The position numbers and the translations under genes were made by a program. This document shows, piece after piece, positions 1 through 64,000 of a stretch of DNA of 64,000 bases. The stretch lies in NCBI GenBank assembly GCA_965203275.1, contig OZ241865.1:288001-352000 (forward strand), written 5' to 3'. Every line of letters starts with the position of its first letter. The first letter of the stretch is position 1. The notes under the pieces were generated by a model that saw nothing but the letters and a program-made list of their open reading frames with translations, was not told where the DNA came from and ran no database searches. The stretch is from Bdellovibrionales bacterium. GTDB taxonomy: Bacteria; Bdellovibrionota; Bdellovibrionia; Bdellovibrionales; JAUICD01.

Positions 1-2
1 GA

Positions 3-557
3 GATGGCAAAGATCCTGTTTGTAGACATACACCTGATGGCGGAGAGGAATCGGAGGTAAGAATATCAGAAGAATCGCGAACCCGATACAATGAAGCAAG
101 AAGGAGGCAAAGGGCAATAGATAGAGAACTTAGATCACGGAGAAGCGATTTGGAGACACTAAAAAGAGATATAGAAGGATTACAAAATCTAACTGTAGGT
201 GACGTTTATCAAGATGGAGGGGTGACTAATGCAAGGGTAATTCAAGAAGCAACGATTGAAACTCTGGACTTACGACAAAAACTTTCTGAATTAGGTGACG
301 ATCTAGAGGACATAGATACAGTTTTAGACGAAGTTGAAAGAATTTATGACCGCACAGTATTAGGGGCCTACATGCAAGATAAAATAGGTCAGTTATTAAA
401 CTCTCAAGTTATTTGTACAGCTCGCAAAAGATGTGCCACAAGAGACCCTCAAAAAATAGACTCTGATGTTATTCAAAAAGAGCTTTTTCCAACAAGCACT
501 CAAACTAGAAGTGATTATTATGAAAAGGTCGAGAGAAACAGAAGAGGAGCAAGATGA
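3..557 (+). CDS. Hypothetical coiled-coil protein, 5'-truncated by window edge
   Basis: The frame of ORF 150..557 stays open back to position 3; charged helical composition; no recognised motif. Confidence 0.7.
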   Translation, partial: DGKDPVCRHTPDGGEESEVRISEESRTRYNEARRRQRAIDRELRSRRSDLETLKRDIEGLQNLTVGDVYQDGGVTNARVIQEATIETLDLRQKLSELGDDLEDIDTVLDEVERIYDRTVLGAYMQDKIGQLLNSQVICTARKRCATRDPQKIDSDVIQKELFPTSTQTRSDYYEKVERNRRGAR

Positions 558-713
558 ATATAATCCTTATGCTATTATAAATCTTGCATTTAATATTTGG
601 AAAGATAAATTTGAGTTGTTCTAATAGTTGAGAAGTGCAAGAAGATTTTGTATCTAAGAGTGCTTATGACAAGACTTTAGAAAATCTATTCAATGCAAAT
701 ATGATACTACAAA

Positions 714-1526
714 CTAAATAAGATTAAGCTTTGAGAGTGCAACCAAAGCACTCAATGCAATGATCAATAAAGAACCTAACTTGACAACTAACCTGAGTTC
801 TAACTCTTTAAATCCATGTTCTATTCTATGAATAGACTCTTTTATCTTTATATTGTCTTTTTCTAATGATTTAATGTCTTTCCTCATTTCTATAATATCT
901 TTTTTGATTTCTTGATTGCTATTTTCTAATACTTTGATGTCTTTTCTGATTTCTACAATGTCTTGTTTCGTTTCTGTGATATCTTTTTTCATTTCTACAA
1001 TGTCTTTTCTGATTTCTACAATGTCTTGTTTCGTTTCTGTGATATCTTTTTTCATTTCTACGATTTCTTTTCTGATTTCTACAATGTCTTGTTTCGTTTC
1101 TGTGATGTCTTTTTTCATTTCTACAATGTCTTTTTTGATTTCTACAATGTCTTGTTTCGTTTCTGTGATGTCTTTTTTCATTTCTACAATGTCTTTTTTA
1201 ATTTCTTGATTGCTACTTTCTAATACTTTAATGTCTTTTCTAATTTCTACGATGTCTCTTTTGATCTCTTGATTACTGTTTTCCAGTTCTTTGATGTCTC
1301 TTTTGATCTCTTGATTGCTGTTGTCTAATGCTTTGATCTCTCTTTTGATTTCTTGATTACTGTTGTCTAATAATCTGGCTTGATTTGTCATACTTAAAAT
1401 TTCTCTTTTAGTAGCCAAATCAGATTCGATGATGTCATTTAGAACACGCACTTGGGCCTTTGCCTGTTGATCAGGCACACCGGCAATTTTTAAATCTTCT
1501 ACATATTTTAGTGCATTAAATCCCAT
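714..1526 (-). CDS. DUF1640/CCDC90-like membrane-anchored coiled-coil protein with expanded heptad repeats
   Basis: N-terminal FNALKYVEDLKIAGVPDQQAKAQ head, long heptad stalk, C-terminal hydrophobic anchor (LVVKLGSLLIIALSALVAL); paralogue at 47803-48153. Confidence 0.75.
   Translation of the reverse strand: MGFNALKYVEDLKIAGVPDQQAKAQVRVLNDIIESDLATKREILSMTNQARLLDNSNQEIKREIKALDNSNQEIKRDIKELENSNQEIKRDIVEIRKDIKVLESSNQEIKKDIVEMKKDITETKQDIVEIKKDIVEMKKDITETKQDIVEIRKEIVEMKKDITETKQDIVEIRKDIVEMKKDITETKQDIVEIRKDIKVLENSNQEIKKDIIEMRKDIKSLEKDNIKIKESIHRIEHGFKELELRLVVKLGSLLIIALSALVALSKLNLI
880..1370. repeat. Intragenic 21-bp/63-bp tandem repeat encoding heptads (KDITETKQDIVEIRKDIVEMK)
   Basis: tctacaatgtcttgtttcgtttctgtgat recurs at about 63-bp spacing, flanked by degenerate SNQEIKRDIK units. 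Confidence 0.9.
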
Positions 1527-1764
1527 ACTTCATGTTACCACAGGATAGATATTTAGGCAAGGACTTTTTATTATTGTGTGATCATAACGCATTAGGCTTT
1601 GATTTGTAAAATAAACTTGAGAAAGAAAGGCAATCTGTCGCCTTTTTACCATGAAATATCAATAACTCCCACAGAAAAATAGACTTTTTAAAACTTCATC
1701 TTCATATCACCTCATAATAAAATGTGAATGGGGTCATAATAAATAATAGCTAGAAATATCTTTT

Positions 1765-3897
1765 TTAAGAAGATGGTGTTAAACGGCCTTGCTTAATTAA
1801 AAGCTCTCGTTCTTGTTTTTGTGGCAACCTTTCAAAATGACTTAGCTCCATAGAGAAATTAGCCCTACCCTGACTCATAGATCGTAACTGTGTAGCATAA
1901 CCAAAAAGCTCTGCAATAGGTACCTCTGCTTCAATTACCTGCAAATGCCCTTTGGTTGAAACTTGAGAGATCACCCCTCTTTTTGCATTTAGATGACCAA
2001 TCACTGCTTTTAAAAATTCGTAAGGTGTAGTTACTTCTAACTGAGCTACCGGCTCTAAAAGATAACATGAACCATTATTCAAAGCATCTTTCACAGCCAT
2101 AACCCCTGCCACCTTAAAGGCAGATAAGGGTGACTCTTGTTCACGTTCACGGAAAGTAGCATCTGTTAAGCATACCTTTGTATCAATCACTGGATAACCT
2201 GATATAATGCCATTGTCTAGTGCTTCCTTAATCCCCTCTAAAGTAGGAGCTATAAATTCTTTTGGAATAACATTTAAAGCAAGTGTATTTTCTATTATAA
2301 GTCCTTTGTTTTTTTCAAGAGGCATAGCTTCTACTTTCACATAAGCAAATTGAGCTTTCTGATCGCCTTCCTTACCTTCCAATCTACGTTCAAATTTCCC
2401 TTCACCATAAGAGACTTGAGATATTTTTTCTCGATAAGAGACCTGTGGACGGCCTGCATTGACTTGGACATGAAAGTCTGTTTTAAGTCTCTCTCTGATC
2501 ACTTCTAAATGAAGTTCTCCCATACCAGAGATCAAAGTTTGTCCTGTTTCTGTATCTTCTTTTACAACAAAAGAGGGATCCTCTTGTTTTAGTTTTTCTA
2601 AAGAAACTACAAGTTTTTTTTGATCTTCTGTTGTCTTAGGTTCAATAGCCATAGAAATCACCGGCTCTGGCAAACCAATAGATTCTAAAACAATATGTTT
2701 CCCTATACCACACAAGGTATGACCAGTCCTTGTCCACTTTAATCCAATAGCTGCTCCAATATCTCCAGCCTTTAACTCTTGGGTTTCTTCCCGGTTATCT
2801 GCATGCATCCTCACTAAACGGCCTATTTTTTCTTTTTTAGAAAGTAATGTATTTTCAACAGTCATACCTGTTTTTAAAACACCAGAATAAATACGTAAAT
2901 AAGTGAGCATGCCTGCAAAAGTATCCGTTTGTAATTTAAAAGCCAAAGCCACTAAAGAATGATCAAATCGAGTAGGACATGGGATCACTTCTTTTGCTTT
3001 ATTCCATCCATTAATAGTAGGTTTATCTAAAGGGCTAGGTAGATAGTCTAAAACCGCATCTAGTAAAGGTTGAATGCCCTTGTTTTTAAAAGCAGAGCCA
3101 CACAAAACAGGGAAGACTTTTTGTCTAAGAACTCCACTGCGAATAACTTTTTTAATGTGATGTGTTTCTAAAGGTATTTCTTTAAGATACATATCCATCA
3201 CTTCATCATCAAATTCCACAACTTGTTCTAATAGATGCTCTCTATACTTTTTAGCTAGTTCTTGATATTCTTGAGGTATCTCTTGATATTCAAAAACGGC
3301 ATCTCTATCATTGCTTTTCCAAACAATAGCTTTCATTAAAACAAAATCAATCACGCCAGAGAAGTTTTCTTCTTGACCCATTGGCCATTGCAAAATCACA
3401 GGAGTGATTTTAATTTTTTCAACAAGAGAATCCAATGCTGCTTGATAATCTACACCCACACGATCCATTTTGTTGATAAAACATATACGAGGGATATTGT
3501 ATTTGTCTGCTTGATACCAAACAGTTTCTGATTGAGGTTCTACTCCACTGACACCATCAAAAACAACAATAGCTCCATCTAAAACACGCAAAGATCGCTC
3601 TACTTCAATAGTAAAATCAACATGTCCTGGTGTATCAATAATAGAAATTCTGTGATCTTTCCAAAAACAAGTGGTCGCCGCTGCTGTAATGGTAATACCT
3701 CTTTCTTGTTCTTGTTTCATCCAATCCATAGTGGTATTACCCTGATGGACTTCACCTATTTTATGACTTTTGCCCGTGTAATACAAGATACGTTCTGTAG
3801 TGGTGGTCTTACCTGCATCAATATGGGCCATAATGCCAATATTACGAGTCCATTTCAGTTCATCAATAGTCTGAGGATATTTATACGACACAATCAC
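1765..3897 (-). CDS. fusA: Elongation factor G (paralogue outside the str operon)
   Basis: [26 protein letters not shown] and GMGELHL motifs; 710 aa. Confidence 0.95.
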
Positions 3898-3900
3898 ACC

Positions 3901-6822
3901 TCATGGATTCATAACGAACATTTGGTACAAAGTTTGGTACAAAGGAGTGATCTGACGAATATAAATCAGAATTAAAGAAGACCGAAGATCATCTAATGAC
4001 TGTTTAATATCTGCTTCATTTTCAACAATAACTTCTAATTTATAAAGCAACCTTAAAAAATCTGTGATCTCTCTTAGATTAGCTCTTTCATCCTCACCTT
4101 GCCTTGCCACATAATAAAGATTTTCTCTATCAAAAAACTTTTCTTGAAGACAATTAAAAGCATTTAAAATACTTGTTTTCAGGAGATAACCTTGAGGTCC
4201 ATTTTCTTCTGTGATCTCCATAGCCTCCTTGTAAAATTGTACCAAAGCCATGAGTGTTTGTACTTGGGTATCAAAAGACATAGTATGACCAGATCTCTTT
4301 GTTTGCACATCATAATTGTCCACAAAGCATCCTTCTTCTTTTTGTAGCTTTGTTGTAATAAAGAATTTCAAACCTAAATTGAGCTTTCTTAATTGAATAA
4401 TACCGTCACTGACTTTTTTGTAATTGTTTCTATCAATTTGAGAAATATTATCTATATTCTCTGTGTCTAGGTCTTTTACAGCGTGTATAAACTCTTCATT
4501 GGCCATCATTAACCTAGCCATATTGATTGTGTCAATATGATTTAAAATAGAATGGACCCCTTCCCTCACATCATGAATCGAAGCCATTAGAGCTTTAGGA
4601 TTTTCAGAGCCGTCTTCTGCTATAGCTTCCCAGTCCCATTGCCGTACATCCGTTGCTTGACCTGAAAGATCGTAAATATTTAATCCTTGCCTTTGTAAAT
4701 TAATCAAATTTACACCTGCAATACCCAAGTGTAAATTAAAAACAGATAGCTTAGGAAAGACCACTTCTTTTACCTGTTCTGTCACTGTGATCTGTCCCAT
4801 ACCTTCATTGTAATCATTTTGTCTATCAGGTCTAAGATATACTAACATTTTTGAAGCTCCTCGAATCATCTCTGCTTGAGCTATAGCTGTTGCAAGCATA
4901 GGTTCTTGCATTTTCTCTAAATCTACTGTAAAAGGCTTATCATGTTTTAAAGCCAATTGATCAGGGATAGCAAAGTATCCAGGTTGTATACCTTCCTCAT
5001 CCTCTTGGCCATAATAATTATAAATTTTGACATTGGTATCGCGATCCTGAGTGGAAGCTCTATTAATAGGCCTGAAAAAACTTGTAGGTAGCACTTCTCT
5101 GTATCTGTCTTCTCCTTCAGGTTTATCTAATATATAATGACCTACCATGCTTAAAGATTTGTTAAAAAGAGAAAATAAAAGTGGATAATGATTATAGTTA
5201 TCATAAAACTTTTTTTCATAATGACTAAGTCCTTTTAGTCTTTCTGCTAAAACTGACATAGCTGTTCCTAATGTAAGACCATTTGTAGTAAATGATAATT
5301 TACTGTTTGTAGGAACAAATGCAATTTGATCGCCTTTTTTTGTCATTTGTATATTTGAAAACTCTATACCCGGCAACATAGACTCTTCTTGGTATTCTTC
5401 ATTAAGTATGCGGTCAGCCACTATAGATCTTGCTTCTAAATGGATGACATCATAAATATTTTCTGGTGCAATCTGTTGTTGAAGACCAGAGATAATAGTA
5501 TCTTTTACAATCTTTGCAATTCCTAATAGATTCTCGTTGAGCCTATTGGCAAATTCTCTTAAAATTATAAGCTTTCTGACAGGTTGAGATAATAGGAGAT
5601 TTAAAATTGGTTGATCTTTTGGTAGATTTCTAAAAAGCTCAACAGCTTGATTCATCTCGTTGAGAATAGGAGGTGATATAGGTAAATCACTAAAAAGATT
5701 CTGTAAAGAAGTATTAAGATTTTCTAAAAAGCTCAAAGAGTCGGCTTCTTGTGTAGCTATATTTATATTTTGTTGTAGAATTTCAATCTCTGAAATAATG
5801 GCATTGATATTTTCAATCACAACATTATCTGAGGTTAAATAATTATCTGTAAGCATAGAGGATTGAGTTGATATTAAAAATGACTTGAAATCTTCAATGC
5901 GATTTTGAATTTGAACAAGAGCATCTTTTTGAGATTGTTGAGAATCTTTTGTCAAATAATCCATCGAAAAAGATAGAATATTTGATCTAACAATTTCATT
6001 ATTTGCTGTTAAAAGAGATGTAAAAGGAAGTGATACTTGAGGTGGTTCTTCTAATAAAAGGAGGAGATCACTATAATGCCTATCAACTTCTTCACAGCTT
6101 GTTTGATCTGCTTGTTGACATAGCATCAAGTCTTGACAGTTAATGTTAAAATTAAGGTTATTATAAAATGAATAAAGTTGTTGTTTGTTGAAGTGGCATT
6201 CTATGTAGGTGATCATAGGTTTAATTAATTCTGTTTGAAATTGATAAGCGACTCCTCCTTCTATTGGCAATTTGTGGTTATGGCCATCGTCTTGATATGT
6301 TGTGTATTCGTTAGGACTTTTTGTTTCGAGATATTGTGGTGGACCTTCTAGTAATATTGTTTCTCTACCATTGTGTTGAAGACATTCACTGTACTCCCTC
6401 ATATCTTTACTACATTCACTGATGTCTTTTATTCCAAAGGCAATTTTAACCCAGTTTGTACGATCCATATTGTAAGAGGTATAATTATCGGGATGGGCAT
6501 AAAAGGATGAAATAGTTTTATGTCCTAAATCTGATAAAATCTGTCTATCTGATAATCGTCCAAGTTCCATAAGCCCTTCAGCAAACAGAAAAATATCTGA
6601 TGTTTGATGAAGTAAAACTTCTGCATTTGTGTTAGGCCATTGGAAAAGTTTAATATCTTGTGAAAGAGGAAATGTTTTGATTTTGATATTTTCCTGTTTG
6701 ATGGATTCAACAGGCGGGATAGATTTCTCCACGGGCTGTCTTTGACAAGAAAGATTCCATGCACATAAAGTAAGTATTAAAATGTTATAATTTATTTTTA
6801 TTAATTTATTCATAATCATCAC
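3901..6822 (-). CDS. Large hypothetical lipoprotein
   Basis: 973-aa ORF with a signal/lipobox-like LCAWNLSC; no recognisable domain. Confidence 0.7.
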   Translation of the reverse strand: MMIMNKLIKINYNILILTLCAWNLSCQRQPVEKSIPPVESIKQENIKIKTFPLSQDIKLFQWPNTNAEVLLHQTSDIFLFAEGLMELGRLSDRQILSDLGHKTISSFYAHPDNYTSYNMDRTNWVKIAFGIKDISECSKDMREYSECLQHNGRETILLEGPPQYLETKSPNEYTTYQDDGHNHKLPIEGGVAYQFQTELIKPMITYIECHFNKQQLYSFYNNLNFNINCQDLMLCQQADQTSCEEVDRHYSDLLLLLEEPPQVSLPFTSLLTANNEIVRSNILSFSMDYLTKDSQQSQKDALVQIQNRIEDFKSFLISTQSSMLTDNYLTSDNVVIENINAIISEIEILQQNINIATQEADSLSFLENLNTSLQNLFSDLPISPPILNEMNQAVELFRNLPKDQPILNLLLSQPVRKLIILREFANRLNENLLGIAKIVKDTIISGLQQQIAPENIYDVIHLEARSIVADRILNEEYQEESMLPGIEFSNIQMTKKGDQIAFVPTNSKLSFTTNGLTLGTAMSVLAERLKGLSHYEKKFYDNYNHYPLLFSLFNKSLSMVGHYILDKPEGEDRYREVLPTSFFRPINRASTQDRDTNVKIYNYYGQEDEEGIQPGYFAIPDQLALKHDKPFTVDLEKMQEPMLATAIAQAEMIRGASKMLVYLRPDRQNDYNEGMGQITVTEQVKEVVFPKLSVFNLHLGIAGVNLINLQRQGLNIYDLSGQATDVRQWDWEAIAEDGSENPKALMASIHDVREGVHSILNHIDTINMARLMMANEEFIHAVKDLDTENIDNISQIDRNNYKKVSDGIIQLRKLNLGLKFFITTKLQKEEGCFVDNYDVQTKRSGHTMSFDTQVQTLMALVQFYKEAMEITEENGPQGYLLKTSILNAFNCLQEKFFDRENLYYVARQGEDERANLREITDFLRLLYKLEVIVENEADIKQSLDDLRSSLILIYIRQITPLYQTLYQMFVMNP

Positions 6823-6881
6823 CTATAGTATCATACTTCATCACCGTATTTCAGTTATAATAGCCTGATTTGGCTTAAGGT

Positions 6882-8363
6882 TTAGAGGAATAAAAGCAGA
6901 CTTAACTCATGCCTGACTTCCCTACGTACATTACGTCCATAAAAAATATCTGAGTGGTTATAACTTAAGACAAAAGGCAGTGGAAAGTTCCCTTTTTGAA
7001 ACCAAGAAATAGATGACAGATGAACACCTAGTCTTCCGTTAAGCCAGTGGGCTTTTGAGTTGGTTTCTCTTTCTAACAAAGAGTAGTTATAATCCAAACG
7101 ATCGCCATTATAACGATCAGAATTTTTAAAAGAAAGAGACAAGGCCATATCAAAGCTTAAAAATGAATTGATACGAAAGTTACTAAAAGCTTCAAGTGAA
7201 AGGATATCGCCTATATTTCTAAAAAGAAATTCTTTTCTGTCTTCATCTGGTAAAATATCATCTTCGTGTGTAGGAACTCTTTGAATGGCCATATCTGGTA
7301 ACTTCCAGTTATAACTCAAAGCACCACCTAAAGTGAGACGACGAGAAGCTTGAAACTGATGGAGTGATTTAAAAAGGACACCTGTTTGAGCGAAATTGGG
7401 CAAATCCACTAAGTTATCAGGATCATCCTTAGGTCCTGTAGGTAAATTAACAGTTGTCATAAAATAAAAATTCCAAGGACTGCGGTTGAAATAATTATAA
7501 ATACTAAAAATTTGTAGGTCGCCTAACCCTTTGAAATAAATTTGATCAAAGCCTTTAAAGTTTTTGCTTTCAAGATGCTCATTGAATCTATCGATCAGGT
7601 CTGCTTGCGTTTGAGGAAGTTGATCAAGTCCATCAATAAGTTCTTGATAACTGTCAACATCAGAAGATATGATTCTTTGTTTAATATCTGAAACTGTACT
7701 CTCCCCTTCAACATTCATTGTGACACTTCCATACATCTTGACAATAGGGAGGGCTGCTCCAATAGTCCAGCGATCTGTCAATCCATAAGCAAGAGCAAAT
7801 CCCATATATGAAATTTCAGGTCCTCCTCCAAATTTAAGAGAACCTAAATTAATGTTGTCTGCTTCTCCAGGGTAAAGTTCATTAAGAGTTTCATAAAGTT
7901 CATCAAAATCTTCACTTAATTGCATTTCTCTTAAAAATTCTGCATTAAAAGTCATATCATAGCGACTCATAGATGTAAGTTTAGAAGAGTAATCAAAAAG
8001 ATGGGCTACTTCAGAAATGGTTCCAAAGATAAATCTTGGATGCCATACACCTTTTGGTAAAATTTGTTGATTTTGTGAGAGGGGTTCTTCTGCTATAAAA
8101 CTTTCAATAGGTAGATTTGTAAGAGGGTTGTTCTTTCTATCGACATTAGGATTAAGTGCCTTCTCTGGCGTGCTAATAGAAGATTCTGTTTTGGCCATAG
8201 CAAAAGATGGGACTTTTGTAGATGGAGGAGACACATTCGCATTGACATCTTGAGACGATGTCTCTTGAGATGATGTCTCTTGAGATAATATCTCTGTAGT
8301 AGCCTTCAAAGGAATGGCTATGAAAAAAAAAACAAAATAGATTATTATAATTACTGTCTTCAT
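6882..8363 (-). CDS. Hypothetical exported, probably outer-membrane beta-barrel protein
   Basis: Signal peptide; amphipathic strand-like C-terminal half (GLGDLQIFSIY, LPTG); SQETS repeats after the signal. Confidence 0.6.
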   Translation of the reverse strand: MKTVIIIIYFVFFFIAIPLKATTEILSQETSSQETSSQDVNANVSPPSTKVPSFAMAKTESSISTPEKALNPNVDRKNNPLTNLPIESFIAEEPLSQNQQILPKGVWHPRFIFGTISEVAHLFDYSSKLTSMSRYDMTFNAEFLREMQLSEDFDELYETLNELYPGEADNINLGSLKFGGGPEISYMGFALAYGLTDRWTIGAALPIVKMYGSVTMNVEGESTVSDIKQRIISSDVDSYQELIDGLDQLPQTQADLIDRFNEHLESKNFKGFDQIYFKGLGDLQIFSIYNYFNRSPWNFYFMTTVNLPTGPKDDPDNLVDLPNFAQTGVLFKSLHQFQASRRLTLGGALSYNWKLPDMAIQRVPTHEDDILPDEDRKEFLFRNIGDILSLEAFSNFRINSFLSFDMALSLSFKNSDRYNGDRLDYNYSLLERETNSKAHWLNGRLGVHLSSISWFQKGNFPLPFVLSYNHSDIFYGRNVRREVRHELSLLLFL

Positions 8364-8531
8364 AAATAAGCCTTCAATTAACTTTACTTTTTAAAAATGT
8401 ATCTTTTTGATAAAAATATAACATCTATGGAGTATACAAAATTTTTGCAAAAAAGTCAAATATGTTGATTTTAAAGCTCCTATTAGACGGCATAGTAGCT
8501 ATTAGATGGCACAGCCAATCGATAAAACAGC

Positions 8532-9434
8532 TTAAGGCGTTACTTCTTCATTGATTATATCAAGTAAAAGACTAGGTCTGTCTGTCACAATGCCGTCAAC
8601 ACCAAATTCTATAAGTTTTTTCATGTTTTTTTTATCATTGACAGTCCATATAAAGACAGGTTTACCTCTGCGGTGCATTTCTTTCAAAAGTCTTTTTGAG
8701 AGAACTGGAATGCCTGTACTCACTTCAGGAATATAATAGGAATCTGCTCTGATCGGATCGATAGGTTCTAAAAACATATTCAATAAAATCAAAGATTGGT
8801 ACATTTCTGTACTTGTGGCTGCAAAAATCCAATCAGGATGTTGAGATCTGATATATTCAACCACCCGGTGAGAATAACTTGCTATAGTGATGTATTCTGA
8901 AGCATTAAATTTTATAATTATATCTATAAAAGCTTTAACAGCTTGAGTTGTAAAAGCTTTTAGTTCAATGGTCATTCTTCTTTGAGGATATCTCTCAAGT
9001 ATTTCTTCAAGGGTAGGGATTTGAAGTCCTTGCCTTCTATAAGCATATTGGCCTTGTGCATCCTGATAATGATAACCTGCATCAAGTTTTTGAAGTTCTG
9101 CTAAACTCAGATCACTGACTTTGCCTTTTCCGTCAGTAGTCCTGTCTACTGTTTCATCGTGGATCACAACAAGATGTCCATCCTTAGAAAGATGGACATC
9201 CATTTCAAGAATAATATCGTTAAAGAGCTGAGCTGCATGATCAAATGCAGGGATAGTATTTTCTGGTGCTTCAAGACCTCCTCCTCTGTGTGCGATGATT
9301 TCAAAAGGACCTCTTTGAAACTGATGACTAGGCCAAGTATGTTCTGTTTTCAGTCCCATGTATCTAGCCATCATAATTATTATGATAAAGGCTGTAATAA
9401 CAACACTCATCAGGATAAAGAATGATTTTAACAT
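8532..9434 (-). CDS. Glycerophosphodiester phosphodiesterase (GDPD family)
   Basis: IIAHRGG, PENT, EMDV, HDETVDRTT, WTVN and GVDGIVTD motifs; N-terminal TM helix. Confidence 0.93.
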   Translation of the reverse strand: MLKSFFILMSVVITAFIIIIMMARYMGLKTEHTWPSHQFQRGPFEIIAHRGGGLEAPENTIPAFDHAAQLFNDIILEMDVHLSKDGHLVVIHDETVDRTTDGKGKVSDLSLAELQKLDAGYHYQDAQGQYAYRRQGLQIPTLEEILERYPQRRMTIELKAFTTQAVKAFIDIIIKFNASEYITIASYSHRVVEYIRSQHPDWIFAATSTEMYQSLILLNMFLEPIDPIRADSYYIPEVSTGIPVLSKRLLKEMHRRGKPVFIWTVNDKKNMKKLIEFGVDGIVTDRPSLLLDIINEEVTP

Positions 9435-9686
9435 AATTTATTTCCCTTAATTTCATTAAAAATTTAAGTCATAAACATCTTAAAATACATTAAGTCTTTG
9501 GCTTTTTTCTGATGTTGACTGCAAAAGCTTACGCCTTTGATATTACCCATATAAATTTTATATTTGCAAGAATAAGATATTAAAGTTAAACAAAAAAGGA
9601 GTCTTAAAAAAATGATTAGAACAGTAAACATCTGATCTTAGACCAATGATTTTAAAATTTAAGAAAGAAGCCGACACCTTGAAAAT

Positions 9687-10706
9687 TTATTGAATGATTT
9701 GAAAATTATAATCACCTGCATACCTTGTTAAAGCACCTCTAATAAAAAATGTAATATTTCTAGGATAACTTCTCGTATTATCAATAGATCTAAAATTAAC
9801 CACAACAGGTCTTATATAACCTAAACCCAATGTGATCTTTCTTCTTCTATTTCTATCTTCTCTGCTTCTTCTTCTGTTTCTATCTCTATCGTTATCATTC
9901 GTGACGGCAGCTTCTACTAAATCACCTGTTTGAATAGGTCGACCGCCTGGTTGCGTTCCGCTTAATTCAAGTAAAGCATTTTTACCGTTTATTTGAATAA
10001 TTTGTCCTGAAGCTATTGACCTAGCTTCGGGGTGTCTAGTTGTATTACAAGAATAATTACCATAACCGCTTGCATAACCTCCACCAGGGAAAATATAAAA
10101 AGTATCTCCATCTGCTAAACCGTCATCTGAACCTAAAGGAATAATAGCTCTATTACCTCGTACCTGATGTATAGTTGTTTTAAGTGGTGCATACCAGTCC
10201 CTCATAGAATCTCGTAGTTGTTTAAAAGCATTTTTAACTGTTTCTTCTACAAGATCACCAATAGAACCTGGTTCATATTGTCTAAATCTAAAATTAGCAG
10301 GTATATTCACTTTGTCAACAGTTCCGCCTATGTTTCCCATCCAATTTGTCACTTGTCCGTTACCTACAGCTGTTTGTATAGGTGGAGAAAAATAACCTCC
10401 CTCTCTTCTGAGATTAAATGTGAGTTCTAACCGAGCCGATCTTCCTCTTAAACTACCTCCAATACGACCTATTCCAATCCTTTCTAATGCATCACCTGCT
10501 ACACTTATATCTAAACCTTGTCCACCTGTCTGAGTTTGGGAAAAAGCACCAGGAAGAGCTATAACATCCACATAGAAGTCAGCACAGCCACCACCCCCTC
10601 CATAACCATATCCAAATTGATTGTTTTTACCTCCACAACCATTTAAGCTTACAAGAGATAATACTAAAACTATTAAACTTAATAATTTATTTTGTGTTGT
10701 TTTCAT
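9687..10706 (-). CDS. Lipoprotein with possible FlgT C-terminal-like domain
   Basis: Start reassigned to MKTTQ (AAGGAG RBS upstream); lipobox LNGC; segment QVRGNRAIIPLGSDDGLADGDTF. Confidence 0.6.
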   Translation of the reverse strand: MKTTQNKLLSLIVLVLSLVSLNGCGGKNNQFGYGYGGGGGCADFYVDVIALPGAFSQTQTGGQGLDISVAGDALERIGIGRIGGSLRGRSARLELTFNLRREGGYFSPPIQTAVGNGQVTNWMGNIGGTVDKVNIPANFRFRQYEPGSIGDLVEETVKNAFKQLRDSMRDWYAPLKTTIHQVRGNRAIIPLGSDDGLADGDTFYIFPGGGYASGYGNYSCNTTRHPEARSIASGQIIQINGKNALLELSGTQPGGRPIQTGDLVEAAVTNDNDRDRNRRRSREDRNRRRKITLGLGYIRPVVVNFRSIDNTRSYPRNITFFIRGALTRYAGDYNFQIIQ

Positions 10707-10928
10707 TTTAAGCTCCTTGTTGTTGCTCTCCTCAATGAAGTGCTTATTCAAGAATTATTCAATTGTTTTAAAAATCTATGTCTTAAAGTATTTTCGGAAT
10801 AGTTACCTAGAGCTTAAAGATGAAATGATTAAATTTTATGAAAATATACAAATAATAAACTAAAGTAAGGAATGACTTTAGCATAAAAGTCTAAGAAACA
10901 CTGAACTTTTGATGAGTTTATTGATAAA

Positions 10929-12902
10929 TTAACTTGAGCTTTTCTCTGCATTATTGTCTTTTTTTATCTCGTCTTTTTGAGAAGCCTCTGGCTTTTGTGA
11001 TAGAGGAGGCTTGATTTTGTCTGTTTTACTACCTTTGGCTTTTTTAAAGGCTTCACCAAATAGATCGCCAAGACTGGTTTTGCTTGTTGTAGATGGACTA
11101 CCTTCTGGATCATCTTGAGCAAGCTTTGCACTCAAGGCTATCTTTCTAGCTTTTTTATCGACACTTACCACCACTGCCGACAAATGATCGCCTATCTTAA
11201 GATAGGTATTGATTTTTTCAGATCGAGGTTTGGGCATTTCACTAATGTGAATTAAACCCTCTAAGTTAGCTGTCAGCCTTACAAACACACCAAAATCAGC
11301 AATTTTGACAACAGTGACTTTATGTCTGCTGTTTATAGGGAAGGTTTTATCTATATCAATCCAAGGGTCAGGTTCTAACTGCTTAATACCTAAGCTAAAT
11401 CTTTCATGTTCTACGTCTAACCCTAAAACTACAGCTTTGACTGTCTGGCCTTTTTTAAAATTTTCTGATGGATGATGTACTCTTTTTGTCCAAGAAAAAT
11501 CAGAAACATGTACAAGCCCGTCAATATTTTCCTCCACGCCTATAAAAATACCAAAGTCAGTGATTGATTTTACTTCACCTTGAATGATTGTTCCTGGTTC
11601 GTATATTTTCTTTAACTCCTCCCAAGGATTAGTTTTTAATTGTTTAATGCCTAAGCTAATGCGTCTTTGACTTGAATCCACATCTAAAACAACCACATCG
11701 ACTTCACTCCCCACAGAGACACATTCTGAAGGATGTTTGTATCGCTTGGTCCAACTCATTTCACTGATATGAATTAAACCTTCTACGCCATCTTGTAATG
11801 TGACAAAAGCTCCATAATCAGCTAAACTCACAATACGTCCTTTTGTCTTACTTCCGATAGGAAAGCTTTCTATGACACCACTCCAAGGATCTGGTTGCAA
11901 CTGTTTAAGTCCTAAACTCACTCGTCCTGTTTTCTCATCATGTTTGAGAACTTTGACTTCTATCTTGCTACCAACTTCTAATAACTCTGAAGGATGTTTA
12001 ATACGTTTCCAACTCATATCTGTAATATGCAAGAGACCATCTAGACCTCCAAAACCTATAAAAACTCCATAGTCTGTGATATTTTTGACAATCCCTGTGA
12101 CAACGTCTCCCATTTTGATAGTTTCTAATGTTTTATATTGTACTTTTAATTGGTCTTGGTCTTCTTCTAATAAAGCTCTTCTGGAGAGTACAATATTACC
12201 ACGCTTTTTATTAAACTTAATGATTTTACATTGTATAGTTTTACCTACAAATTCATCTAAATTTTTGATGGGGCGTACGTCAATTTGACTCCCTGGGAGA
12301 AAAGCCTTGACACCAATATCAACACTTAATCCCCCTTTGACTGTTGCTACTACAAGCCCTTCAATGACCTCTTGACTTTCAGCAGCTTTGGAAATTTGAT
12401 TCCATGCCTCTAATAGATCGGCTTTGATTTTAGATAAAACAACCATACCACTGTCATTTTCAAGACGATCAATATACACATCATATTGATCACCAATCAC
12501 AACTTGCTTTTTCTCTTTTTGAGGTTTTGGGTCTTTGCTCTTGTCTATTTTTTTTGATTTTGTTTCTTTTTTCATTGGAAATTTTGAAAATTCTTGACCT
12601 TCTGTAGTATTCTCAAAAGGATCTTGTGGCTGAAACTCACTGATAGGGATAAGTCCTTCAGATTTATAATTAATATCCAGTAAGACAAAGTCTTTTTGAA
12701 TGTCAATCACGACGCCTTTGACCACATCTCCTTGTGAAAAGTCACGAGCATATTCGGTCTCTAAGAGATGAGCGAAGGTGTCTTTTTCCCCGGACTCTTC
12801 GGGAATATCTTGACCTGCCTGTGAAGGCATAGTTTTGATTTTATTTTCTGATTCAAGAGTAGGCTTTATAGAAATTACATCTTCTATTGGGGTTTCAGAC
12901 AT
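10929..12902 (-). CDS. rpsA: 30S ribosomal protein S1
   Basis: Six S1 repeats (DGLLHITDMSW, EGLIHISEMSW, DGLVHVSDFSW). Confidence 0.97.
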   Translation of the reverse strand: MSETPIEDVISIKPTLESENKIKTMPSQAGQDIPEESGEKDTFAHLLETEYARDFSQGDVVKGVVIDIQKDFVLLDINYKSEGLIPISEFQPQDPFENTTEGQEFSKFPMKKETKSKKIDKSKDPKPQKEKKQVVIGDQYDVYIDRLENDSGMVVLSKIKADLLEAWNQISKAAESQEVIEGLVVATVKGGLSVDIGVKAFLPGSQIDVRPIKNLDEFVGKTIQCKIIKFNKKRGNIVLSRRALLEEDQDQLKVQYKTLETIKMGDVVTGIVKNITDYGVFIGFGGLDGLLHITDMSWKRIKHPSELLEVGSKIEVKVLKHDEKTGRVSLGLKQLQPDPWSGVIESFPIGSKTKGRIVSLADYGAFVTLQDGVEGLIHISEMSWTKRYKHPSECVSVGSEVDVVVLDVDSSQRRISLGIKQLKTNPWEELKKIYEPGTIIQGEVKSITDFGIFIGVEENIDGLVHVSDFSWTKRVHHPSENFKKGQTVKAVVLGLDVEHERFSLGIKQLEPDPWIDIDKTFPINSRHKVTVVKIADFGVFVRLTANLEGLIHISEMPKPRSEKINTYLKIGDHLSAVVVSVDKKARKIALSAKLAQDDPEGSPSTTSKTSLGDLFGEAFKKAKGSKTDKIKPPLSQKPEASQKDEIKKDNNAEKSSS

Positions 12903-12979
12903 ATATAAAAAACTCCTTTTATTATTGAAGTGATATTATTTATAGTTAAATTCAAAACATTACATAAGTCAATCTTATT

Positions 12980-13618
12980 TTAAAAAGGAGAAGCAAACAT
13001 CTCCATCTGCTTAGGTTTACGTGTTACCTGAACAAATTTCAAAGGAGGACGACCATTCATCAAATGCTCAAGAGTTTTCAAACTGCATGAAGGGTTATGA
13101 ACCACAAGTTGTTTGCAAATGTGAACCATAAGATGACCGCAATAACAAGCATCTTCTTGAGCTCTGTGAAAATCAGTAGCAGAAATATGAAGGTGATTGA
13201 CAAGGGTCCCTAGTTTATAATTAAGCAGGCCCGGAAAGATACTTCTTGCCATACTACAGGAATCAAATACCAGGCCTTGTGGAGCCTTTGTTTCAAACTT
13301 TTTAATATCAGCAGTTAAAAATTCAAAATCAAAGGGAGCATTGTGAGCAACAAGTGGGTCTTTTCCACAAAACTCTGCAAATTTATCTAATACTTGATCC
13401 ACTGTAGGTTTATTTTTGACCATTTCATCTGTGATCCCTGTGATCTCTGTGACTTTCACAGGAATGCTTTTTTTGGGGTTAATAAGGGTTGTATAAACAG
13501 ATGTAGGGCGAGCATTTTCAAATCTAACAGCAGCAATTTCTGTGATTTGATCCACTCCGACTAAAAATCCTGTGGTCTCTACATCAAAAGCAACAAATGA
13601 CATAAACTCTTTTAACAT
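12980..13618 (-). CDS. DnaQ-like DEDDh 3'-5' exonuclease
   Basis: FDVETTG, VAHNAPFD and HRAQED motifs. Confidence 0.92.
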   Translation of the reverse strand: MLKEFMSFVAFDVETTGFLVGVDQITEIAAVRFENARPTSVYTTLINPKKSIPVKVTEITGITDEMVKNKPTVDQVLDKFAEFCGKDPLVAHNAPFDFEFLTADIKKFETKAPQGLVFDSCSMARSIFPGLLNYKLGTLVNHLHISATDFHRAQEDACYCGHLMVHICKQLVVHNPSCSLKTLEHLMNGRPPLKFVQVTRKPKQMEMFASPF

Positions 13619-13643
13619 AATAATGCTCCTTTCATTTCATTCT

Positions 13644-14950
13644 CACTAAAAATAAACCAGCCTCTGGCTGTTTTTGGGCAATCAGCCCGACGGCTTATCG
13701 CCGTCGATCAAAGGCTGATTGCCTCAAAAATCCGTTTATTTTTAGTAGGGAGGATCCCCTCATTTCTTTACACCATGTTAAGGAAACAAGATATTCGCTT
13801 CATCCCTTCTGTCTGCCAGATCCCGGAAGAATATCCTTTTGTTTTTTAACACAGTGTTAGAAATCAAATTTTATTTTCACTAAAAGTAAACTGACCTCTG
13901 GTCACTTTTGGACATTGCTCTGACAGCTTACGCTGTCTAAAAAGAGCAATGTCTCAAAAGTCCGTTTACTTTTAGTAGGGAGGATCTCCTCATTTCTTTA
14001 CACCATGTTAAGGAAACAAGATATTCGCTTCATCCCTGCCTGTCTGCCAGATCCCGGAAGAAGATCCTTTTGTTTTTTAACACAGTGTTAGAAATCAAAT
14101 TTTATTTTCACTAAAAGTAAACTGACCTCTGGTCACTTTTGGACATTGCTCTGACAGCTTACGCTGTCTAAAAAGAGCAATGTCTCAAAAGTCCGTTTAC
14201 TTTTAGTAGGGAGGATCTCCTCATTTCTTTACACCATGTTAAGGAAACAAGATATTCGCTTCATCCCTGCCTGTCTGCCAGATCCCGGAAGAAGATCCTT
14301 TTGTTTTTTAACACAGTGTTAGAAATCAAACTTTAAGCCTTCCATTATGATCATTAATGCACTTTTTATAGGCTTAATTTAAAATTTTCAATAAGTCACT
14401 TTATTTTTCAATGTAAACCAGCCTCTGGCTGTTTTTGGGCAATCAGCCCGACGGCTCTCGCCGTCGATCAAAGGCTGATTGCCTCAAAAATCCGTTTATT
14501 TTTAGTAGGGAGGATATCCTTATTTCTTTACATCATGTTAAGGAAACAAGCTATTCACTATATTCACTCCCGGGATCTGATGCCTGACTGCCAGATCCCA
14601 GAAGAAGATCCTTTTGTTTTTTAACACAATGTTAGAAATCAAATTTTATTTTCACTAAAAGTAAACTGACCTGGTCACTTTTGGACATTGCTCTGACAGC
14701 TTACGCTGTCTAAAAAGAGCAATGTCTCAAAAGTCCGTTTACTTTTAGTAGGGAGGATCTCCTCATTTCTTTACACCATGTTAAGGAAACAAGATATTCG
14801 CTTCATCCCTGCCTGTCTGCCAGATCCCGGAAGAAGATCCTTTTGTTTTTTAACACAGTGTTAGAAATCAAACTTTAAGCCTTCCATTATGATCATTAAT
14901 GCACTTTTTATAGGCTTAATTTAAAATTTTCAATAAGTCACTTTATTTTT
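13644..14950 (+). repeat. Mosaic array 1: five branched-palindrome elements in ~231-bp units
   Basis: Elements at 13644-13746, 13878-13976, 14109-14207, ~14413-14506 and 14653-14749, each followed by the GTAGGGAGGAT...ATGTTAAGGAAACAAG tail; 14331-14408 duplicated at 14873-14950. Confidence 0.95.
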
Positions 14951-15182
14951 ATGTAAAGGGATGATGCATGTCAAACTAAATTTAATGCCATTGACTTACT
15001 TAGCAAAGAGATATTAAATTGTGGTCATTTTGAACAAAAAACAAATTTAATATAAGAAAAAAGAAACCATTAAAATTTAAAGAGGTTATAAAAAAGACAT
15101 CTCTAAAATTCATTATATTGTCAGTATTAGAGTGGGGTTTTTCGTTGTTTCGTGCCATTTTTTGTGATCATAACATCTATTT

Positions 15183-15210
15183 TTGACAAAAACCAGATTT
15201 AGAGTATAAT
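15183..15210 (+). promoter_or_regulatory. Sigma70-type promoter
   Basis: TTGACA-N16-TATAAT, 47 bp upstream of the ATG at 15257, which has an AAGGAGG RBS. Confidence 0.75.
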
Positions 15211-15256
15211 ATAATATAAAGGACTAAAAATGACTACTGACTACTAAGGAGGTGTT

Positions 15257-15631
15257 ATGGATTGGATTGTTAAAATATTTGAAACTACAGATTTAATGAC
15301 AATCATTGCCATGTCTATTATTGGCTTTTTTCTTTATAACAGAGCGACCAGATCTTTTAAGGAACAGATAAATCAATCAAATGATAACTTAAAGGAACTA
15401 ATAAAACAATCGGATAATAACTTAAAGGAAATGATAAAACAATCAGAAACTAACTTAAAAGATCTATTAATTACTCTAATTGATCCTATCAAAGAACAAG
15501 TATACAATCATATACCCACACAGATCAGAGAAGTAGACAGGAAGTTTGATCAAAAGTTTGATCGTCTATTGGAGATTTTAATTGACAAAGATAAAGCTGT
15601 GGAAAAAAAGGACTTAAAAAAAAATGACTAA
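15257..15631 (+). CDS. Small membrane-anchored coiled-coil protein, tandem duplicate 1
   Basis: N-terminal TM helix; 11-residue repeats KE(L/M)IKQS(D/N)(N/D)NL; strong RBS. Confidence 0.8.
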   Translation: MDWIVKIFETTDLMTIIAMSIIGFFLYNRATRSFKEQINQSNDNLKELIKQSDNNLKEMIKQSETNLKDLLITLIDPIKEQVYNHIPTQIREVDRKFDQKFDRLLEILIDKDKAVEKKDLKKND

Positions 15632-15640
15632 GGAGGTGTT

Positions 15641-16057
15641 ATGGATTGGATTGTTAAAATATTTGAAACTACAGATTTAATGACAATCATTGCTATGTCT
15701 ATTATTGGCTTTTTTCTTTATAACAGAGCGACCAGATCTTTTAAGGAACAGATAAATCAATCAAATGATAACTTAAAGGAACTAATAAAACAATCAAATG
15801 ATAACTTAAGGGAAATGATAAAACAATCAGATAATAACTTAAAGGAAATGATAAAACAATCAGAAACTAACTTAAAAGATCTATTAATTACTCTAATTGA
15901 TCCTATCAAAGAACAAGTATACAATCATATACCCACACAGATCAGAGAAGTAGACAGGAAGTTTGATCAAAAGTTTGATCGTCTATTGGAGATTTTAATT
16001 GACAAAGATAAAGCTGTGGAAAAATCAGATGCCAAAGAGCATGAAAAGCCCGTATGA
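15641..16057 (+). CDS. Small membrane-anchored coiled-coil protein, tandem duplicate 2
   Basis: Nearly identical DNA to 15257-15631 with one extra 33-bp unit and a different C-terminal tail. Confidence 0.8.
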   Translation: MDWIVKIFETTDLMTIIAMSIIGFFLYNRATRSFKEQINQSNDNLKELIKQSNDNLREMIKQSDNNLKEMIKQSETNLKDLLITLIDPIKEQVYNHIPTQIREVDRKFDQKFDRLLEILIDKDKAVEKSDAKEHEKPV

Positions 16058-16144
16058 TCAATAACAAATTGACTTTTAGCTTGCTCGATTCAAAAAATGC
16101 TTTTCTGTAGAGAGCATCAAAGTCAAAATCAAGGATAGCGCCAA

Positions 16145-18325
16145 TTAAGTTATAATAAACAAAGTGATCAGAGCAACAATCATACCCAGGATAGAAAAAC
16201 CTAACTTGTAATAATAAGTATAAGCTTTCGATTCATAGTCAGTTGCTTGAATCTTTTTAACTTCGATATAAGGAGTAGGCGACCTGCGATACCACCCTCT
16301 CACCACCACATCTTTTCCTTGTAATTTTTTAAAGTGGAAAAATCCAAACCAAATATTCAGACCAAAAGGTTCATGGTTTAAGAAAATAATTCCTGTTTTA
16401 TCCCTTAAAAAGAAATCTTCTGATAATATCCACCCTGCATCTCCTCTACCTAAAATCTTCCCTTGCAATAAGATAGGATAAGATCGTACAGGAGAGACCT
16501 TAATGATCTTTAAAAGAGCTGCTATAGAGCAAGGAATAAAGTTACCACCAGGGTAAGTCCTTAAGGTGCGAATCAAAGCTCCTACACAAACAAATAAAAG
16601 AGCAATACTTCCAACACCCAGTATGGTATTCCAATGAATGTCAGTGAATATCTGCGTATAAAGTTCTGTATAATTTTGACCTGTCAAAAAGATATAAGAA
16701 ACCACACCTAATATGCCTAAAAGATATGGCAAAATTAAAACAAAAAAATCTATTAAAAAATCATCCCAATAGCTTTCTGGTTTTTGCTTTTTAAATATTA
16801 GATAAGGGGTTTGATTTAAAGCTAAGGCATAAGAGCTAATGGCATTAATCCTTTTAGCTGTCAGAGGATGTGTTGAGTGGAGTTCATAATAAAAAGCCCA
16901 AGGATTCCAAAGGTCCCACCTCATAATATCTTTAATAGTTTCTGGTGAGTATTGTTCGCTCTTTGTTCCTTGAGCAAGAGCTAACTGCTTAGCTCCAGAA
17001 ATGCCCATAATATTTAATGTTTCAACGCTTCGTCGATCTGGTGAAGGATCCCTAGCTCCAAAAACTAAATTGCTGTCAGAGTTTTTTTCATGGCTTTTGT
17101 TAGATGAAGATGTACTAGATATTTCTTTCCGTGGAATACCTTGAGAGCTTTCAGAGCTTTCTTCTCTCTTAGCTTCTGTAGACTGAGAGTGTAAAAGTCC
17201 GTAAGAGATTTTTACTAGGGCAGTTAATAATTTGTTAGGCTTTTGTGTTGCAAAACAGCTAAATTTATCAGCATAATATTCTCTGACCCTTGAAGCAAAT
17301 AGCACTAAATATTCTGCGATCAAATAGGCTATGTAGGCAACAATGGCACAGGCAATGCCTCCACCTCTATCTCTTGTATCCTCACTATCCGTTGCGTCTC
17401 TGAAAGCTACATAAATATTATAAAGTACCATAGGTACAATTTGAATGACTGTCATCAAGACAAAATCCCAATGCTTAATATGTCCCAACTCATGGGCTAG
17501 GACAGCTTCTACTTCATCTTTGTCTAATAAATCAAACATACCTTTAGAGAATACAACCCTTGAACTATAAGGTGTCCGTCCGTATGTGTATGCCTGAGGG
17601 GCTGCATCTCGAATGATCCCCATACGTGGGATAGGGATGCGGTTTTCTTGACAGAGTTTTACTAGGGAGTCTTTAAAATGAGTTGGTAATTGATCGAGCC
17701 TGACCCAATCCAGAGAGCCTAAAAACTTCAGTTGCCAATCTAAAATAATAGGGGAAAAATAAAATTGCAATAGCACAATAACAATAAATCCAAGTGATCC
17801 GGCCCACAAAGGTAAACTAGCAGTTTCCATTGCAAAAACCATAACTCCAAATAATATTCCATAAAGAGAAAATACCACCATAGTGGTCGTAAGAGCAAAG
17901 GAGGGAAGTTTAACATAAGGGTGATACGCTTTGGGTATTGTGTCTTCGCTAGAGCTAAGTATCGATGTATCTTTTTGTATTTTATTAAAGAGTTTATCTT
18001 TTTGCATGTTTTGGAATTCATGGGCATCCAGGTAAATTCCACGACAGGAAGGACATTCTTCCACTTGATAAGAAAAATTTGGCAGTACACCCTGTCTGAG
18101 AGGAACTTGGCATTTAGGACATTTGTCTTCTATAGTATGAGGTTTGTCTAAACCAAAGTGCCAATATTTTTTAAGACGATGGCTCTCTTTGACAAAAAAG
18201 TTAATCTCTCCATGGTCTAGCCAAACCCCCTGACAACCAGAGCAGACGTCAATTAAAACCCCCTTTTTTGTCAAAAGAGGCTTCATGGTGTTTGTACATT
18301 TGATACATTGAATATGTTGTTTCAT
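16145..18325 (-). CDS. M48 (HtpX-like) membrane zinc metalloprotease with two N-terminal zinc ribbons
   Basis: AVLAHELGH and SRVREYYAD, STHP motifs; CIKC/CSGCQGVWLD and CPKC/CPSCRGIYLD zf-TFIIB-type ribbons; several TM helices. Confidence 0.88.
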   Translation of the reverse strand: MKQHIQCIKCTNTMKPLLTKKGVLIDVCSGCQGVWLDHGEINFFVKESHRLKKYWHFGLDKPHTIEDKCPKCQVPLRQGVLPNFSYQVEECPSCRGIYLDAHEFQNMQKDKLFNKIQKDTSILSSSEDTIPKAYHPYVKLPSFALTTTMVVFSLYGILFGVMVFAMETASLPLWAGSLGFIVIVLLQFYFSPIILDWQLKFLGSLDWVRLDQLPTHFKDSLVKLCQENRIPIPRMGIIRDAAPQAYTYGRTPYSSRVVFSKGMFDLLDKDEVEAVLAHELGHIKHWDFVLMTVIQIVPMVLYNIYVAFRDATDSEDTRDRGGGIACAIVAYIAYLIAEYLVLFASRVREYYADKFSCFATQKPNKLLTALVKISYGLLHSQSTEAKREESSESSQGIPRKEISSTSSSNKSHEKNSDSNLVFGARDPSPDRRSVETLNIMGISGAKQLALAQGTKSEQYSPETIKDIMRWDLWNPWAFYYELHSTHPLTAKRINAISSYALALNQTPYLIFKKQKPESYWDDFLIDFFVLILPYLLGILGVVSYIFLTGQNYTELYTQIFTDIHWNTILGVGSIALLFVCVGALIRTLRTYPGGNFIPCSIAALLKIIKVSPVRSYPILLQGKILGRGDAGWILSEDFFLRDKTGIIFLNHEPFGLNIWFGFFHFKKLQGKDVVVRGWYRRSPTPYIEVKKIQATDYESKAYTYYYKLGFSILGMIVALITLFIIT

Positions 18326-19731
18326 AATGAATCTTCTTCCAGTTCATCATCTCCTGGCCCTTGTAAATTGTACTTTCTTATTCGGTATCTCATGGAGCGA
18401 AATGTAATACCTAATAACTTTGCAGCTTCTTTTTTACTATTTGCTTTATGAATAGCTTTAACAATTAACTCTTTTTCAATTTGCCCAATGATATTCTCTA
18501 ATTCAACACCCTCATCAGTGATTTCAATATCTCGACTGGACGCCATTTTTCGACCAGAAGATGTCATAACAAAAGGAGGTAAGCTTTCTGGTAAAATACT
18601 TGCCCCTCCTTCTAAAGCTACTGTTCGCTCAATGATATTTTCTAATTCTCGCACATTTCCTGGATAGTGATACTTTTTAAGAGATGCCATAGCCTCATCA
18701 GAAATACCCTGGATATTTTTCATTAATTTTTCGTTATATTTTTTTAAAAAGCACTCTGCTAAAAGAGCAATGTCGTCTTTTCTCTCTCTTAAAGGAGGAA
18801 CATGAATCAAAATCACATTTAATCTATAATAAAGATCTTCTCTAAACTCTCCTCTTTTGACCATATCTTCTAAAACTCTATTGGTAGCAGCAATAAGCCT
18901 CACATTAACTTTAATGTCATTGGTATCTCCTACTCGTCGGATCACTCGCTCTTGAATAGCTCTAAGTAATTTCACTTGAATAGACAGAGGTAGCTCACCA
19001 ATCTCATCTAAAAAGAGTGTCCCTCCATCAGCAGTTTCAAAGAGTCCCTGTTTATCAGAAATAGCTCCTGTAAAAGATCCTTTTTTATGTCCAAACATTT
19101 CTGATTCCATAAGAGATTCAGGGATAGCACCACAATTGACTGTCACAAAAGGTTTATCTTTAAAAGGACCATTGTAATGAACAGCTTTTGCAACCATTTC
19201 TTTACCTGTACCACTCTCACCTGTGATCAGAACATTGGTCGGTGACTTTGAAACTCTTTCAATAACTCCATAAATATTGTGCATCACATCTGAATTGCCC
19301 ACAAGATTTTGAAAGTGAAATTCTTTTTGTAATTCTCTTTTTAAACTACGATTTTCTCGCTCAAGATGTTTGCTTTTTAAGGCATTTTGAATATTGATAC
19401 GCACTTCATCTATTTTGAAAGGCTTTGTGATGTAATCGTATGCTCCTTTTTTCATCACTTCTACAGCAGATTCTGTTGTGCCGAAAGCCGTGATGATCAT
19501 AAAAAGAATATCAGGATAATTGAGATTCACATGATGAAGTAACTCAAGGCCTGTGACATGAGGCATCTGCATATCAGAGACAACCATATCAAAGGATTTC
19601 TTTTTGAGAATATCTATAGCTTGTTGACCATCTTCTCCACAAGTCACTTCATATCCTTCTTTTTTTAACATAATTTCTAAAAATTCTCGGATGGATGGTT
19701 CATCATCAACCACTAATATTTTTGCATTCAT
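18322..19731 (-). CDS. pilR: Sigma54-dependent response regulator, PilR-like
   Basis: Receiver domain, GESGTGKE, GSFTGA and LFLDEIGE motifs, Fis-type HTH; downstream of pilS and pilC. Confidence 0.85.
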   Translation of the reverse strand: MNAKILVVDDEPSIREFLEIMLKKEGYEVTCGEDGQQAIDILKKKSFDMVVSDMQMPHVTGLELLHHVNLNYPDILFMIITAFGTTESAVEVMKKGAYDYITKPFKIDEVRINIQNALKSKHLERENRSLKRELQKEFHFQNLVGNSDVMHNIYGVIERVSKSPTNVLITGESGTGKEMVAKAVHYNGPFKDKPFVTVNCGAIPESLMESEMFGHKKGSFTGAISDKQGLFETADGGTLFLDEIGELPLSIQVKLLRAIQERVIRRVGDTNDIKVNVRLIAATNRVLEDMVKRGEFREDLYYRLNVILIHVPPLRERKDDIALLAECFLKKYNEKLMKNIQGISDEAMASLKKYHYPGNVRELENIIERTVALEGGASILPESLPPFVMTSSGRKMASSRDIEITDEGVELENIIGQIEKELIVKAIHKANSKKEAAKLLGITFRSMRYRIRKYNLQGPGDDELEEDSL

Positions 19732-19759
19732 AAATACACTCCTTTATTTATTTTTTAAG

Positions 19760-21511
19760 TTAAATATTTTGCGTTTTTCTTTGTTCTAAATGAACTACAT
19801 TACTCTTGTTTTCTACATCATAAAGACGAGTAAACTCAATTAAAAATTCAGTTCCTTTGTTTTTTTCAGAATTGACATGAATCTTTGCTTTATGATTTTC
19901 TAAGATTTTATGGGTTGTGGCAAGTCCTAAACCTGTCCCAGAAGATTTTGTAGTGACAAATGGTTCAAAAATGCGATCTTTCACCTCGGGATTAAGTCCA
20001 GGACCTGTATCTTTGATAGATACAAAAAGACAACCCCCTTTATTATAAGACTTAACAAATATCTGGGCAGGATGAGTTTTTTCCATAGCTTGATAAGCAT
20101 TGAGCATTAAATTTAAAAATACCTGCTCTAACTTTTCTACTTGGCCTATCAGAGATCCTTTAGACCTTAAATCAACATTTTGCTTAACATGCGAAGGTAA
20201 TTTATGGTTTAATTTAATTTTCTCAAGAGTATCCTTTAACACCTGATGAATATTAACTTGATCATTGGGGATCTTCTCTGGCCTAGCATAATTGAGAAAC
20301 TCTGTAATTAAGAGGTTTAACCGGTCGATCTCTTTTAAAACAATATTATAAAGCCTTTTATTTTCAGTGCCATCTCCATCTTGTGATAAAGTCATTTCAA
20401 GCAGTTGAATACTTCCACTAATACTAGCTAATGGATTACGTATTTCATGGGCAATGCCAGCAGCTAATTGTCCAATGGCAGCCATTTTTTCATTCCTTCT
20501 GGCAACTTCCTCAAGTCTTTTAATATTTGTGAGATCTTGAATAAGTAAAATATGACCTAAAATAGGATCACTTTGAGCAGTTCCTTGACTGATATCTCTT
20601 AAATGGTTCTTCCATTTCCTGTTTTCTGTTGTGAGAGGTGTGAGCGTTAAACCAAGGCGTTTTTCAGTCGATTGAAGTGTATAGGTCTCTTCCCATACAA
20701 TGTGTTTTTTCTTTTGATATATGGGGGAATTAAGATATGTATTGAGGTCTTTTAATAAAGAAGATATAGAAATACGAAGTAAGTTTTTTTCTAAAATATT
20801 TTTAGCTGATATATTAAACTGCATAATATATCCTTTGGTATCAAAAACAATAAGTCCTGAAGGCATAGTCTCTAAGATCAGCTTATTCATATCTTGAAGA
20901 GTATGAATATTCTGTGTTTGATGTTCAATTTTCTGCCCCATAAAACCCATTTGACTACTTAAATAGCTACTCAAAAAAGCCACTAAGAAAAAAGCCATAT
21001 TATTGACCCCTAAGGCAAAAGCTAAATTACTATTGACAATATAAGGATTTAAAATAAGCAGGACAGTGAAAAGAAAAGAAGTCAAGAGAGCTAAAAAAAA
21101 AGCTCCTCTCCATGGAAAAATCAAACCAAACAGAAGGATATTGATCAAATACAAAAACAAAAAAATAGGCTGAGTATTTTGAGTGATATGAACCAACGAA
21201 GAAATAAAAAATGTATCAAATACAAACAAAATAATCACTGTAACTAGTAAATATTTGGAATGATAAAAAAAGAGCAAGTAAATAGAATTAAGTAGAAATG
21301 CTAAAAAAAGCATCGTGTAAAAGATGTTATTGATATCAGGAATAATAAAAAAATGATTGGTTATTTGAAAAGCTAAAAAACTTAAAGTCACTAAAACATA
21401 AAAAATAAGCCTACAAATCTCTATAAAAAAAAGCTTATTATGTAAATTAGAAATAGGAGCTATGAAAGGGTAGGATTTGTGAGGAAGTTTTAAACTATCA
21501 AAAGGTTGCAT
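19760..21511 (-). CDS. pilS: Membrane sensor histidine kinase, PilS-like
   Basis: About six TM helices, PAS-like region, AHEIRNPL, GTGLGL. Confidence 0.85.
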   Translation of the reverse strand: MQPFDSLKLPHKSYPFIAPISNLHNKLFFIEICRLIFYVLVTLSFLAFQITNHFFIIPDINNIFYTMLFLAFLLNSIYLLFFYHSKYLLVTVIILFVFDTFFISSLVHITQNTQPIFLFLYLINILLFGLIFPWRGAFFLALLTSFLFTVLLILNPYIVNSNLAFALGVNNMAFFLVAFLSSYLSSQMGFMGQKIEHQTQNIHTLQDMNKLILETMPSGLIVFDTKGYIMQFNISAKNILEKNLLRISISSLLKDLNTYLNSPIYQKKKHIVWEETYTLQSTEKRLGLTLTPLTTENRKWKNHLRDISQGTAQSDPILGHILLIQDLTNIKRLEEVARRNEKMAAIGQLAAGIAHEIRNPLASISGSIQLLEMTLSQDGDGTENKRLYNIVLKEIDRLNLLITEFLNYARPEKIPNDQVNIHQVLKDTLEKIKLNHKLPSHVKQNVDLRSKGSLIGQVEKLEQVFLNLMLNAYQAMEKTHPAQIFVKSYNKGGCLFVSIKDTGPGLNPEVKDRIFEPFVTTKSSGTGLGLATTHKILENHKAKIHVNSEKNKGTEFLIEFTRLYDVENKSNVVHLEQRKTQNI

Positions 21512-21512
21512 G

Positions 21513-22742
21513 TTATGTCACTCCTTCTGAAAGTTGGAAGATAGGCAAATATAAACTAATCACTATAAAACCTATTATAAGACCTAAGAAGATAATCATA
21601 AGAGGTTCAATCGTGCTGATCAATCCACTGGTGGATCGTTCTACTTCATCCTCATAGAAATTAGCTAGTTTTTCCATAAGTTTATCTAAAGAACCTGTTT
21701 GTTCACCAATACCCATCATCTGAACAACCATACCAGGAATATATTTATTTTTAGAAAAAGGCACTATAATAGATTCTCCTTCTATAATAGAAGTTTTAGC
21801 ATTTTTAAAAGCCTCTTGAATAAAGTGATTCCCTGCTGTATTTCCAGATATATCTAAGCTGTCTAAAACAAAAACACCACTGGATAACATGCTAGAGAAC
21901 GTTCTGCAACTCCTAGCTAGAGCATTTTTTTGTATTAAAGTGCCGAAAAGAGGCAACTGAATAAGTATAGAATCAACAAGTATACGGCCATTTTTTGTTT
22001 GGTAAAAATTAATGGCACCTACAACTAATGCTATAATAGCTAAAATGATAAGATACCAATAATCTTTGACAAAATGGCTTGTATTAATAATGAACCTTGT
22101 TATTGCAGGAAGTTCCATACCACTGCTTAAGAAAAGCTCTTCAAATTTAGGGATAACGTAAATCATCATAACAGCTATAACCACTCCAGAGATAATTAAA
22201 ACACCAGCAGGATACCAAAGAGCTGCAATTACTTTGCCTTTAATTCTTTCAGACTTTTCAATATATTCAGCTATGCGTCTGAGTGTAATATCTAAAGCAC
22301 CAGCTGTTTCACCTGCCTTGACCATACTCACATAAGCTGTATCAAAAATTTGTGAATTAGCTGAAAGGGCATCACTGAGATCACTTCCACCCTGAATACG
22401 ATCATGCACATTTAATAAAGCTTCTTTTAGATTACGATTTTGAGTTGTGGAAGCTAATATAGAAATAGCTTGAAGTATAGGAATCCCTGCATCTATCAAA
22501 GTCGAGAATTGTCTTGTTGAGCTTTGGAGTTCCTTAGATGAAATGCTCTTTTTTGTAGCAAAGCCTACAAGAGAGATAATGTCTTTGTTGCTTTTGGCTT
22601 TTTCTTTGAGCTTGAGAGGTATCAAATGTTGGCTTTTTAGTTTGACTCTAGCTTCTAGATCATTTTCTGCATCAATGGATCCTTTGACAACCTTACCTTG
22701 CATGTTCCTAGCTTGAAAAGAAAATGTAGGCATTTTAACCAA
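21513..22742 (-). CDS. pilC: Type IV pilus platform protein (GspF family)
   Basis: Two GspF domains (AGETAGALD, GEQTGSLD, IEPLMII). Confidence 0.92.
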   Translation of the reverse strand: MVKMPTFSFQARNMQGKVVKGSIDAENDLEARVKLKSQHLIPLKLKEKAKSNKDIISLVGFATKKSISSKELQSSTRQFSTLIDAGIPILQAISILASTTQNRNLKEALLNVHDRIQGGSDLSDALSANSQIFDTAYVSMVKAGETAGALDITLRRIAEYIEKSERIKGKVIAALWYPAGVLIISGVVIAVMMIYVIPKFEELFLSSGMELPAITRFIINTSHFVKDYWYLIILAIIALVVGAINFYQTKNGRILVDSILIQLPLFGTLIQKNALARSCRTFSSMLSSGVFVLDSLDISGNTAGNHFIQEAFKNAKTSIIEGESIIVPFSKNKYIPGMVVQMMGIGEQTGSLDKLMEKLANFYEDEVERSTSGLISTIEPLMIIFLGLIIGFIVISLYLPIFQLSEGVT

Positions 22743-22840
22743 CCTTATAAATCTTAATGATCATTATTATTACTTTTTTATTCTTCTATTATAAATAAAA
22801 TTACCAACAAAAGACAATATTGAAAAATATTGAATATATT

Positions 22841-23887
22841 TTATATCCCTACTTTTTTTAAAAGATGATCAAGCTCCTGTGGATTAGGACTCATGGAAAA
22901 TGCTGTACGAAGTTCTATTTTCCTTTTAATAAGAAGATTCATTAAAGATTGATTAAAAGAAATCATACCTGTTGTGTGTTGGTCTTTTTTGATCAGATCT
23001 TCAATAGGAGCTAAGTCTTGATTTTGGATACATTTGCGTATTTCTTGTGTAGAAAGTAAAATCTCAGTTCCTAAAACTGGTTCACCAGATTTACCTGGTA
23101 AAAGTCGTTGATAAATAATAGCCTTTAGATGAGTGCTTAAACGTCTAGCCATCAAAGCAGATTCACCTTCTAAAAACTGTTCAATAGTATTGACAGCAGA
23201 TGTAGCAAATGTTGTGGTCATAACAAGACAACCGCCTACACAAACATCCAGAACTTTTTTACGATCAAGGGAGTGATACATATCTGATAAAAAACAAACA
23301 TCCATATTTTGTTGAAAAATATTATAAACATTGAATTGTTGAGCTGAACTTATTTGCTTTTGATGAATAAGTGATTTTTCAGATGCCATTGGATGCTCTA
23401 AGAGCCTTTCTAATGTGAGGATGTACAGGGATTTATTTTGATTCCAATACTTTATAAAAGCATTTGCTGTTGTTGATCGACCACTGTTCATTGGTCCTGA
23501 AATAAGAATAAGTCCATCTGTGTATTTTGCAATCTCAATAATATTTTGGGGAAGACCTAGCTCTTCTATAGATGGCAGTAAGAGGGGAATGCAATGAAAA
23601 TGAATTTTTAATTTATTATTTTCTTCTTCGTGCAGAAATACTCTATATCGATCTTGTCTTTGATAAATAAAAAGAATATTTTTTTCTTCAAAGAAAGCCT
23701 CTTTTTGTTGATCAGTCAAGCAGGATAAAAGCGTTTGTTTTATTTCTGAACATTGATCATCTGTGAGGGGCGGGTGGTTTTCTATAGGATATATTTTCCC
23801 ATTACGGCGTAATAAAGGAATGGACCCAGAGGCCATGTATAAATCTGACCCATGAAAAGCATCTAAAATTTTATCTAAATCACTCAT
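22841..23887 (-). CDS. PilT/PilU-family ATPase-like protein with degenerate motifs
   Basis: SDLY, GLILISGPMNSGRSTT, AIIYQRLLP and GMISFNQSL; upstream of pilC. Confidence 0.8.
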   Translation of the reverse strand: MSDLDKILDAFHGSDLYMASGSIPLLRRNGKIYPIENHPPLTDDQCSEIKQTLLSCLTDQQKEAFFEEKNILFIYQRQDRYRVFLHEEENNKLKIHFHCIPLLLPSIEELGLPQNIIEIAKYTDGLILISGPMNSGRSTTANAFIKYWNQNKSLYILTLERLLEHPMASEKSLIHQKQISSAQQFNVYNIFQQNMDVCFLSDMYHSLDRKKVLDVCVGGCLVMTTTFATSAVNTIEQFLEGESALMARRLSTHLKAIIYQRLLPGKSGEPVLGTEILLSTQEIRKCIQNQDLAPIEDLIKKDQHTTGMISFNQSLMNLLIKRKIELRTAFSMSPNPQELDHLLKKVGI

Positions 23888-24138
23888 ATTATTATCTTCT
23901 TATTTTTTGGTTTTGATATATTTTTAAAGTGTTTAAACTGCAATGTAAATTCTAAAACTAAAAGGTATTTCTTAAGACAATCAATATTTAATTATGCTTC
24001 TTCATCCTGATCATAGCTATCATAGACTGAAAGCATTTATATATTATTTTATGAAGAGGATTTTTTCAACTTCTTTCCTGGAAATTTCTTAAAACTTAAA
24101 TTGTTTATATTATTGTGGGGATCACATCTCAACACACT

Positions 24139-25062
24139 CTAAGAAAAGGGTGGAAGAAATGGCATTTGAGATAAGGGATGATGTTTTTCAACAACAGATT
24201 CAAGTGATTCTTTTATTTTAGGTTTAGAAAGGCAAGCTGGATATTTCTTTGTGCTTTCTATACGTTTATGTCCTAATAGCTCTTGAATAGACTCTAATTT
24301 AGCACCTGATTTGTATAGGGCAGCTGCACAACCATGCCGGAACTGCTGAGGGTGTACGACTTCATCTAATCCTGCATTCTTTGACCAGGTGGCAAGCCAA
24401 CGCCAAATATCTATACGACTAGCCCGCTTCCCCTTATCATTCAAAATAAGTGCATGCACATCTTCTGGTTTTAAGTGAGGTCGTACCTTTGATATATAAA
24501 ATTTTAATTGTTTGAGAAGAATATCTGAAAGAGGGATAGTGTATTGTAAGTTAGCTTTTGAAATTTTTAATGTTTTGTTTTCTTTGTTTATATCTTGCAA
24601 ATTACACGCAATAAGCTGTGAAACTCGAAGGCCTAAATCAAATAATATTAAAAGTGTTGTTTGATTACGCAAGGTTTTAAAGTGATTATTTGTTTGACAG
24701 GCTTGGTATATTTTTTTGAAAGTCTCAAGACTTAAAATTGGTGGTGGAAGTGAAGACAAGCGAGGAGAAGGTATATTATTAATCAAAGACAATATATTGT
24801 CTGTCAATTGTCTGGGGTCTTCTTGTTGCAAAAACTTAAAATAAGTTTTGAGACTACTGATCACACGAGCTTGTGATCTTTGACTTAAACCTCTTTCATC
24901 CATAAAAATCATAAAATCTTGAAGGTCGTCATCTTCTTGGGCATTTAGAGCAAACTCCCTATAAACCGATAAGTCTCTCTTATAAGCTAAAAAAGTATTT
25001 TGAGAATATTTTTTATTTTTTTTTAAATGATCTAAAAATTCATCAAACAACACCAAAAGCAT
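24139..25062 (-). CDS. XerC/XerD-family tyrosine recombinase
   Basis: SQNTFLAYKRDL, GLRVSQL, HPQQFRH, IQELLGH and TKKY. Confidence 0.85.
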   Translation of the reverse strand: MLLVLFDEFLDHLKKNKKYSQNTFLAYKRDLSVYREFALNAQEDDDLQDFMIFMDERGLSQRSQARVISSLKTYFKFLQQEDPRQLTDNILSLINNIPSPRLSSLPPPILSLETFKKIYQACQTNNHFKTLRNQTTLLILFDLGLRVSQLIACNLQDINKENKTLKISKANLQYTIPLSDILLKQLKFYISKVRPHLKPEDVHALILNDKGKRASRIDIWRWLATWSKNAGLDEVVHPQQFRHGCAAALYKSGAKLESIQELLGHKRIESTKKYPACLSKPKIKESLESVVEKHHPLSQMPFLPPFS

Positions 25063-25177
25063 AAAACTCCTAGAAGTCCTCTCAAAAATAAATTATACAA
25101 CACTTATTTGCTAATTGAATGCTCTTTTTATGATCTCTTAGGCTGTCAGACAGTCTGGTAACCTCCATATCTGATGG

Positions 25178-25747
25178 CTATTCTTCAAAAGACAGAATAA
25201 CACTTTTGCCATTTCTGAAATTGCGAACCCAAGAGATAATTTGACGATTTTGATTTATATTAAAAACATCACTTTCAACCTTTTGACTCAAGTGGTATTT
25301 GATGAGCATGCCATCAGGTGTTTGGTCTAGAGAAGAGCCACAAGCTTGTCTTCTAGCTAGGGCAGATAGCTCCATAACAGCAGCTCTTAAAGCTGTTTGC
25401 TCTCTTTGAGGATTAATATCTGGATAGCGTACAAAACCTTTGTTATTAGCATGTGGATGTTCTGGTAAGTAACGATTAATGTATTTAGCTTCTTTGGCAA
25501 TATAGCAATTTTTACGGTGACATCTTAATATAAGGGCTTGATAAGGTTCTCCAGAAGGTGTTTTTGTCACACGAAAATGGCGTAAGTTAGAACCATGTAC
25601 ACTCACCCTTAAAAAAGATTTTTTAAGATCTCTGCAAGCTATATCTGTTACATTTGATAGAGGAGTCCTCCTATCTATTGCAGCCATAGCTGGATGGGTC
25701 AACCCTATAATTAAAAAGATATAAATAAGTTTCCGATATGTTACCAT
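25178..25747 (-). CDS. Exported protein with FlgC-like segment
   Basis: Signal peptide; SNL..TKTPSGEPYQ..YLPEHPHANNKGFVRYPDINP resembles the FlgC core. Confidence 0.55.
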   Translation of the reverse strand: MVTYRKLIYIFLIIGLTHPAMAAIDRRTPLSNVTDIACRDLKKSFLRVSVHGSNLRHFRVTKTPSGEPYQALILRCHRKNCYIAKEAKYINRYLPEHPHANNKGFVRYPDINPQREQTALRAAVMELSALARRQACGSSLDQTPDGMLIKYHLSQKVESDVFNINQNRQIISWVRNFRNGKSVILSFEE

Positions 25748-25810
25748 TGTGATTATGCCTTTGAATATAAAATATCAAATATGCAACAAAGTGACAAGTA
25801 GGCAATGGTT

Positions 25811-27103
25811 TTAATTTATTTTTTTAGGGGTTTGTAAAATTTGGTGAGCTGTTAAATAATTATAAGCTGTCAAAACATCAAAATCCGTATCTAAAAGCTT
25901 CTTTTTGTGTTCATTATTTGTTGTTTTTGTAAATTCATTACTTTCTTCTTCTTTTTTTAAAGCACCTTTTATGTCGCTTTCTCTCTTGATTTTACGTTGC
26001 ACAAGAGCTTTTTTATAGGCCGTTAAATTGACATGATCAATTTTAATATTAGGCATAATACCTTTTGCTTGAATAGCTTGTCCATTGGGAGTATAATAAC
26101 GTGCCACTGTCATTTTAAGAGCAGAACCATCATCAAATTTGACCAAAGATTGAATAGAACCCTTGCCAAAGCTTCTACGCCCCATAACAAGAGCTCTGTT
26201 ATGATCTTGCAGTGCTCCTGCAAGAATTTCACTAGCACTTGCTGAATATTCATTGATCAAAATAATCACTGGAAAATCTTTAGTAAGAGTATCTTCATTG
26301 TGAGCATAAATAATATTATTTTTACTTTTATCTTTACCTTTAGTAGAGACAATAACACCCTTCTCAATAAATAAATCAGTGATCTTAATAGCCTGATCTA
26401 AAAGCCCTCCGGGGTTATTTCTTAAATCTAAAATCAACCCTTTTAAACCTTCTTGATTCTTGTGTCTCATTAATAACTCTTTAAAGTCGTCGTATGTTTT
26501 TTTAATAAAGCTTGTCATTCGGAAGTAGGCATAGCCTGACTCTAAGTTAATATATTTTACAGAACGTACTTTGACTTGGCCTCTTTCTATTTCAAAAAAT
26601 TTAGGTTCTTTTTCATCTGGGCGTACAATTTTCAATCTCACTTTTGTACCTAGAGGACCTCTTAGCCTTTGTCCAATTTCAGAAAGGGTCAGGCCCTTTA
26701 TAGATTGATCGTCAATAGCTACAATTTGATCTCCTGCTTGAATACCAGCTTTCCATGCTTGAGAATCTTCTATAGGAGAGATAATAGTTAAAACACTATT
26801 TTTTAAAGTGATTTCTATACCAATGCCTCCAAATTCTCCTAATGTCGTAGATTGAAAAGATTTATACATATCTGCTGAAAGGAAGTGGGTATGAGGATCT
26901 AACTCTGCTAACATGCCTTTAATAGCTCCGTGAATCAAGTTTTCAGTATTGACCTCTTCTACGTAGTATTGTTGTAGAATGTGTAGAGCTTTAGTAAATA
27001 CAGAGAGTAATATGTAATTGTTTTTTGTAGCTTTTACTCCAAATGATATGGATAAAATAAAAACAGTACAAATCAAAGCAATGGTTATTTGTTTTTTGCT
27101 CAT
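25811..27103 (-). CDS. ctpA: Carboxyl-terminal processing protease (S41A, PDZ)
   Basis: LDPHT, FGGIG, DLRNNPGG, SASASEI and FGKG motifs. Confidence 0.93.
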   Translation of the reverse strand: MSKKQITIALICTVFILSISFGVKATKNNYILLSVFTKALHILQQYYVEEVNTENLIHGAIKGMLAELDPHTHFLSADMYKSFQSTTLGEFGGIGIEITLKNSVLTIISPIEDSQAWKAGIQAGDQIVAIDDQSIKGLTLSEIGQRLRGPLGTKVRLKIVRPDEKEPKFFEIERGQVKVRSVKYINLESGYAYFRMTSFIKKTYDDFKELLMRHKNQEGLKGLILDLRNNPGGLLDQAIKITDLFIEKGVIVSTKGKDKSKNNIIYAHNEDTLTKDFPVIILINEYSASASEILAGALQDHNRALVMGRRSFGKGSIQSLVKFDDGSALKMTVARYYTPNGQAIQAKGIMPNIKIDHVNLTAYKKALVQRKIKRESDIKGALKKEEESNEFTKTTNNEHKKKLLDTDFDVLTAYNYLTAHQILQTPKKIN

Positions 27104-27183
27104 CTATTGAATCCTTTTATTCTTTTATTGTATCGAATATTAGAAGGGGACGACTAGAATAGGATAAGTCTAGTTTTTCTTTT

Positions 27184-27770
27184 CACTAAAAGTGGGCTGT
27201 TTCCCTAAAATTGAACTAGCCTCTGGCTACTTTTGGGCAGTTAGCCCGACGGCTACCGCCGTCGATCAAAGGCTAACTGCCTCAAAAGCCTGTTCAATTT
27301 TAGGAAGGAGGATCTCTTCGTTTCTTAACACCATGTTAAGGAAACAAAATGCCTTTTCTGCTTGATGCCCTCAAAAGCCTGTTCAATTTTAGGAAGGAGG
27401 ATCTCTTCGTTTCTTAACACTATGTTAAGGAAACAAAATGCCTTTTCTGCTTGATGCCCTCAAAAGCCTGTTCAATTTTAGGAAGGAGGATCTCTTCGTT
27501 TCTTAACACTATGTTAAGGAAACAAAATGCCTTTTCTGCTTGATGCCCTCAAAAGCCTGTTCAATTTTAGGAAGGAGGATCTCTTCGTTTTTTGACCACA
27601 TGTTAAGGAAACAAAATATTCATTTCACCCCGGGATCCGGCAAACAGGCATCCGGACCCCGGGATATGATCCCGGATCCTGGATAAACATCATGTTAAAG
27701 AAACAAAGTGTTCGCTTTATCCCTGCCTGTCTGCTTGATGCTGGGTTGCCGGATTGCCGGGTCCCAAATC
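27184..27770 (+). repeat. Mosaic array 2: one full element, an 89-bp tandem repeat of its right end plus tail, and a heptamer tract
   Basis: Element 27203-27304; CTCAAAAG recurs at 27281, 27370, 27459 and 27548 (period 89); GATCC/CCGG-rich tract 27628-27685. Confidence 0.93.
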
Positions 27771-28274
27771 ATGGAGAAAAACCATTATATTAAAAACTAA
27801 TGTTCAATTCTGACCCATTAGCAAAATTTTATATCTCTACCACCCTGATGGGTCTCTAACGTGAAAAATAATTTTCCCCTAAAATGTTGCATATTAATGA
27901 AACATAATACGTAATCCACTCATTTGATCTAAAAAATATAAGTAATTTCAAATACTTAATACTGTAACTTTTATACAAAAGTCACAGTCACAATATGTTT
28001 TTAGCTTAAAATATGTAGTGTCTTGATAAAAACTTATACTTTTATAGCTTTACCCTTTCTTTTTTAAGATGAAAGGGGTTGTTTGGAGGATAAGGTCTTT
28101 TTTATGACCTCTATGCCTCTTTATAACTCTCTTTAAAAATTATAAAAGTCAATTTTTCAAAGCCATTAATACTCATATTATTTGCATTATAAAATATATA
28201 ATTGCATAATAAAAAACAATATATTGCATAATACAATATCATTTCACTAGAAGTGACCAGAGGTCAGACCACTT

Positions 28275-28733
28275 TTAGGAAAAAGAAGATCGAATTTCTT
28301 GAAAGAAATTTTTTAATATAAGGCTACATTCTTTTTCTAAGATACCACTGACTACTTCTGGTCTATGATTAAGTCTTTGATCATTTAAAACTTGATAAAG
28401 GGAAAAAACAGCCCCTGTTTTAGGATCCAATGCTCCTATCACTACTTTTGAGATACGTGATTGCAAAATAGCTCCTCCACACATCAAGCAAGGCTCTAAT
28501 GAGACAAAAAGTGTGCATCCTGATAACCGCCAAGTTGCCAGTTTTTGTGCAGCCTTTTGAATGGCTAAAATTTCAGCATGTCCTGTAGGTTGATGGCTAC
28601 TTTCTTTTTGATTAAAGGCCCTAGCTAAAATTTCATCATCTTTTGTAATAATAGCCCCTACAGGGACTTCCTTAAGATCAAAAGCTTTTTGAGCTTCTAA
28701 CAAGGCTAATTTCATACCTTCTTCATTTTTCAC
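28275..28733 (-). CDS. tadA: tRNA adenosine(34) deaminase
   Basis: EVPVGA, HAE and LEPCLMC motifs. Confidence 0.93.
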   Translation of the reverse strand: MKNEEGMKLALLEAQKAFDLKEVPVGAIITKDDEILARAFNQKESSHQPTGHAEILAIQKAAQKLATWRLSGCTLFVSLEPCLMCGGAILQSRISKVVIGALDPKTGAVFSLYQVLNDQRLNHRPEVVSGILEKECSLILKNFFQEIRSSFS

Positions 28734-28903
28734 ATCTCACCCTTTTTTATAAAGAAGTTTCAAGTCCAAAGTTTTATATAATAAAATATTTATATTTTAA
28801 GGCACTTGAAAGCATAAGTGAATATTCTTTTAACCATATAAGAATCTAGGGGTGTCTTATGGGAAATAATATTTTATAAACTTAAAATCATAAGGAGAAA
28901 ATA

Positions 28904-29188
28904 ATGAACTTACAAAAACCACAACAAGTCAATCATCTACAAGAAAGCCATTTACCAAAAACATCTATAGATGAATCTTATTTTACAATGCATGTCCATG
29001 CTGAGCATGTTCATGCTAAGCATGTTCGTGCTGAGTCTATTTATACTCAACAGTTTGTTTGTGAGCAATGTGGACAAAAAAACTCTTTTATTTATAAGGT
29101 TAATAGCTCCTACAGTCAAATTCAAGAACAAACTCACTGCAAAAGCTGTCATTTTAAAAGCCATTTTAAAAAGTTTATTTTGCAATAA
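28904..29188 (+). CDS. Small zinc-ribbon protein with a His-rich repeat
   Basis: AAGGAG RBS; CEQC...CKSC; HVHAEHVHAKHVRAE from 15-bp repeats. Confidence 0.65.
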   Translation: MNLQKPQQVNHLQESHLPKTSIDESYFTMHVHAEHVHAKHVRAESIYTQQFVCEQCGQKNSFIYKVNSSYSQIQEQTHCKSCHFKSHFKKFILQ

Positions 29189-29770
29189 GGACCTTCTATT
29201 GTCTAATTTCGTGTGTTTTTGTCTATCCGTACGTACCTCCTTCAGAGATACGTGAACTATTTCCCTCAAAATTTCCCTTCCTTGAATCTATTATTTCTAA
29301 TTTCGTACATCCACCAGATCAAGCTTCTTTCAGAGAATAGGAAGGTCAATTTTGAGGTGATCGGCTAGAATCTCATTGCATAACATCCTATATCCATACT
29401 CTTTGTTGTACATATTATTCTCAACCCTTCATTAAGGGCCTTCTATTGTCTAATTTCGTGTGTTTTTGTCTATCCGTACGTACCTCCTTCAGAGATACGT
29501 GAACTATTTCCCTCAAAATTTCCCTTCCTTGAATCTATTATTTCTAATTTCGTACATCCACCAGATCAAGCTTCTTTCAGAGAATAGGAAGGTCAATTTT
29601 GAGGTGATCGGCTAGAATCTCATTGCATAACATCCTATATCTATACTCTTTGTTGTACATATTATTCTCAATCCTTCATTAAGGGCCTTCTATTGTCTAA
29701 TTTTGTTAATTTTTTTTCTAACTTCGATGATTTTTGTCTACCCGTACGAACCTTTTTTAGAAATACGTGC
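29186..29770. repeat. 247-bp tandem repeat (two copies plus a degenerate partial third)
   Basis: CCTTCTATTGTCTAATTT at 29192, 29439 and 29686. Confidence 0.95.
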
Positions 29771-29777
29771 GTTGGTT

Positions 29778-29860
29778 CACTAAAAGTAAACTGACCTCTG
29801 GTCACTTTTGGGTTGCCAGTTCCCAGATCCCGGATCCCAGATCCCGGATCCTGGATAAAC
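29778..29860 (+). repeat. Truncated branched-palindrome element fused to a GATCCCR heptamer tract
   Basis: CACTAAAAGTAAACTGACCTCTGGTCACTTTTGGGTTGCCAG followed by TCCCAGATCCCGGATCCCAGATCCCGGATCCTGGAT. Confidence 0.9.
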
Positions 29861-29880
29861 ACATACTTTTTGATACAAGA

Positions 29881-31587
29881 TTATTTTTTTAAGATAATCA
29901 AAGTTTGGTTTTTTTCTAAAATAGCTTTTTCTACTTCTTTTGTCGATAATGTGTAGTTTTTATACCCTGCCATTTTTAAGGTAATGGGTTTGTTCTTTAA
30001 AAATGTGATTTGTCTAGGAGTTCTTTTGTAAGACCAAACACCATCTATAAAAATTTTAGCTCCTTCTGGAGTGCTTGAGATAAATAAAGTAATGGAAGGC
30101 ACAGGTGTTTTTGCTGTCTGAGATGCCATCTCTTTATTCTTAGGACTTAACATATCTTTAAGTGTTTTAAACATGGAAGTTGTATTTTCTGTCCACTTTG
30201 TTATTTCTTTTTCTGTCTCTTCCGGATGTGTGATCTTAAAATAAAGCAATGAAGAAATACCTGTTGAAAAAATTAAAAATAAACCTATTTGCAAGACAAG
30301 AGAGAAATCTATTCTTTGGATTTTTTTATGATAAGGTTCGTAGTTTGTCTTAATATAATGCTTCTTTCTTGCATAATTTTCTGACTTTTGATGATGATTA
30401 TTATTAGATGAAGCAGAAGGTATTGTTTTAAAATGAATAGACTTAGATGCTTCTGATGCTGTGTTTTGATCAAATAAAACTCTAGAAACTGCTAGATTAC
30501 GTTCTTGATCTGATTCTGCTAGAAAACTATTATTAACAGTAATGGTTTCTGTTTTTTCTTCAACTTCAATGTTCTTTTCTAACAAAGCTTTTTGTATGAT
30601 CTCATCAATTTCCTTAAAGTCGCTTGTATAAGCCTTTTTAATTTTATCACCTAATTGCACCGGACTAAAGTCAGGATCCCACGAACATTTTTTAAGCAGT
30701 TGAGAAAGTTCTTCATGGAGTTCTTTTGCTGAAAATCTTAAGTTTTTATCTCTTACAAGAGCTTTTTTAACAATTTTTTCTACTTCTTTGACATGTTGCT
30801 GTGGAATATTTAATTTTGATTTGGATTCATTATTCATTTGTTCTAATGAAGGAATATGAGCCTCTTTTACTTTTAAAAGAATCTTATTGGCATTTTTAGC
30901 ATAAAATAAACGATCCTTAGCAAGAATTTCCCAAAGTACAACACCTAAAGAAAAAACATCTGTCTTTTGATCTATCTCAAATCCTTCAGCTTGTTCTGGA
31001 CTCATATAATTAAATTTACCTTGCAGTGTGTTCGCTCGCATATTGGCTGGTTGAAATGGATTATTAGAACGTGTTTTGGATATGCCAAAATCAATTAATT
31101 TCACCTCTCCTTCCACATTGATCATCACATTTTGAGGACTAATATCACTGTGTACAATGTTGAGTTTTTCATTTGTTTTAGGATGAATAAATGTGTGTGC
31201 ATAATACAAACCAGATGCCATTTCTTTAGTAATATAAATTTTCTCTGCAAATGTGAGGTCAGTTTTTTTGGAATAAAAGTCTTTTAAAATTTGTCTTAAA
31301 TTTTTCCCTTTAATAAATTCAAGGGCTAAAAATAAATGCTTTTGTTTTTTTTTATTTCTATGAGCAGGATACACAATAGCAATGTTTTTATGCTTCATAT
31401 ACTTTACAATATCTTGCTCAGCTTCAAACATTTTAGCAAAATCTATGTTAGAAGAATAAGCATCCGATATAGTTTTAATAGCCAGAATCTCATTATCGGA
31501 GGATTTAGCCAGATAAATCTCTGCCATGCCCCCCTTACCAATCTGGTGTAACAAAGTATATCTATCAAATTTTTTGTTGACTTCCAT
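29881..31587 (-). CDS. Hanks-type Ser/Thr protein kinase with TM helix and C-terminal PEGA-like domain
   Basis: GKGGMAEIY, AIK, HSDISPQN, DFG, YMSPEQ, DVFSLG; ISSTPEGAKIFIDG. Confidence 0.92.
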   Translation of the reverse strand: MEVNKKFDRYTLLHQIGKGGMAEIYLAKSSDNEILAIKTISDAYSSNIDFAKMFEAEQDIVKYMKHKNIAIVYPAHRNKKKQKHLFLALEFIKGKNLRQILKDFYSKKTDLTFAEKIYITKEMASGLYYAHTFIHPKTNEKLNIVHSDISPQNVMINVEGEVKLIDFGISKTRSNNPFQPANMRANTLQGKFNYMSPEQAEGFEIDQKTDVFSLGVVLWEILAKDRLFYAKNANKILLKVKEAHIPSLEQMNNESKSKLNIPQQHVKEVEKIVKKALVRDKNLRFSAKELHEELSQLLKKCSWDPDFSPVQLGDKIKKAYTSDFKEIDEIIQKALLEKNIEVEEKTETITVNNSFLAESDQERNLAVSRVLFDQNTASEASKSIHFKTIPSASSNNNHHQKSENYARKKHYIKTNYEPYHKKIQRIDFSLVLQIGLFLIFSTGISSLLYFKITHPEETEKEITKWTENTTSMFKTLKDMLSPKNKEMASQTAKTPVPSITLFISSTPEGAKIFIDGVWSYKRTPRQITFLKNKPITLKMAGYKNYTLSTKEVEKAILEKNQTLIILKK

Positions 31588-31705
31588 ATATTTATAAACA
31601 CTCCATGCCTATTGAGTATATTTCTTCTTTTCCTTAATTCCATCGGATAAAAGAGCTAAAATCTTAAGTCAGATAAGGTCTAGCTTTTATTTCACTCCTT
31701 TGTTT

Positions 31706-31932
31706 CACTAAAAGTAAACCAACCTCTGGTTGCTTTTGGACAGTTAGCCCGACGGCTCTCGCCGTCGATCAAAGGCTGAGTTGTTTCACTAAAAGTGGTC
31801 TGACCTCTGGTCACTTTCTGGCGATGACCACGATGGCTTTCGCCATCGGTAAAATGGTCATCGCCTAGAAAGCCTGACCACTTTTACTAGAAAGGATCTC
31901 TTCGTTTCTTAACACCATGTTAAGGAAACAAG
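31706..31932 (+). repeat. Mosaic array 3: truncated element plus complete element with tail
   Basis: Fragment 31706-31778 (P2 CAACC-TCT-GGTTG); full element 31787-31888. Confidence 0.92.
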
Positions 31933-32423
31933 AGGTTCATTTCTCTGAATTTTTTAAAAAAAAATAAGGAAATTGGGTTTGGAAATTGGAAATCTAGTGA
32001 TTTCAATAAGTTAATACTGTGACTTTTGTATAAAAGTTACAGTATTAAGTGTTTGTAATTGTTAGACTTTTTTAGGTCGACTTTAGAAATTTCTAATTTT
32101 TCGTCTAACACAATTCTTATCGTTTATTATGACATAAAACTTTATATTTTTGTTAAAAAAAATCAAAAAAAGTGACTTTTTGTATCAAAAAGAATCACTT
32201 TTTAAAGTTTTTGTATCATCTTGAAACACTTGACCAATCTTAAAGACATAAGATCAGAAAAATAAACAATAAATTTTCATTTGTGTTTTCTGATTTTTGC
32301 TTTGTTTGATTTTTCAAAACAATTTTCTTGCAAAAAGTTGCCTATTTTTTGCTCTTTCAAATTGTGACTTTTATACAAAAGTTACAGTGCTAAGTCCTTG
32401 AAATCACTAAGCTCATTTAGAAT

Positions 32424-32718
32424 CACTAAAAGTGGTCTGACCTCTGGTCACTTTCTGGTTGCCAGCCGAAGGCTATTCGCCTTCTTAAATGCTGGCAACC
32501 TCAAAAGTTCGTTTACTTTTAGTAGGGAGGATCCCTTCGTTTCTTTACACGATGTTAAGGAAACAAGATGTCCTTTGACATGATGTTAAGGAAAAAGTTC
32601 CTTCTGATGCCGGACTGCCGGATCCCAGATCCCGGATAAATACGATGTTAAGGAAAAAGTTCCTTCTGATGCCGGACTGCCGGATCCCAGATCCCGGATA
32701 AATACGATGTTAAGGAAA
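32424..32718 (+). repeat. Mosaic array 4: chimeric element, tail and 62-bp tandem repeat directly upstream of a pilin gene
   Basis: Element 32424-32523; GATGTTAAGGAAA at 32582, 32644 and 32706 with heptamer tracts between. Confidence 0.92.
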
Positions 32719-32739
32719 TAAGGTGTTTAAAAGGATATT

Positions 32740-33399
32740 ATGGACAAATCAAATCAAAAAGGCTTTTCTCTTATAGAGTTAATGGTGGTAGTAGCTATCA
32801 TTGGTCTTTTAAGTGTTGTAGCTATCCCTCAATATCAAAAGTATAAACTAAAGGCACGACAGGGAGAGGCCAAGCTTGCCTTATCCACTCTTTACACAAT
32901 GGAACAGCTCTTTATCACTACTTATGGCTATGGCACTGCTAACTTTGCACAGCTAGGCTATAAACCCAAAGGTGTTTATTATTACTCATCAGGATGGCCC
33001 GTAAGGCGTCAAACTAGTACTCCATATAACGTCAATGCTAGAACTAGGGCTGCTATAAATGTACCAGTGACTTACACAGGCCCTCTGGCAACTTCAACTG
33101 GTAACTATGTAAACACCAGACATGCCTGCAATGGCCCATCATCAGATCAAGCTGCCAAAAACCAAGACCGTGGTTGTTTTCTTCATTGGAAAGGAACAGC
33201 CCTCCCATCAAATCGTACTCAAGTGTATGCAAATCAATTAGGTGAAAGTAATCCTAGAGAAAATGAAGTCGTCAATATAGGCTATAGAAATGTAAAATTT
33301 TTAATTGAAACAAGAAACACAGAGTTGGACGTTTGGCTTATAACAGAGAAAAAGAAAATGGTTAATTTTTCATGGTGTAGTATAATTTCGTGCAACTAG
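32740..33399 (+). CDS. Type IV pilin
   Basis: Class III signal QKG|FSLIELMVVVAIIGLLSVVAIPQY. Confidence 0.92.
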   Translation: MDKSNQKGFSLIELMVVVAIIGLLSVVAIPQYQKYKLKARQGEAKLALSTLYTMEQLFITTYGYGTANFAQLGYKPKGVYYYSSGWPVRRQTSTPYNVNARTRAAINVPVTYTGPLATSTGNYVNTRHACNGPSSDQAAKNQDRGCFLHWKGTALPSNRTQVYANQLGESNPRENEVVNIGYRNVKFLIETRNTELDVWLITEKKKMVNFSWCSIISCN

Positions 33400-33607
33400 G
33401 ATATAAACTTTTTAATCGTAAACCTTTTAACCTAGAAAATCATTGATTTCCTCTAAATTAAAAAGCTTACATCCTAGTGGCACAAAATCTCTTTCGACTC
33501 ATAACCTACTGCTCAACTTTATTTTTGCAGGCTATCAAACTCAGGTTTTAAATCCCGAAAATTTTTATAAAAAATTGATTCGTTTTTATAGCTATAGCTT
33601 CTCATCC

Positions 33608-35065
33608 TTAAGAAGATAAGTACATACTCTCTAATTGTTCAAGTTGAGTGGCTTGTTGAGGTGTGAGACGTCCATTCACATCTTTTATAATGTAAAGATA
33701 GTGTAGTCGGCATAAAGTCAAAGAGGTTTTATCATTAAAATCGCATTTCAAAGAAGGATCATTTCGAGATTCCTCCATAAGTCTTAATGTCAATTGAGCA
33801 CGTTGATCACCAGAAGTAGCCTCTCTTTCTAACACCAATTTTCTCAAATGAAACATTTGCTCCATAACTTCTAACGTAAAGATCTCTTCAGATATTTCCT
33901 GTGTAAACCAATCTTGTCTAAAATGTTCTAATGCCTTTTGAACAACATAATAATCTACTACATAAACATTGATATAAGTACAGAACTTACGTAACTCTTT
34001 GAAAACAGGATCACATCTGTAAAGACGCTCCGTATAACTCTCCCTAGACATATTATATGTAGACCCAGTCGTTGCAACATTTAAACTTTCAATTAATTCT
34101 TTGTATGCACTATATCTCGCACTCCAAAATTTTTGATTACCATCGATTTCTAGACCATTTTTTGTTAGCTCCTCTCCTTGCCTTCGAGCTGCTCTCTTCT
34201 CCTCAATCACCTGAAGATAAGGACTGTCTACAAATTTTAACTTGATAGCACTTAAACCAAGTATAGCTGTACTAGTTGCTACACCAGCACCTACTTCACG
34301 CCATCGAATACGTGAAAAACTATTACGTGCTTGAAGTATGCGATCCTGATTCCATAAAAGTTGCATACGCGTCTTTAAAGCTCGAACAACCTTGGTACTC
34401 ATAAGCCATCTGTAGGCTCTGGCATTTCTACTCCATCTAGCAAGCCAGGTCACACCATGCTTTAATAATTTAATACCTCTGAACACTACTCCCAAGCCTT
34501 TACCTATAGCAGCCTCTTGAGCAAAACGCCCACCGAGCGTAGCAAATATGTCATTGTTAGAAATATCTCTTTTAATATTTTCAAGTAGCTGATCCGCATT
34601 GACATTGTGGGCATCTGCACAGTCTATGATGGCATTCTCAAAGCCTTCTGTTTCTATTAAAGTCTTAACATATTTTGAACGACCATGCCACCACTCTTCA
34701 TGTTGACTGTTTTCATTGGTTGTTTGATCAGCAGTCAATAAGGCACTCCTAAAGGTTTTATTCCTTATGACAAGCCACTGCATCATTCCTGCTCGATATT
34801 TCTCATCATTGACAAAAGAATTATATACAAAACCATCAGCATCTATAAATAGAACTTGATCATCAGAATCTATAGTTGCCGTAGGATGATCAACCATTGG
34901 ATTTCTACCTTCTGCACGATAGTATGTATATGCATAACAAAGCTGGCGACCTGTATCATAAGAGGTGGCCTCTGTAAGAATGTCATTCATTGCAGTAGGA
35001 TCCAAAGCATTGGCTTTTAGATTCAAAGAAAACAAAATAACAAATACAAAAAATATAAATCTCAT
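33608..35065 (-). CDS. Hypothetical secreted protein
   Basis: 485-aa ORF with signal peptide and RBS; amphipathic or hydrophobic central segment. Confidence 0.7.
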   Translation of the reverse strand: MRFIFFVFVILFSLNLKANALDPTAMNDILTEATSYDTGRQLCYAYTYYRAEGRNPMVDHPTATIDSDDQVLFIDADGFVYNSFVNDEKYRAGMMQWLVIRNKTFRSALLTADQTTNENSQHEEWWHGRSKYVKTLIETEGFENAIIDCADAHNVNADQLLENIKRDISNNDIFATLGGRFAQEAAIGKGLGVVFRGIKLLKHGVTWLARWSRNARAYRWLMSTKVVRALKTRMQLLWNQDRILQARNSFSRIRWREVGAGVATSTAILGLSAIKLKFVDSPYLQVIEEKRAARRQGEELTKNGLEIDGNQKFWSARYSAYKELIESLNVATTGSTYNMSRESYTERLYRCDPVFKELRKFCTYINVYVVDYYVVQKALEHFRQDWFTQEISEEIFTLEVMEQMFHLRKLVLEREATSGDQRAQLTLRLMEESRNDPSLKCDFNDKTSLTLCRLHYLYIIKDVNGRLTPQQATQLEQLESMYLSS

Positions 35066-35094
35066 TTCAAAATCTCCTTATATTAAATACAATA

Positions 35095-35112
35095 TTGCAA
35101 TTTCATTGCCAA
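35095..35112 (-). promoter_or_regulatory. Sigma54 (-24/-12) promoter
   Basis: Minus strand TTGGCAATGAAATTGCAA (GG-N10-GC), 30 bp upstream of the start at 35065. Confidence 0.7.
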
Positions 35113-35269
35113 GATAAAAAGAGCATCCTTAGTTATTTTAAGGGTTAAAAAGGAATAAAATCTAATATTCATTTTTACTCCTTTTATTTATAGAATCATT
35201 GCTTTCATCAATAAAGAAAGCCCCATGTCGAGAGCATCAAAATCAAAAATGCCCAATCAAAGACAATAA

Positions 35270-35470
35270 TTAATTATTGGTAATTAAAGAATGAATTTCT
35301 GTCATCATATACTTTAAACGCCCATTGAGATCTTCAAGCCGATCAATAGAGTTCCTTAATTCTGACAGTCCATCATTGTGAGTATAAAAAGAATTATTCC
35401 ACTGAATAGTCTTATGAGAAAAATGACTAGGTTTTTGTTCTTGCAATGCGTTATTGGTTTGTAAATTCAT
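35270..35470 (-). CDS. Small coiled-coil hypothetical protein
   Basis: AAGGA RBS; LSELRNSIDRLEDLNGRLKYMMTEI. Confidence 0.55.
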   Translation of the reverse strand: MNLQTNNALQEQKPSHFSHKTIQWNNSFYTHNDGLSELRNSIDRLEDLNGRLKYMMTEIHSLITNN

Positions 35471-35602
35471 AAAAATTCCTTTATTTCGAGTTACAGTTAA
35501 AAATTAATTTCCTTACTATTTGTTCTACTTAAAACTTAAAAATGTTCCTTAAAAAGCATTTGTTATCTTATCCCTCATTTGAGATAAAATAAAGCTTATT
35601 TT

Positions 35603-36262
35603 TTATCTATTAAAGTATGCACCATACTCACACTGTATTGATTCAATATCTATACTGCCTATATTATTTCTCACTGTTTGTTGTGATAAATGTGTAAGCA
35701 TGACACTACGATGGTCTGTATTATGGTCAAGTCCTAAAACATGTCCTAATTCATGGATCATAAGACTCTCTAAATGAAGTGCTTTACTTCCATCCATACC
35801 ACTATAATCACTTTCAGATTCTGAGTCTATGTAAAATGAATAATCTTTAGCATTAATAAGAATATCAGCATCGTAAATTTGACTTCCTGCCCAATGGACT
35901 ATTGTCTTAGCCTGTTCACTAGATTTGCTCTCATTCCATTCATCTAACCAATAAATAACAGATCGGCTATCTGCCCTATGCCGGTCTGATCTGTCTTCTT
36001 GTTCTTGTATGTCAAAAAAATCAATACCTGTTTCATTTTCCCATGCTCTCTCTGCTGCATAAAAAGCTTCTCTATATTCGTATGGAATACTTTCGTTCAT
36101 CCATAATACAATAGGTAAATTACGACTCCATGAAACCCTCTGTTTTTGAGAGTTTCGCACGAAAAAACAACTGTGTTGTGGAGGAGGGGCACATGAAATT
36201 AAAAAAACCGCTGAAAATATAACTGAACTTAATGCAAAATGGTATAATGTACTTTTCTTCAT
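35603..36262 (-). CDS. Matrixin-like (M10) metalloprotease lipoprotein
   Basis: Lipobox LISC; HELGHVLGLDH and SVM Met-turn. Confidence 0.9.
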   Translation of the reverse strand: MKKSTLYHFALSSVIFSAVFLISCAPPPQHSCFFVRNSQKQRVSWSRNLPIVLWMNESIPYEYREAFYAAERAWENETGIDFFDIQEQEDRSDRHRADSRSVIYWLDEWNESKSSEQAKTIVHWAGSQIYDADILINAKDYSFYIDSESESDYSGMDGSKALHLESLMIHELGHVLGLDHNTDHRSVMLTHLSQQTVRNNIGSIDIESIQCEYGAYFNR

Positions 36263-36324
36263 TTTTCTTCCTATCTCTTATTTCCAAAACATTTATATTA
36301 TTTTTTATCCTTTATAAATAAGTA

Positions 36325-36342
36325 AGGCAAATAAAATGCCAA
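36325..36342 (-). promoter_or_regulatory. Sigma54 (-24/-12) promoter
   Basis: Minus strand TTGGCATTTTATTTGCCT (GG-N10-GC), about 65 bp upstream of the matrixin start. Confidence 0.6.
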
Positions 36343-36557
36343 ATGACAAAAAAGCTAAGTATCTAAAATAACTCATTTTTTAAAAAAGCCCCCTCACCAC
36401 ACATAAATAATAATAGTCACAGTGATAAGAAAATATCAGAAATTATAAACACAAAAGGATAAAAATATAATTATAAGCTATTAATATTATTTATATTTTT
36501 TGTATTGTTTATTTTTTTGACATAACATGGACCTATTATGTCTATACCAACGCAAAA

Positions 36558-37799
36558 TTATGTGTACTTATGAAAAGGGGCTTTTAAAAAAGAAGCTTCT
36601 TGGCAAACAGCCAGTTCCATCAAATGTGAGACTGTGCTGTAAACATTTTCTAATGGTAAGCCATATCTATTTATTTTCAGGTCACTCATACATAATCTTT
36701 TAAAAACAGCTCCTGGGGAATTAAGATTTTCTTTTTCTGATTTTTTTCTATGAGTCCTTAAAAAACCTCCTATAAATTCATTACCAATCATATAAATCAC
36801 AGGCTCTGCTACAAAACCTTCATCATCTCTTATAGATGAAGGAATGCCTTCTTGTATAATAAGCTCTGTGATCTTGCTTTGTCCCTTTCCTCGCTTCATT
36901 TTTTGACGCATTTTATTATTCCAATTTAAAATATCTTGACCAGATGTCACCTGAGTAACGGCCATACCATAAGTTCCAGAGTTATTTTTAATAAAAACAA
37001 AGGGTTTCCATTTGATTTGTCTTTTATTGTACTCTTTTTGAATATAACCGATCATTTGATCCACTTTATTGGTTAACTCTTTAATGGAACTTTGATCCTG
37101 CCATGCAAAATGATCAATAAGCTGTGTTTCTATTGTAAAAATCCAAGGATCAAGATCTATGAGGCGACAAAACTGGTTTGCTAATTGGTTGTAAAAAGAA
37201 AAATGATTATGTTTTTTTCTGTTTTGCCAACCTAGCTCTTGAGGAGGATTAATAGGATAGTTTTTATTTTGTAAAAGAGAATATATTTGAGTAAAGTCAT
37301 TATTACTGATCACCAAATCAGGAATTATACCATCTACCATAAGCTCACCTTTTGTACTACGTGAGATCTGAGAAAGTGTGATCGTCCTACCAGCAGCAGA
37401 AACTATATGTGAAAGAAAGGCATTTTCTACAGGGAAACTAACTTTGCATTCAAATCCAGCATTTTTAATAATTTCTAAAAGAGCAAACACATTATCCCAA
37501 TAAAATAAATTACTGGTATTTTCTTCAGTGATCAGTAAAATCTTTTTGCAAGTTGATCCGTAATGTTTATGAATATACGTCCTAAAAACTTCTGGTGCAT
37601 GTTCTTTGTCCACATCACATATATTATTAAACCCTGCAGGATAAATATTTGCATCTACAGGAGTGATTTTAAATCCAGCATCTCGAATATCTACACTGGT
37701 ATAAACAGGAAAACGACACGATAAACCTTTGCGTTTAAAAAATTTTACCGCTATGTCATGTTTTTCTATAAGTTTTAAATGAATGTGTGATCTATCCAT
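36558..37799 (-). CDS. gshA: Glutamate-cysteine ligase (GshA family)
   Basis: YTSVDIRDAGFKITPVDANIYPAGFNN; KNNSGTYGM; IIQEG; NLNSPG. Confidence 0.88.
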   Translation of the reverse strand: MDRSHIHLKLIEKHDIAVKFFKRKGLSCRFPVYTSVDIRDAGFKITPVDANIYPAGFNNICDVDKEHAPEVFRTYIHKHYGSTCKKILLITEENTSNLFYWDNVFALLEIIKNAGFECKVSFPVENAFLSHIVSAAGRTITLSQISRSTKGELMVDGIIPDLVISNNDFTQIYSLLQNKNYPINPPQELGWQNRKKHNHFSFYNQLANQFCRLIDLDPWIFTIETQLIDHFAWQDQSSIKELTNKVDQMIGYIQKEYNKRQIKWKPFVFIKNNSGTYGMAVTQVTSGQDILNWNNKMRQKMKRGKGQSKITELIIQEGIPSSIRDDEGFVAEPVIYMIGNEFIGGFLRTHRKKSEKENLNSPGAVFKRLCMSDLKINRYGLPLENVYSTVSHLMELAVCQEASFLKAPFHKYT

Positions 37800-37924
37800 A
37801 AGACTTTATTTGTTTCCCTTACAATAAACCATGCCTTTAGGATTTTAGATAGTTAGCCTCATCGTACGCTATTAATTCAATGAAGATATTTTTTAGATGT
37901 TACCTCATATAGATAAGTCTATAT

Positions 37925-39127
37925 CTATATTTGAAGCAATAACTTACGTATATCTTGCATGCTCTCCTTAATTTTAACTAAAAAGCCCACAGCTTCTCTG
38001 CCATCAATGATACGATGATCGTATGAAAGTGCTAAATACATCATCTTCCGTATAGCGATTTGACCATCTATCACAGAAGGACGATCGCTAATAGCATGCA
38101 TGCCTAGGATTCCACTTTGTGGAGGGTTTAAAATAGGTGTTGACATCATTGATCCAAAAACACCTCCATTGGTGATTGTAAAAGTACCACCACTGAGGTC
38201 ATCCATAGAGACCTTTCCTTCTTTTGCATCCAAAGCAAACTTTTTAATTTGTAGTTCAATTTTTGCTAAAGACATCTGATCAGCATCTTTGAGAACAGGA
38301 ACAATAAGCCCACGAGGCGTACTGACAGCAACTCCTATATTGTAAAAATGATTATAAACCAAATGATCTTCCTTGATGAAACCATTGACGAGAGGGAATT
38401 CTTTCAAAGCTTCTATAGAGGCTTTGACAAAAAGACTCATTAAACCAAGCTTGACACCATGTTTTTTTGTAAACTCCTCTTGATATTTTGCTCTTACATT
38501 CATGGTATCTGTTAAATCTACTTCATTAAATGTTGTGAGAATAGCTGCTGTGTTTTGAACCTCCTTAAGACGGCGAGCTATTGTCTTACGGATAGTTGAA
38601 AGAGGTTTTATTTCTGTTTTTTGTGGAACTTGAGAAGTCGGTTGAGAAGATGGTTTGTCTTTGATTTTTTCTTCAGTTGTTGGTTGCAAAATATCTTGCT
38701 TGACTTGATCTGGCTGATTAAGCAGTAAATGTCGAAGAGATGGAGGAAGCTTTCTTAACATGTCTTCTGGAATTTCTGGCTGAGAACTTTTTTGTTGTGG
38801 TACTTCTGTCTTAATAGTTTGTGTCACTTGTGGCTTTGTTGGTTTTTTCAAGGTAGTCTGTGCTTTGTGTGTCTCTTGTTTCTGAGTTTTTGTGGATGGT
38901 TCAAGAAGACCTACCTGGCTACCTATAGGGATTGTACTACCTTCTGGTTTAAGAATTTTAAGAACACCAGAACTCTCTGCTGTGATCTCCACTGAAGCCT
39001 TATCTGTTTCTAGAACTAAAAGAACATCACCTGTACTTACAGAATCACCATTTTTTTTAGACCATTCGGCAATAGTGACTTCTAAGACAGATTCTCCTAC
39101 TGAAGGAATTTTAATTTCTTGACTCAT
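37925..39127 (-). CDS. sucB: 2-oxoglutarate dehydrogenase E2 (dihydrolipoamide succinyltransferase)
   Basis: Lipoyl motif [22 protein letters not shown]. Confidence 0.93.
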
Positions 39128-39293
39128 CTGTTGCTATTCCTTTCTTGTTGCTATCATTTTCATTTTGTCATGTTTATAAGCACACCATCCATTAATGTAT
39201 GAAAAACAAAATCTTTATCTACTTATATGGACCTCTTTTTAGAGATATATGCTACATTGACTTAAAAAAGACAACCTGTCAATTGATCCCACT

Positions 39294-40088
39294 TTATTTT
39301 ATATTGAGCTTTTCTTTCAGGCGAGAAGTTATTCCAATCAAACTCTTAAGATCTGTTATGGCTTTTTGCTGTTTGCAAGATAAACTCCATATTTGGCTCT
39401 GCCCTTTAAATTCTGTTTGAACAGTTCTTAAGGCTTTTTGAGCTCCTTCAATAGAATATTTATCTTTATATAAAAGCTTTTTAATCAGTAAGATGGTTCT
39501 AATATCTTTTTGAGTGTACATTCTGCGATTGTTGTGAGCTTTCTTAGGTTTCAAAGCCTCAAATTCAGACTCCCAATATCGCAAGACATAAGACTTTACT
39601 CCCGTAAGAAGAGCAACCTCTCCTATCTTAAATGCCATTCTGTGAGGTACTTTCTCTAACTCTTTGAAGATGGGAGCGTATTCTCCTTGAGAATTCTCTT
39701 GAGACGAGGAAGGTTCTGTGGTTTGACTTTGATTCTCTCTTTCAAATCCTTCAAAATCATCTGAAAAGTCAGGAGAACAAAGTTTATTATCTTCTAGCTT
39801 AAATGTTTTATTCTTTCTATCTGATTCATCCGAGATAGAATCATCAGTTAGAAAAGAAGCATCTGTAGGCAATGTAGTGGAAAGCTCAGAGTCATTTGAA
39901 ATTTTTTTGGGCATATTAGAAATATCCACATCAACATGAGAGTTAGAATCAAGGTCATCTTGAAGTTCAATCTGTGAGGATGGAGTGATAGCTGATTGTA
40001 TAGAATCTTGAAAAATCACCTTATTGAGATGATCATGATCGCTATCTCTTAATTCATTTTGTATTGCTTGATCCATGCAATGCTCCAT
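39294..40088 (-). CDS. MerR-family transcriptional regulator with a long acidic N-terminal extension
   Basis: FKIGEVA..VLRYWESEF..RRMY; directly downstream of ihfA. Confidence 0.85.
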   Translation of the reverse strand: MEHCMDQAIQNELRDSDHDHLNKVIFQDSIQSAITPSSQIELQDDLDSNSHVDVDISNMPKKISNDSELSTTLPTDASFLTDDSISDESDRKNKTFKLEDNKLCSPDFSDDFEGFERENQSQTTEPSSSQENSQGEYAPIFKELEKVPHRMAFKIGEVALLTGVKSYVLRYWESEFEALKPKKAHNNRRMYTQKDIRTILLIKKLLYKDKYSIEGAQKALRTVQTEFKGQSQIWSLSCKQQKAITDLKSLIGITSRLKEKLNIK

Positions 40089-40114
40089 TTGCTACCACAA
40101 CACAATAAAAATAT

Positions 40115-40426
40115 TTATTTATCATTAAGAGCATCTTTAATCAAATGGCTTGGCTTAAAAGAAAGAACTTTTCTTTTACTAATTTTAATGCGATCACCTG
40201 TTTGAGGGTTTCGTCCCATTCTTTCTTTTTTTTCCCGTACTGTAAATCGACCAAAACCTGAAATTTTTACAACTCCGTCTTTATGTTTTAAAGTCTCTTT
40301 AATAGTGTCAAAAACCATTTCAACTAAATCATAGCTTTCTTTTTTAGAAAAACCTAACTGAGCATATACCCCCTCCACAAGTTGGGCTTTTGTTATAGCA
40401 GATTGTTGTTTATGATTTGAAGTCAT
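40115..40426 (-). CDS. ihfA: Integration host factor alpha subunit
   Basis: TKAQL, VKISGFGRF, RMGRNPQTG; ihfA-merR synteny. Confidence 0.9.
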   Translation of the reverse strand: MTSNHKQQSAITKAQLVEGVYAQLGFSKKESYDLVEMVFDTIKETLKHKDGVVKISGFGRFTVREKKERMGRNPQTGDRIKISKRKVLSFKPSHLIKDALNDK

Positions 40427-40434
40427 TGTATTCT

Positions 40435-40502
40435 CCTTTTTAATAATTTAACCTTTTTAATAATTTAACCTTTTTAATAATTTAACCTTTTTAATAATTT
40501 AA
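40435..40502. repeat. 17-bp tandem repeat, 4 copies (CCTTTTTAATAATTTAA), in the ihfA leader
   Basis: Four exact consecutive copies; the gene-proximal copy overlaps the AAAGGAG RBS. Confidence 0.95.
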
Positions 40503-40808
40503 AAGATGCATTAAAAGATGCAAAACAGTTAAAGGACGCCATTTCAAAGTTATAATGACCCCCTCCCCTAAGTTATTTATTTGTCTCATTGTTTATTAAT
40601 AGCTGATCACACACTTTGTAAGTTATAACCTAACTTAATTTATATTTATATGCAAGTCATTTTAACTAAAATAAAAATCAAAATTTATTTATTGACAAAT
40701 ATAAGGTTAAATTATAGCTATAAATTATGTTATAATCTATCAAAACTATTAAAAAATAAAAAGAAATAATTATATTCACCACTGAATGTTCATTAAAGGG
40801 AGCAAAAT

Positions 40809-41138
40809 ATGGCAAATATCAAATCAGCTAAAAAAAGAGCTAGACAAAATATTGTCAGAAGAGCCAGGAACAAAAGCACTCTTCGATCTGTACGAACAGC
40901 AGAGAAAAAGCTTCTAAAAACCTTGCCATCACCAGGGGGCCATTTGCAAAAAGAATCTTCTCAATCAAGTGACACTTCTTCTCACCCTATAACAGAAATC
41001 AAAAAGCTCTTAAGGATATATACAAGCAAAATAAGTAAAGCTACTCAAAAAGGCATGATTAAAAATAAAACAGCCTCTCGTAAAATCAGTCGTCTATCTC
41101 AACGTCTTCATAACGTCTTTAGGCACACGCACTCATAA
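40809..41138 (+). CDS. rpsT: 30S ribosomal protein S20 (with internal insertion)
   Basis: MANIKSAKKRARQ...KGMIKNKTASRKISRL. Confidence 0.93.
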   Translation: MANIKSAKKRARQNIVRRARNKSTLRSVRTAEKKLLKTLPSPGGHLQKESSQSSDTSSHPITEIKKLLRIYTSKISKATQKGMIKNKTASRKISRLSQRLHNVFRHTHS

Positions 41139-41269
41139 AACAAAAGTACACTTTTGCAATCTGCATCTTTAAAGTCTAAAAATAAGCTTTTCTCTCTCAT
41201 CTACAAAAAGAAGAAGTCATTAGTTATCAGAAAATTAAAAGAAAATAATGTGATCCCAAGTGACAATCT

Positions 41270-43891
41270 TTAACTTCCACAAGACAGGCACTCTGAGCTA
41301 TCTAAAGAACAAGCCACATTTTGTACAGTAGCAGTGACATGATCACTAGCAGGTTGCTGTGTTGATGCCACCACCGAAGAAGACGAATCTGTACCTGTAT
41401 AACGAGAGCCACTGATAGGCATAAGTGGTGTATTTTTAGAATGTGACATTTGATGATTTGATATTTTTTCTGAAGAGACTTTATTTATTTGTTGTAACTC
41501 TTCATAATCTACCTGATCAGATGTACGAGGCGGAGTCTGATGAGCTTGAACCTGTTTAGAGACTGTATTGTGGTTATCTAACGGATATGGTTTACTTAAT
41601 TGATTGTCTTTTTTTGCTTCTTTTTTTTGTTGTAATTCTTCTGTAAATTGAATAGCTTGTGCTGCTGCCTGTGTACGTAGATAATACATACCTGTCTTCA
41701 GTCCCATCTTCCAAGTATGAAAATGCATAGAAGTCATTTTTGCAAAGTCAGGAGTCTTTAAAAAGAGATTTAAACTTTGACTCTGATCAATAAAAGCCCC
41801 CCTCTGAGCAGCCATGTCAATAAGATCTTTTTGTGAAATCTCCCATATTGTTTTATAGAGGGCTTTAATATCACCTGGAATTTCATTGATATCTTGAATA
41901 GAACCCCCTGCAAGAATAATCTTGCTTTTAATCTGTGGATTCCAGAGATTTAAACGTATCAAATCATTCATTAAATGTTTGTTGACTACAGTAAACTCTC
42001 CAGATAGAACACGACGATTGTAAATATTAGAAGTGTAAGGTTCAATACATTCATTGTTGCCTAAAATTTGTGAGGTGGAAGCTGTAGGCATAGGAGCAAG
42101 TAATAAGCTATTTCTTAATCCATACTTTTTAATATCTGCTTTGAGTGTATCCCAATCCCACCTGTCAGAAGGCGTCACATCCCACATATCATATTGCAAA
42201 ATGCCTTTGCTTGCAGGACTGCCTTTAAAAGATTGATAAGGCTCTTGTTCTTTAGCTAGCTCCATGGAAGCTTTTAAAGCTGCAAAATAAATGGTTTCAA
42301 AAATTTCTTTATTAAGCTCTTTGGCTTTAAGAGACGTGAAAGGCAAATGAAGTAGAATAAAAACATCAGCAAGTCCTTGCACCCCAATACCAATAGGTCG
42401 ATGCCTCATATTGGATTTTTTAGCTTCTTTCACAGGATAATAGTTCAGATCAATAACTTTGTTGAGGTTCTTAGTAATTATTTGTGTTACTTCAAAGAGC
42501 TTTTGATGATCAAAATGGTCTTTATTGACGAATTTAGGTAAAGCAATAGAAGCTAGATTACAAACAGCAATTTCATCTTTTGATGTGTATTCTATGATTT
42601 CAGTGCAGAGATTACTGGATTTAATAGTACCTAAGTTGTTTTGATTGGATTTTTTATTAGCATGGTCTTTATAGAGAATATAAGGAGTTCCTGTTTCAAT
42701 TTGGGATTCTAAAATTTTAAACCACAAATGTTGTGCCTTAATGGTTTGCCTTGCCCTGCCTTCTTTTTCATATTTTAAATAAAGCTTTTCAAACGCCTCT
42801 CCATAACAATCAGCAAGGCCAGGAGACTCATTAGGACAGAAAAGAGACCAATTTTTATTTTGTTTTACCCTCTGCATAAAAAGATCAGGTACCCAAAGAG
42901 CATAAAAGAGATCTCTTCCTCTTTGTTCTTCTTTACCGTGGTTCTTCCTCAAATCTAAAAAGTGAAAAATATCAGCATGCCATGGCTCTAAATAAATAGT
43001 AAAGGCTCCTTTACGCTTGCCCCCACCTTGATCCACATATCTAGCAGTATCATTGAAAACCCTCAACATAGGGACAATACCATTCGAAGTGCCATTGGTG
43101 CCACGAATATAACTACCCGTAGCCCTGATATTATGGATGCTCAAGCCAATACCTCCAGCAGATTGCGAAATCAAGGCACAATTTTTAAGAGTCTCGTAAA
43201 TACCTTCAATACTGTCCTCTGACATAGCAAGAAGAAAACAAGAAGACATTTGAGGCTTAGGAGTCCCTGCATTAAATAATGTGGGGGATGCATGAATAAA
43301 CCACTTTTCTGAAAGTAAATTATAAGTTTCAATAGCTGCTTGAATATTCTCTCTATGAATGCCAAGAGCTACACGCATGAGCATGTGTTGAGGTCTTTCT
43401 GCAATTTGACCATCAATCTTTAAAAGATAAGACCTTTCAAGAGTTTTAAAACCAAAATAATCATAATCAAAGTCTCTATCATAAATAATAGCTGAATCTA
43501 GTTGATCTTTGTATTTCATAATGATTTCAAAAATATCATCAGCAATGAGAGAGGCTTTTTCATTGTTTTTAGCACTCACATATTTATGAAGCCTTTCCAT
43601 TGTTTTAGAAAAAGATTTTTTTGTGCATTTATGAAGATTCGAAACGGCAATTCTGGCAGCCAGTAGTGCAAAGTCAGGATGCTTGGTCGTTAAGTAAGCT
43701 GCTGTTTCAGCTGCAAGGTTGTCTAGCTCTACAGTGGTCACCCCATCATAAACTCCAGATATAACTTTCTTCGCTATCTCTATGGGGTCAACAAACTCTC
43801 TGTCTAAAGCATAACAAAGCTTTCTAATGCGAGAAGTGATTTTATCAAACTTAACAGATTCTTTCCTACCATCCCTCTTGATCACATACAT
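41270..43891 (-). CDS. nrdA: Class Ia ribonucleotide reductase alpha subunit
   Basis: ATP cone (VIKRDG), [26 protein letters not shown] and C-terminal CLSCGS. Confidence 0.96.
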
Positions 43892-44268
43892 AGAAAATAC
43901 CCTTCTGTTGTTTTATTTTAAAATATTAATCATCATGTTTGTTTTTTGTTTGAATTCTTAAGGTCTACTGTCATAGCATAAATGAAAAATATCTTTATAA
44001 AATTAATTTTTAAAATTATTATTATTGATTGTTTTAGAAAAATGAACACTTTTTTCTTACAAATGTCTTTCATAAAGCAATTTAATAAAGCTTAAACAAA
44101 GTTTCAATCAAAAAATGTCAATGACAAAAAATTTTAGGAATAAGGATGAATGACAAACCGTGTTAAATTTTTTGTTCAAAAGCGATTTAAAGCGATTTTC
44201 AAGAAGTTAATATAAGAATTTCTTAATTATACAATAGAATGACGCAATGCTTTTTTATTTATTTTTAC

Positions 44269-44297
44269 TAGACAACAGTCCATAGGCACCTTAAAAT
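44269..44297 (+). promoter_or_regulatory. Probable sigma70 promoter of dppA
   Basis: TAGACA-N17-TAAAAT upstream of the ATG at 44353. Confidence 0.5.
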
Positions 44298-44352
44298 ATA
44301 ATAAGGTTGAGAGTATCAAAAACGTTGAGAGTACTAAAAAAGGGGGGAGGAT

Positions 44353-46068
44353 ATGCTTTTTAACTCAAAAAATGCACAAGACGTGCTATTTAAATCCAAA
44401 CATTTTTTAAAATCATCAATACCAACATTTTTATTTTTAGTAATTCCACTGCTAGTTGCCTGCACTCAAAGACAACAAACCCAAGAACAAGAAGCCACAA
44501 ATGGACAACAAGCCACTCAAAATAAAGCAACAGAAAAAATCTTTACATACTGCTCCGAAGGTTCTCCTAGCACATTAAATCCACAAATGGCATCAGATGG
44601 TAGTTCATTTACTGCTACTCGACCTATTTATAATCGCCTTTTTGATTACGAGAACGGCACAACTAATATGATTCCTAGTTTGCTTGAAAAATGGGATGAA
44701 AAAAAGGGAGTAACTCCTGATGGTTTGCAATACACATTTGAACTCAAAAAAGATGTGTCATTTCATACGACACCCTATTTTACCCCTACCAGGACGCTGA
44801 ATGCAGATGACATTATTTTTTCTTTTAAAAGGCAAATAGATCCCAAACATCCTTATCATAAGGTGAATGGAGGGATTTATCAATACGCTAATTCCACGGG
44901 TATAAATAATATCATTAAAGATATTGTCAAAATAGATGAACATAAAGTAAAGTTTATTCTCTCTCAACCCAATGCTGTTTTTACTGCTTTTCTAGCTATG
45001 GATTTTGCAGCTATTTTTTCTAAAGAGTATGCTGATGAGCTTCTTGAAGCTAAAACGCCAGAAAAAATAGACAATCAACCTATTGGTACAGGTCCTTTTG
45101 TACTTAATGAATATATCAAAGATAACCTCATTCGCTATAAAGCCCACCCTCATTACTTCGACCAAAAAGGCAATATTGATACACTTATTTTTGCTATCAC
45201 AACTGACGCTAGTGTCAGATTACAAAAGCTTAAAAATAACGAGTGTCAGCTTATGACTTATCCTGACCCTGCAGATCTCAACACAATTAAAAATGATAAA
45301 AACTTAACACTCCTTGAAGCTCAAGGTATGAACGTAGGTTATTTAACTATTAATGTGAAGAAAGAACCATTTGATAACAAACTTGTACGTCAAGCTTTAA
45401 ATCATGCCTTAAATAAAGAAGCTTATATTGCATCTATTTATTTGGGACACGCTCAAAAGGCTAGCAATATGCTCCCTCCAACAATATGGGGATATCATGA
45501 TCACCTTAAAAAATATGAATACAGTGTAGAAAAAGCAAAAGCTTTGTTAAAAAAAGCAGGAATTTCTGATGGCTTTGAGACAGACCTTTGGACTTTACCA
45601 GTTGCTAGGCCCTATCTTCCCTCTGGGAGAAGATTAGGTGAAATGATGCAAATAGATCTCTCAAAAATAGGCATACGTGTGAAATTAGTTACATTTGATT
45701 GGCCAACATATTTAGATAAAACAACTCGTGGAGAACACACTTTAGCACATCATGGATGGACGGCTGATGTACCTGATCCAGATAATTATTTCGACATACT
45801 TTTAAGTTGTGCTGCTGTTGATGGGGGACTGAATCGATCAAGATGGTGTCATAAACCTTATAGTGCATTAGTGACTCAAGCTAGAGAAATCACTCACCGT
45901 CAAAAAAGAATTGAACTCTACAGGAAGGCTCAAGAAATTTATAAAGAAGAAAGCCCAACAATCCCGATCGCTCATGCTCAACTCTACCGTGGAATGAGAA
46001 AAAATATTTCTGGTTATAAAATTTCTCCTCTAGGGCAGGATATTTTTACATATATAGACATAGAATAA
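44353..46068 (+). CDS. dppA: Dipeptide ABC transporter substrate-binding lipoprotein
   Basis: Lipobox LVAC; YCSEGSP, YFTPTR, PIGTGPF, LPVARPY. Confidence 0.9.
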   Translation: MLFNSKNAQDVLFKSKHFLKSSIPTFLFLVIPLLVACTQRQQTQEQEATNGQQATQNKATEKIFTYCSEGSPSTLNPQMASDGSSFTATRPIYNRLFDYENGTTNMIPSLLEKWDEKKGVTPDGLQYTFELKKDVSFHTTPYFTPTRTLNADDIIFSFKRQIDPKHPYHKVNGGIYQYANSTGINNIIKDIVKIDEHKVKFILSQPNAVFTAFLAMDFAAIFSKEYADELLEAKTPEKIDNQPIGTGPFVLNEYIKDNLIRYKAHPHYFDQKGNIDTLIFAITTDASVRLQKLKNNECQLMTYPDPADLNTIKNDKNLTLLEAQGMNVGYLTINVKKEPFDNKLVRQALNHALNKEAYIASIYLGHAQKASNMLPPTIWGYHDHLKKYEYSVEKAKALLKKAGISDGFETDLWTLPVARPYLPSGRRLGEMMQIDLSKIGIRVKLVTFDWPTYLDKTTRGEHTLAHHGWTADVPDPDNYFDILLSCAAVDGGLNRSRWCHKPYSALVTQAREITHRQKRIELYRKAQEIYKEESPTIPIAHAQLYRGMRKNISGYKISPLGQDIFTYIDIE

Positions 46069-46130
46069 AATTTGATTTCGATACCATAATTATAAAATAA
46101 AGCAATGAGGAAGTAATAAGGGGGATCACA

Positions 46131-47810
46131 ATGACTAGAAAACATAATTTAAAATTTTTTATTTTAATGCTTTGTCCTTTTTTAACAGTGGCTTGCACAC
46201 AGTCTTGTACGCAACAGTCTCCAGAGGAAGAAACTCAGACAACAGTACAAGGGGCCACACAAGAAACATCAAATAATACAACAGACAAAACCTTTGTGTA
46301 TTGTTCTGAAGGCTCTCCAGAGAATTTTAATCCTCAGTTAGCTACTTCTCGAACATCTGCAAATGCTGGTTACCCTGTTTACAATCGTCTTTTTGATTAC
46401 GAGCATGGGACAACAAAGATTATTCCCTCCTTAGCAGAAAAAAACTATGAAATCAATAATGAAGGTAAGGAATATATCATTCCTCTCAAGAAAAATATAA
46501 AATTTCATACCACAGAATATTTTACACCTACTAGAGATATGAACGCGGATGATGTGATCTTTTCCTTTAAAAGACAAATGGACCCCAAACATCCTTATCA
46601 TAATGTCTCTGGTGGTATATATGAAATATTTTCTTCTATGAGTATGAATAAAACCATTCAAGATATTGTAAAAATAGATGAACATAAAGTGAAATTTGTA
46701 CTCTCTCAACCAGATGCTCCCTTCCTTAACAATATAGCTTTTGGTATTGGATCCATTTTATCTAAAGAATATGCTGATAATATGCTAGAAGCTAAAACAC
46801 CTGAAAAGATAGATCACTACCCTATCGGTACAGGCCCTTTTGTTTTTGAAGATTACATTAAAGATAGTACAATTCAATATAAGGCCTTTCCTGATTATTT
46901 TGACAAAAGAGGCAATATCCAAACACTTGTTTTTGCCATCACACCTGATGCCAATGTAAGACTTCAAAAATTAAGAAACAATGAATGCCATCTGATAGCT
47001 TATCCTGACCCAGCTGATTTTGAAATTATCAAAAGAAATGAAAACCTCACTCTTTTAGAAAAATCTGGTTTAAATGTAGGCTATTTAGCTATTAATGTCA
47101 CTAAGAGACCTTTTGATAATGTCTTAGTACGTCAAGCTTTAAACCATGCCCTTAACAGGGACTCTTATATTAATGCAGTGTATTTAAACCATGCTCAAAT
47201 AGCCCACACACCTCTCCCCCCTGCTAGCTGGGGTCATAATGATCAGGTACAAAAATATGATTATAATATAGATAAAGCAAAGGCCTTGTTAAAAAAAGCA
47301 GGCTTAACAAGTGGCTTTGAAACAGATCTTTGGATTTTGCCTGTCTCTCGACCCTATATCCCCTCTAGCAGAAGACTAGGAGAAATGATGCAAAGAGATT
47401 TAGCCAAGGTCGGCATTCGTGTCAATTTAGTGACCTATGATTGGGGAACTTATCTAGATAAGTTGAGTAAAGGAGAGCATGTGTTAGCACAAATAGGATG
47501 GATTGGTGATACTCCTGACCCAGATAATTTTCTTTACACTCTTTTAAGCTGTGATGCTGTAAAAGGAGGTTCTAATAATACAAAGTGGTGTCATGTACCT
47601 TATGATGATCTTGTCAATAAAGCTAAGATTTCTACAGATACTCAAGAGAGAACTCAACTCTATAAGGAAGCTCAAATGATCTTTAGTCAACAAGTCCCCT
47701 GGGTACCACTAGCTTATGCTAAAGTTTATCGTGCTATTAGAAAAAATATATCAGGCTATCAGATAGATCCTTTAGGCCGTGCTGTTTTCACTTATGTGGA
47801 AGTTAAATAA
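46131..47810 (+). CDS. dppA: Dipeptide ABC transporter substrate-binding lipoprotein, tandem paralogue
   Basis: Lipobox TVAC; YCSEGSPENFNPQ, PIGTGPF, PDPDNF. Confidence 0.9.
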   Translation: MTRKHNLKFFILMLCPFLTVACTQSCTQQSPEEETQTTVQGATQETSNNTTDKTFVYCSEGSPENFNPQLATSRTSANAGYPVYNRLFDYEHGTTKIIPSLAEKNYEINNEGKEYIIPLKKNIKFHTTEYFTPTRDMNADDVIFSFKRQMDPKHPYHNVSGGIYEIFSSMSMNKTIQDIVKIDEHKVKFVLSQPDAPFLNNIAFGIGSILSKEYADNMLEAKTPEKIDHYPIGTGPFVFEDYIKDSTIQYKAFPDYFDKRGNIQTLVFAITPDANVRLQKLRNNECHLIAYPDPADFEIIKRNENLTLLEKSGLNVGYLAINVTKRPFDNVLVRQALNHALNRDSYINAVYLNHAQIAHTPLPPASWGHNDQVQKYDYNIDKAKALLKKAGLTSGFETDLWILPVSRPYIPSSRRLGEMMQRDLAKVGIRVNLVTYDWGTYLDKLSKGEHVLAQIGWIGDTPDPDNFLYTLLSCDAVKGGSNNTKWCHVPYDDLVNKAKISTDTQERTQLYKEAQMIFSQQVPWVPLAYAKVYRAIRKNISGYQIDPLGRAVFTYVEVK

Positions 47811-48153
47811 AATTAAGCTTTGAAAGTGCTACCAAAGCACTCAGTGAAATGATCAATAAAGAACCTAATTTGATAGTCATTCTAAGTTCTAATTTGGAAA
47901 TAGACTCTTTGATTTTTATAATTTCTTTTTCTAGTACTTTAATATCTCTTTTAATTTCTTGATTGCTATTTTCCAGTAATTTAATATGATTTTCCAATAA
48001 TTTAATATGATTTGTGATATCTAGAATGTCTCTTTTAGTAGCTAAATCAGACTCAATGATCTCATGTAGAATGCGAACTTGTGCCTTTGCCTGTTGATCA
48101 GGTACACCGGCAATTCTTAAATCTTCTACATGTTTTAGTGCATTAAAACCCAT
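47803..48153 (-). CDS. DUF1640/CCDC90-like coiled-coil protein (short paralogue of 714-1526)
   Basis: MGFNALKHVEDLRIAGVPDQQAKAQ head and near-identical C-terminal anchor; start reassigned by alignment to the paralogue. Confidence 0.78.
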   Translation of the reverse strand: MGFNALKHVEDLRIAGVPDQQAKAQVRILHEIIESDLATKRDILDITNHIKLLENHIKLLENSNQEIKRDIKVLEKEIIKIKESISKLELRMTIKLGSLLIISLSALVALSKLNFI

Positions 48154-48385
48154 AGTTACGAATATATCATAAGATATATCTATAAACAAGCATTTTTTAC
48201 TGTTTTTTATGCTTTTTTATGTATTTTATATTTTTGATAACCCTCATTTATATATGTAGCATAAGTATATTTTTTATCCTCAGGATATTTTGTAGAAGCT
48301 TAAATTTTATTTTTTAATTTTTTCACATTTGTGTCGATAAGACATTAAGATATTCAAATAAAATAATCCATATAAAGGATAAAAA

Positions 48386-49489
48386 ATGAGCAATGTTTTT
48401 AGTAGTGCTGTAGATACCTTTTTAGAACCTATTGCTGATCTGTTAGACAATGAGAGCGTCACAGAAGTGATGATCAATGGACCTTACGAAATTTTTATAG
48501 AAAAATCAGGTAAAGTCCATAAGGTTAAAAATCAATTTCCTAATGAAGATGCTCTCTTAGCAGCTATCAACAATATAGCACAAAGCGTAGGTCGAGTGAT
48601 TGACCATGAAAATCCAACCTTAGATGCCCGCTTGCCTCCACCTAAAAACTATCGCATACATGCTGTCATCCCACCTTGTGCTAGGAATGGCACGACCATA
48701 GCTATTCGTAAAGCTTCGAAAGTTCAAATGACCCTCAAAGATTATATTCGTTTTAAAGCTTTGACACCTGATGTGGCTCAATTTCTTGACCTTTCTGTTT
48801 TTTTGGGAAAGAACTGCCTCATCAGTGGCGGAACAGGATCAGGTAAGACAACACTTTTAGGCATTCTAGCAGGTCGTATTCCTAAGGGCCAGAGAGTGAT
48901 TGTGATTGAAGATTCTTCAGAGCTTTCAGTAGAATACGAACATGTTGTTTTTTTTGAAACAAAAATGGCAGATGAAGATGGCAAAGGGGAAGTCAGCATT
49001 CGAGACCTTCTTAAAAGTAGTCTGAGGTTAAGGCCTGATCGTATTATTGTAGGGGAGGTGAGAGGCGGAGAGGCACTTGAACTGATCAGTGCTATGAATA
49101 CAGGACATAAAGGTTGTTTTGGTACAATCCATTCAAATTCTCCAGCTGATGCCCTGGTGAGATTAGAAGCCCTTGCTATGGGAACAGATGCTAAAATTAG
49201 TGAAAAGGCTCTTGGACAGCAAATTGGTTCAGCCATTGATCTGGTGGTGCAAATATCTCGGTTTTCTGATGGGAGCCGACGCATTCACAGTGTAGCCGAG
49301 GTGCTTAATTATGATGCTAAAGGATTTTACAACCTTCGCACTATTTATGAACTAACCAATATGGCAAAAGGAGAGGACGGTCGATTGGTCGGTGAAATTC
49401 AACCTACAGGTATAATCCCCTCTTACATGCATGAGATTGAAGCAAATCGTATCCCCTTCCCCCGAAACAAATTTAAAAAAGTAGCCTAA
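48386..49489 (+). CDS. cpaF: CpaF/TadA-family (Flp/Tad pilus) secretion ATPase
   Basis: EVMING, GGTGSGKTT, IEDSSEL, LRLRPDRIIVGEVRG, MNTGH. Confidence 0.9.
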   Translation: MSNVFSSAVDTFLEPIADLLDNESVTEVMINGPYEIFIEKSGKVHKVKNQFPNEDALLAAINNIAQSVGRVIDHENPTLDARLPPPKNYRIHAVIPPCARNGTTIAIRKASKVQMTLKDYIRFKALTPDVAQFLDLSVFLGKNCLISGGTGSGKTTLLGILAGRIPKGQRVIVIEDSSELSVEYEHVVFFETKMADEDGKGEVSIRDLLKSSLRLRPDRIIVGEVRGGEALELISAMNTGHKGCFGTIHSNSPADALVRLEALAMGTDAKISEKALGQQIGSAIDLVVQISRFSDGSRRIHSVAEVLNYDAKGFYNLRTIYELTNMAKGEDGRLVGEIQPTGIIPSYMHEIEANRIPFPRNKFKKVA

Positions 49490-49752
49490 TCTAAAAAAAA
49501 ACAATCTCATTTTTGAAAACATCTCTTAAGCTTATTTATAAAGTATATACTTGATTATTATTTTTGCTCTTAAAGACTTAAAAATACTATAGAAGTTAAA
49601 CAAACATACATCCTTCCATGAATAGAATCTATTTTCAGCAGAGAAAGAAACATATCAAAGTTCTATATTGCATTATTTTGATGGAAAATAAACCCTGTTT
49701 TTACTTGATCTTTTATTTGATTTATATGTAGATAGTTATAAATGGAGGCTTT

Positions 49753-51117
49753 ATGAAAAATCTTCCACCTTTTAAAATTAAAATGGTAGAGAGCATTACC
49801 TTACCTCCCTTAGAGGTAAGAGAAGACAGACTTAAGAATGCTTATTTGAATATGTTTTTAATACCTGCCAAAGATGTTTATATTGATCTTCTGACAGATA
49901 GTGGCACAAGTGCTATGAGTGATCGACAATGGAGTCATTTACTTTTAGGTGATGAGTCCTATGCGGGTTCTCAAAGTTTTTATCATTTTCAAAAAGTTGC
50001 TCAAAAACTTTTTGGCCATGAATATATCATCCCTACTCATCAAGGCAGAGGAGCAGAGCATATATTCTTTTCTACATTGATAGAAAAACCTCACGTTATT
50101 ATTCCTAATAATACACATTTTGACACCACAAGAGCCAATATTGAACAACTTGGAGGTATCGCCTTAGATTTTCCATGCAAAGAAGCATTAGATATAAGTA
50201 AGCCCTATCCCTTTAAAGGTAATATGGATTTAGAAAAGTTAGAAAAGATCATTAAAGAGAAAGGCAAGGAATGCATCCCTTTTGTGATGATGACAATTAC
50301 AAACAATGCTGGTGGAGGACAACCTGCTAGCTTAGAAAACATGAAGGCTGTTAAGAAAATTTTAGATAAATATAAAATAGCATTTTTCTTAGATGCGTGT
50401 CGTTTTGCTGAAAACTGTTATTTCATTCAACAAAGAGAATCAGGATACAACAACAAATCCATCAGAGAAATTGCATTAGAAGTATTTGCTTTAAGTGATG
50501 GCTGTATTATGTCAGGGAAAAAAGACGCCCTTACAAATATTGGCGGATTTATCACTTTAAAAAAGAACAACCTCTTAAAAAAGCAATTGTTTCAGGCTCT
50601 CTGTGATCAGTTAATTTTGTGTGAAGGCTTTAGAACCTATGGAGGACTAGCTGGAAGGGACTTAGAAGCTATGGCTCAAGGTTTACAAGAGGTTGTAGAA
50701 AAGGATTATTTATCTTACCGAATAGGGCAAGTTGAAATGTTAAGCGATATGTTAAGTCAGGAAGGTATTTCTATTATGAAGCCTTCTGGAGGGCATGCTG
50801 TCTATGTGGATGCTTCTCATTTTTTGCCACATATTCTAAAAGAACACTTCCCAGGGCAGGCTCTTGTGATAGCTCTTTATCGTGATTTTGGTATTCGAGC
50901 TGTAGAAATTGGATCTGTGATGTTCCCCAACCCTCCTCCTCGGTTAGAGTTAGTTAGGTTAGCCATTCCCCGCAGGGTTTACAGCAATGATCAAATAAGG
51001 TATGTAGGAGAAGCTTTATGTCAACTGTACCACAAAAAAGATCAAATAACAGGTGTGAAGATTATAGAACAGCCACCTTTTCTAAGGCATTTCACTGCTA
51101 AGTTTGCCTCACTTTAA
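49753..51117 (+). CDS. tnaA: Tryptophanase (beta-eliminating lyase)
   Basis: DLLTDSGT, GDESYAGS, PLP lysine in MSGKKD; GIRAVEIGS and LRHFTA favour tryptophanase over tyrosine phenol-lyase. Confidence 0.85.
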   Translation: MKNLPPFKIKMVESITLPPLEVREDRLKNAYLNMFLIPAKDVYIDLLTDSGTSAMSDRQWSHLLLGDESYAGSQSFYHFQKVAQKLFGHEYIIPTHQGRGAEHIFFSTLIEKPHVIIPNNTHFDTTRANIEQLGGIALDFPCKEALDISKPYPFKGNMDLEKLEKIIKEKGKECIPFVMMTITNNAGGGQPASLENMKAVKKILDKYKIAFFLDACRFAENCYFIQQRESGYNNKSIREIALEVFALSDGCIMSGKKDALTNIGGFITLKKNNLLKKQLFQALCDQLILCEGFRTYGGLAGRDLEAMAQGLQEVVEKDYLSYRIGQVEMLSDMLSQEGISIMKPSGGHAVYVDASHFLPHILKEHFPGQALVIALYRDFGIRAVEIGSVMFPNPPPRLELVRLAIPRRVYSNDQIRYVGEALCQLYHKKDQITGVKIIEQPPFLRHFTAKFASL

Positions 51118-51146
51118 AATATCTTCTTTCATATTACTGTCCGTAT

Positions 51147-51389
51147 CTATGTATTTAATTTTATAATAGTGAAAGTTTCTATCAAAGGGTTATGTAGAAT
51201 ATCACGGGCTATTTTTTCGACTTGTTGATAAGAGGTATCAGGACTTTCTTCTTGCACGTCTAAAATGATATATTTGCCTATTTGACAATTTTGAACTTTA
51301 AACCCTTCATGTTGAAGAGCCTGCAAAACAGCCCTTCCTTTAGAGTCTAAAACCTCTGGCTTAGGTAAAATATGCACACCCCATTTCAT
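51147..51389 (-). CDS. purS: Phosphoribosylformylglycinamidine synthase subunit PurS
   Basis: PKPEVLDSKG, IGKYI, LHNPLIE; follows purC. Confidence 0.9.
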   Translation of the reverse strand: MKWGVHILPKPEVLDSKGRAVLQALQHEGFKVQNCQIGKYIILDVQEESPDTSYQQVEKIARDILHNPLIETFTIIKLNT

Positions 51390-51417
51390 TTTATAAACTC
51401 CTATAATCTACAAACAT

Positions 51418-52155
51418 CTAAGATATTTTTTGCAAACGATCTAATATTATTTGATAGCCAAGCTGAACGTCCCCTAAGTCAAAACGAAAGCGATCCTTAT
51501 CAAGTTTTTCATTTGTTTTGATATCCCAAATACGACATGTATCAGGTGAAATTTCATCTCCTAGCATAATATCACTTGCCTGTCCTATTCCAAACTCTAA
51601 TTTAAAATCCACTAAATGAAATCCTGCTAAAGTAAATACCTTTATTAAATGCTTGTTGATTTCTAAAGCCATCTTTTTGAGGGTTTGTAGTGTGGATGAA
51701 TCTGTTGCCTTTAAAAGCAAGGCATGGTCTTCGTTGATTAAAGGGTCTTTTAGTGAGTCTGATTTAAAATAGAGTTCAATGAGCGGAGGGTTTATATCCT
51801 TGCCTTCTTTAAGACCTAAGCGTTTTTTAAGAGAGCCTGCGACTTTATTCCTCACAACGACTTCTAAAGGGATCATTTTTAACTTTTGTGTTAAAAGCAT
51901 AGTATTTTGTTCTGTTATAAAATGTGTTGTTAGCCCTTGTTTTTGAAGATATTTAAAGAGCATGCAAGATATGGTATGATTTAAGAGGCCTTTATTTTTT
52001 AAAGTGGTTTTTTTTTCTCCATTAAAAGCTGTGAGACTATCTTTAAATTCTTGTAAAACAAGGTTGGGTTGATCTATCACCTGATAGATGCGTTTGGCCT
52101 TGCCTTCATAAAGTAAACAGCCTTTTTGAATATTTTGATAAGACATCTTTGTCAT
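51418..52155 (-). CDS. purC: SAICAR synthetase
   Basis: LYEGKAK, IPLEVVVRN, DFKLEFG, DEISPDTCR; start trimmed because the ORF-track start lies in a repeat. Confidence 0.94.
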   Translation of the reverse strand: MTKMSYQNIQKGCLLYEGKAKRIYQVIDQPNLVLQEFKDSLTAFNGEKKTTLKNKGLLNHTISCMLFKYLQKQGLTTHFITEQNTMLLTQKLKMIPLEVVVRNKVAGSLKKRLGLKEGKDINPPLIELYFKSDSLKDPLINEDHALLLKATDSSTLQTLKKMALEINKHLIKVFTLAGFHLVDFKLEFGIGQASDIMLGDEISPDTCRIWDIKTNEKLDKDRFRFDLGDVQLGYQIILDRLQKIS

Positions 52156-52194
52156 AATATAGGTTATATAATCAATTAAAAGACAAATGACAAT

Positions 52195-52488
52195 CTTTTT
52201 CTTTAACATGGTGTTAAAAGACGAAAGGATCCTCCCTACTAAAAGTGGTCAGACAGCAAGCTTCTCTGAAGCTTGCCATGTAACAACACTAGGTTGCCAG
52301 CCTTGATGAAAGAACTTTTTCCTTAACATCATGTTAAAAGACGAAGAGATCCTTCCCTACTAAAAGTGGTCAGACAGCAAGCTTCTCTGAAGCTTGCCAT
52401 GTAACAACACTAGGTTGCCAGCATTTGAGAAGGCGGTAGCCTTCGGCTGGCAACCAGAAAGTGACCAGAGGTCAGACCACTTTTAGTG
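52195..52488 (-). repeat. Mosaic array 5: reverse-oriented element with an extra hairpin and a 121-bp partial duplication
   Basis: Element 52359-52488 and partial copy from 52238; both carry GCAAGCTTC-TCT-GAAGCTTGC. Confidence 0.9.
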
Positions 52489-52517
52489 CAAATCAAAAGA
52501 ATATCCTACTGAGCGTA

Positions 52518-53207
52518 CTAAAGTCCACTGACTGTATTTTCAAGCTTTTTGTTCTGATCTAAAGTCCACTGATCATCGTAATCGTCGGTGAAATCAGGAT
52601 TACCAATAACCCCTAAATTACCCACTGCTCCTATTCTAAACGTCACTGAACTGCCCTGATTATCTATAGCTAAAGCACCAGAGCGAGGAGAGGTCCATGT
52701 TCCACTTGCACCTATGCAAGCACTTTCTGTCGTGTGTGATGAAATACTACAAGAACCACTTCTTGTTCCTTCAGTTATTTTGATGGAGCCTCCACGAAGA
52801 GATACTCCTGCATATGGAACAAGACAATCTGGACAAGCTGCATGTGTATTGACTATATTTTGATTGCTCGTAGTAGCAAGAGGACCCATATATCCTATTA
52901 ACCGGGTTGTACTGTTAATATTATTATTGACAGCATTCCTTTGAGCTGTAGGCCAACCAACCATATAACGTACATCTCCATTCACATCAAAACCTAGCTG
53001 TTCAAAATTGGACGTGCCATAGTCCCACTCCATAATAAATGATATTTCAGCAGTATAAATATTGGCCAGCATAGTTTTTGCTTCTGCCTGCATAGCCTTT
53101 ACTTTGAACTTCCGATATTGTGGAACAGCAAAAGTGGCCAATAATCCAATAATAGAAACCACCACTAAAAGTTCTATGAGAGAAAATCCTGCTTTATTGA
53201 GTTTCAT
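52518..53207 (-). CDS. Type IV pilin
   Basis: KAG|FSLIELLVVVSIIGLLATFAVPQY. Confidence 0.92.
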   Translation of the reverse strand: MKLNKAGFSLIELLVVVSIIGLLATFAVPQYRKFKVKAMQAEAKTMLANIYTAEISFIMEWDYGTSNFEQLGFDVNGDVRYMVGWPTAQRNAVNNNINSTTRLIGYMGPLATTSNQNIVNTHAACPDCLVPYAGVSLRGGSIKITEGTRSGSCSISSHTTESACIGASGTWTSPRSGALAIDNQGSSVTFRIGAVGNLGVIGNPDFTDDYDDQWTLDQNKKLENTVSGL

Positions 53208-53232
53208 AATAATTAACTCCCTTTCATATATT

Positions 53233-53946
53233 TCATAGACCGCTTTTTACATTTTCAAGGTTTTTATGTTCATCTAAAACCCATTCATCATTGATATCTC
53301 CTCCAAGATTGCCAATAGCTCCAATTACAAAAAATATATAACCACTAGGGTTATTACGTATCGCAGAGGCCCCTTTCCGCCATGCTCTATAATAATTATT
53401 CCAAGTACCACCTGCATTAGTACAAGCATTCGGATTTGCACCTGCTGCACCTTCACCTACACTACATCGACTCGCCCTGGCAGGTGTTATCTCAATAGCA
53501 TTAGCTATATTTGTTGCAGACTTATCGGCACCAGCTCGCACACAAGATGGGCAAAGCTTGTGTGTGTTGACTATATCTTGATTGGTACTAGTAGCAAGAG
53601 GGCCACGATAACCTTGAAGTCCAGCACGACTTGTGACATTGATCTGTAAAGCTCCAGATCCACCACTTCGATTGTTAGGATTCCATCCTACCATATAAGT
53701 AATCTCCCCTTGCCCCATTTCAAAACCCATTTGTTCAAGATTAACTGTACCTAGTCCCCATTCATTTATAAAAGTCATCTCTGCTGCATATATACCTGAC
53801 AAAAGAGTCTTTGCCTCTGACTGCATGGCCTTTCTTTTAAAGCTACTGTATTGAGGAATAGCTATGGTAGCTAAAACACCAATAATAGCCACTGTCACCA
53901 TGACTTCTATTAAAGAAAAACCATCCGATAACTTCAAATGTTTCAT
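53233..53946 (-). CDS. Type IV pilin
   Basis: SDG|FSLIEVMVTVAIIGVLATIAIPQY. Confidence 0.92.
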   Translation of the reverse strand: MKHLKLSDGFSLIEVMVTVAIIGVLATIAIPQYSSFKRKAMQSEAKTLLSGIYAAEMTFINEWGLGTVNLEQMGFEMGQGEITYMVGWNPNNRSGGSGALQINVTSRAGLQGYRGPLATSTNQDIVNTHKLCPSCVRAGADKSATNIANAIEITPARASRCSVGEGAAGANPNACTNAGGTWNNYYRAWRKGASAIRNNPSGYIFFVIGAIGNLGGDINDEWVLDEHKNLENVKSGL

Positions 53947-54279
53947 TTGTTATAAAAACCTTTTTTACATTTTTATAAAGTTAAAAAATAAATTTAATAA
54001 TTCCAATGATTTAGCATTGTAATCTTCACATAAGTTATTAAGATAAAGTACGTGTCATTGCTAGCTAGACCTTTGTTAGACTTTTTCACTTCCATTTATA
54101 AATGGAGGGTTTTTAATTTTTTATCTCAACATAACTTTCTTATCGTTTATTATGACACAAAACTTCATACCTTTGTTGAAAAAATCAAATATTTTTATAT
54201 TTTGTATCATAAAGAATCACTTTTTGAATTTTTGTATCATTTTAAATGACTTTGAATGATTTTGAATGACTAAAATAAA

Positions 54280-54355
54280 TGGTAGGGACAGCCGGATTCG
54301 AACCGACGACATCCACTTTGTAAGAGTGACGCTCTACCAACTGAGCTATGTCCCT
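54280..54355 (-). tRNA. tRNA-Val (anticodon TAC)
   Basis: Cloverleaf: acceptor AGGGACA/TGTCCCT, D arm GCTC-AGTTGGTA-GAGC, anticodon loop CT-TAC-AA, T loop TTCGAAT, encoded CCA. Confidence 0.96.
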
Positions 54356-54361
54356 TGTTTT

Positions 54362-54971
54362 CACTCAAAATGAGCCACACCTCTGGTGTGTTTTTGGGCA
54401 TTGCTCTGACAGCTATCGCTGTCTAAAAAGAGCAATGCCGCAAAAAACTGCTCATTTTGAGTAGGGAGGATCTCCTCGTTTCTTAACATCATGTTAAGGA
54501 AAAAGTTCCTTCTATTATTATCTTACTTTGCAAATCTATCAGGTCAAGCCCTTTTCAGAGAATGGAAAGGTCAATTTATTTTCACTAAAAGTAAACTGAC
54601 CTCTGGTCACTTTTGGGCAGTTAGCCCGACGGCGGTAGCCGTCGGGCTAACTGCCCAAAAGTGACCAGAGGCATGATTTATTTTGAGTGAATTAGAAGCA
54701 TATCTTGTTTCCTTAACATAGTGTCAGAAGCAAGGAGATCCTTCTCTACTCAAAATGAACAAGCTTTTGAGGTAGCCAGCCTTTTACGACGGCGTGAGCC
54801 GTCGGGCTGGCTACCCAAAAGTGGCCAGAGGCCAGTTCATTTTGAGTGAGATGTTAAGGAAACAAGATATCTATTCCCGGTATCAGGCAATCAAGCATCC
54901 CGGGATCTGATGCCTGACTACCGGTTTGCCGGATCCCGGATTCCAGATCCCAGATCCCAGATCACGGGTCC
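54362..54971. repeat. Mosaic array 6: forward element, fold-back element, reverse element and heptamer tract
   Basis: 54362-54462 (+); 54583-54690 fold-back; 54748-54848 (-); GATCCCR tract 54875-54971. Confidence 0.94.
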
Positions 54972-55406
54972 ATACAAAAGGAAAGTATCCTAGCACCTAA
55001 ACATCTATAAAAAATAAAAAATACATGATTTTTTTTAAGTTTTGTTTCAATATAATAATGCTATCTTTAATAACTAACAAATTCTAAATTCAGGGCAATC
55101 AGGCAATCAAAGTATGTAAAAATTATATAAATGTAAACAGAGCGTCAATAAAAAAGTAAATAAATTAAAAAAATATCTTAATTTTTACAAAAATTCTTGC
55201 ATTTTTTTTGAAAATAGTGCATATAAGATAAAAAATAACAGTAAAAAGTTAAAAATTTGATTTCTTTTTTTAGCTTTAATAAATTTAAATTTAGTAAACT
55301 TTAATAAAAATGTAAGCTTTAATAAAAATAAATGTTAGAAAAAACCACAATAAACAATAAAATTAATAAATATAACAATAACAAAACAATAACAAAAGGA
55401 GGAATT

Positions 55407-57068
55407 ATGAAACATTTATTATACACTTTATCATTAACATTTATTTTTGGAAATTTTGCTCAAGCAGCAAATGTACCAAAAGTATTTTGCAGTCATTCTT
55501 ACTGGCCAGCCACTGTATCAGATGTACAAGGTGTTTTAAATAGTCAGTCAGAAGCTGATTTGAATCAATCTTGTGGTGCAGAAGGTCATAGAGCCATTCA
55601 CTTTGCATTAATGCAAAATGCTGACTTTGAAACCATTAAAACTCTTGTAACAAAAGGTGCTGATGTGACAATTAAAAATGCAGCTGGTGAAAATGCTGTT
55701 TACCTTGCTTTGCAACATCCATCTCAAGAGGTTTATCAATATGTCTTAAATGCTGCCACACAAACAAACGGATATCGCACCGCTATTTTAGAGGCTGCCA
55801 TTGAAGAAATCATGACAGAAGAGACGGCTCGATTGCATTCCTTTCAAAACATGCCATCTTTTAATGATCATGCAAACAATGATAGCGAAAACTTTGATTT
55901 GTACATCCAGCAATTAGAAGATAGCATTGAAGAACTTAAAGAAAATGTTGAAACTTTTGAAGCAAGATTAGCTACAGAACAAGTCGAACAAAATAAAAAT
56001 GCATTACAAGACCGGATTAAATACAACAATAAATTATTAACGTATTATACACATTTAATAGAACATTATCAAAATGTAGCTCTACATCAACAGGAACATG
56101 GGCAAAAAGTAGCTGATTATTATACTCAATACTATAGCAATTATACACCTGATCCCTGGCACAGAAATGCTCCTGTCGGTGTTTATGTGTCTTTTGATGT
56201 AGGAACTGTTCTTAAAACCATGTTTGATTTGAATAATACTTCTGATGGTCTTCCTACAAATTGTGATACCTTCTTACCTCCTAGCTCTTTCTCATTACCT
56301 CTCACTCATACAAGTTGTATGAACTATGCAGATCGTTGGAAAACACCTTTTGAAACACAAGTGGGTGTGACAGCAGGTGTGATGTTAGGCTATGGATTTC
56401 AACCTTTCTCTACCGATAAAGTCACTCTCAGAGTTGAGGCAGAATATGCACGTCGTCAAATCAGTGGTAATAATACTTGGTCTTCTGCTGTTTTAGGGCC
56501 AAAAGATTCTGAGTTTGCCTTTACACATGAAAGCTTCTCAGAATTAAACACCAATCAGTACTTTGCAAATATTTATGCAGATTTTCCTAAACTGTTGAGC
56601 AAATTAGGTGCAGGACTTCACAATCTAACACCTTACGTAGGATTTGGTTTTGGTAATCTGGATCCCAATATGGATTACACTTCCGTCTGGTATCGGCATA
56701 AAGAAGGAGAGTCTCTCTCTCGTCAAGGCGTCAATCCTAACGCTGCAGGTACTATTTCTGTCGGAAACTTTAAATTTGAAGGAGATAATTCCCCTGCCAC
56801 ACAATGGATTTTTGGAGCAGACTACACTCTGACTAAAAGAATTAAACTAGGGCTTAGAGTACGTATGATGCAAATCCATCAAGAATTTACATCAAGTGAT
56901 CATTATTGGCAGCTTTTAAGAAACCATCAATCAAGGACATCTCCTCACAACGGTCGTCCTATCACTTATAACACCAGTGTAGATGAATTAAACTTTTCTG
57001 ATGTCACTATGCAGTTAAAAGTTTTCTTAGGTAAAAGGAGCAAAAAACCTACTCGTACCTCATTTTAA
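55407..57068 (+). CDS. Ankyrin-repeat, coiled-coil and outer-membrane beta-barrel fusion protein
   Basis: Start at MKHLL (AGGAGG RBS); signal peptide; GHRAIHFALMQ..LVTKGADVTIKNAAGENAVYLAL ankyrin; C-terminal LRVEAEY, FANIYADF, TPYVGFGFG resembling Opa/Msp4-type barrels. Confidence 0.75.
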   Translation: MKHLLYTLSLTFIFGNFAQAANVPKVFCSHSYWPATVSDVQGVLNSQSEADLNQSCGAEGHRAIHFALMQNADFETIKTLVTKGADVTIKNAAGENAVYLALQHPSQEVYQYVLNAATQTNGYRTAILEAAIEEIMTEETARLHSFQNMPSFNDHANNDSENFDLYIQQLEDSIEELKENVETFEARLATEQVEQNKNALQDRIKYNNKLLTYYTHLIEHYQNVALHQQEHGQKVADYYTQYYSNYTPDPWHRNAPVGVYVSFDVGTVLKTMFDLNNTSDGLPTNCDTFLPPSSFSLPLTHTSCMNYADRWKTPFETQVGVTAGVMLGYGFQPFSTDKVTLRVEAEYARRQISGNNTWSSAVLGPKDSEFAFTHESFSELNTNQYFANIYADFPKLLSKLGAGLHNLTPYVGFGFGNLDPNMDYTSVWYRHKEGESLSRQGVNPNAAGTISVGNFKFEGDNSPATQWIFGADYTLTKRIKLGLRVRMMQIHQEFTSSDHYWQLLRNHQSRTSPHNGRPITYNTSVDELNFSDVTMQLKVFLGKRSKKPTRTSF

Positions 57069-57087
57069 TCCATCGTATGGTTTGGTT

Positions 57088-58083
57088 CACTAAAAGTGAA
57101 CGGACTTTTGAGGCAATGACCATTTTATCGACGGCTACCGCCGTCGTAAAAGGCTAGCTACCTCAAAAGCTTGTTCATTTTGAGTAGAGGAGGATCCTTT
57201 TATTCCTTTACAGCATGTTAAGGAAACAAGATATGTTTCTAAAATGTTTTTAAGGAGTACGGCTCTGCCTGCAATAAAAGAACTTTTTCCTTAACATTTC
57301 ACTCAAAATGAACTGGCCTCTGGCCACTTTTGGGTAGCTAGCCCGACGGCTACCGCCGTCGTAAAAGGCTAGCTACCTCAAAAGCTTGTTCATTTTGAGT
57401 AGAGGAGGATCTTTTTATTCCTTTACAGCATGTTAAGGAAACAAGATATGTTTCTAAAATGTTTTTAAGGAGTACGGCTCTGCCTGCAATAAAAGAACTT
57501 TTTCCTTAACATTTCACTCAAAATGAACTGGCCTCTGGCCACTTTTGGGTAGCTAGCCCGACGGCTACCGCCGTCGTAAAAGGCTAGCTACCTCAAAAGC
57601 TTGTTCATTTTGAGTAGAGGAGGATCCTTTTATTCCTTTACAGCATGTTAAGGAAACAAGATATGTTTCTAAAATGTTTTTAAGGAGTACGGCTCTGCCT
57701 GCAATAAAAGAACTTTTTCCTTAACATGTGGTCAAGAGACGAAGAGATCCTCCTTACTAAAAGTGGTCAGGCTTTCTAGGTTGCCAGCTTTTGAGAAGGC
57801 GAATAGCCTTCGGCTGGCAACCAGAAAGTGACCAGAGGTCAGACCACTTTTAGTGAACCAAAAACATCTTGTTTCATTAACATCGTGTTCTTCTGGGATC
57901 CGGGAACCGGGATCCGGCAACCCGGCATCAGAAAGAACTCTTTTTCCTTAACATGGTGTAAAAAAACGAGGAGATCCTCCCTACTCAAAATGAGCAGTTT
58001 TTTGCGGCATTGCTCTTTTTAGACAGCGTAAGCTGTCAGAGCAATGCCCAAAAACACACCAGAGGTGTGGCTCATTTTGAGTG
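57088..58083. repeat. Mosaic array 7: flipped chimera, 215-bp tandem units and two reverse elements
   Basis: Chimera 57088-57185; forward elements 57300-57400 and 57515-57615 (period 215); reverse elements 57756-57855 and 57983-58083; heptamer tract ~57895-57930. Confidence 0.95.
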
Positions 58084-58171
58084 CGACAGACCTAAAGTCC
58101 AAACTATATTTTTTTTGAAAAAAACTATGCGAAAGGATATATTTTTTATATTTTTGTGTTAAAATAGTTAT

Positions 58172-59014
58172 ATGGAGCAAAAAACAATCATTTATATATC
58201 TATAGCAAGTATTTTATGTTTACTGGGGGTTTTTTACTTTTATAAGAGTTCATCCCCAGTAGATATAGATCAAGATATGGAAGATGCAAACTTCACTCTG
58301 TCAAAAGGAGCATTAGAGCAAGCTAGCCGAGTCCCTTCCCAAGAGACAAAAAAAAATCTACCTCTTATATTAGAAGACCCTGAAGAAGAAATTAACTTAG
58401 ATGATTATGACAGGGAAGATATAGATGAATTTTTAAACAAACATTATCCTTCCCCCAATGCTGATTATCTATGGCAAGCAGTACAAGATGACAGTGGTCA
58501 GATCACAGGATGGGTTGGTGACGGGGATGTTTCTTCATCTGATGGAATATGGGGATGGGCTAAAGAGTTAGCTCCTCTTTTTGGTGTCACACCAAATCAA
58601 ATAGCTCAACCTCAAGTCTCTGATGCAGGTACTATAGGTACTAACTACTACCTTCAACAGGTTGTCAATGGTTATGAGGTTTATGGTGCTGCTCTACAGG
58701 TCTTTGTAAATAAACAAACAGGACGCGTTTATCAAATCAATGATCATTTAAGAGAAGTCCGTGAATTTGACACAACAATACAAGTTTCAAGAGAAGAAGC
58801 CAGACAAAAGGCTATTGATCATTTTCAAGGAGATAGCCCTCAAGAGATCAATCCTAGCAAGTATCCAAATCCCCAGCTTTATGTAGGACGAGATAACTCT
58901 CAACAGCTCGGATGGATATTCGATATTAAAACAGATAACAATGTCATGAACGTTATTGTCGGAGCTATAGATGGCCAAATATTATTTAGTCAAGGCACCC
59001 GCATTTTCCACTAA
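58172..59014 (+). CDS. Membrane-anchored protein with FTP/PepSY-like propeptide domains and no catalytic domain
   Basis: N-terminal TM helix; YYLQQVVNGYEVYGAALQV; VSREEARQKA; IVGAIDGQIL. Confidence 0.65.
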   Translation: MEQKTIIYISIASILCLLGVFYFYKSSSPVDIDQDMEDANFTLSKGALEQASRVPSQETKKNLPLILEDPEEEINLDDYDREDIDEFLNKHYPSPNADYLWQAVQDDSGQITGWVGDGDVSSSDGIWGWAKELAPLFGVTPNQIAQPQVSDAGTIGTNYYLQQVVNGYEVYGAALQVFVNKQTGRVYQINDHLREVREFDTTIQVSREEARQKAIDHFQGDSPQEINPSKYPNPQLYVGRDNSQQLGWIFDIKTDNNVMNVIVGAIDGQILFSQGTRIFH

Positions 59015-59077
59015 AAATCAATATATTTCTTATTATTTCAGGATGCTCAAATCTCAAATATTATAGAATTTCACAGC

Positions 59078-60355
59078 TTATATAATATTTTTGTTAAAAG
59101 TTTTAGAAGGGGGAGAGGATTCCATATAGAGAGGAAAAGACTGGCTGAGTTGTTTGACCTCTTGCTTTATAGATTGCAATTTTTCTTTATGGTCTATACA
59201 GTGGATAGCTTTATGGATCCAAGAAGCAATGCATTTCATCTCTGTGGAACCCATGCCTCTTGTGGTTAAAGCTGGTGTTCCAATTCTTATACCACTTGTC
59301 ACAAAAGGAGATCTTTTTTCATTAGGGACAGTATTTTTATTCACTGTGATGCCTGCCATACCTAGAGCTTTTTCCGCAACTTTACCTGTGATCTCCGTAC
59401 GTGATAAGTCTAATAGCAAGAGATGATTGTCTGTCCCTCCTGTGACCAAATCAAAATTTTTATTCAAAAGCTCATCGGCTAAAATTTGAGCATTGTCTAT
59501 GACTTTTTGTGTGTATGCTTTAAACTCAGAGGTCAGAGCCTCTTTAAAGGCAACTGCTTTAGCTGCAATGACATGTTCTAAAGGGCCTCCCTGTAGACCA
59601 GGGAAAATCTTTGAATTGATTTTTCGAGCGTTTTCTTCTGTTTGAGTTAAGATCAATCCCCCCCGAGGTCCACGTAAGGTTTTATGTGTTGTGCTGGTGA
59701 TAAAATCAGCTACATCTACAGGGGAGTCATGCACTCCGCCTGCTACGAGTCCTGCAAAGTGAGCCATGTCCACGAGCAGAGTTGCTCCCACCTCAGAAGC
59801 TATTTCCTTAAATTTTACAAAGTCTAATTGACGGGGGTAGGCACTATAGCCTGCAATCAAAATATGAGGCTTATATTCTTTAGCTAAGGCACGAATATGA
59901 TCATAGTTAAGAAGATTTGTTTGAGGGTCTAACCCATAAGAAACTACAGAAAAAAGTAACCCACTGAAATTAACAGGAGATCCATGAGTTAAGTGACCTC
60001 CATGACAAAGGTCCATCCCCATAATCACATCCCCTGGCTTGGCCACAGCAAGATAGGTTGCCATATTGGCTTGTGACCCTGAATGGGGTTGTACATTTGC
60101 ATAAGCTACATTAAAAAGCTCTTTTGCTCTATCAATAGCTATTTGTTCTATTTGATCTATAAATTGGCAACCTCCATAATATCTCCGCCGGGGATACCCT
60201 TCTGCATATTTATTAGTTAAAATAGAACCTTGAGCCTGCATGACTGCGTCAGAGACATAATTTTCAGAAGCAATCATCTCTAACCCATGTAGCTGTCTTA
60301 TTTTTTCTTGTTCAATAGCCTCTTGAATTTGGAAGTCTGTTTGTTTTAAATCCAT
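59078..60355 (-). CDS. glyA: Serine hydroxymethyltransferase
   Basis: [20 protein letters not shown] and [12 protein letters not shown] motifs. Confidence 0.97.
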
Positions 60356-60538
60356 AAATTCTCTTTTTAAATAGCTTTAGTTTTATTTTTTTTTGTATAC
60401 TTAAAATAAATCTTTTTATTTGATTATTTTTGATTATTGACAAATGAGTTTACAAGTAGAGTTTAAACATTTTAGCATAGAAGTAAAGTTATTTCAAGAT
60501 TTTATGGATGGCCAATATACAAATAAAAACTTTATTGT

Positions 60539-61342
60539 TTGAAGCTTCTTATGAAAAAATATAATTTTTGGTTTTATTTGCTTGTCTTTTCAAGTGTGTT
60601 TATACACACAGCTTGCAGTCATAAGTCTCAACGTAGAGTCCATCAAACAAATCTTCATTTACAACTAGGCAGTCAATTTTTAAGTGCGGGTAATTATCCA
60701 GCAGCTTTTAGGCAATTGACTAGAGCTAAAGATTTACATCCTAATGACCCTGTAGTACATAATCTTTTGGCCTTAACTTACACTGCTAGAAATAAATTTC
60801 AGTTAGCAGAAACTTATTTTAAAAGGGCTTTACAATTAGATCCCCAATATTCAGAAGCTAGAAATAACTTAGGCCGTCTGTATATTCGACTCAAAAGATA
60901 CCCCAGTGCTATCCGAGAGATTAAAAAGGCTATGGAAGATCTCAAGTACCATTCACCAGAAAAAAGTCATGTCAATTTAGGAATAGTGTATTACGTGACA
61001 GATCGACTTCATTTAGCAGAAGAGAATTTTTTACAAGCTCTTGAATTAAATAATAAATATTGTCCTGGATACATTTTTCATGGGAAAACACTTTTAAAAC
61101 AAAGGAAATTTCAACAAGCTTCTACGACCTTTGATGATGCTATCAAGGTTTGTGATAATTTTGATGAGCCTTTTTATTATAGTGGATTAAGCCATTGGCA
61201 TGCAGGTTCTAAAGCGAAGGCTAAAGTGAGATTTGAAAACCTCTTAACTATTTACCCTCAAACAAAATATCGTAACAAAACTCAAATATATCTTAACAAA
61301 TACTTTGCTGAAAACAAAACAGCTCCACAAAATGCTTACTAA
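60539..61342 (+). CDS. TPR lipoprotein, PilF/Tgl pilotin-like
   Basis: Lipobox HTAC; TPR repeats (VHNLLAL, ARNNLG, SHVNLG); start may be MKKYN at 60551. Confidence 0.75.
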   Translation: MKLLMKKYNFWFYLLVFSSVFIHTACSHKSQRRVHQTNLHLQLGSQFLSAGNYPAAFRQLTRAKDLHPNDPVVHNLLALTYTARNKFQLAETYFKRALQLDPQYSEARNNLGRLYIRLKRYPSAIREIKKAMEDLKYHSPEKSHVNLGIVYYVTDRLHLAEENFLQALELNNKYCPGYIFHGKTLLKQRKFQQASTTFDDAIKVCDNFDEPFYYSGLSHWHAGSKAKAKVRFENLLTIYPQTKYRNKTQIYLNKYFAENKTAPQNAY

Positions 61343-61408
61343 ATGAAATTATAAGTAAGTTAAACTTTGATGATTTGAAAGCCTCAAAATCTATAAATTC
61401 TAAAGAAT

Positions 61409-62662
61409 TTAAGTCTTATCTTGACAAGCTTTTAAAAAAGCCAAAGCTTCTTTTTTACTTTGCACTTTATTATTTAGTTGGGCTTTTCTTAAAGCTTTAA
61501 GCATATATCCTAAACGTTGACCTGAGGGAAACCCCATGGCTTTTAAATCATGCCCTGAAAAAAAATGTGGGGGTAGTTGTGGGTAATCTTGTTTTATTTG
61601 AGAAAGCTTATTTAAAATATCTTTTCTTTCAAATGTTTTAAGCAAAGAACAAATGTCTTCAAAATGAGGATCAGCGACAATCTGTCTGAAATCAGCTAAA
61701 GATTTATTTTCTATGCCGTCTCTGACAAGACAAGACAAAGATAAAATCCAATGGATATTTTTGTCAGACATCTTTATTTTTTTAAAAAAAACTTTTGTAT
61801 ATTTAAGAGGCCAATGATAGGTCATAGCTGCTAAGCGGGCATTGAGAGAGCCATAAAGAGTGATCACAGGCCATTGCAAACAGGGAAGATCTACACCTTT
61901 TAAAAAAGCATCAAAAAGATTTGTGGATTCGAGCAATTCAAGTCCTTTTTGATGGTTTGGGGCCATCAAAGTTTTAGAAAGTTCTTGTTTGATACGCTCT
62001 ATGCTCACCAAAGTGATTTGAGATCTTTTAACTTTAATGGCTTTAAGTGTTTTACTTTCTATGTTCCAATTGAGTTGAGCAGCAAAACGGATGGCACGCA
62101 ATAACCTTAAAGCATCTTCTGAGAATCGTTCTTCGGCTATGCCAATGGCTCGGATTTGTTTCTGCACAATATCTTTATAGCCTTCTACAAAATCCATTAG
62201 TTTATTATTGAGTGTATCAAAAAACAAACCATTGCAGGTAAAGTCTCTTCTCTGTGCATCTGTTTCAGGTGTTGCAGATGTGATTTGTTCAGGGTGTCTT
62301 CCATCTTTATAATCACCGTCGCTTCGGAAAGAAGTGATTTCATAATCTTGAGTGTTTCCGCATACAATGATTGTGCCGAAGGCTTTCCCCACAGAAAGTG
62401 TCTTAGGAAAAAGCTTTTCTATATCAGAAGCCAGAGCATCTGTTGCAAAGTCAATATCTGTAGGTGTTATACCGCATAAGGCATCTCGCAGGCAACCTCC
62501 TACAAGCCATGCCTTATAGCCAGCTTTATTAAAATGTTGAACAATATATTGAATATCGGGCCATTGTGGTAAAGATTGAAAAAACAATAAAAGGTCTGTT
62601 GAATGAAAAGTCATTTTTTTATTCATGGCATACATATTTTTATTTGTCAAACTACAAAACAA
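61409..62662 (-). CDS. CCA-adding enzyme / poly(A) polymerase family nucleotidyltransferase
   Basis: LVGGCLRD, DIDF, RRDFTCN, EDALRLLRAIRF, SIERI; start codon uncertain. Confidence 0.92.
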   Translation of the reverse strand: MFCSLTNKNMYAMNKKMTFHSTDLLLFFQSLPQWPDIQYIVQHFNKAGYKAWLVGGCLRDALCGITPTDIDFATDALASDIEKLFPKTLSVGKAFGTIIVCGNTQDYEITSFRSDGDYKDGRHPEQITSATPETDAQRRDFTCNGLFFDTLNNKLMDFVEGYKDIVQKQIRAIGIAEERFSEDALRLLRAIRFAAQLNWNIESKTLKAIKVKRSQITLVSIERIKQELSKTLMAPNHQKGLELLESTNLFDAFLKGVDLPCLQWPVITLYGSLNARLAAMTYHWPLKYTKVFFKKIKMSDKNIHWILSLSCLVRDGIENKSLADFRQIVADPHFEDICSLLKTFERKDILNKLSQIKQDYPQLPPHFFSGHDLKAMGFPSGQRLGYMLKALRKAQLNNKVQSKKEALAFLKACQDKT

Positions 62663-62704
62663 TCATGTATAGCCAGAGGCTTTAGTAATGATAAAGAGAG
62701 CTTT

Positions 62705-63428
62705 TTTTAACATCGTATTTATCCGGGATCTGGGATCCCGGGATCCGGGATCTGGCAACCCGGCATCAAAAGGAACTCTTTTTCCTTAACATTTCACTCA
62801 AAATGAGCCACACCTCTGGTGTGTTTTTGGGCATTGCTCTGACAGCTATCGCTGTCCAAAAAGAGCAATGCCTCAAAAATCTGCTCATTTTGAGTAGGGC
62901 GGATCTCCTTGCTTCTGACACCATGTTAGGGAAAATTTCTTTTATTACCTCAAGGGCAAGCGGATTTACGAATGAAGGACTTTTTCCTTAACATCGTGTA
63001 AAGAGACAAGAGGATTCTTCCTACTAAAAATAAACGGATTTTTGAGGCAATCAGCCTTTGATCGACGGCGAGAGCCGTCGGAAGGTGTAAGAAAGAACGT
63101 TTTCCTTAACATGGAGTTAAGGAACGAAGATATCCTTCCTACTAAAAGTGGTCAAGCTTTCTAGGCAATGACCATTTTGTCAATGGCGAAAGCCATTGCG
63201 GTCATTGCCCAAGGTGTAAGAAAGAACTTTTTCCTTAACATGTGGTCAAGAGACGAAGAGATCCTTCTTCCTAAAATTGAACAAGCTTTTGAGGTAGCCA
63301 GCCTTTGATCGACGACGACAGTCGTCGGGCTGGCTATCCAAAAGTGACCAGAGGTCAGTTCAATTTTAGGGAAACAGAGGCATGATGCATTTTGAGTGAA
63401 AATGACGGCTGGTTTACTTTTAGTGAAA
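62705..63428. repeat. Mosaic array 8: heptamer tract, forward element, two truncated and one complete reverse element, end fragments
   Basis: Tract 62721-62768; 62795-62895 (+); 63023-63081 and 63141-63212 truncated (-); 63270-63371 (-); fragments to 63426. Confidence 0.93.
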
Positions 63429-63546
63429 CAAATGATGTATTTAGACAAAAGAGTCCCTTGTGGTCTCTTTTTTTATTTAAAGTTTAAAGATTTGATTGTC
63501 TTTTTATTTATACCATAATAGTCTTTTAAAAAATAAGGGGGATATT

Positions 63547-64000
63547 ATGCTATTTCAAAGGAAAAAAATTGCTGTGATTGGCAGTGGATTTGTAGGAGCA
63601 ACAGCTGCCCATCAATTAGCTTTTAAGGAGCTAGGAGATGTGGTTCTGTTAGACATTCATGAAGGTATGACAAAAGGTAAAGCTCTTGATTTGTTGGAGT
63701 CTTCCCCTATTTCATATTTTGATAGCCACATTACAGGAACAAAAGACTACAAAGATATTTCCAATTCTGATCTCATCATTATAACAGCTGGATTACCTCG
63801 CAAGCCAGGCATGAGCCGTGATGACTTACTTGCTACTAATGCTAAAATTATGAAGGAAGTTTGCTCAGGCATTAAGCAACATGCACCTGACAGTATTGTC
63901 ATTGTAGTCTCTAACCCTTTAGATGCTATGGCCTACATTGCTAAAAAAGAGCTAAACTTTCCAAGAAATCGCATTTTAGGTATGGCAGGTGTTTTAGATA
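63547..64000 (+). CDS. mdh: Malate dehydrogenase (LDH-like MDH), 3'-truncated by window edge; absent from ORF track
   Basis: Own translation: [17 protein letters not shown]...KGKALDL...[17 protein letters not shown]...VSNPLDAM...GMAGVLD. Confidence 0.93.

What the first reader, a model, noticed from the sequence alone, without database searches (positions are those of the whole stretch)
13644..63428. Dispersed ~100-bp branched-palindrome element conserved in structure, not sequence: candidate new non-autonomous mobile element or structured nucleic-acid family
Seen: about 17 complete copies (starts 13644, 13878, 14109, ~14413, 14653, 27203, 31787, 32424, 54362, 57300, 57515, 62795 forward; 52359, 54748, 57756, 57983, 63270 reverse) share one fold. 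The fold is a 13-bp closing stem P1, a short hairpin P2 with a TCT loop, a long stem P3 with one bulged base, an asymmetric A-rich bulge and a tip hairpin P4. All four stems covary. P1: ACTAAAAATAAAC/GTTTATTTTTAGT, ACTAAAAGTAAAC/GTTTACTTTTAGT, CCTAAAATTGAAC/GTTCAATTTTAGG, ACTAAAAGTGGTC/GACCACTTTTAGT, ACTCAAAATGAGC/GCTCATTTTGAGT. P2: CAGCC, TGACC, TAGCC, CAACC, CACACC, TGGCC, each with its complement. P3: GCAATCAGCC, ACATTGCTCT, GCAGTTAGCC, GCGATGACCA, GTTGCCAGC, GTAGCTAGCC. P4: CGACGGC, GACAGC, CGATGGC, GAAGGC, CGACGAC, CAATGGC. Inference: this much compensatory change means the fold is maintained by selection or by the copying mechanism. It is more complex than the REP, ERIC, BOX or attC elements I know, and I do not recognise it.
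Basis: partly seen in the sequence, partly recalled or inferred. Interest (0 to 1): 0.92.

Follow-up and report, generated by a model that had tools for sequence, protein, structure and literature searches.

The report
Self-nesting one-strand hairpin DNA repeat
A 145-base non-coding unit that folds into a three-armed hairpin on one particular DNA strand fills about 6% of this uncultured Bdellovibrio-like bacterium's genome and has repeatedly inserted into older copies of itself; it looks like a new, unusually elaborate family of selfish intergenic repeats whose moving enzyme is still unknown.

Summary
No Rfam family matches. All four stems covary. The scan noted this family at least five times before in this genome. 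No Y1, Y2, IS110, TnpB-IS or RT gene was found in this genome. Verdict: new variant of non-autonomous structured repeats; enzyme unknown.

The parts
13641..13786 (-).
13641..13644 (+). 4-base head (TNTC), the sharp end of the unit; target YTG usually lies just before it
13645..13657 (.). P1 arm (pairs with 13734-13746)
13658..13670 (.). P2 hairpin; loop 13663-13665 reads AGA on the folding strand; main self-insertion site lies right after the loop's closing G on the + strand
13671..13730 (.). P3 stem (13671-13687 with 13713-13730, one bulged base at 13724, bulge 13707-13712) enclosing P4
13688..13706 (-). P4 tip hairpin; loop 13695-13699 reads G-A-T-A-A between C and G on the folding strand (mini-hairpin type)
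13747..13786 (.). 40-bp tail with invariant AC-N3-ATGTTAAGG (13775-13783 = ATGTTAAGG); imperfect palindrome whose pairing is not conserved, probably a duplex protein-binding site
13875..14016 (-). Complete copy (tandem array with flank, period 231)
14106..14247 (-). Complete copy
14402..14546 (-). Copy lacking the first half of P1
14650..14789 (-). Copy with shortened P2 loop
27200..27344 (-). Complete copy
27367..27620 (-). Three tandem 3'-half-plus-tail fragments, period 89
29776..29819 (-). Head fragment followed by heptamer repeats
31703..31779 (-). Older copy cut off at about position 73 by the next copy in the same orientation
31784..31928 (-). Complete copy, one P1 mismatch
32421..32563 (-). 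Recombinant copy, P1 arms of two alleles
52192..52254 (+). Tail-side fragment
52318..52491 (+). Copy with a foreign hairpin replacing the outer 3' arm of P3
54359..54502 (-). Complete copy, directly beside a tRNA gene (54283-54355)
54580..54732 (.). Chimeric palindrome: half of a copy fused at P4 to half of an opposite-strand copy
54708..54851 (+). Complete copy
57085..57226 (.). Chimeric palindrome of the same kind
57297..57441 (-). Complete copy (tandem, period 215)
57512..57656 (-). Complete copy; tail-to-tail with the next
57716..57858 (+). Complete copy
57943..58086 (+). Complete copy
62792..62934 (-). Complete copy; tail-to-tail with the fragments that follow
62980..63225 (+). Two head-less fragments with tails
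63230..63374 (+). Complete copy

Best explanation
A non-autonomous mobile repeat that acts as folded single-stranded DNA of one strand. INFERRED: a trans-acting protein, not of the families tested, binds the invariant tail as a duplex and the folded body as a single strand, a nick or 3' end at YTG in the target is joined to or primes on the foot of P1, and host DNA polymerase copies the unit through the tail, the far end being resolved by imprecise repair. The enzyme is not identified; it may have been lost or be a host replication or repair protein.
For: Strand and chemistry: loop cGNNAg in 499 of 589 copies, 162 of these with a pyrimidine at position 3, which breaks the RNA GNRA rule; exact GCGNNAGC in 476 of 589 and none on the other strand, the DNA mini-hairpin of PMC13037366 (abstract and passages); single-mismatch classes are G·T on the folding strand 39 times against 15 (p=0.0015); G·T is only 1.1% of 20,150 stem cells. 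Selection on spread: haplotypes at 2 or more loci are 54 of 184 if perfect, 16 of 64 if only G·T, 8 of 107 with a true mismatch (G·T against mismatch p=0.0025). Insertion: the orphan head before an inner copy matches the P1 arm of the remainder behind it in 37 of 85 cases against 11.4 in shuffles (max 23 of 2000), the inner head in 7; same orientation 156 against 11, and 216 of 363 head-to-head spacings are 26-27 bases; YTG precedes 55% of 1,263 heads against 3.5% background, and Y 93%, T 85%, G 87% in 60 copies from outside G000. No duplication. Mobility between species: of 19 conserved gene pairs compared, 3 spacers hold copies in G001 and none in G000. No tie to transcription direction (55 sense, 50 antisense) or replichore (408 of 820; skew is noisy).
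Against: No mobilising enzyme found: none for Y1_Tnp, Y2_Tnp (control blank), RVT_1, IS110 N- and C-domains in G000; the only TnpB-domain match lies in a 1,365-aa frame beside cas1. The genome is 90% complete by markers. GAAA is still the commonest loop (205) and RNA energies favour the same strand, so RNA is not excluded. The spread test is confounded by age and by duplication of whole clusters; the mirror class (one A·C on the folding strand) has only 10 haplotypes. Head-remainder agreement (44%) is below that of intact copies (80%), so many nests were reshuffled, and junction types are not independent events. No circular or free single-stranded form was seen; no raw reads were on offer.
Confidence: 0.55

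Rival explanations
1. RNA-intermediate retroelement (bacterial SINE-like): the folding strand is transcribed and inserted by target-primed reverse transcription, using a group II intron RT in trans.
For: Sharp 3' end and ragged 5' end on the folding strand, target loss, 598 orphan heads; G001 holds an intact-looking 465-aa group II intron-type RT frame; GAAA, GTAA, GAGA, GTGA loops are GNRA.
Against: No RT match in G000, where identical copies lie at up to 15 loci, and no remnant of G001's RTs by tblastn; one third of tetraloops are GNYA; G·T only 1.1%; no bias to the sense strand; orphan heads are at least partly targets, not abortive cDNAs.
Confidence: 0.15
2. Domesticated chromosomal site (nucleoid-protein, terminator or RNA-processing signal) spread only by gene conversion, slippage and segmental duplication, without a transposition step.
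For: Tandem arrays with flanks (periods 231, 215, 89), mosaic alleles (127 P1-P2-P3 combinations), chimeric palindromes, no enzyme found.
Against: True nesting with a preferred site, motif and orientation; presence in all three spacer classes (165 of 777 tandem, 80 of 297 divergent, 78 of 250 convergent) without strand bias; spacers filled in one species and empty in the other.
Confidence: 0.12
3. A REP/REPIN-like system whose Y1 HUH transposase (RAYT or IS200-type) has been lost or is too diverged to detect.
For: Single-strand, strand-specific hairpin; intergenic; inverted doublets (80 tail-to-tail clusters against 6 head-to-head); G001 has one Y1_Tnp gene.
Against: No conserved GTAG-type tetranucleotide at a hairpin foot across species; 145 bp and branched, not 20-50 nt; target loss at junctions; G001's Y1 gene has no copy within 1.5 kb and no homolog in G000.
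Confidence: 0.1
4. The Avd-like four-helix-bundle (IVP) protein of the heptamer cassettes, with host enzymes, moves this unit too.
For: All 11 clustered IVP genes of G000 have a match within 400 bp downstream, 10 in one orientation; 90 of 1,084 tails follow heptamer runs; GC-rich hairpins with GRNA loops are needed at DGR targets (PMC3240598, passages).
Against: IVP occurs in 58 of 151 genomes of the order, the unit in 2 real ones; 4 of 4 IVP loci on G004's own contigs have no copy; the arrangement differs in G001; no RT in G000. Co-location is explained by cassettes nesting in the tail.
Confidence: 0.08

Closest known systems
REP / BIME / REPIN with TnpA-REP (RAYT); PMC8266576 introduction read, PMC6006769 passages
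   Same: Hundreds of intergenic copies, strand-specific DNA hairpin, inverted doublets and tandem clusters, non-autonomous.
   Different: 145 bp with a three-way junction instead of 20-50 nt; no conserved GTAG; no Y1 gene in G000; inserts into its own loop; target bases lost.
Bacterial MITEs (RUP, NEMIS/Correia, ERIC, YPAL; as defined in PMC3733652, passages)
   Same: 70-300 bp, non-coding, folds strongly, next to genes.
   Different: No 15-30-bp terminal inverted repeats (at most TTTC/GAAA), no target duplication, ends unlike those of the genome's IS256 and IS1634.
Rickettsia palindromic elements (RPE; PMC3733652 passages; size and fold of RPE-1 recalled)
   Same: Long palindromic repeat in a small host-associated genome, mover unknown.
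   Different: RPE often lie in frame in genes; here 1.5% of bases overlap long ORFs; far higher copy number; strong covariation and self-nesting.
IS91 / ISCR rolling-circle elements (features recalled, not read)
   Same: One sharp end after a short pyrimidine-TG motif, one ragged end, no duplication.
   Different: No Y2 transposase found (controls blank); the folding strand would be the template, not the transferred strand; motif is looser than CTTG/GTTC.
DNA mini-hairpins at single-strand origins, N4 promoters (PMC13037366) and DGR target hairpins (PMC3240598)
   Same: GC-rich stem closed by a G-N-N-A loop on one strand.
   Different: Here the hairpin tips a dispersed repeat; no primase signal, RT or variable repeat shown.

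Membership tests
REP/BIME/REPIN | 20-50-nt palindrome | tested here: not met
   Core 101 nt plus tail, three-way junction
REP/BIME/REPIN | Conserved tetranucleotide (mostly GTAG) 5' of the hairpin foot | tested here: not met
   GTAG follows P1 on the non-folding strand in many G000 copies but varies (GGAG, GTAA, GGAA, GTGG) here and in G001
REP/BIME/REPIN | Y1 tnpA-REP gene flanked by the repeats | tested here: not met
   0 Y1_Tnp in G000 with 6 of 14 controls positive; G001's single gene has no copy nearby
REP/BIME/REPIN | Intergenic, high copy, inverted doublets | tested here: met
MITE | Terminal inverted repeats of 15-30 bp | tested here: not met
   Only 4 bases; the longer inverted tail before 33 of 599 copies is a junction with an inverted neighbour
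MITE | Target-site duplication | tested here: not met
   60 copies from outside G000: shared word 3.85 against 3.74+-0.13 shuffled; no abutting duplication of 5 or more
MITE | Autonomous IS with the same ends | tested here: not met
   IS256 and IS1634 ends read by eye differ
IS200/IS605 or IS91 derivative | Cognate HUH transposase in the genome | tested here: inconclusive
   Y1 absent from G000; Y2 search blank in controls too
IS200/IS605 or IS91 derivative | Precise ends without target loss | tested here: not met
   Host resumes some bases after the break, behind filler bases; breaks at 22 mostly resume at 30-37
IS110/IS1111 | DEDD recombinase gene | tested here: not met
   controls positive in 6 of 14
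Integron attC cassette | Integron integrase and RYYYAAC...GTTRRRY ends | tested here: not met
   Two tyrosine recombinases only; the window's scores best as XerD/XerC-type, far below the integron cut-off; ends do not fit (read)
Retroelement (group II intron, DGR, retron) | Reverse transcriptase in the genome | tested here: not met
   0 in G000 (motif scan 57); 3 matches in G001
Described structured RNA (Rfam 15) | Match at gathering score | tested here: not met
   Only a tRNA in the window; sub-threshold miRNA-type hairpin hits over a tail-to-tail pair
Structured RNA of any kind | Discrete transcript | not testable with these tools
   No RNA holder listed

The most novel reading that the evidence does not exclude
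A replicating single-stranded-DNA parasite that needs no element-encoded enzyme at all: its mini-hairpin-tipped three-way fold recruits host replication or repair proteins, so that it copies itself into YTG sites and into its own loop, with selection acting directly on DNA secondary structure.
Probability: 0.2. Interest if true: 0.85.

Novelty: new variant of a known kind. Interest (0 to 1): 0.6.

Why it matters
How REP-, RPE- and MITE-like repeats spread where no transposase is seen is a long-open question. This family offers about 800 copies with allele-tagged arms, so strand, target motif, self-insertion site and the cost of a mismatch can be read from sequence, which simpler repeats do not allow. 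It is also a caution for covariation-based RNA discovery: a textbook covarying 'RNA motif' here is more likely folded DNA. About a quarter of the non-coding DNA of a probable sponge-associated Bdellovibrionales genome is this unit (23.7% with a slightly wider mask).

Tried and rejected
Assembly artefact: rejected. Family-wide spread: 3 of 151 genomes of the order matched the model, but G004's matches lie on contigs C1, C4 and C11; C1 carries a second recG 94% identical to G001's while G004's own is 55% identical, so these contigs look misbinned; 0 of 150 other genomes drawn from the phylum matched (21 candidates scored per genome). Rpn nucleases as mover: 16 matches in G003, which lacks the unit, and my 112-member cluster was polluted by ORFs made of repeat DNA. 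IVP as specific partner. dif/Xer site: spacing does not fit; the three identical dif-like hits lie inside IS1634. Snap-back synthesis as source of the tail filler: no allele-specific signal (12.5 against 12.41+-0.07; none outside G000). Arm-to-arm correction. Template jumping as sole source of stacked heads. Lagging-strand bias: none seen. Cas1 present in G000, G001 and G003 alike. No RNA holder listed. Paper searches for this family or a like one found nothing relevant; the library lacks most subscription journals.
Full report
1. What is there. A profile built from 12 window copies finds 1,353 matches in the 2.57-Mb single-contig genome G000, 820 of them spanning the whole core, evenly spread and on both strands. 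They cover 156,146 bases (6.1%); 1.5% of these bases fall in ORFs of 150 aa or more, against 72% of the genome. All 17 copies of the finding are recovered, 4 of them damaged. Rfam gives only a tRNA. Contigs of four public runs from three studies pile up on the copies; the named runs are sponge metagenomes.

2. Anatomy. Each stem has a small set of alleles. Among 589 of 599 pattern-selected copies that could be parsed, arms pair perfectly in 80.5% (P1), 95.6% (P2), 94.6% (outer P3) and 74.7% (inner P3), against 13.9, 18.6, 31.6 and 7.6% when arms are dealt out anew. Paired arms are more tightly linked (0.68, 0.83, 0.73) than adjacent unpaired segments (0.54, 0.53), although P1's arms lie 76 bases apart, and 127 allele combinations occur. 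Pair counts and mutual information agree. In the tail the right arm is invariant, but several pairs are broken in a third to a half of copies, so I read it as a sequence-specific duplex site (inference).

3. The strand and the chemistry. Read on the reverse strand, the tip loop is cGNNAg in 499 of 589 copies and cGNNNAg in 52; 162 of the 499 have a pyrimidine at position 3. GCGNNAGC occurs in 476 of 589; PMC13037366 (abstract and passages read) describes this as an unusually stable DNA mini-hairpin, less stable as RNA, found at single-strand origins and N4 promoters. Single-mismatch classes are G·T on the reverse strand 39 times and A·C 15 times. G·T makes up 1.1% of stem cells, low for a structured RNA (my knowledge). 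Orientation to the neighbouring genes is even (55 against 50). Folded single-stranded DNA is therefore likelier than RNA, which is not excluded.

4. Selection acts on spread. Core haplotypes found at two or more loci: 54 of 184 perfect, 16 of 64 with only G·T on the folding strand, 8 of 107 with a true mismatch. Rare arm variants are seldom compensated, so there is no sign of a copying step that repairs one arm from the other. Age and cluster duplication confound this test.

5. How copies land. YTG precedes 55% of 1,263 heads (background 3.5%; nested copies inflate this, but 196 copies with non-repeat upstream flanks still show T 0.79 and G 0.56, and 60 copies from outside G000 show Y 0.93, T 0.85, G 0.87). 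Heads inside an older core are in the same orientation 156 times and opposite 11 times; 216 of 363 short head-to-head spacings are 26-27 bases, the P2 loop. These are real insertions: in 85 head-copy-remainder sets the outer head matches the remainder 37 times (shuffles 11.4, max 23), the inner head 7 times. The host usually resumes some bases on, behind 10-25 filler bases; no duplication is detectable. Clusters are often tail-to-tail pairs (80 against 6). Of 19 conserved gene pairs, three spacers are filled in G001 and empty in G000, none the other way; the G001 stretches were chosen partly for holding copies.

6. Range. The model matches G000, G001 (same genus) and G004 among 151 genomes of the order, and only G000 among 151 of the phylum. 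G004's copies sit on three small contigs with core genes; one holds a second recG, 94% identical to G001's, beside G004's own at 55%. The unit is thus known from one genus only.

7. The mover. Not found. G000 lacks matches to Y1_Tnp, RVT_1 and both IS110 domains with positive controls; Y2_Tnp was blank in controls too. The TnpB-domain match lies in a large frame next to cas1. IS256 and IS1634 have other ends. G001 has one Y1 gene and three RT matches; one copy lies about 400 bp from the retron-like RT frame, none by the others, and none of these enzymes has a homolog in G000. Rpn genes abound in G003, which lacks the unit. IVP genes lie beside copies in G000 and first seemed to track the unit, but they occur in 58 of 151 genomes and without the unit on G004's own contigs. 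Heptamer repeats beside such a gene are on record for the Coxiella intervening sequence (PMC4990558, passages).

8. Reading. Best explanation (0.55): a non-autonomous element handled as folded single-stranded DNA and copied into YTG sites by an unknown trans-acting protein with host polymerase; steps beyond strand, target, nesting and selection are inferred. Rivals: RNA intermediate (0.15), recombination only (0.12), lost RAYT (0.10), IVP-driven (0.08). It works like REP/BIME and RPE repeats but fails the defining tests for REP, MITE, IS200/605, IS110, attC and retroelements. Earlier notes of this scan on the same genome reached a like verdict; I tested their claims of abundance, self-nesting and an IVP tie, confirming the first two and weakening the third. 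Paper searches found no description of the family; supplements were not read, and subscription journals are largely missing from the library.

Noticed in passing
G004 contigs C1, C4, C11 (L049-L053): Probably misbinned from a G001-like organism: second recG at 94% identity to G001, ribosomal protein genes, genus-g1 gene families.
   Followed up: yes
window 29183-29676 and about 36 other places in G000: A second repeat family (tandem unit about 245 bp) with arms resembling the head and P1 of the main element but a different interior; the main element inserts at its head-like spot.
   Followed up: partly
G000, 84 marker matches, e.g. C1:759984: A third, GC-rich branched repeat of about 190 bp with a T-rich run at one end, nearly always next to the main element's tail, in the same orientation, sometimes ending in the same tail.
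   Followed up: partly
G000 C1:472364, 819120, 1094149 and others: 14 IVP four-helix-bundle genes with heptamer runs and a hairpin that hides the ribosome-binding site; several lie between two copies of the last 18-20 bases of the tail.
   Followed up: partly
window 54580-54732 and 57085-57226: Chimeric palindromes joined at P4 from opposite-strand halves, a sign of template switching or crossover in the stem.
   Followed up: no
G001, e.g. L017:2787-2945, L058:1666-2175: Variant with a 14-base addition in P2 that makes a longer or double hairpin.
   Followed up: no
G000 C1:432252-433487: An IS256 copy sits inside the P4 loop of an element, with its own 8-base duplication.
   Followed up: no
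window 714-1526, 15257-16057, 47803-48189: Small coiled-coil genes with 21- or 33-base repeats, members of families of 30 or more in the genome.
   Followed up: no
window 32740-33399, 52518-53946: Type IV pilin-like genes; about 31 paralogs in the genome, often with element copies upstream.
   Followed up: no
G000 C1:242285 and G001 C1:2592483: Large frames (1,365 and 1,343 aa) with a TnpB-type domain beside cas1, probably a type V CRISPR effector, found in both genomes of the genus and not in the other three of the family.
   Followed up: no
G001 L065, L067, L068: A group II intron-type RT frame, a deleted copy of it, and a 590-aa retron-like RT fusion (labels from my reading of the sequences).
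   Followed up: partly
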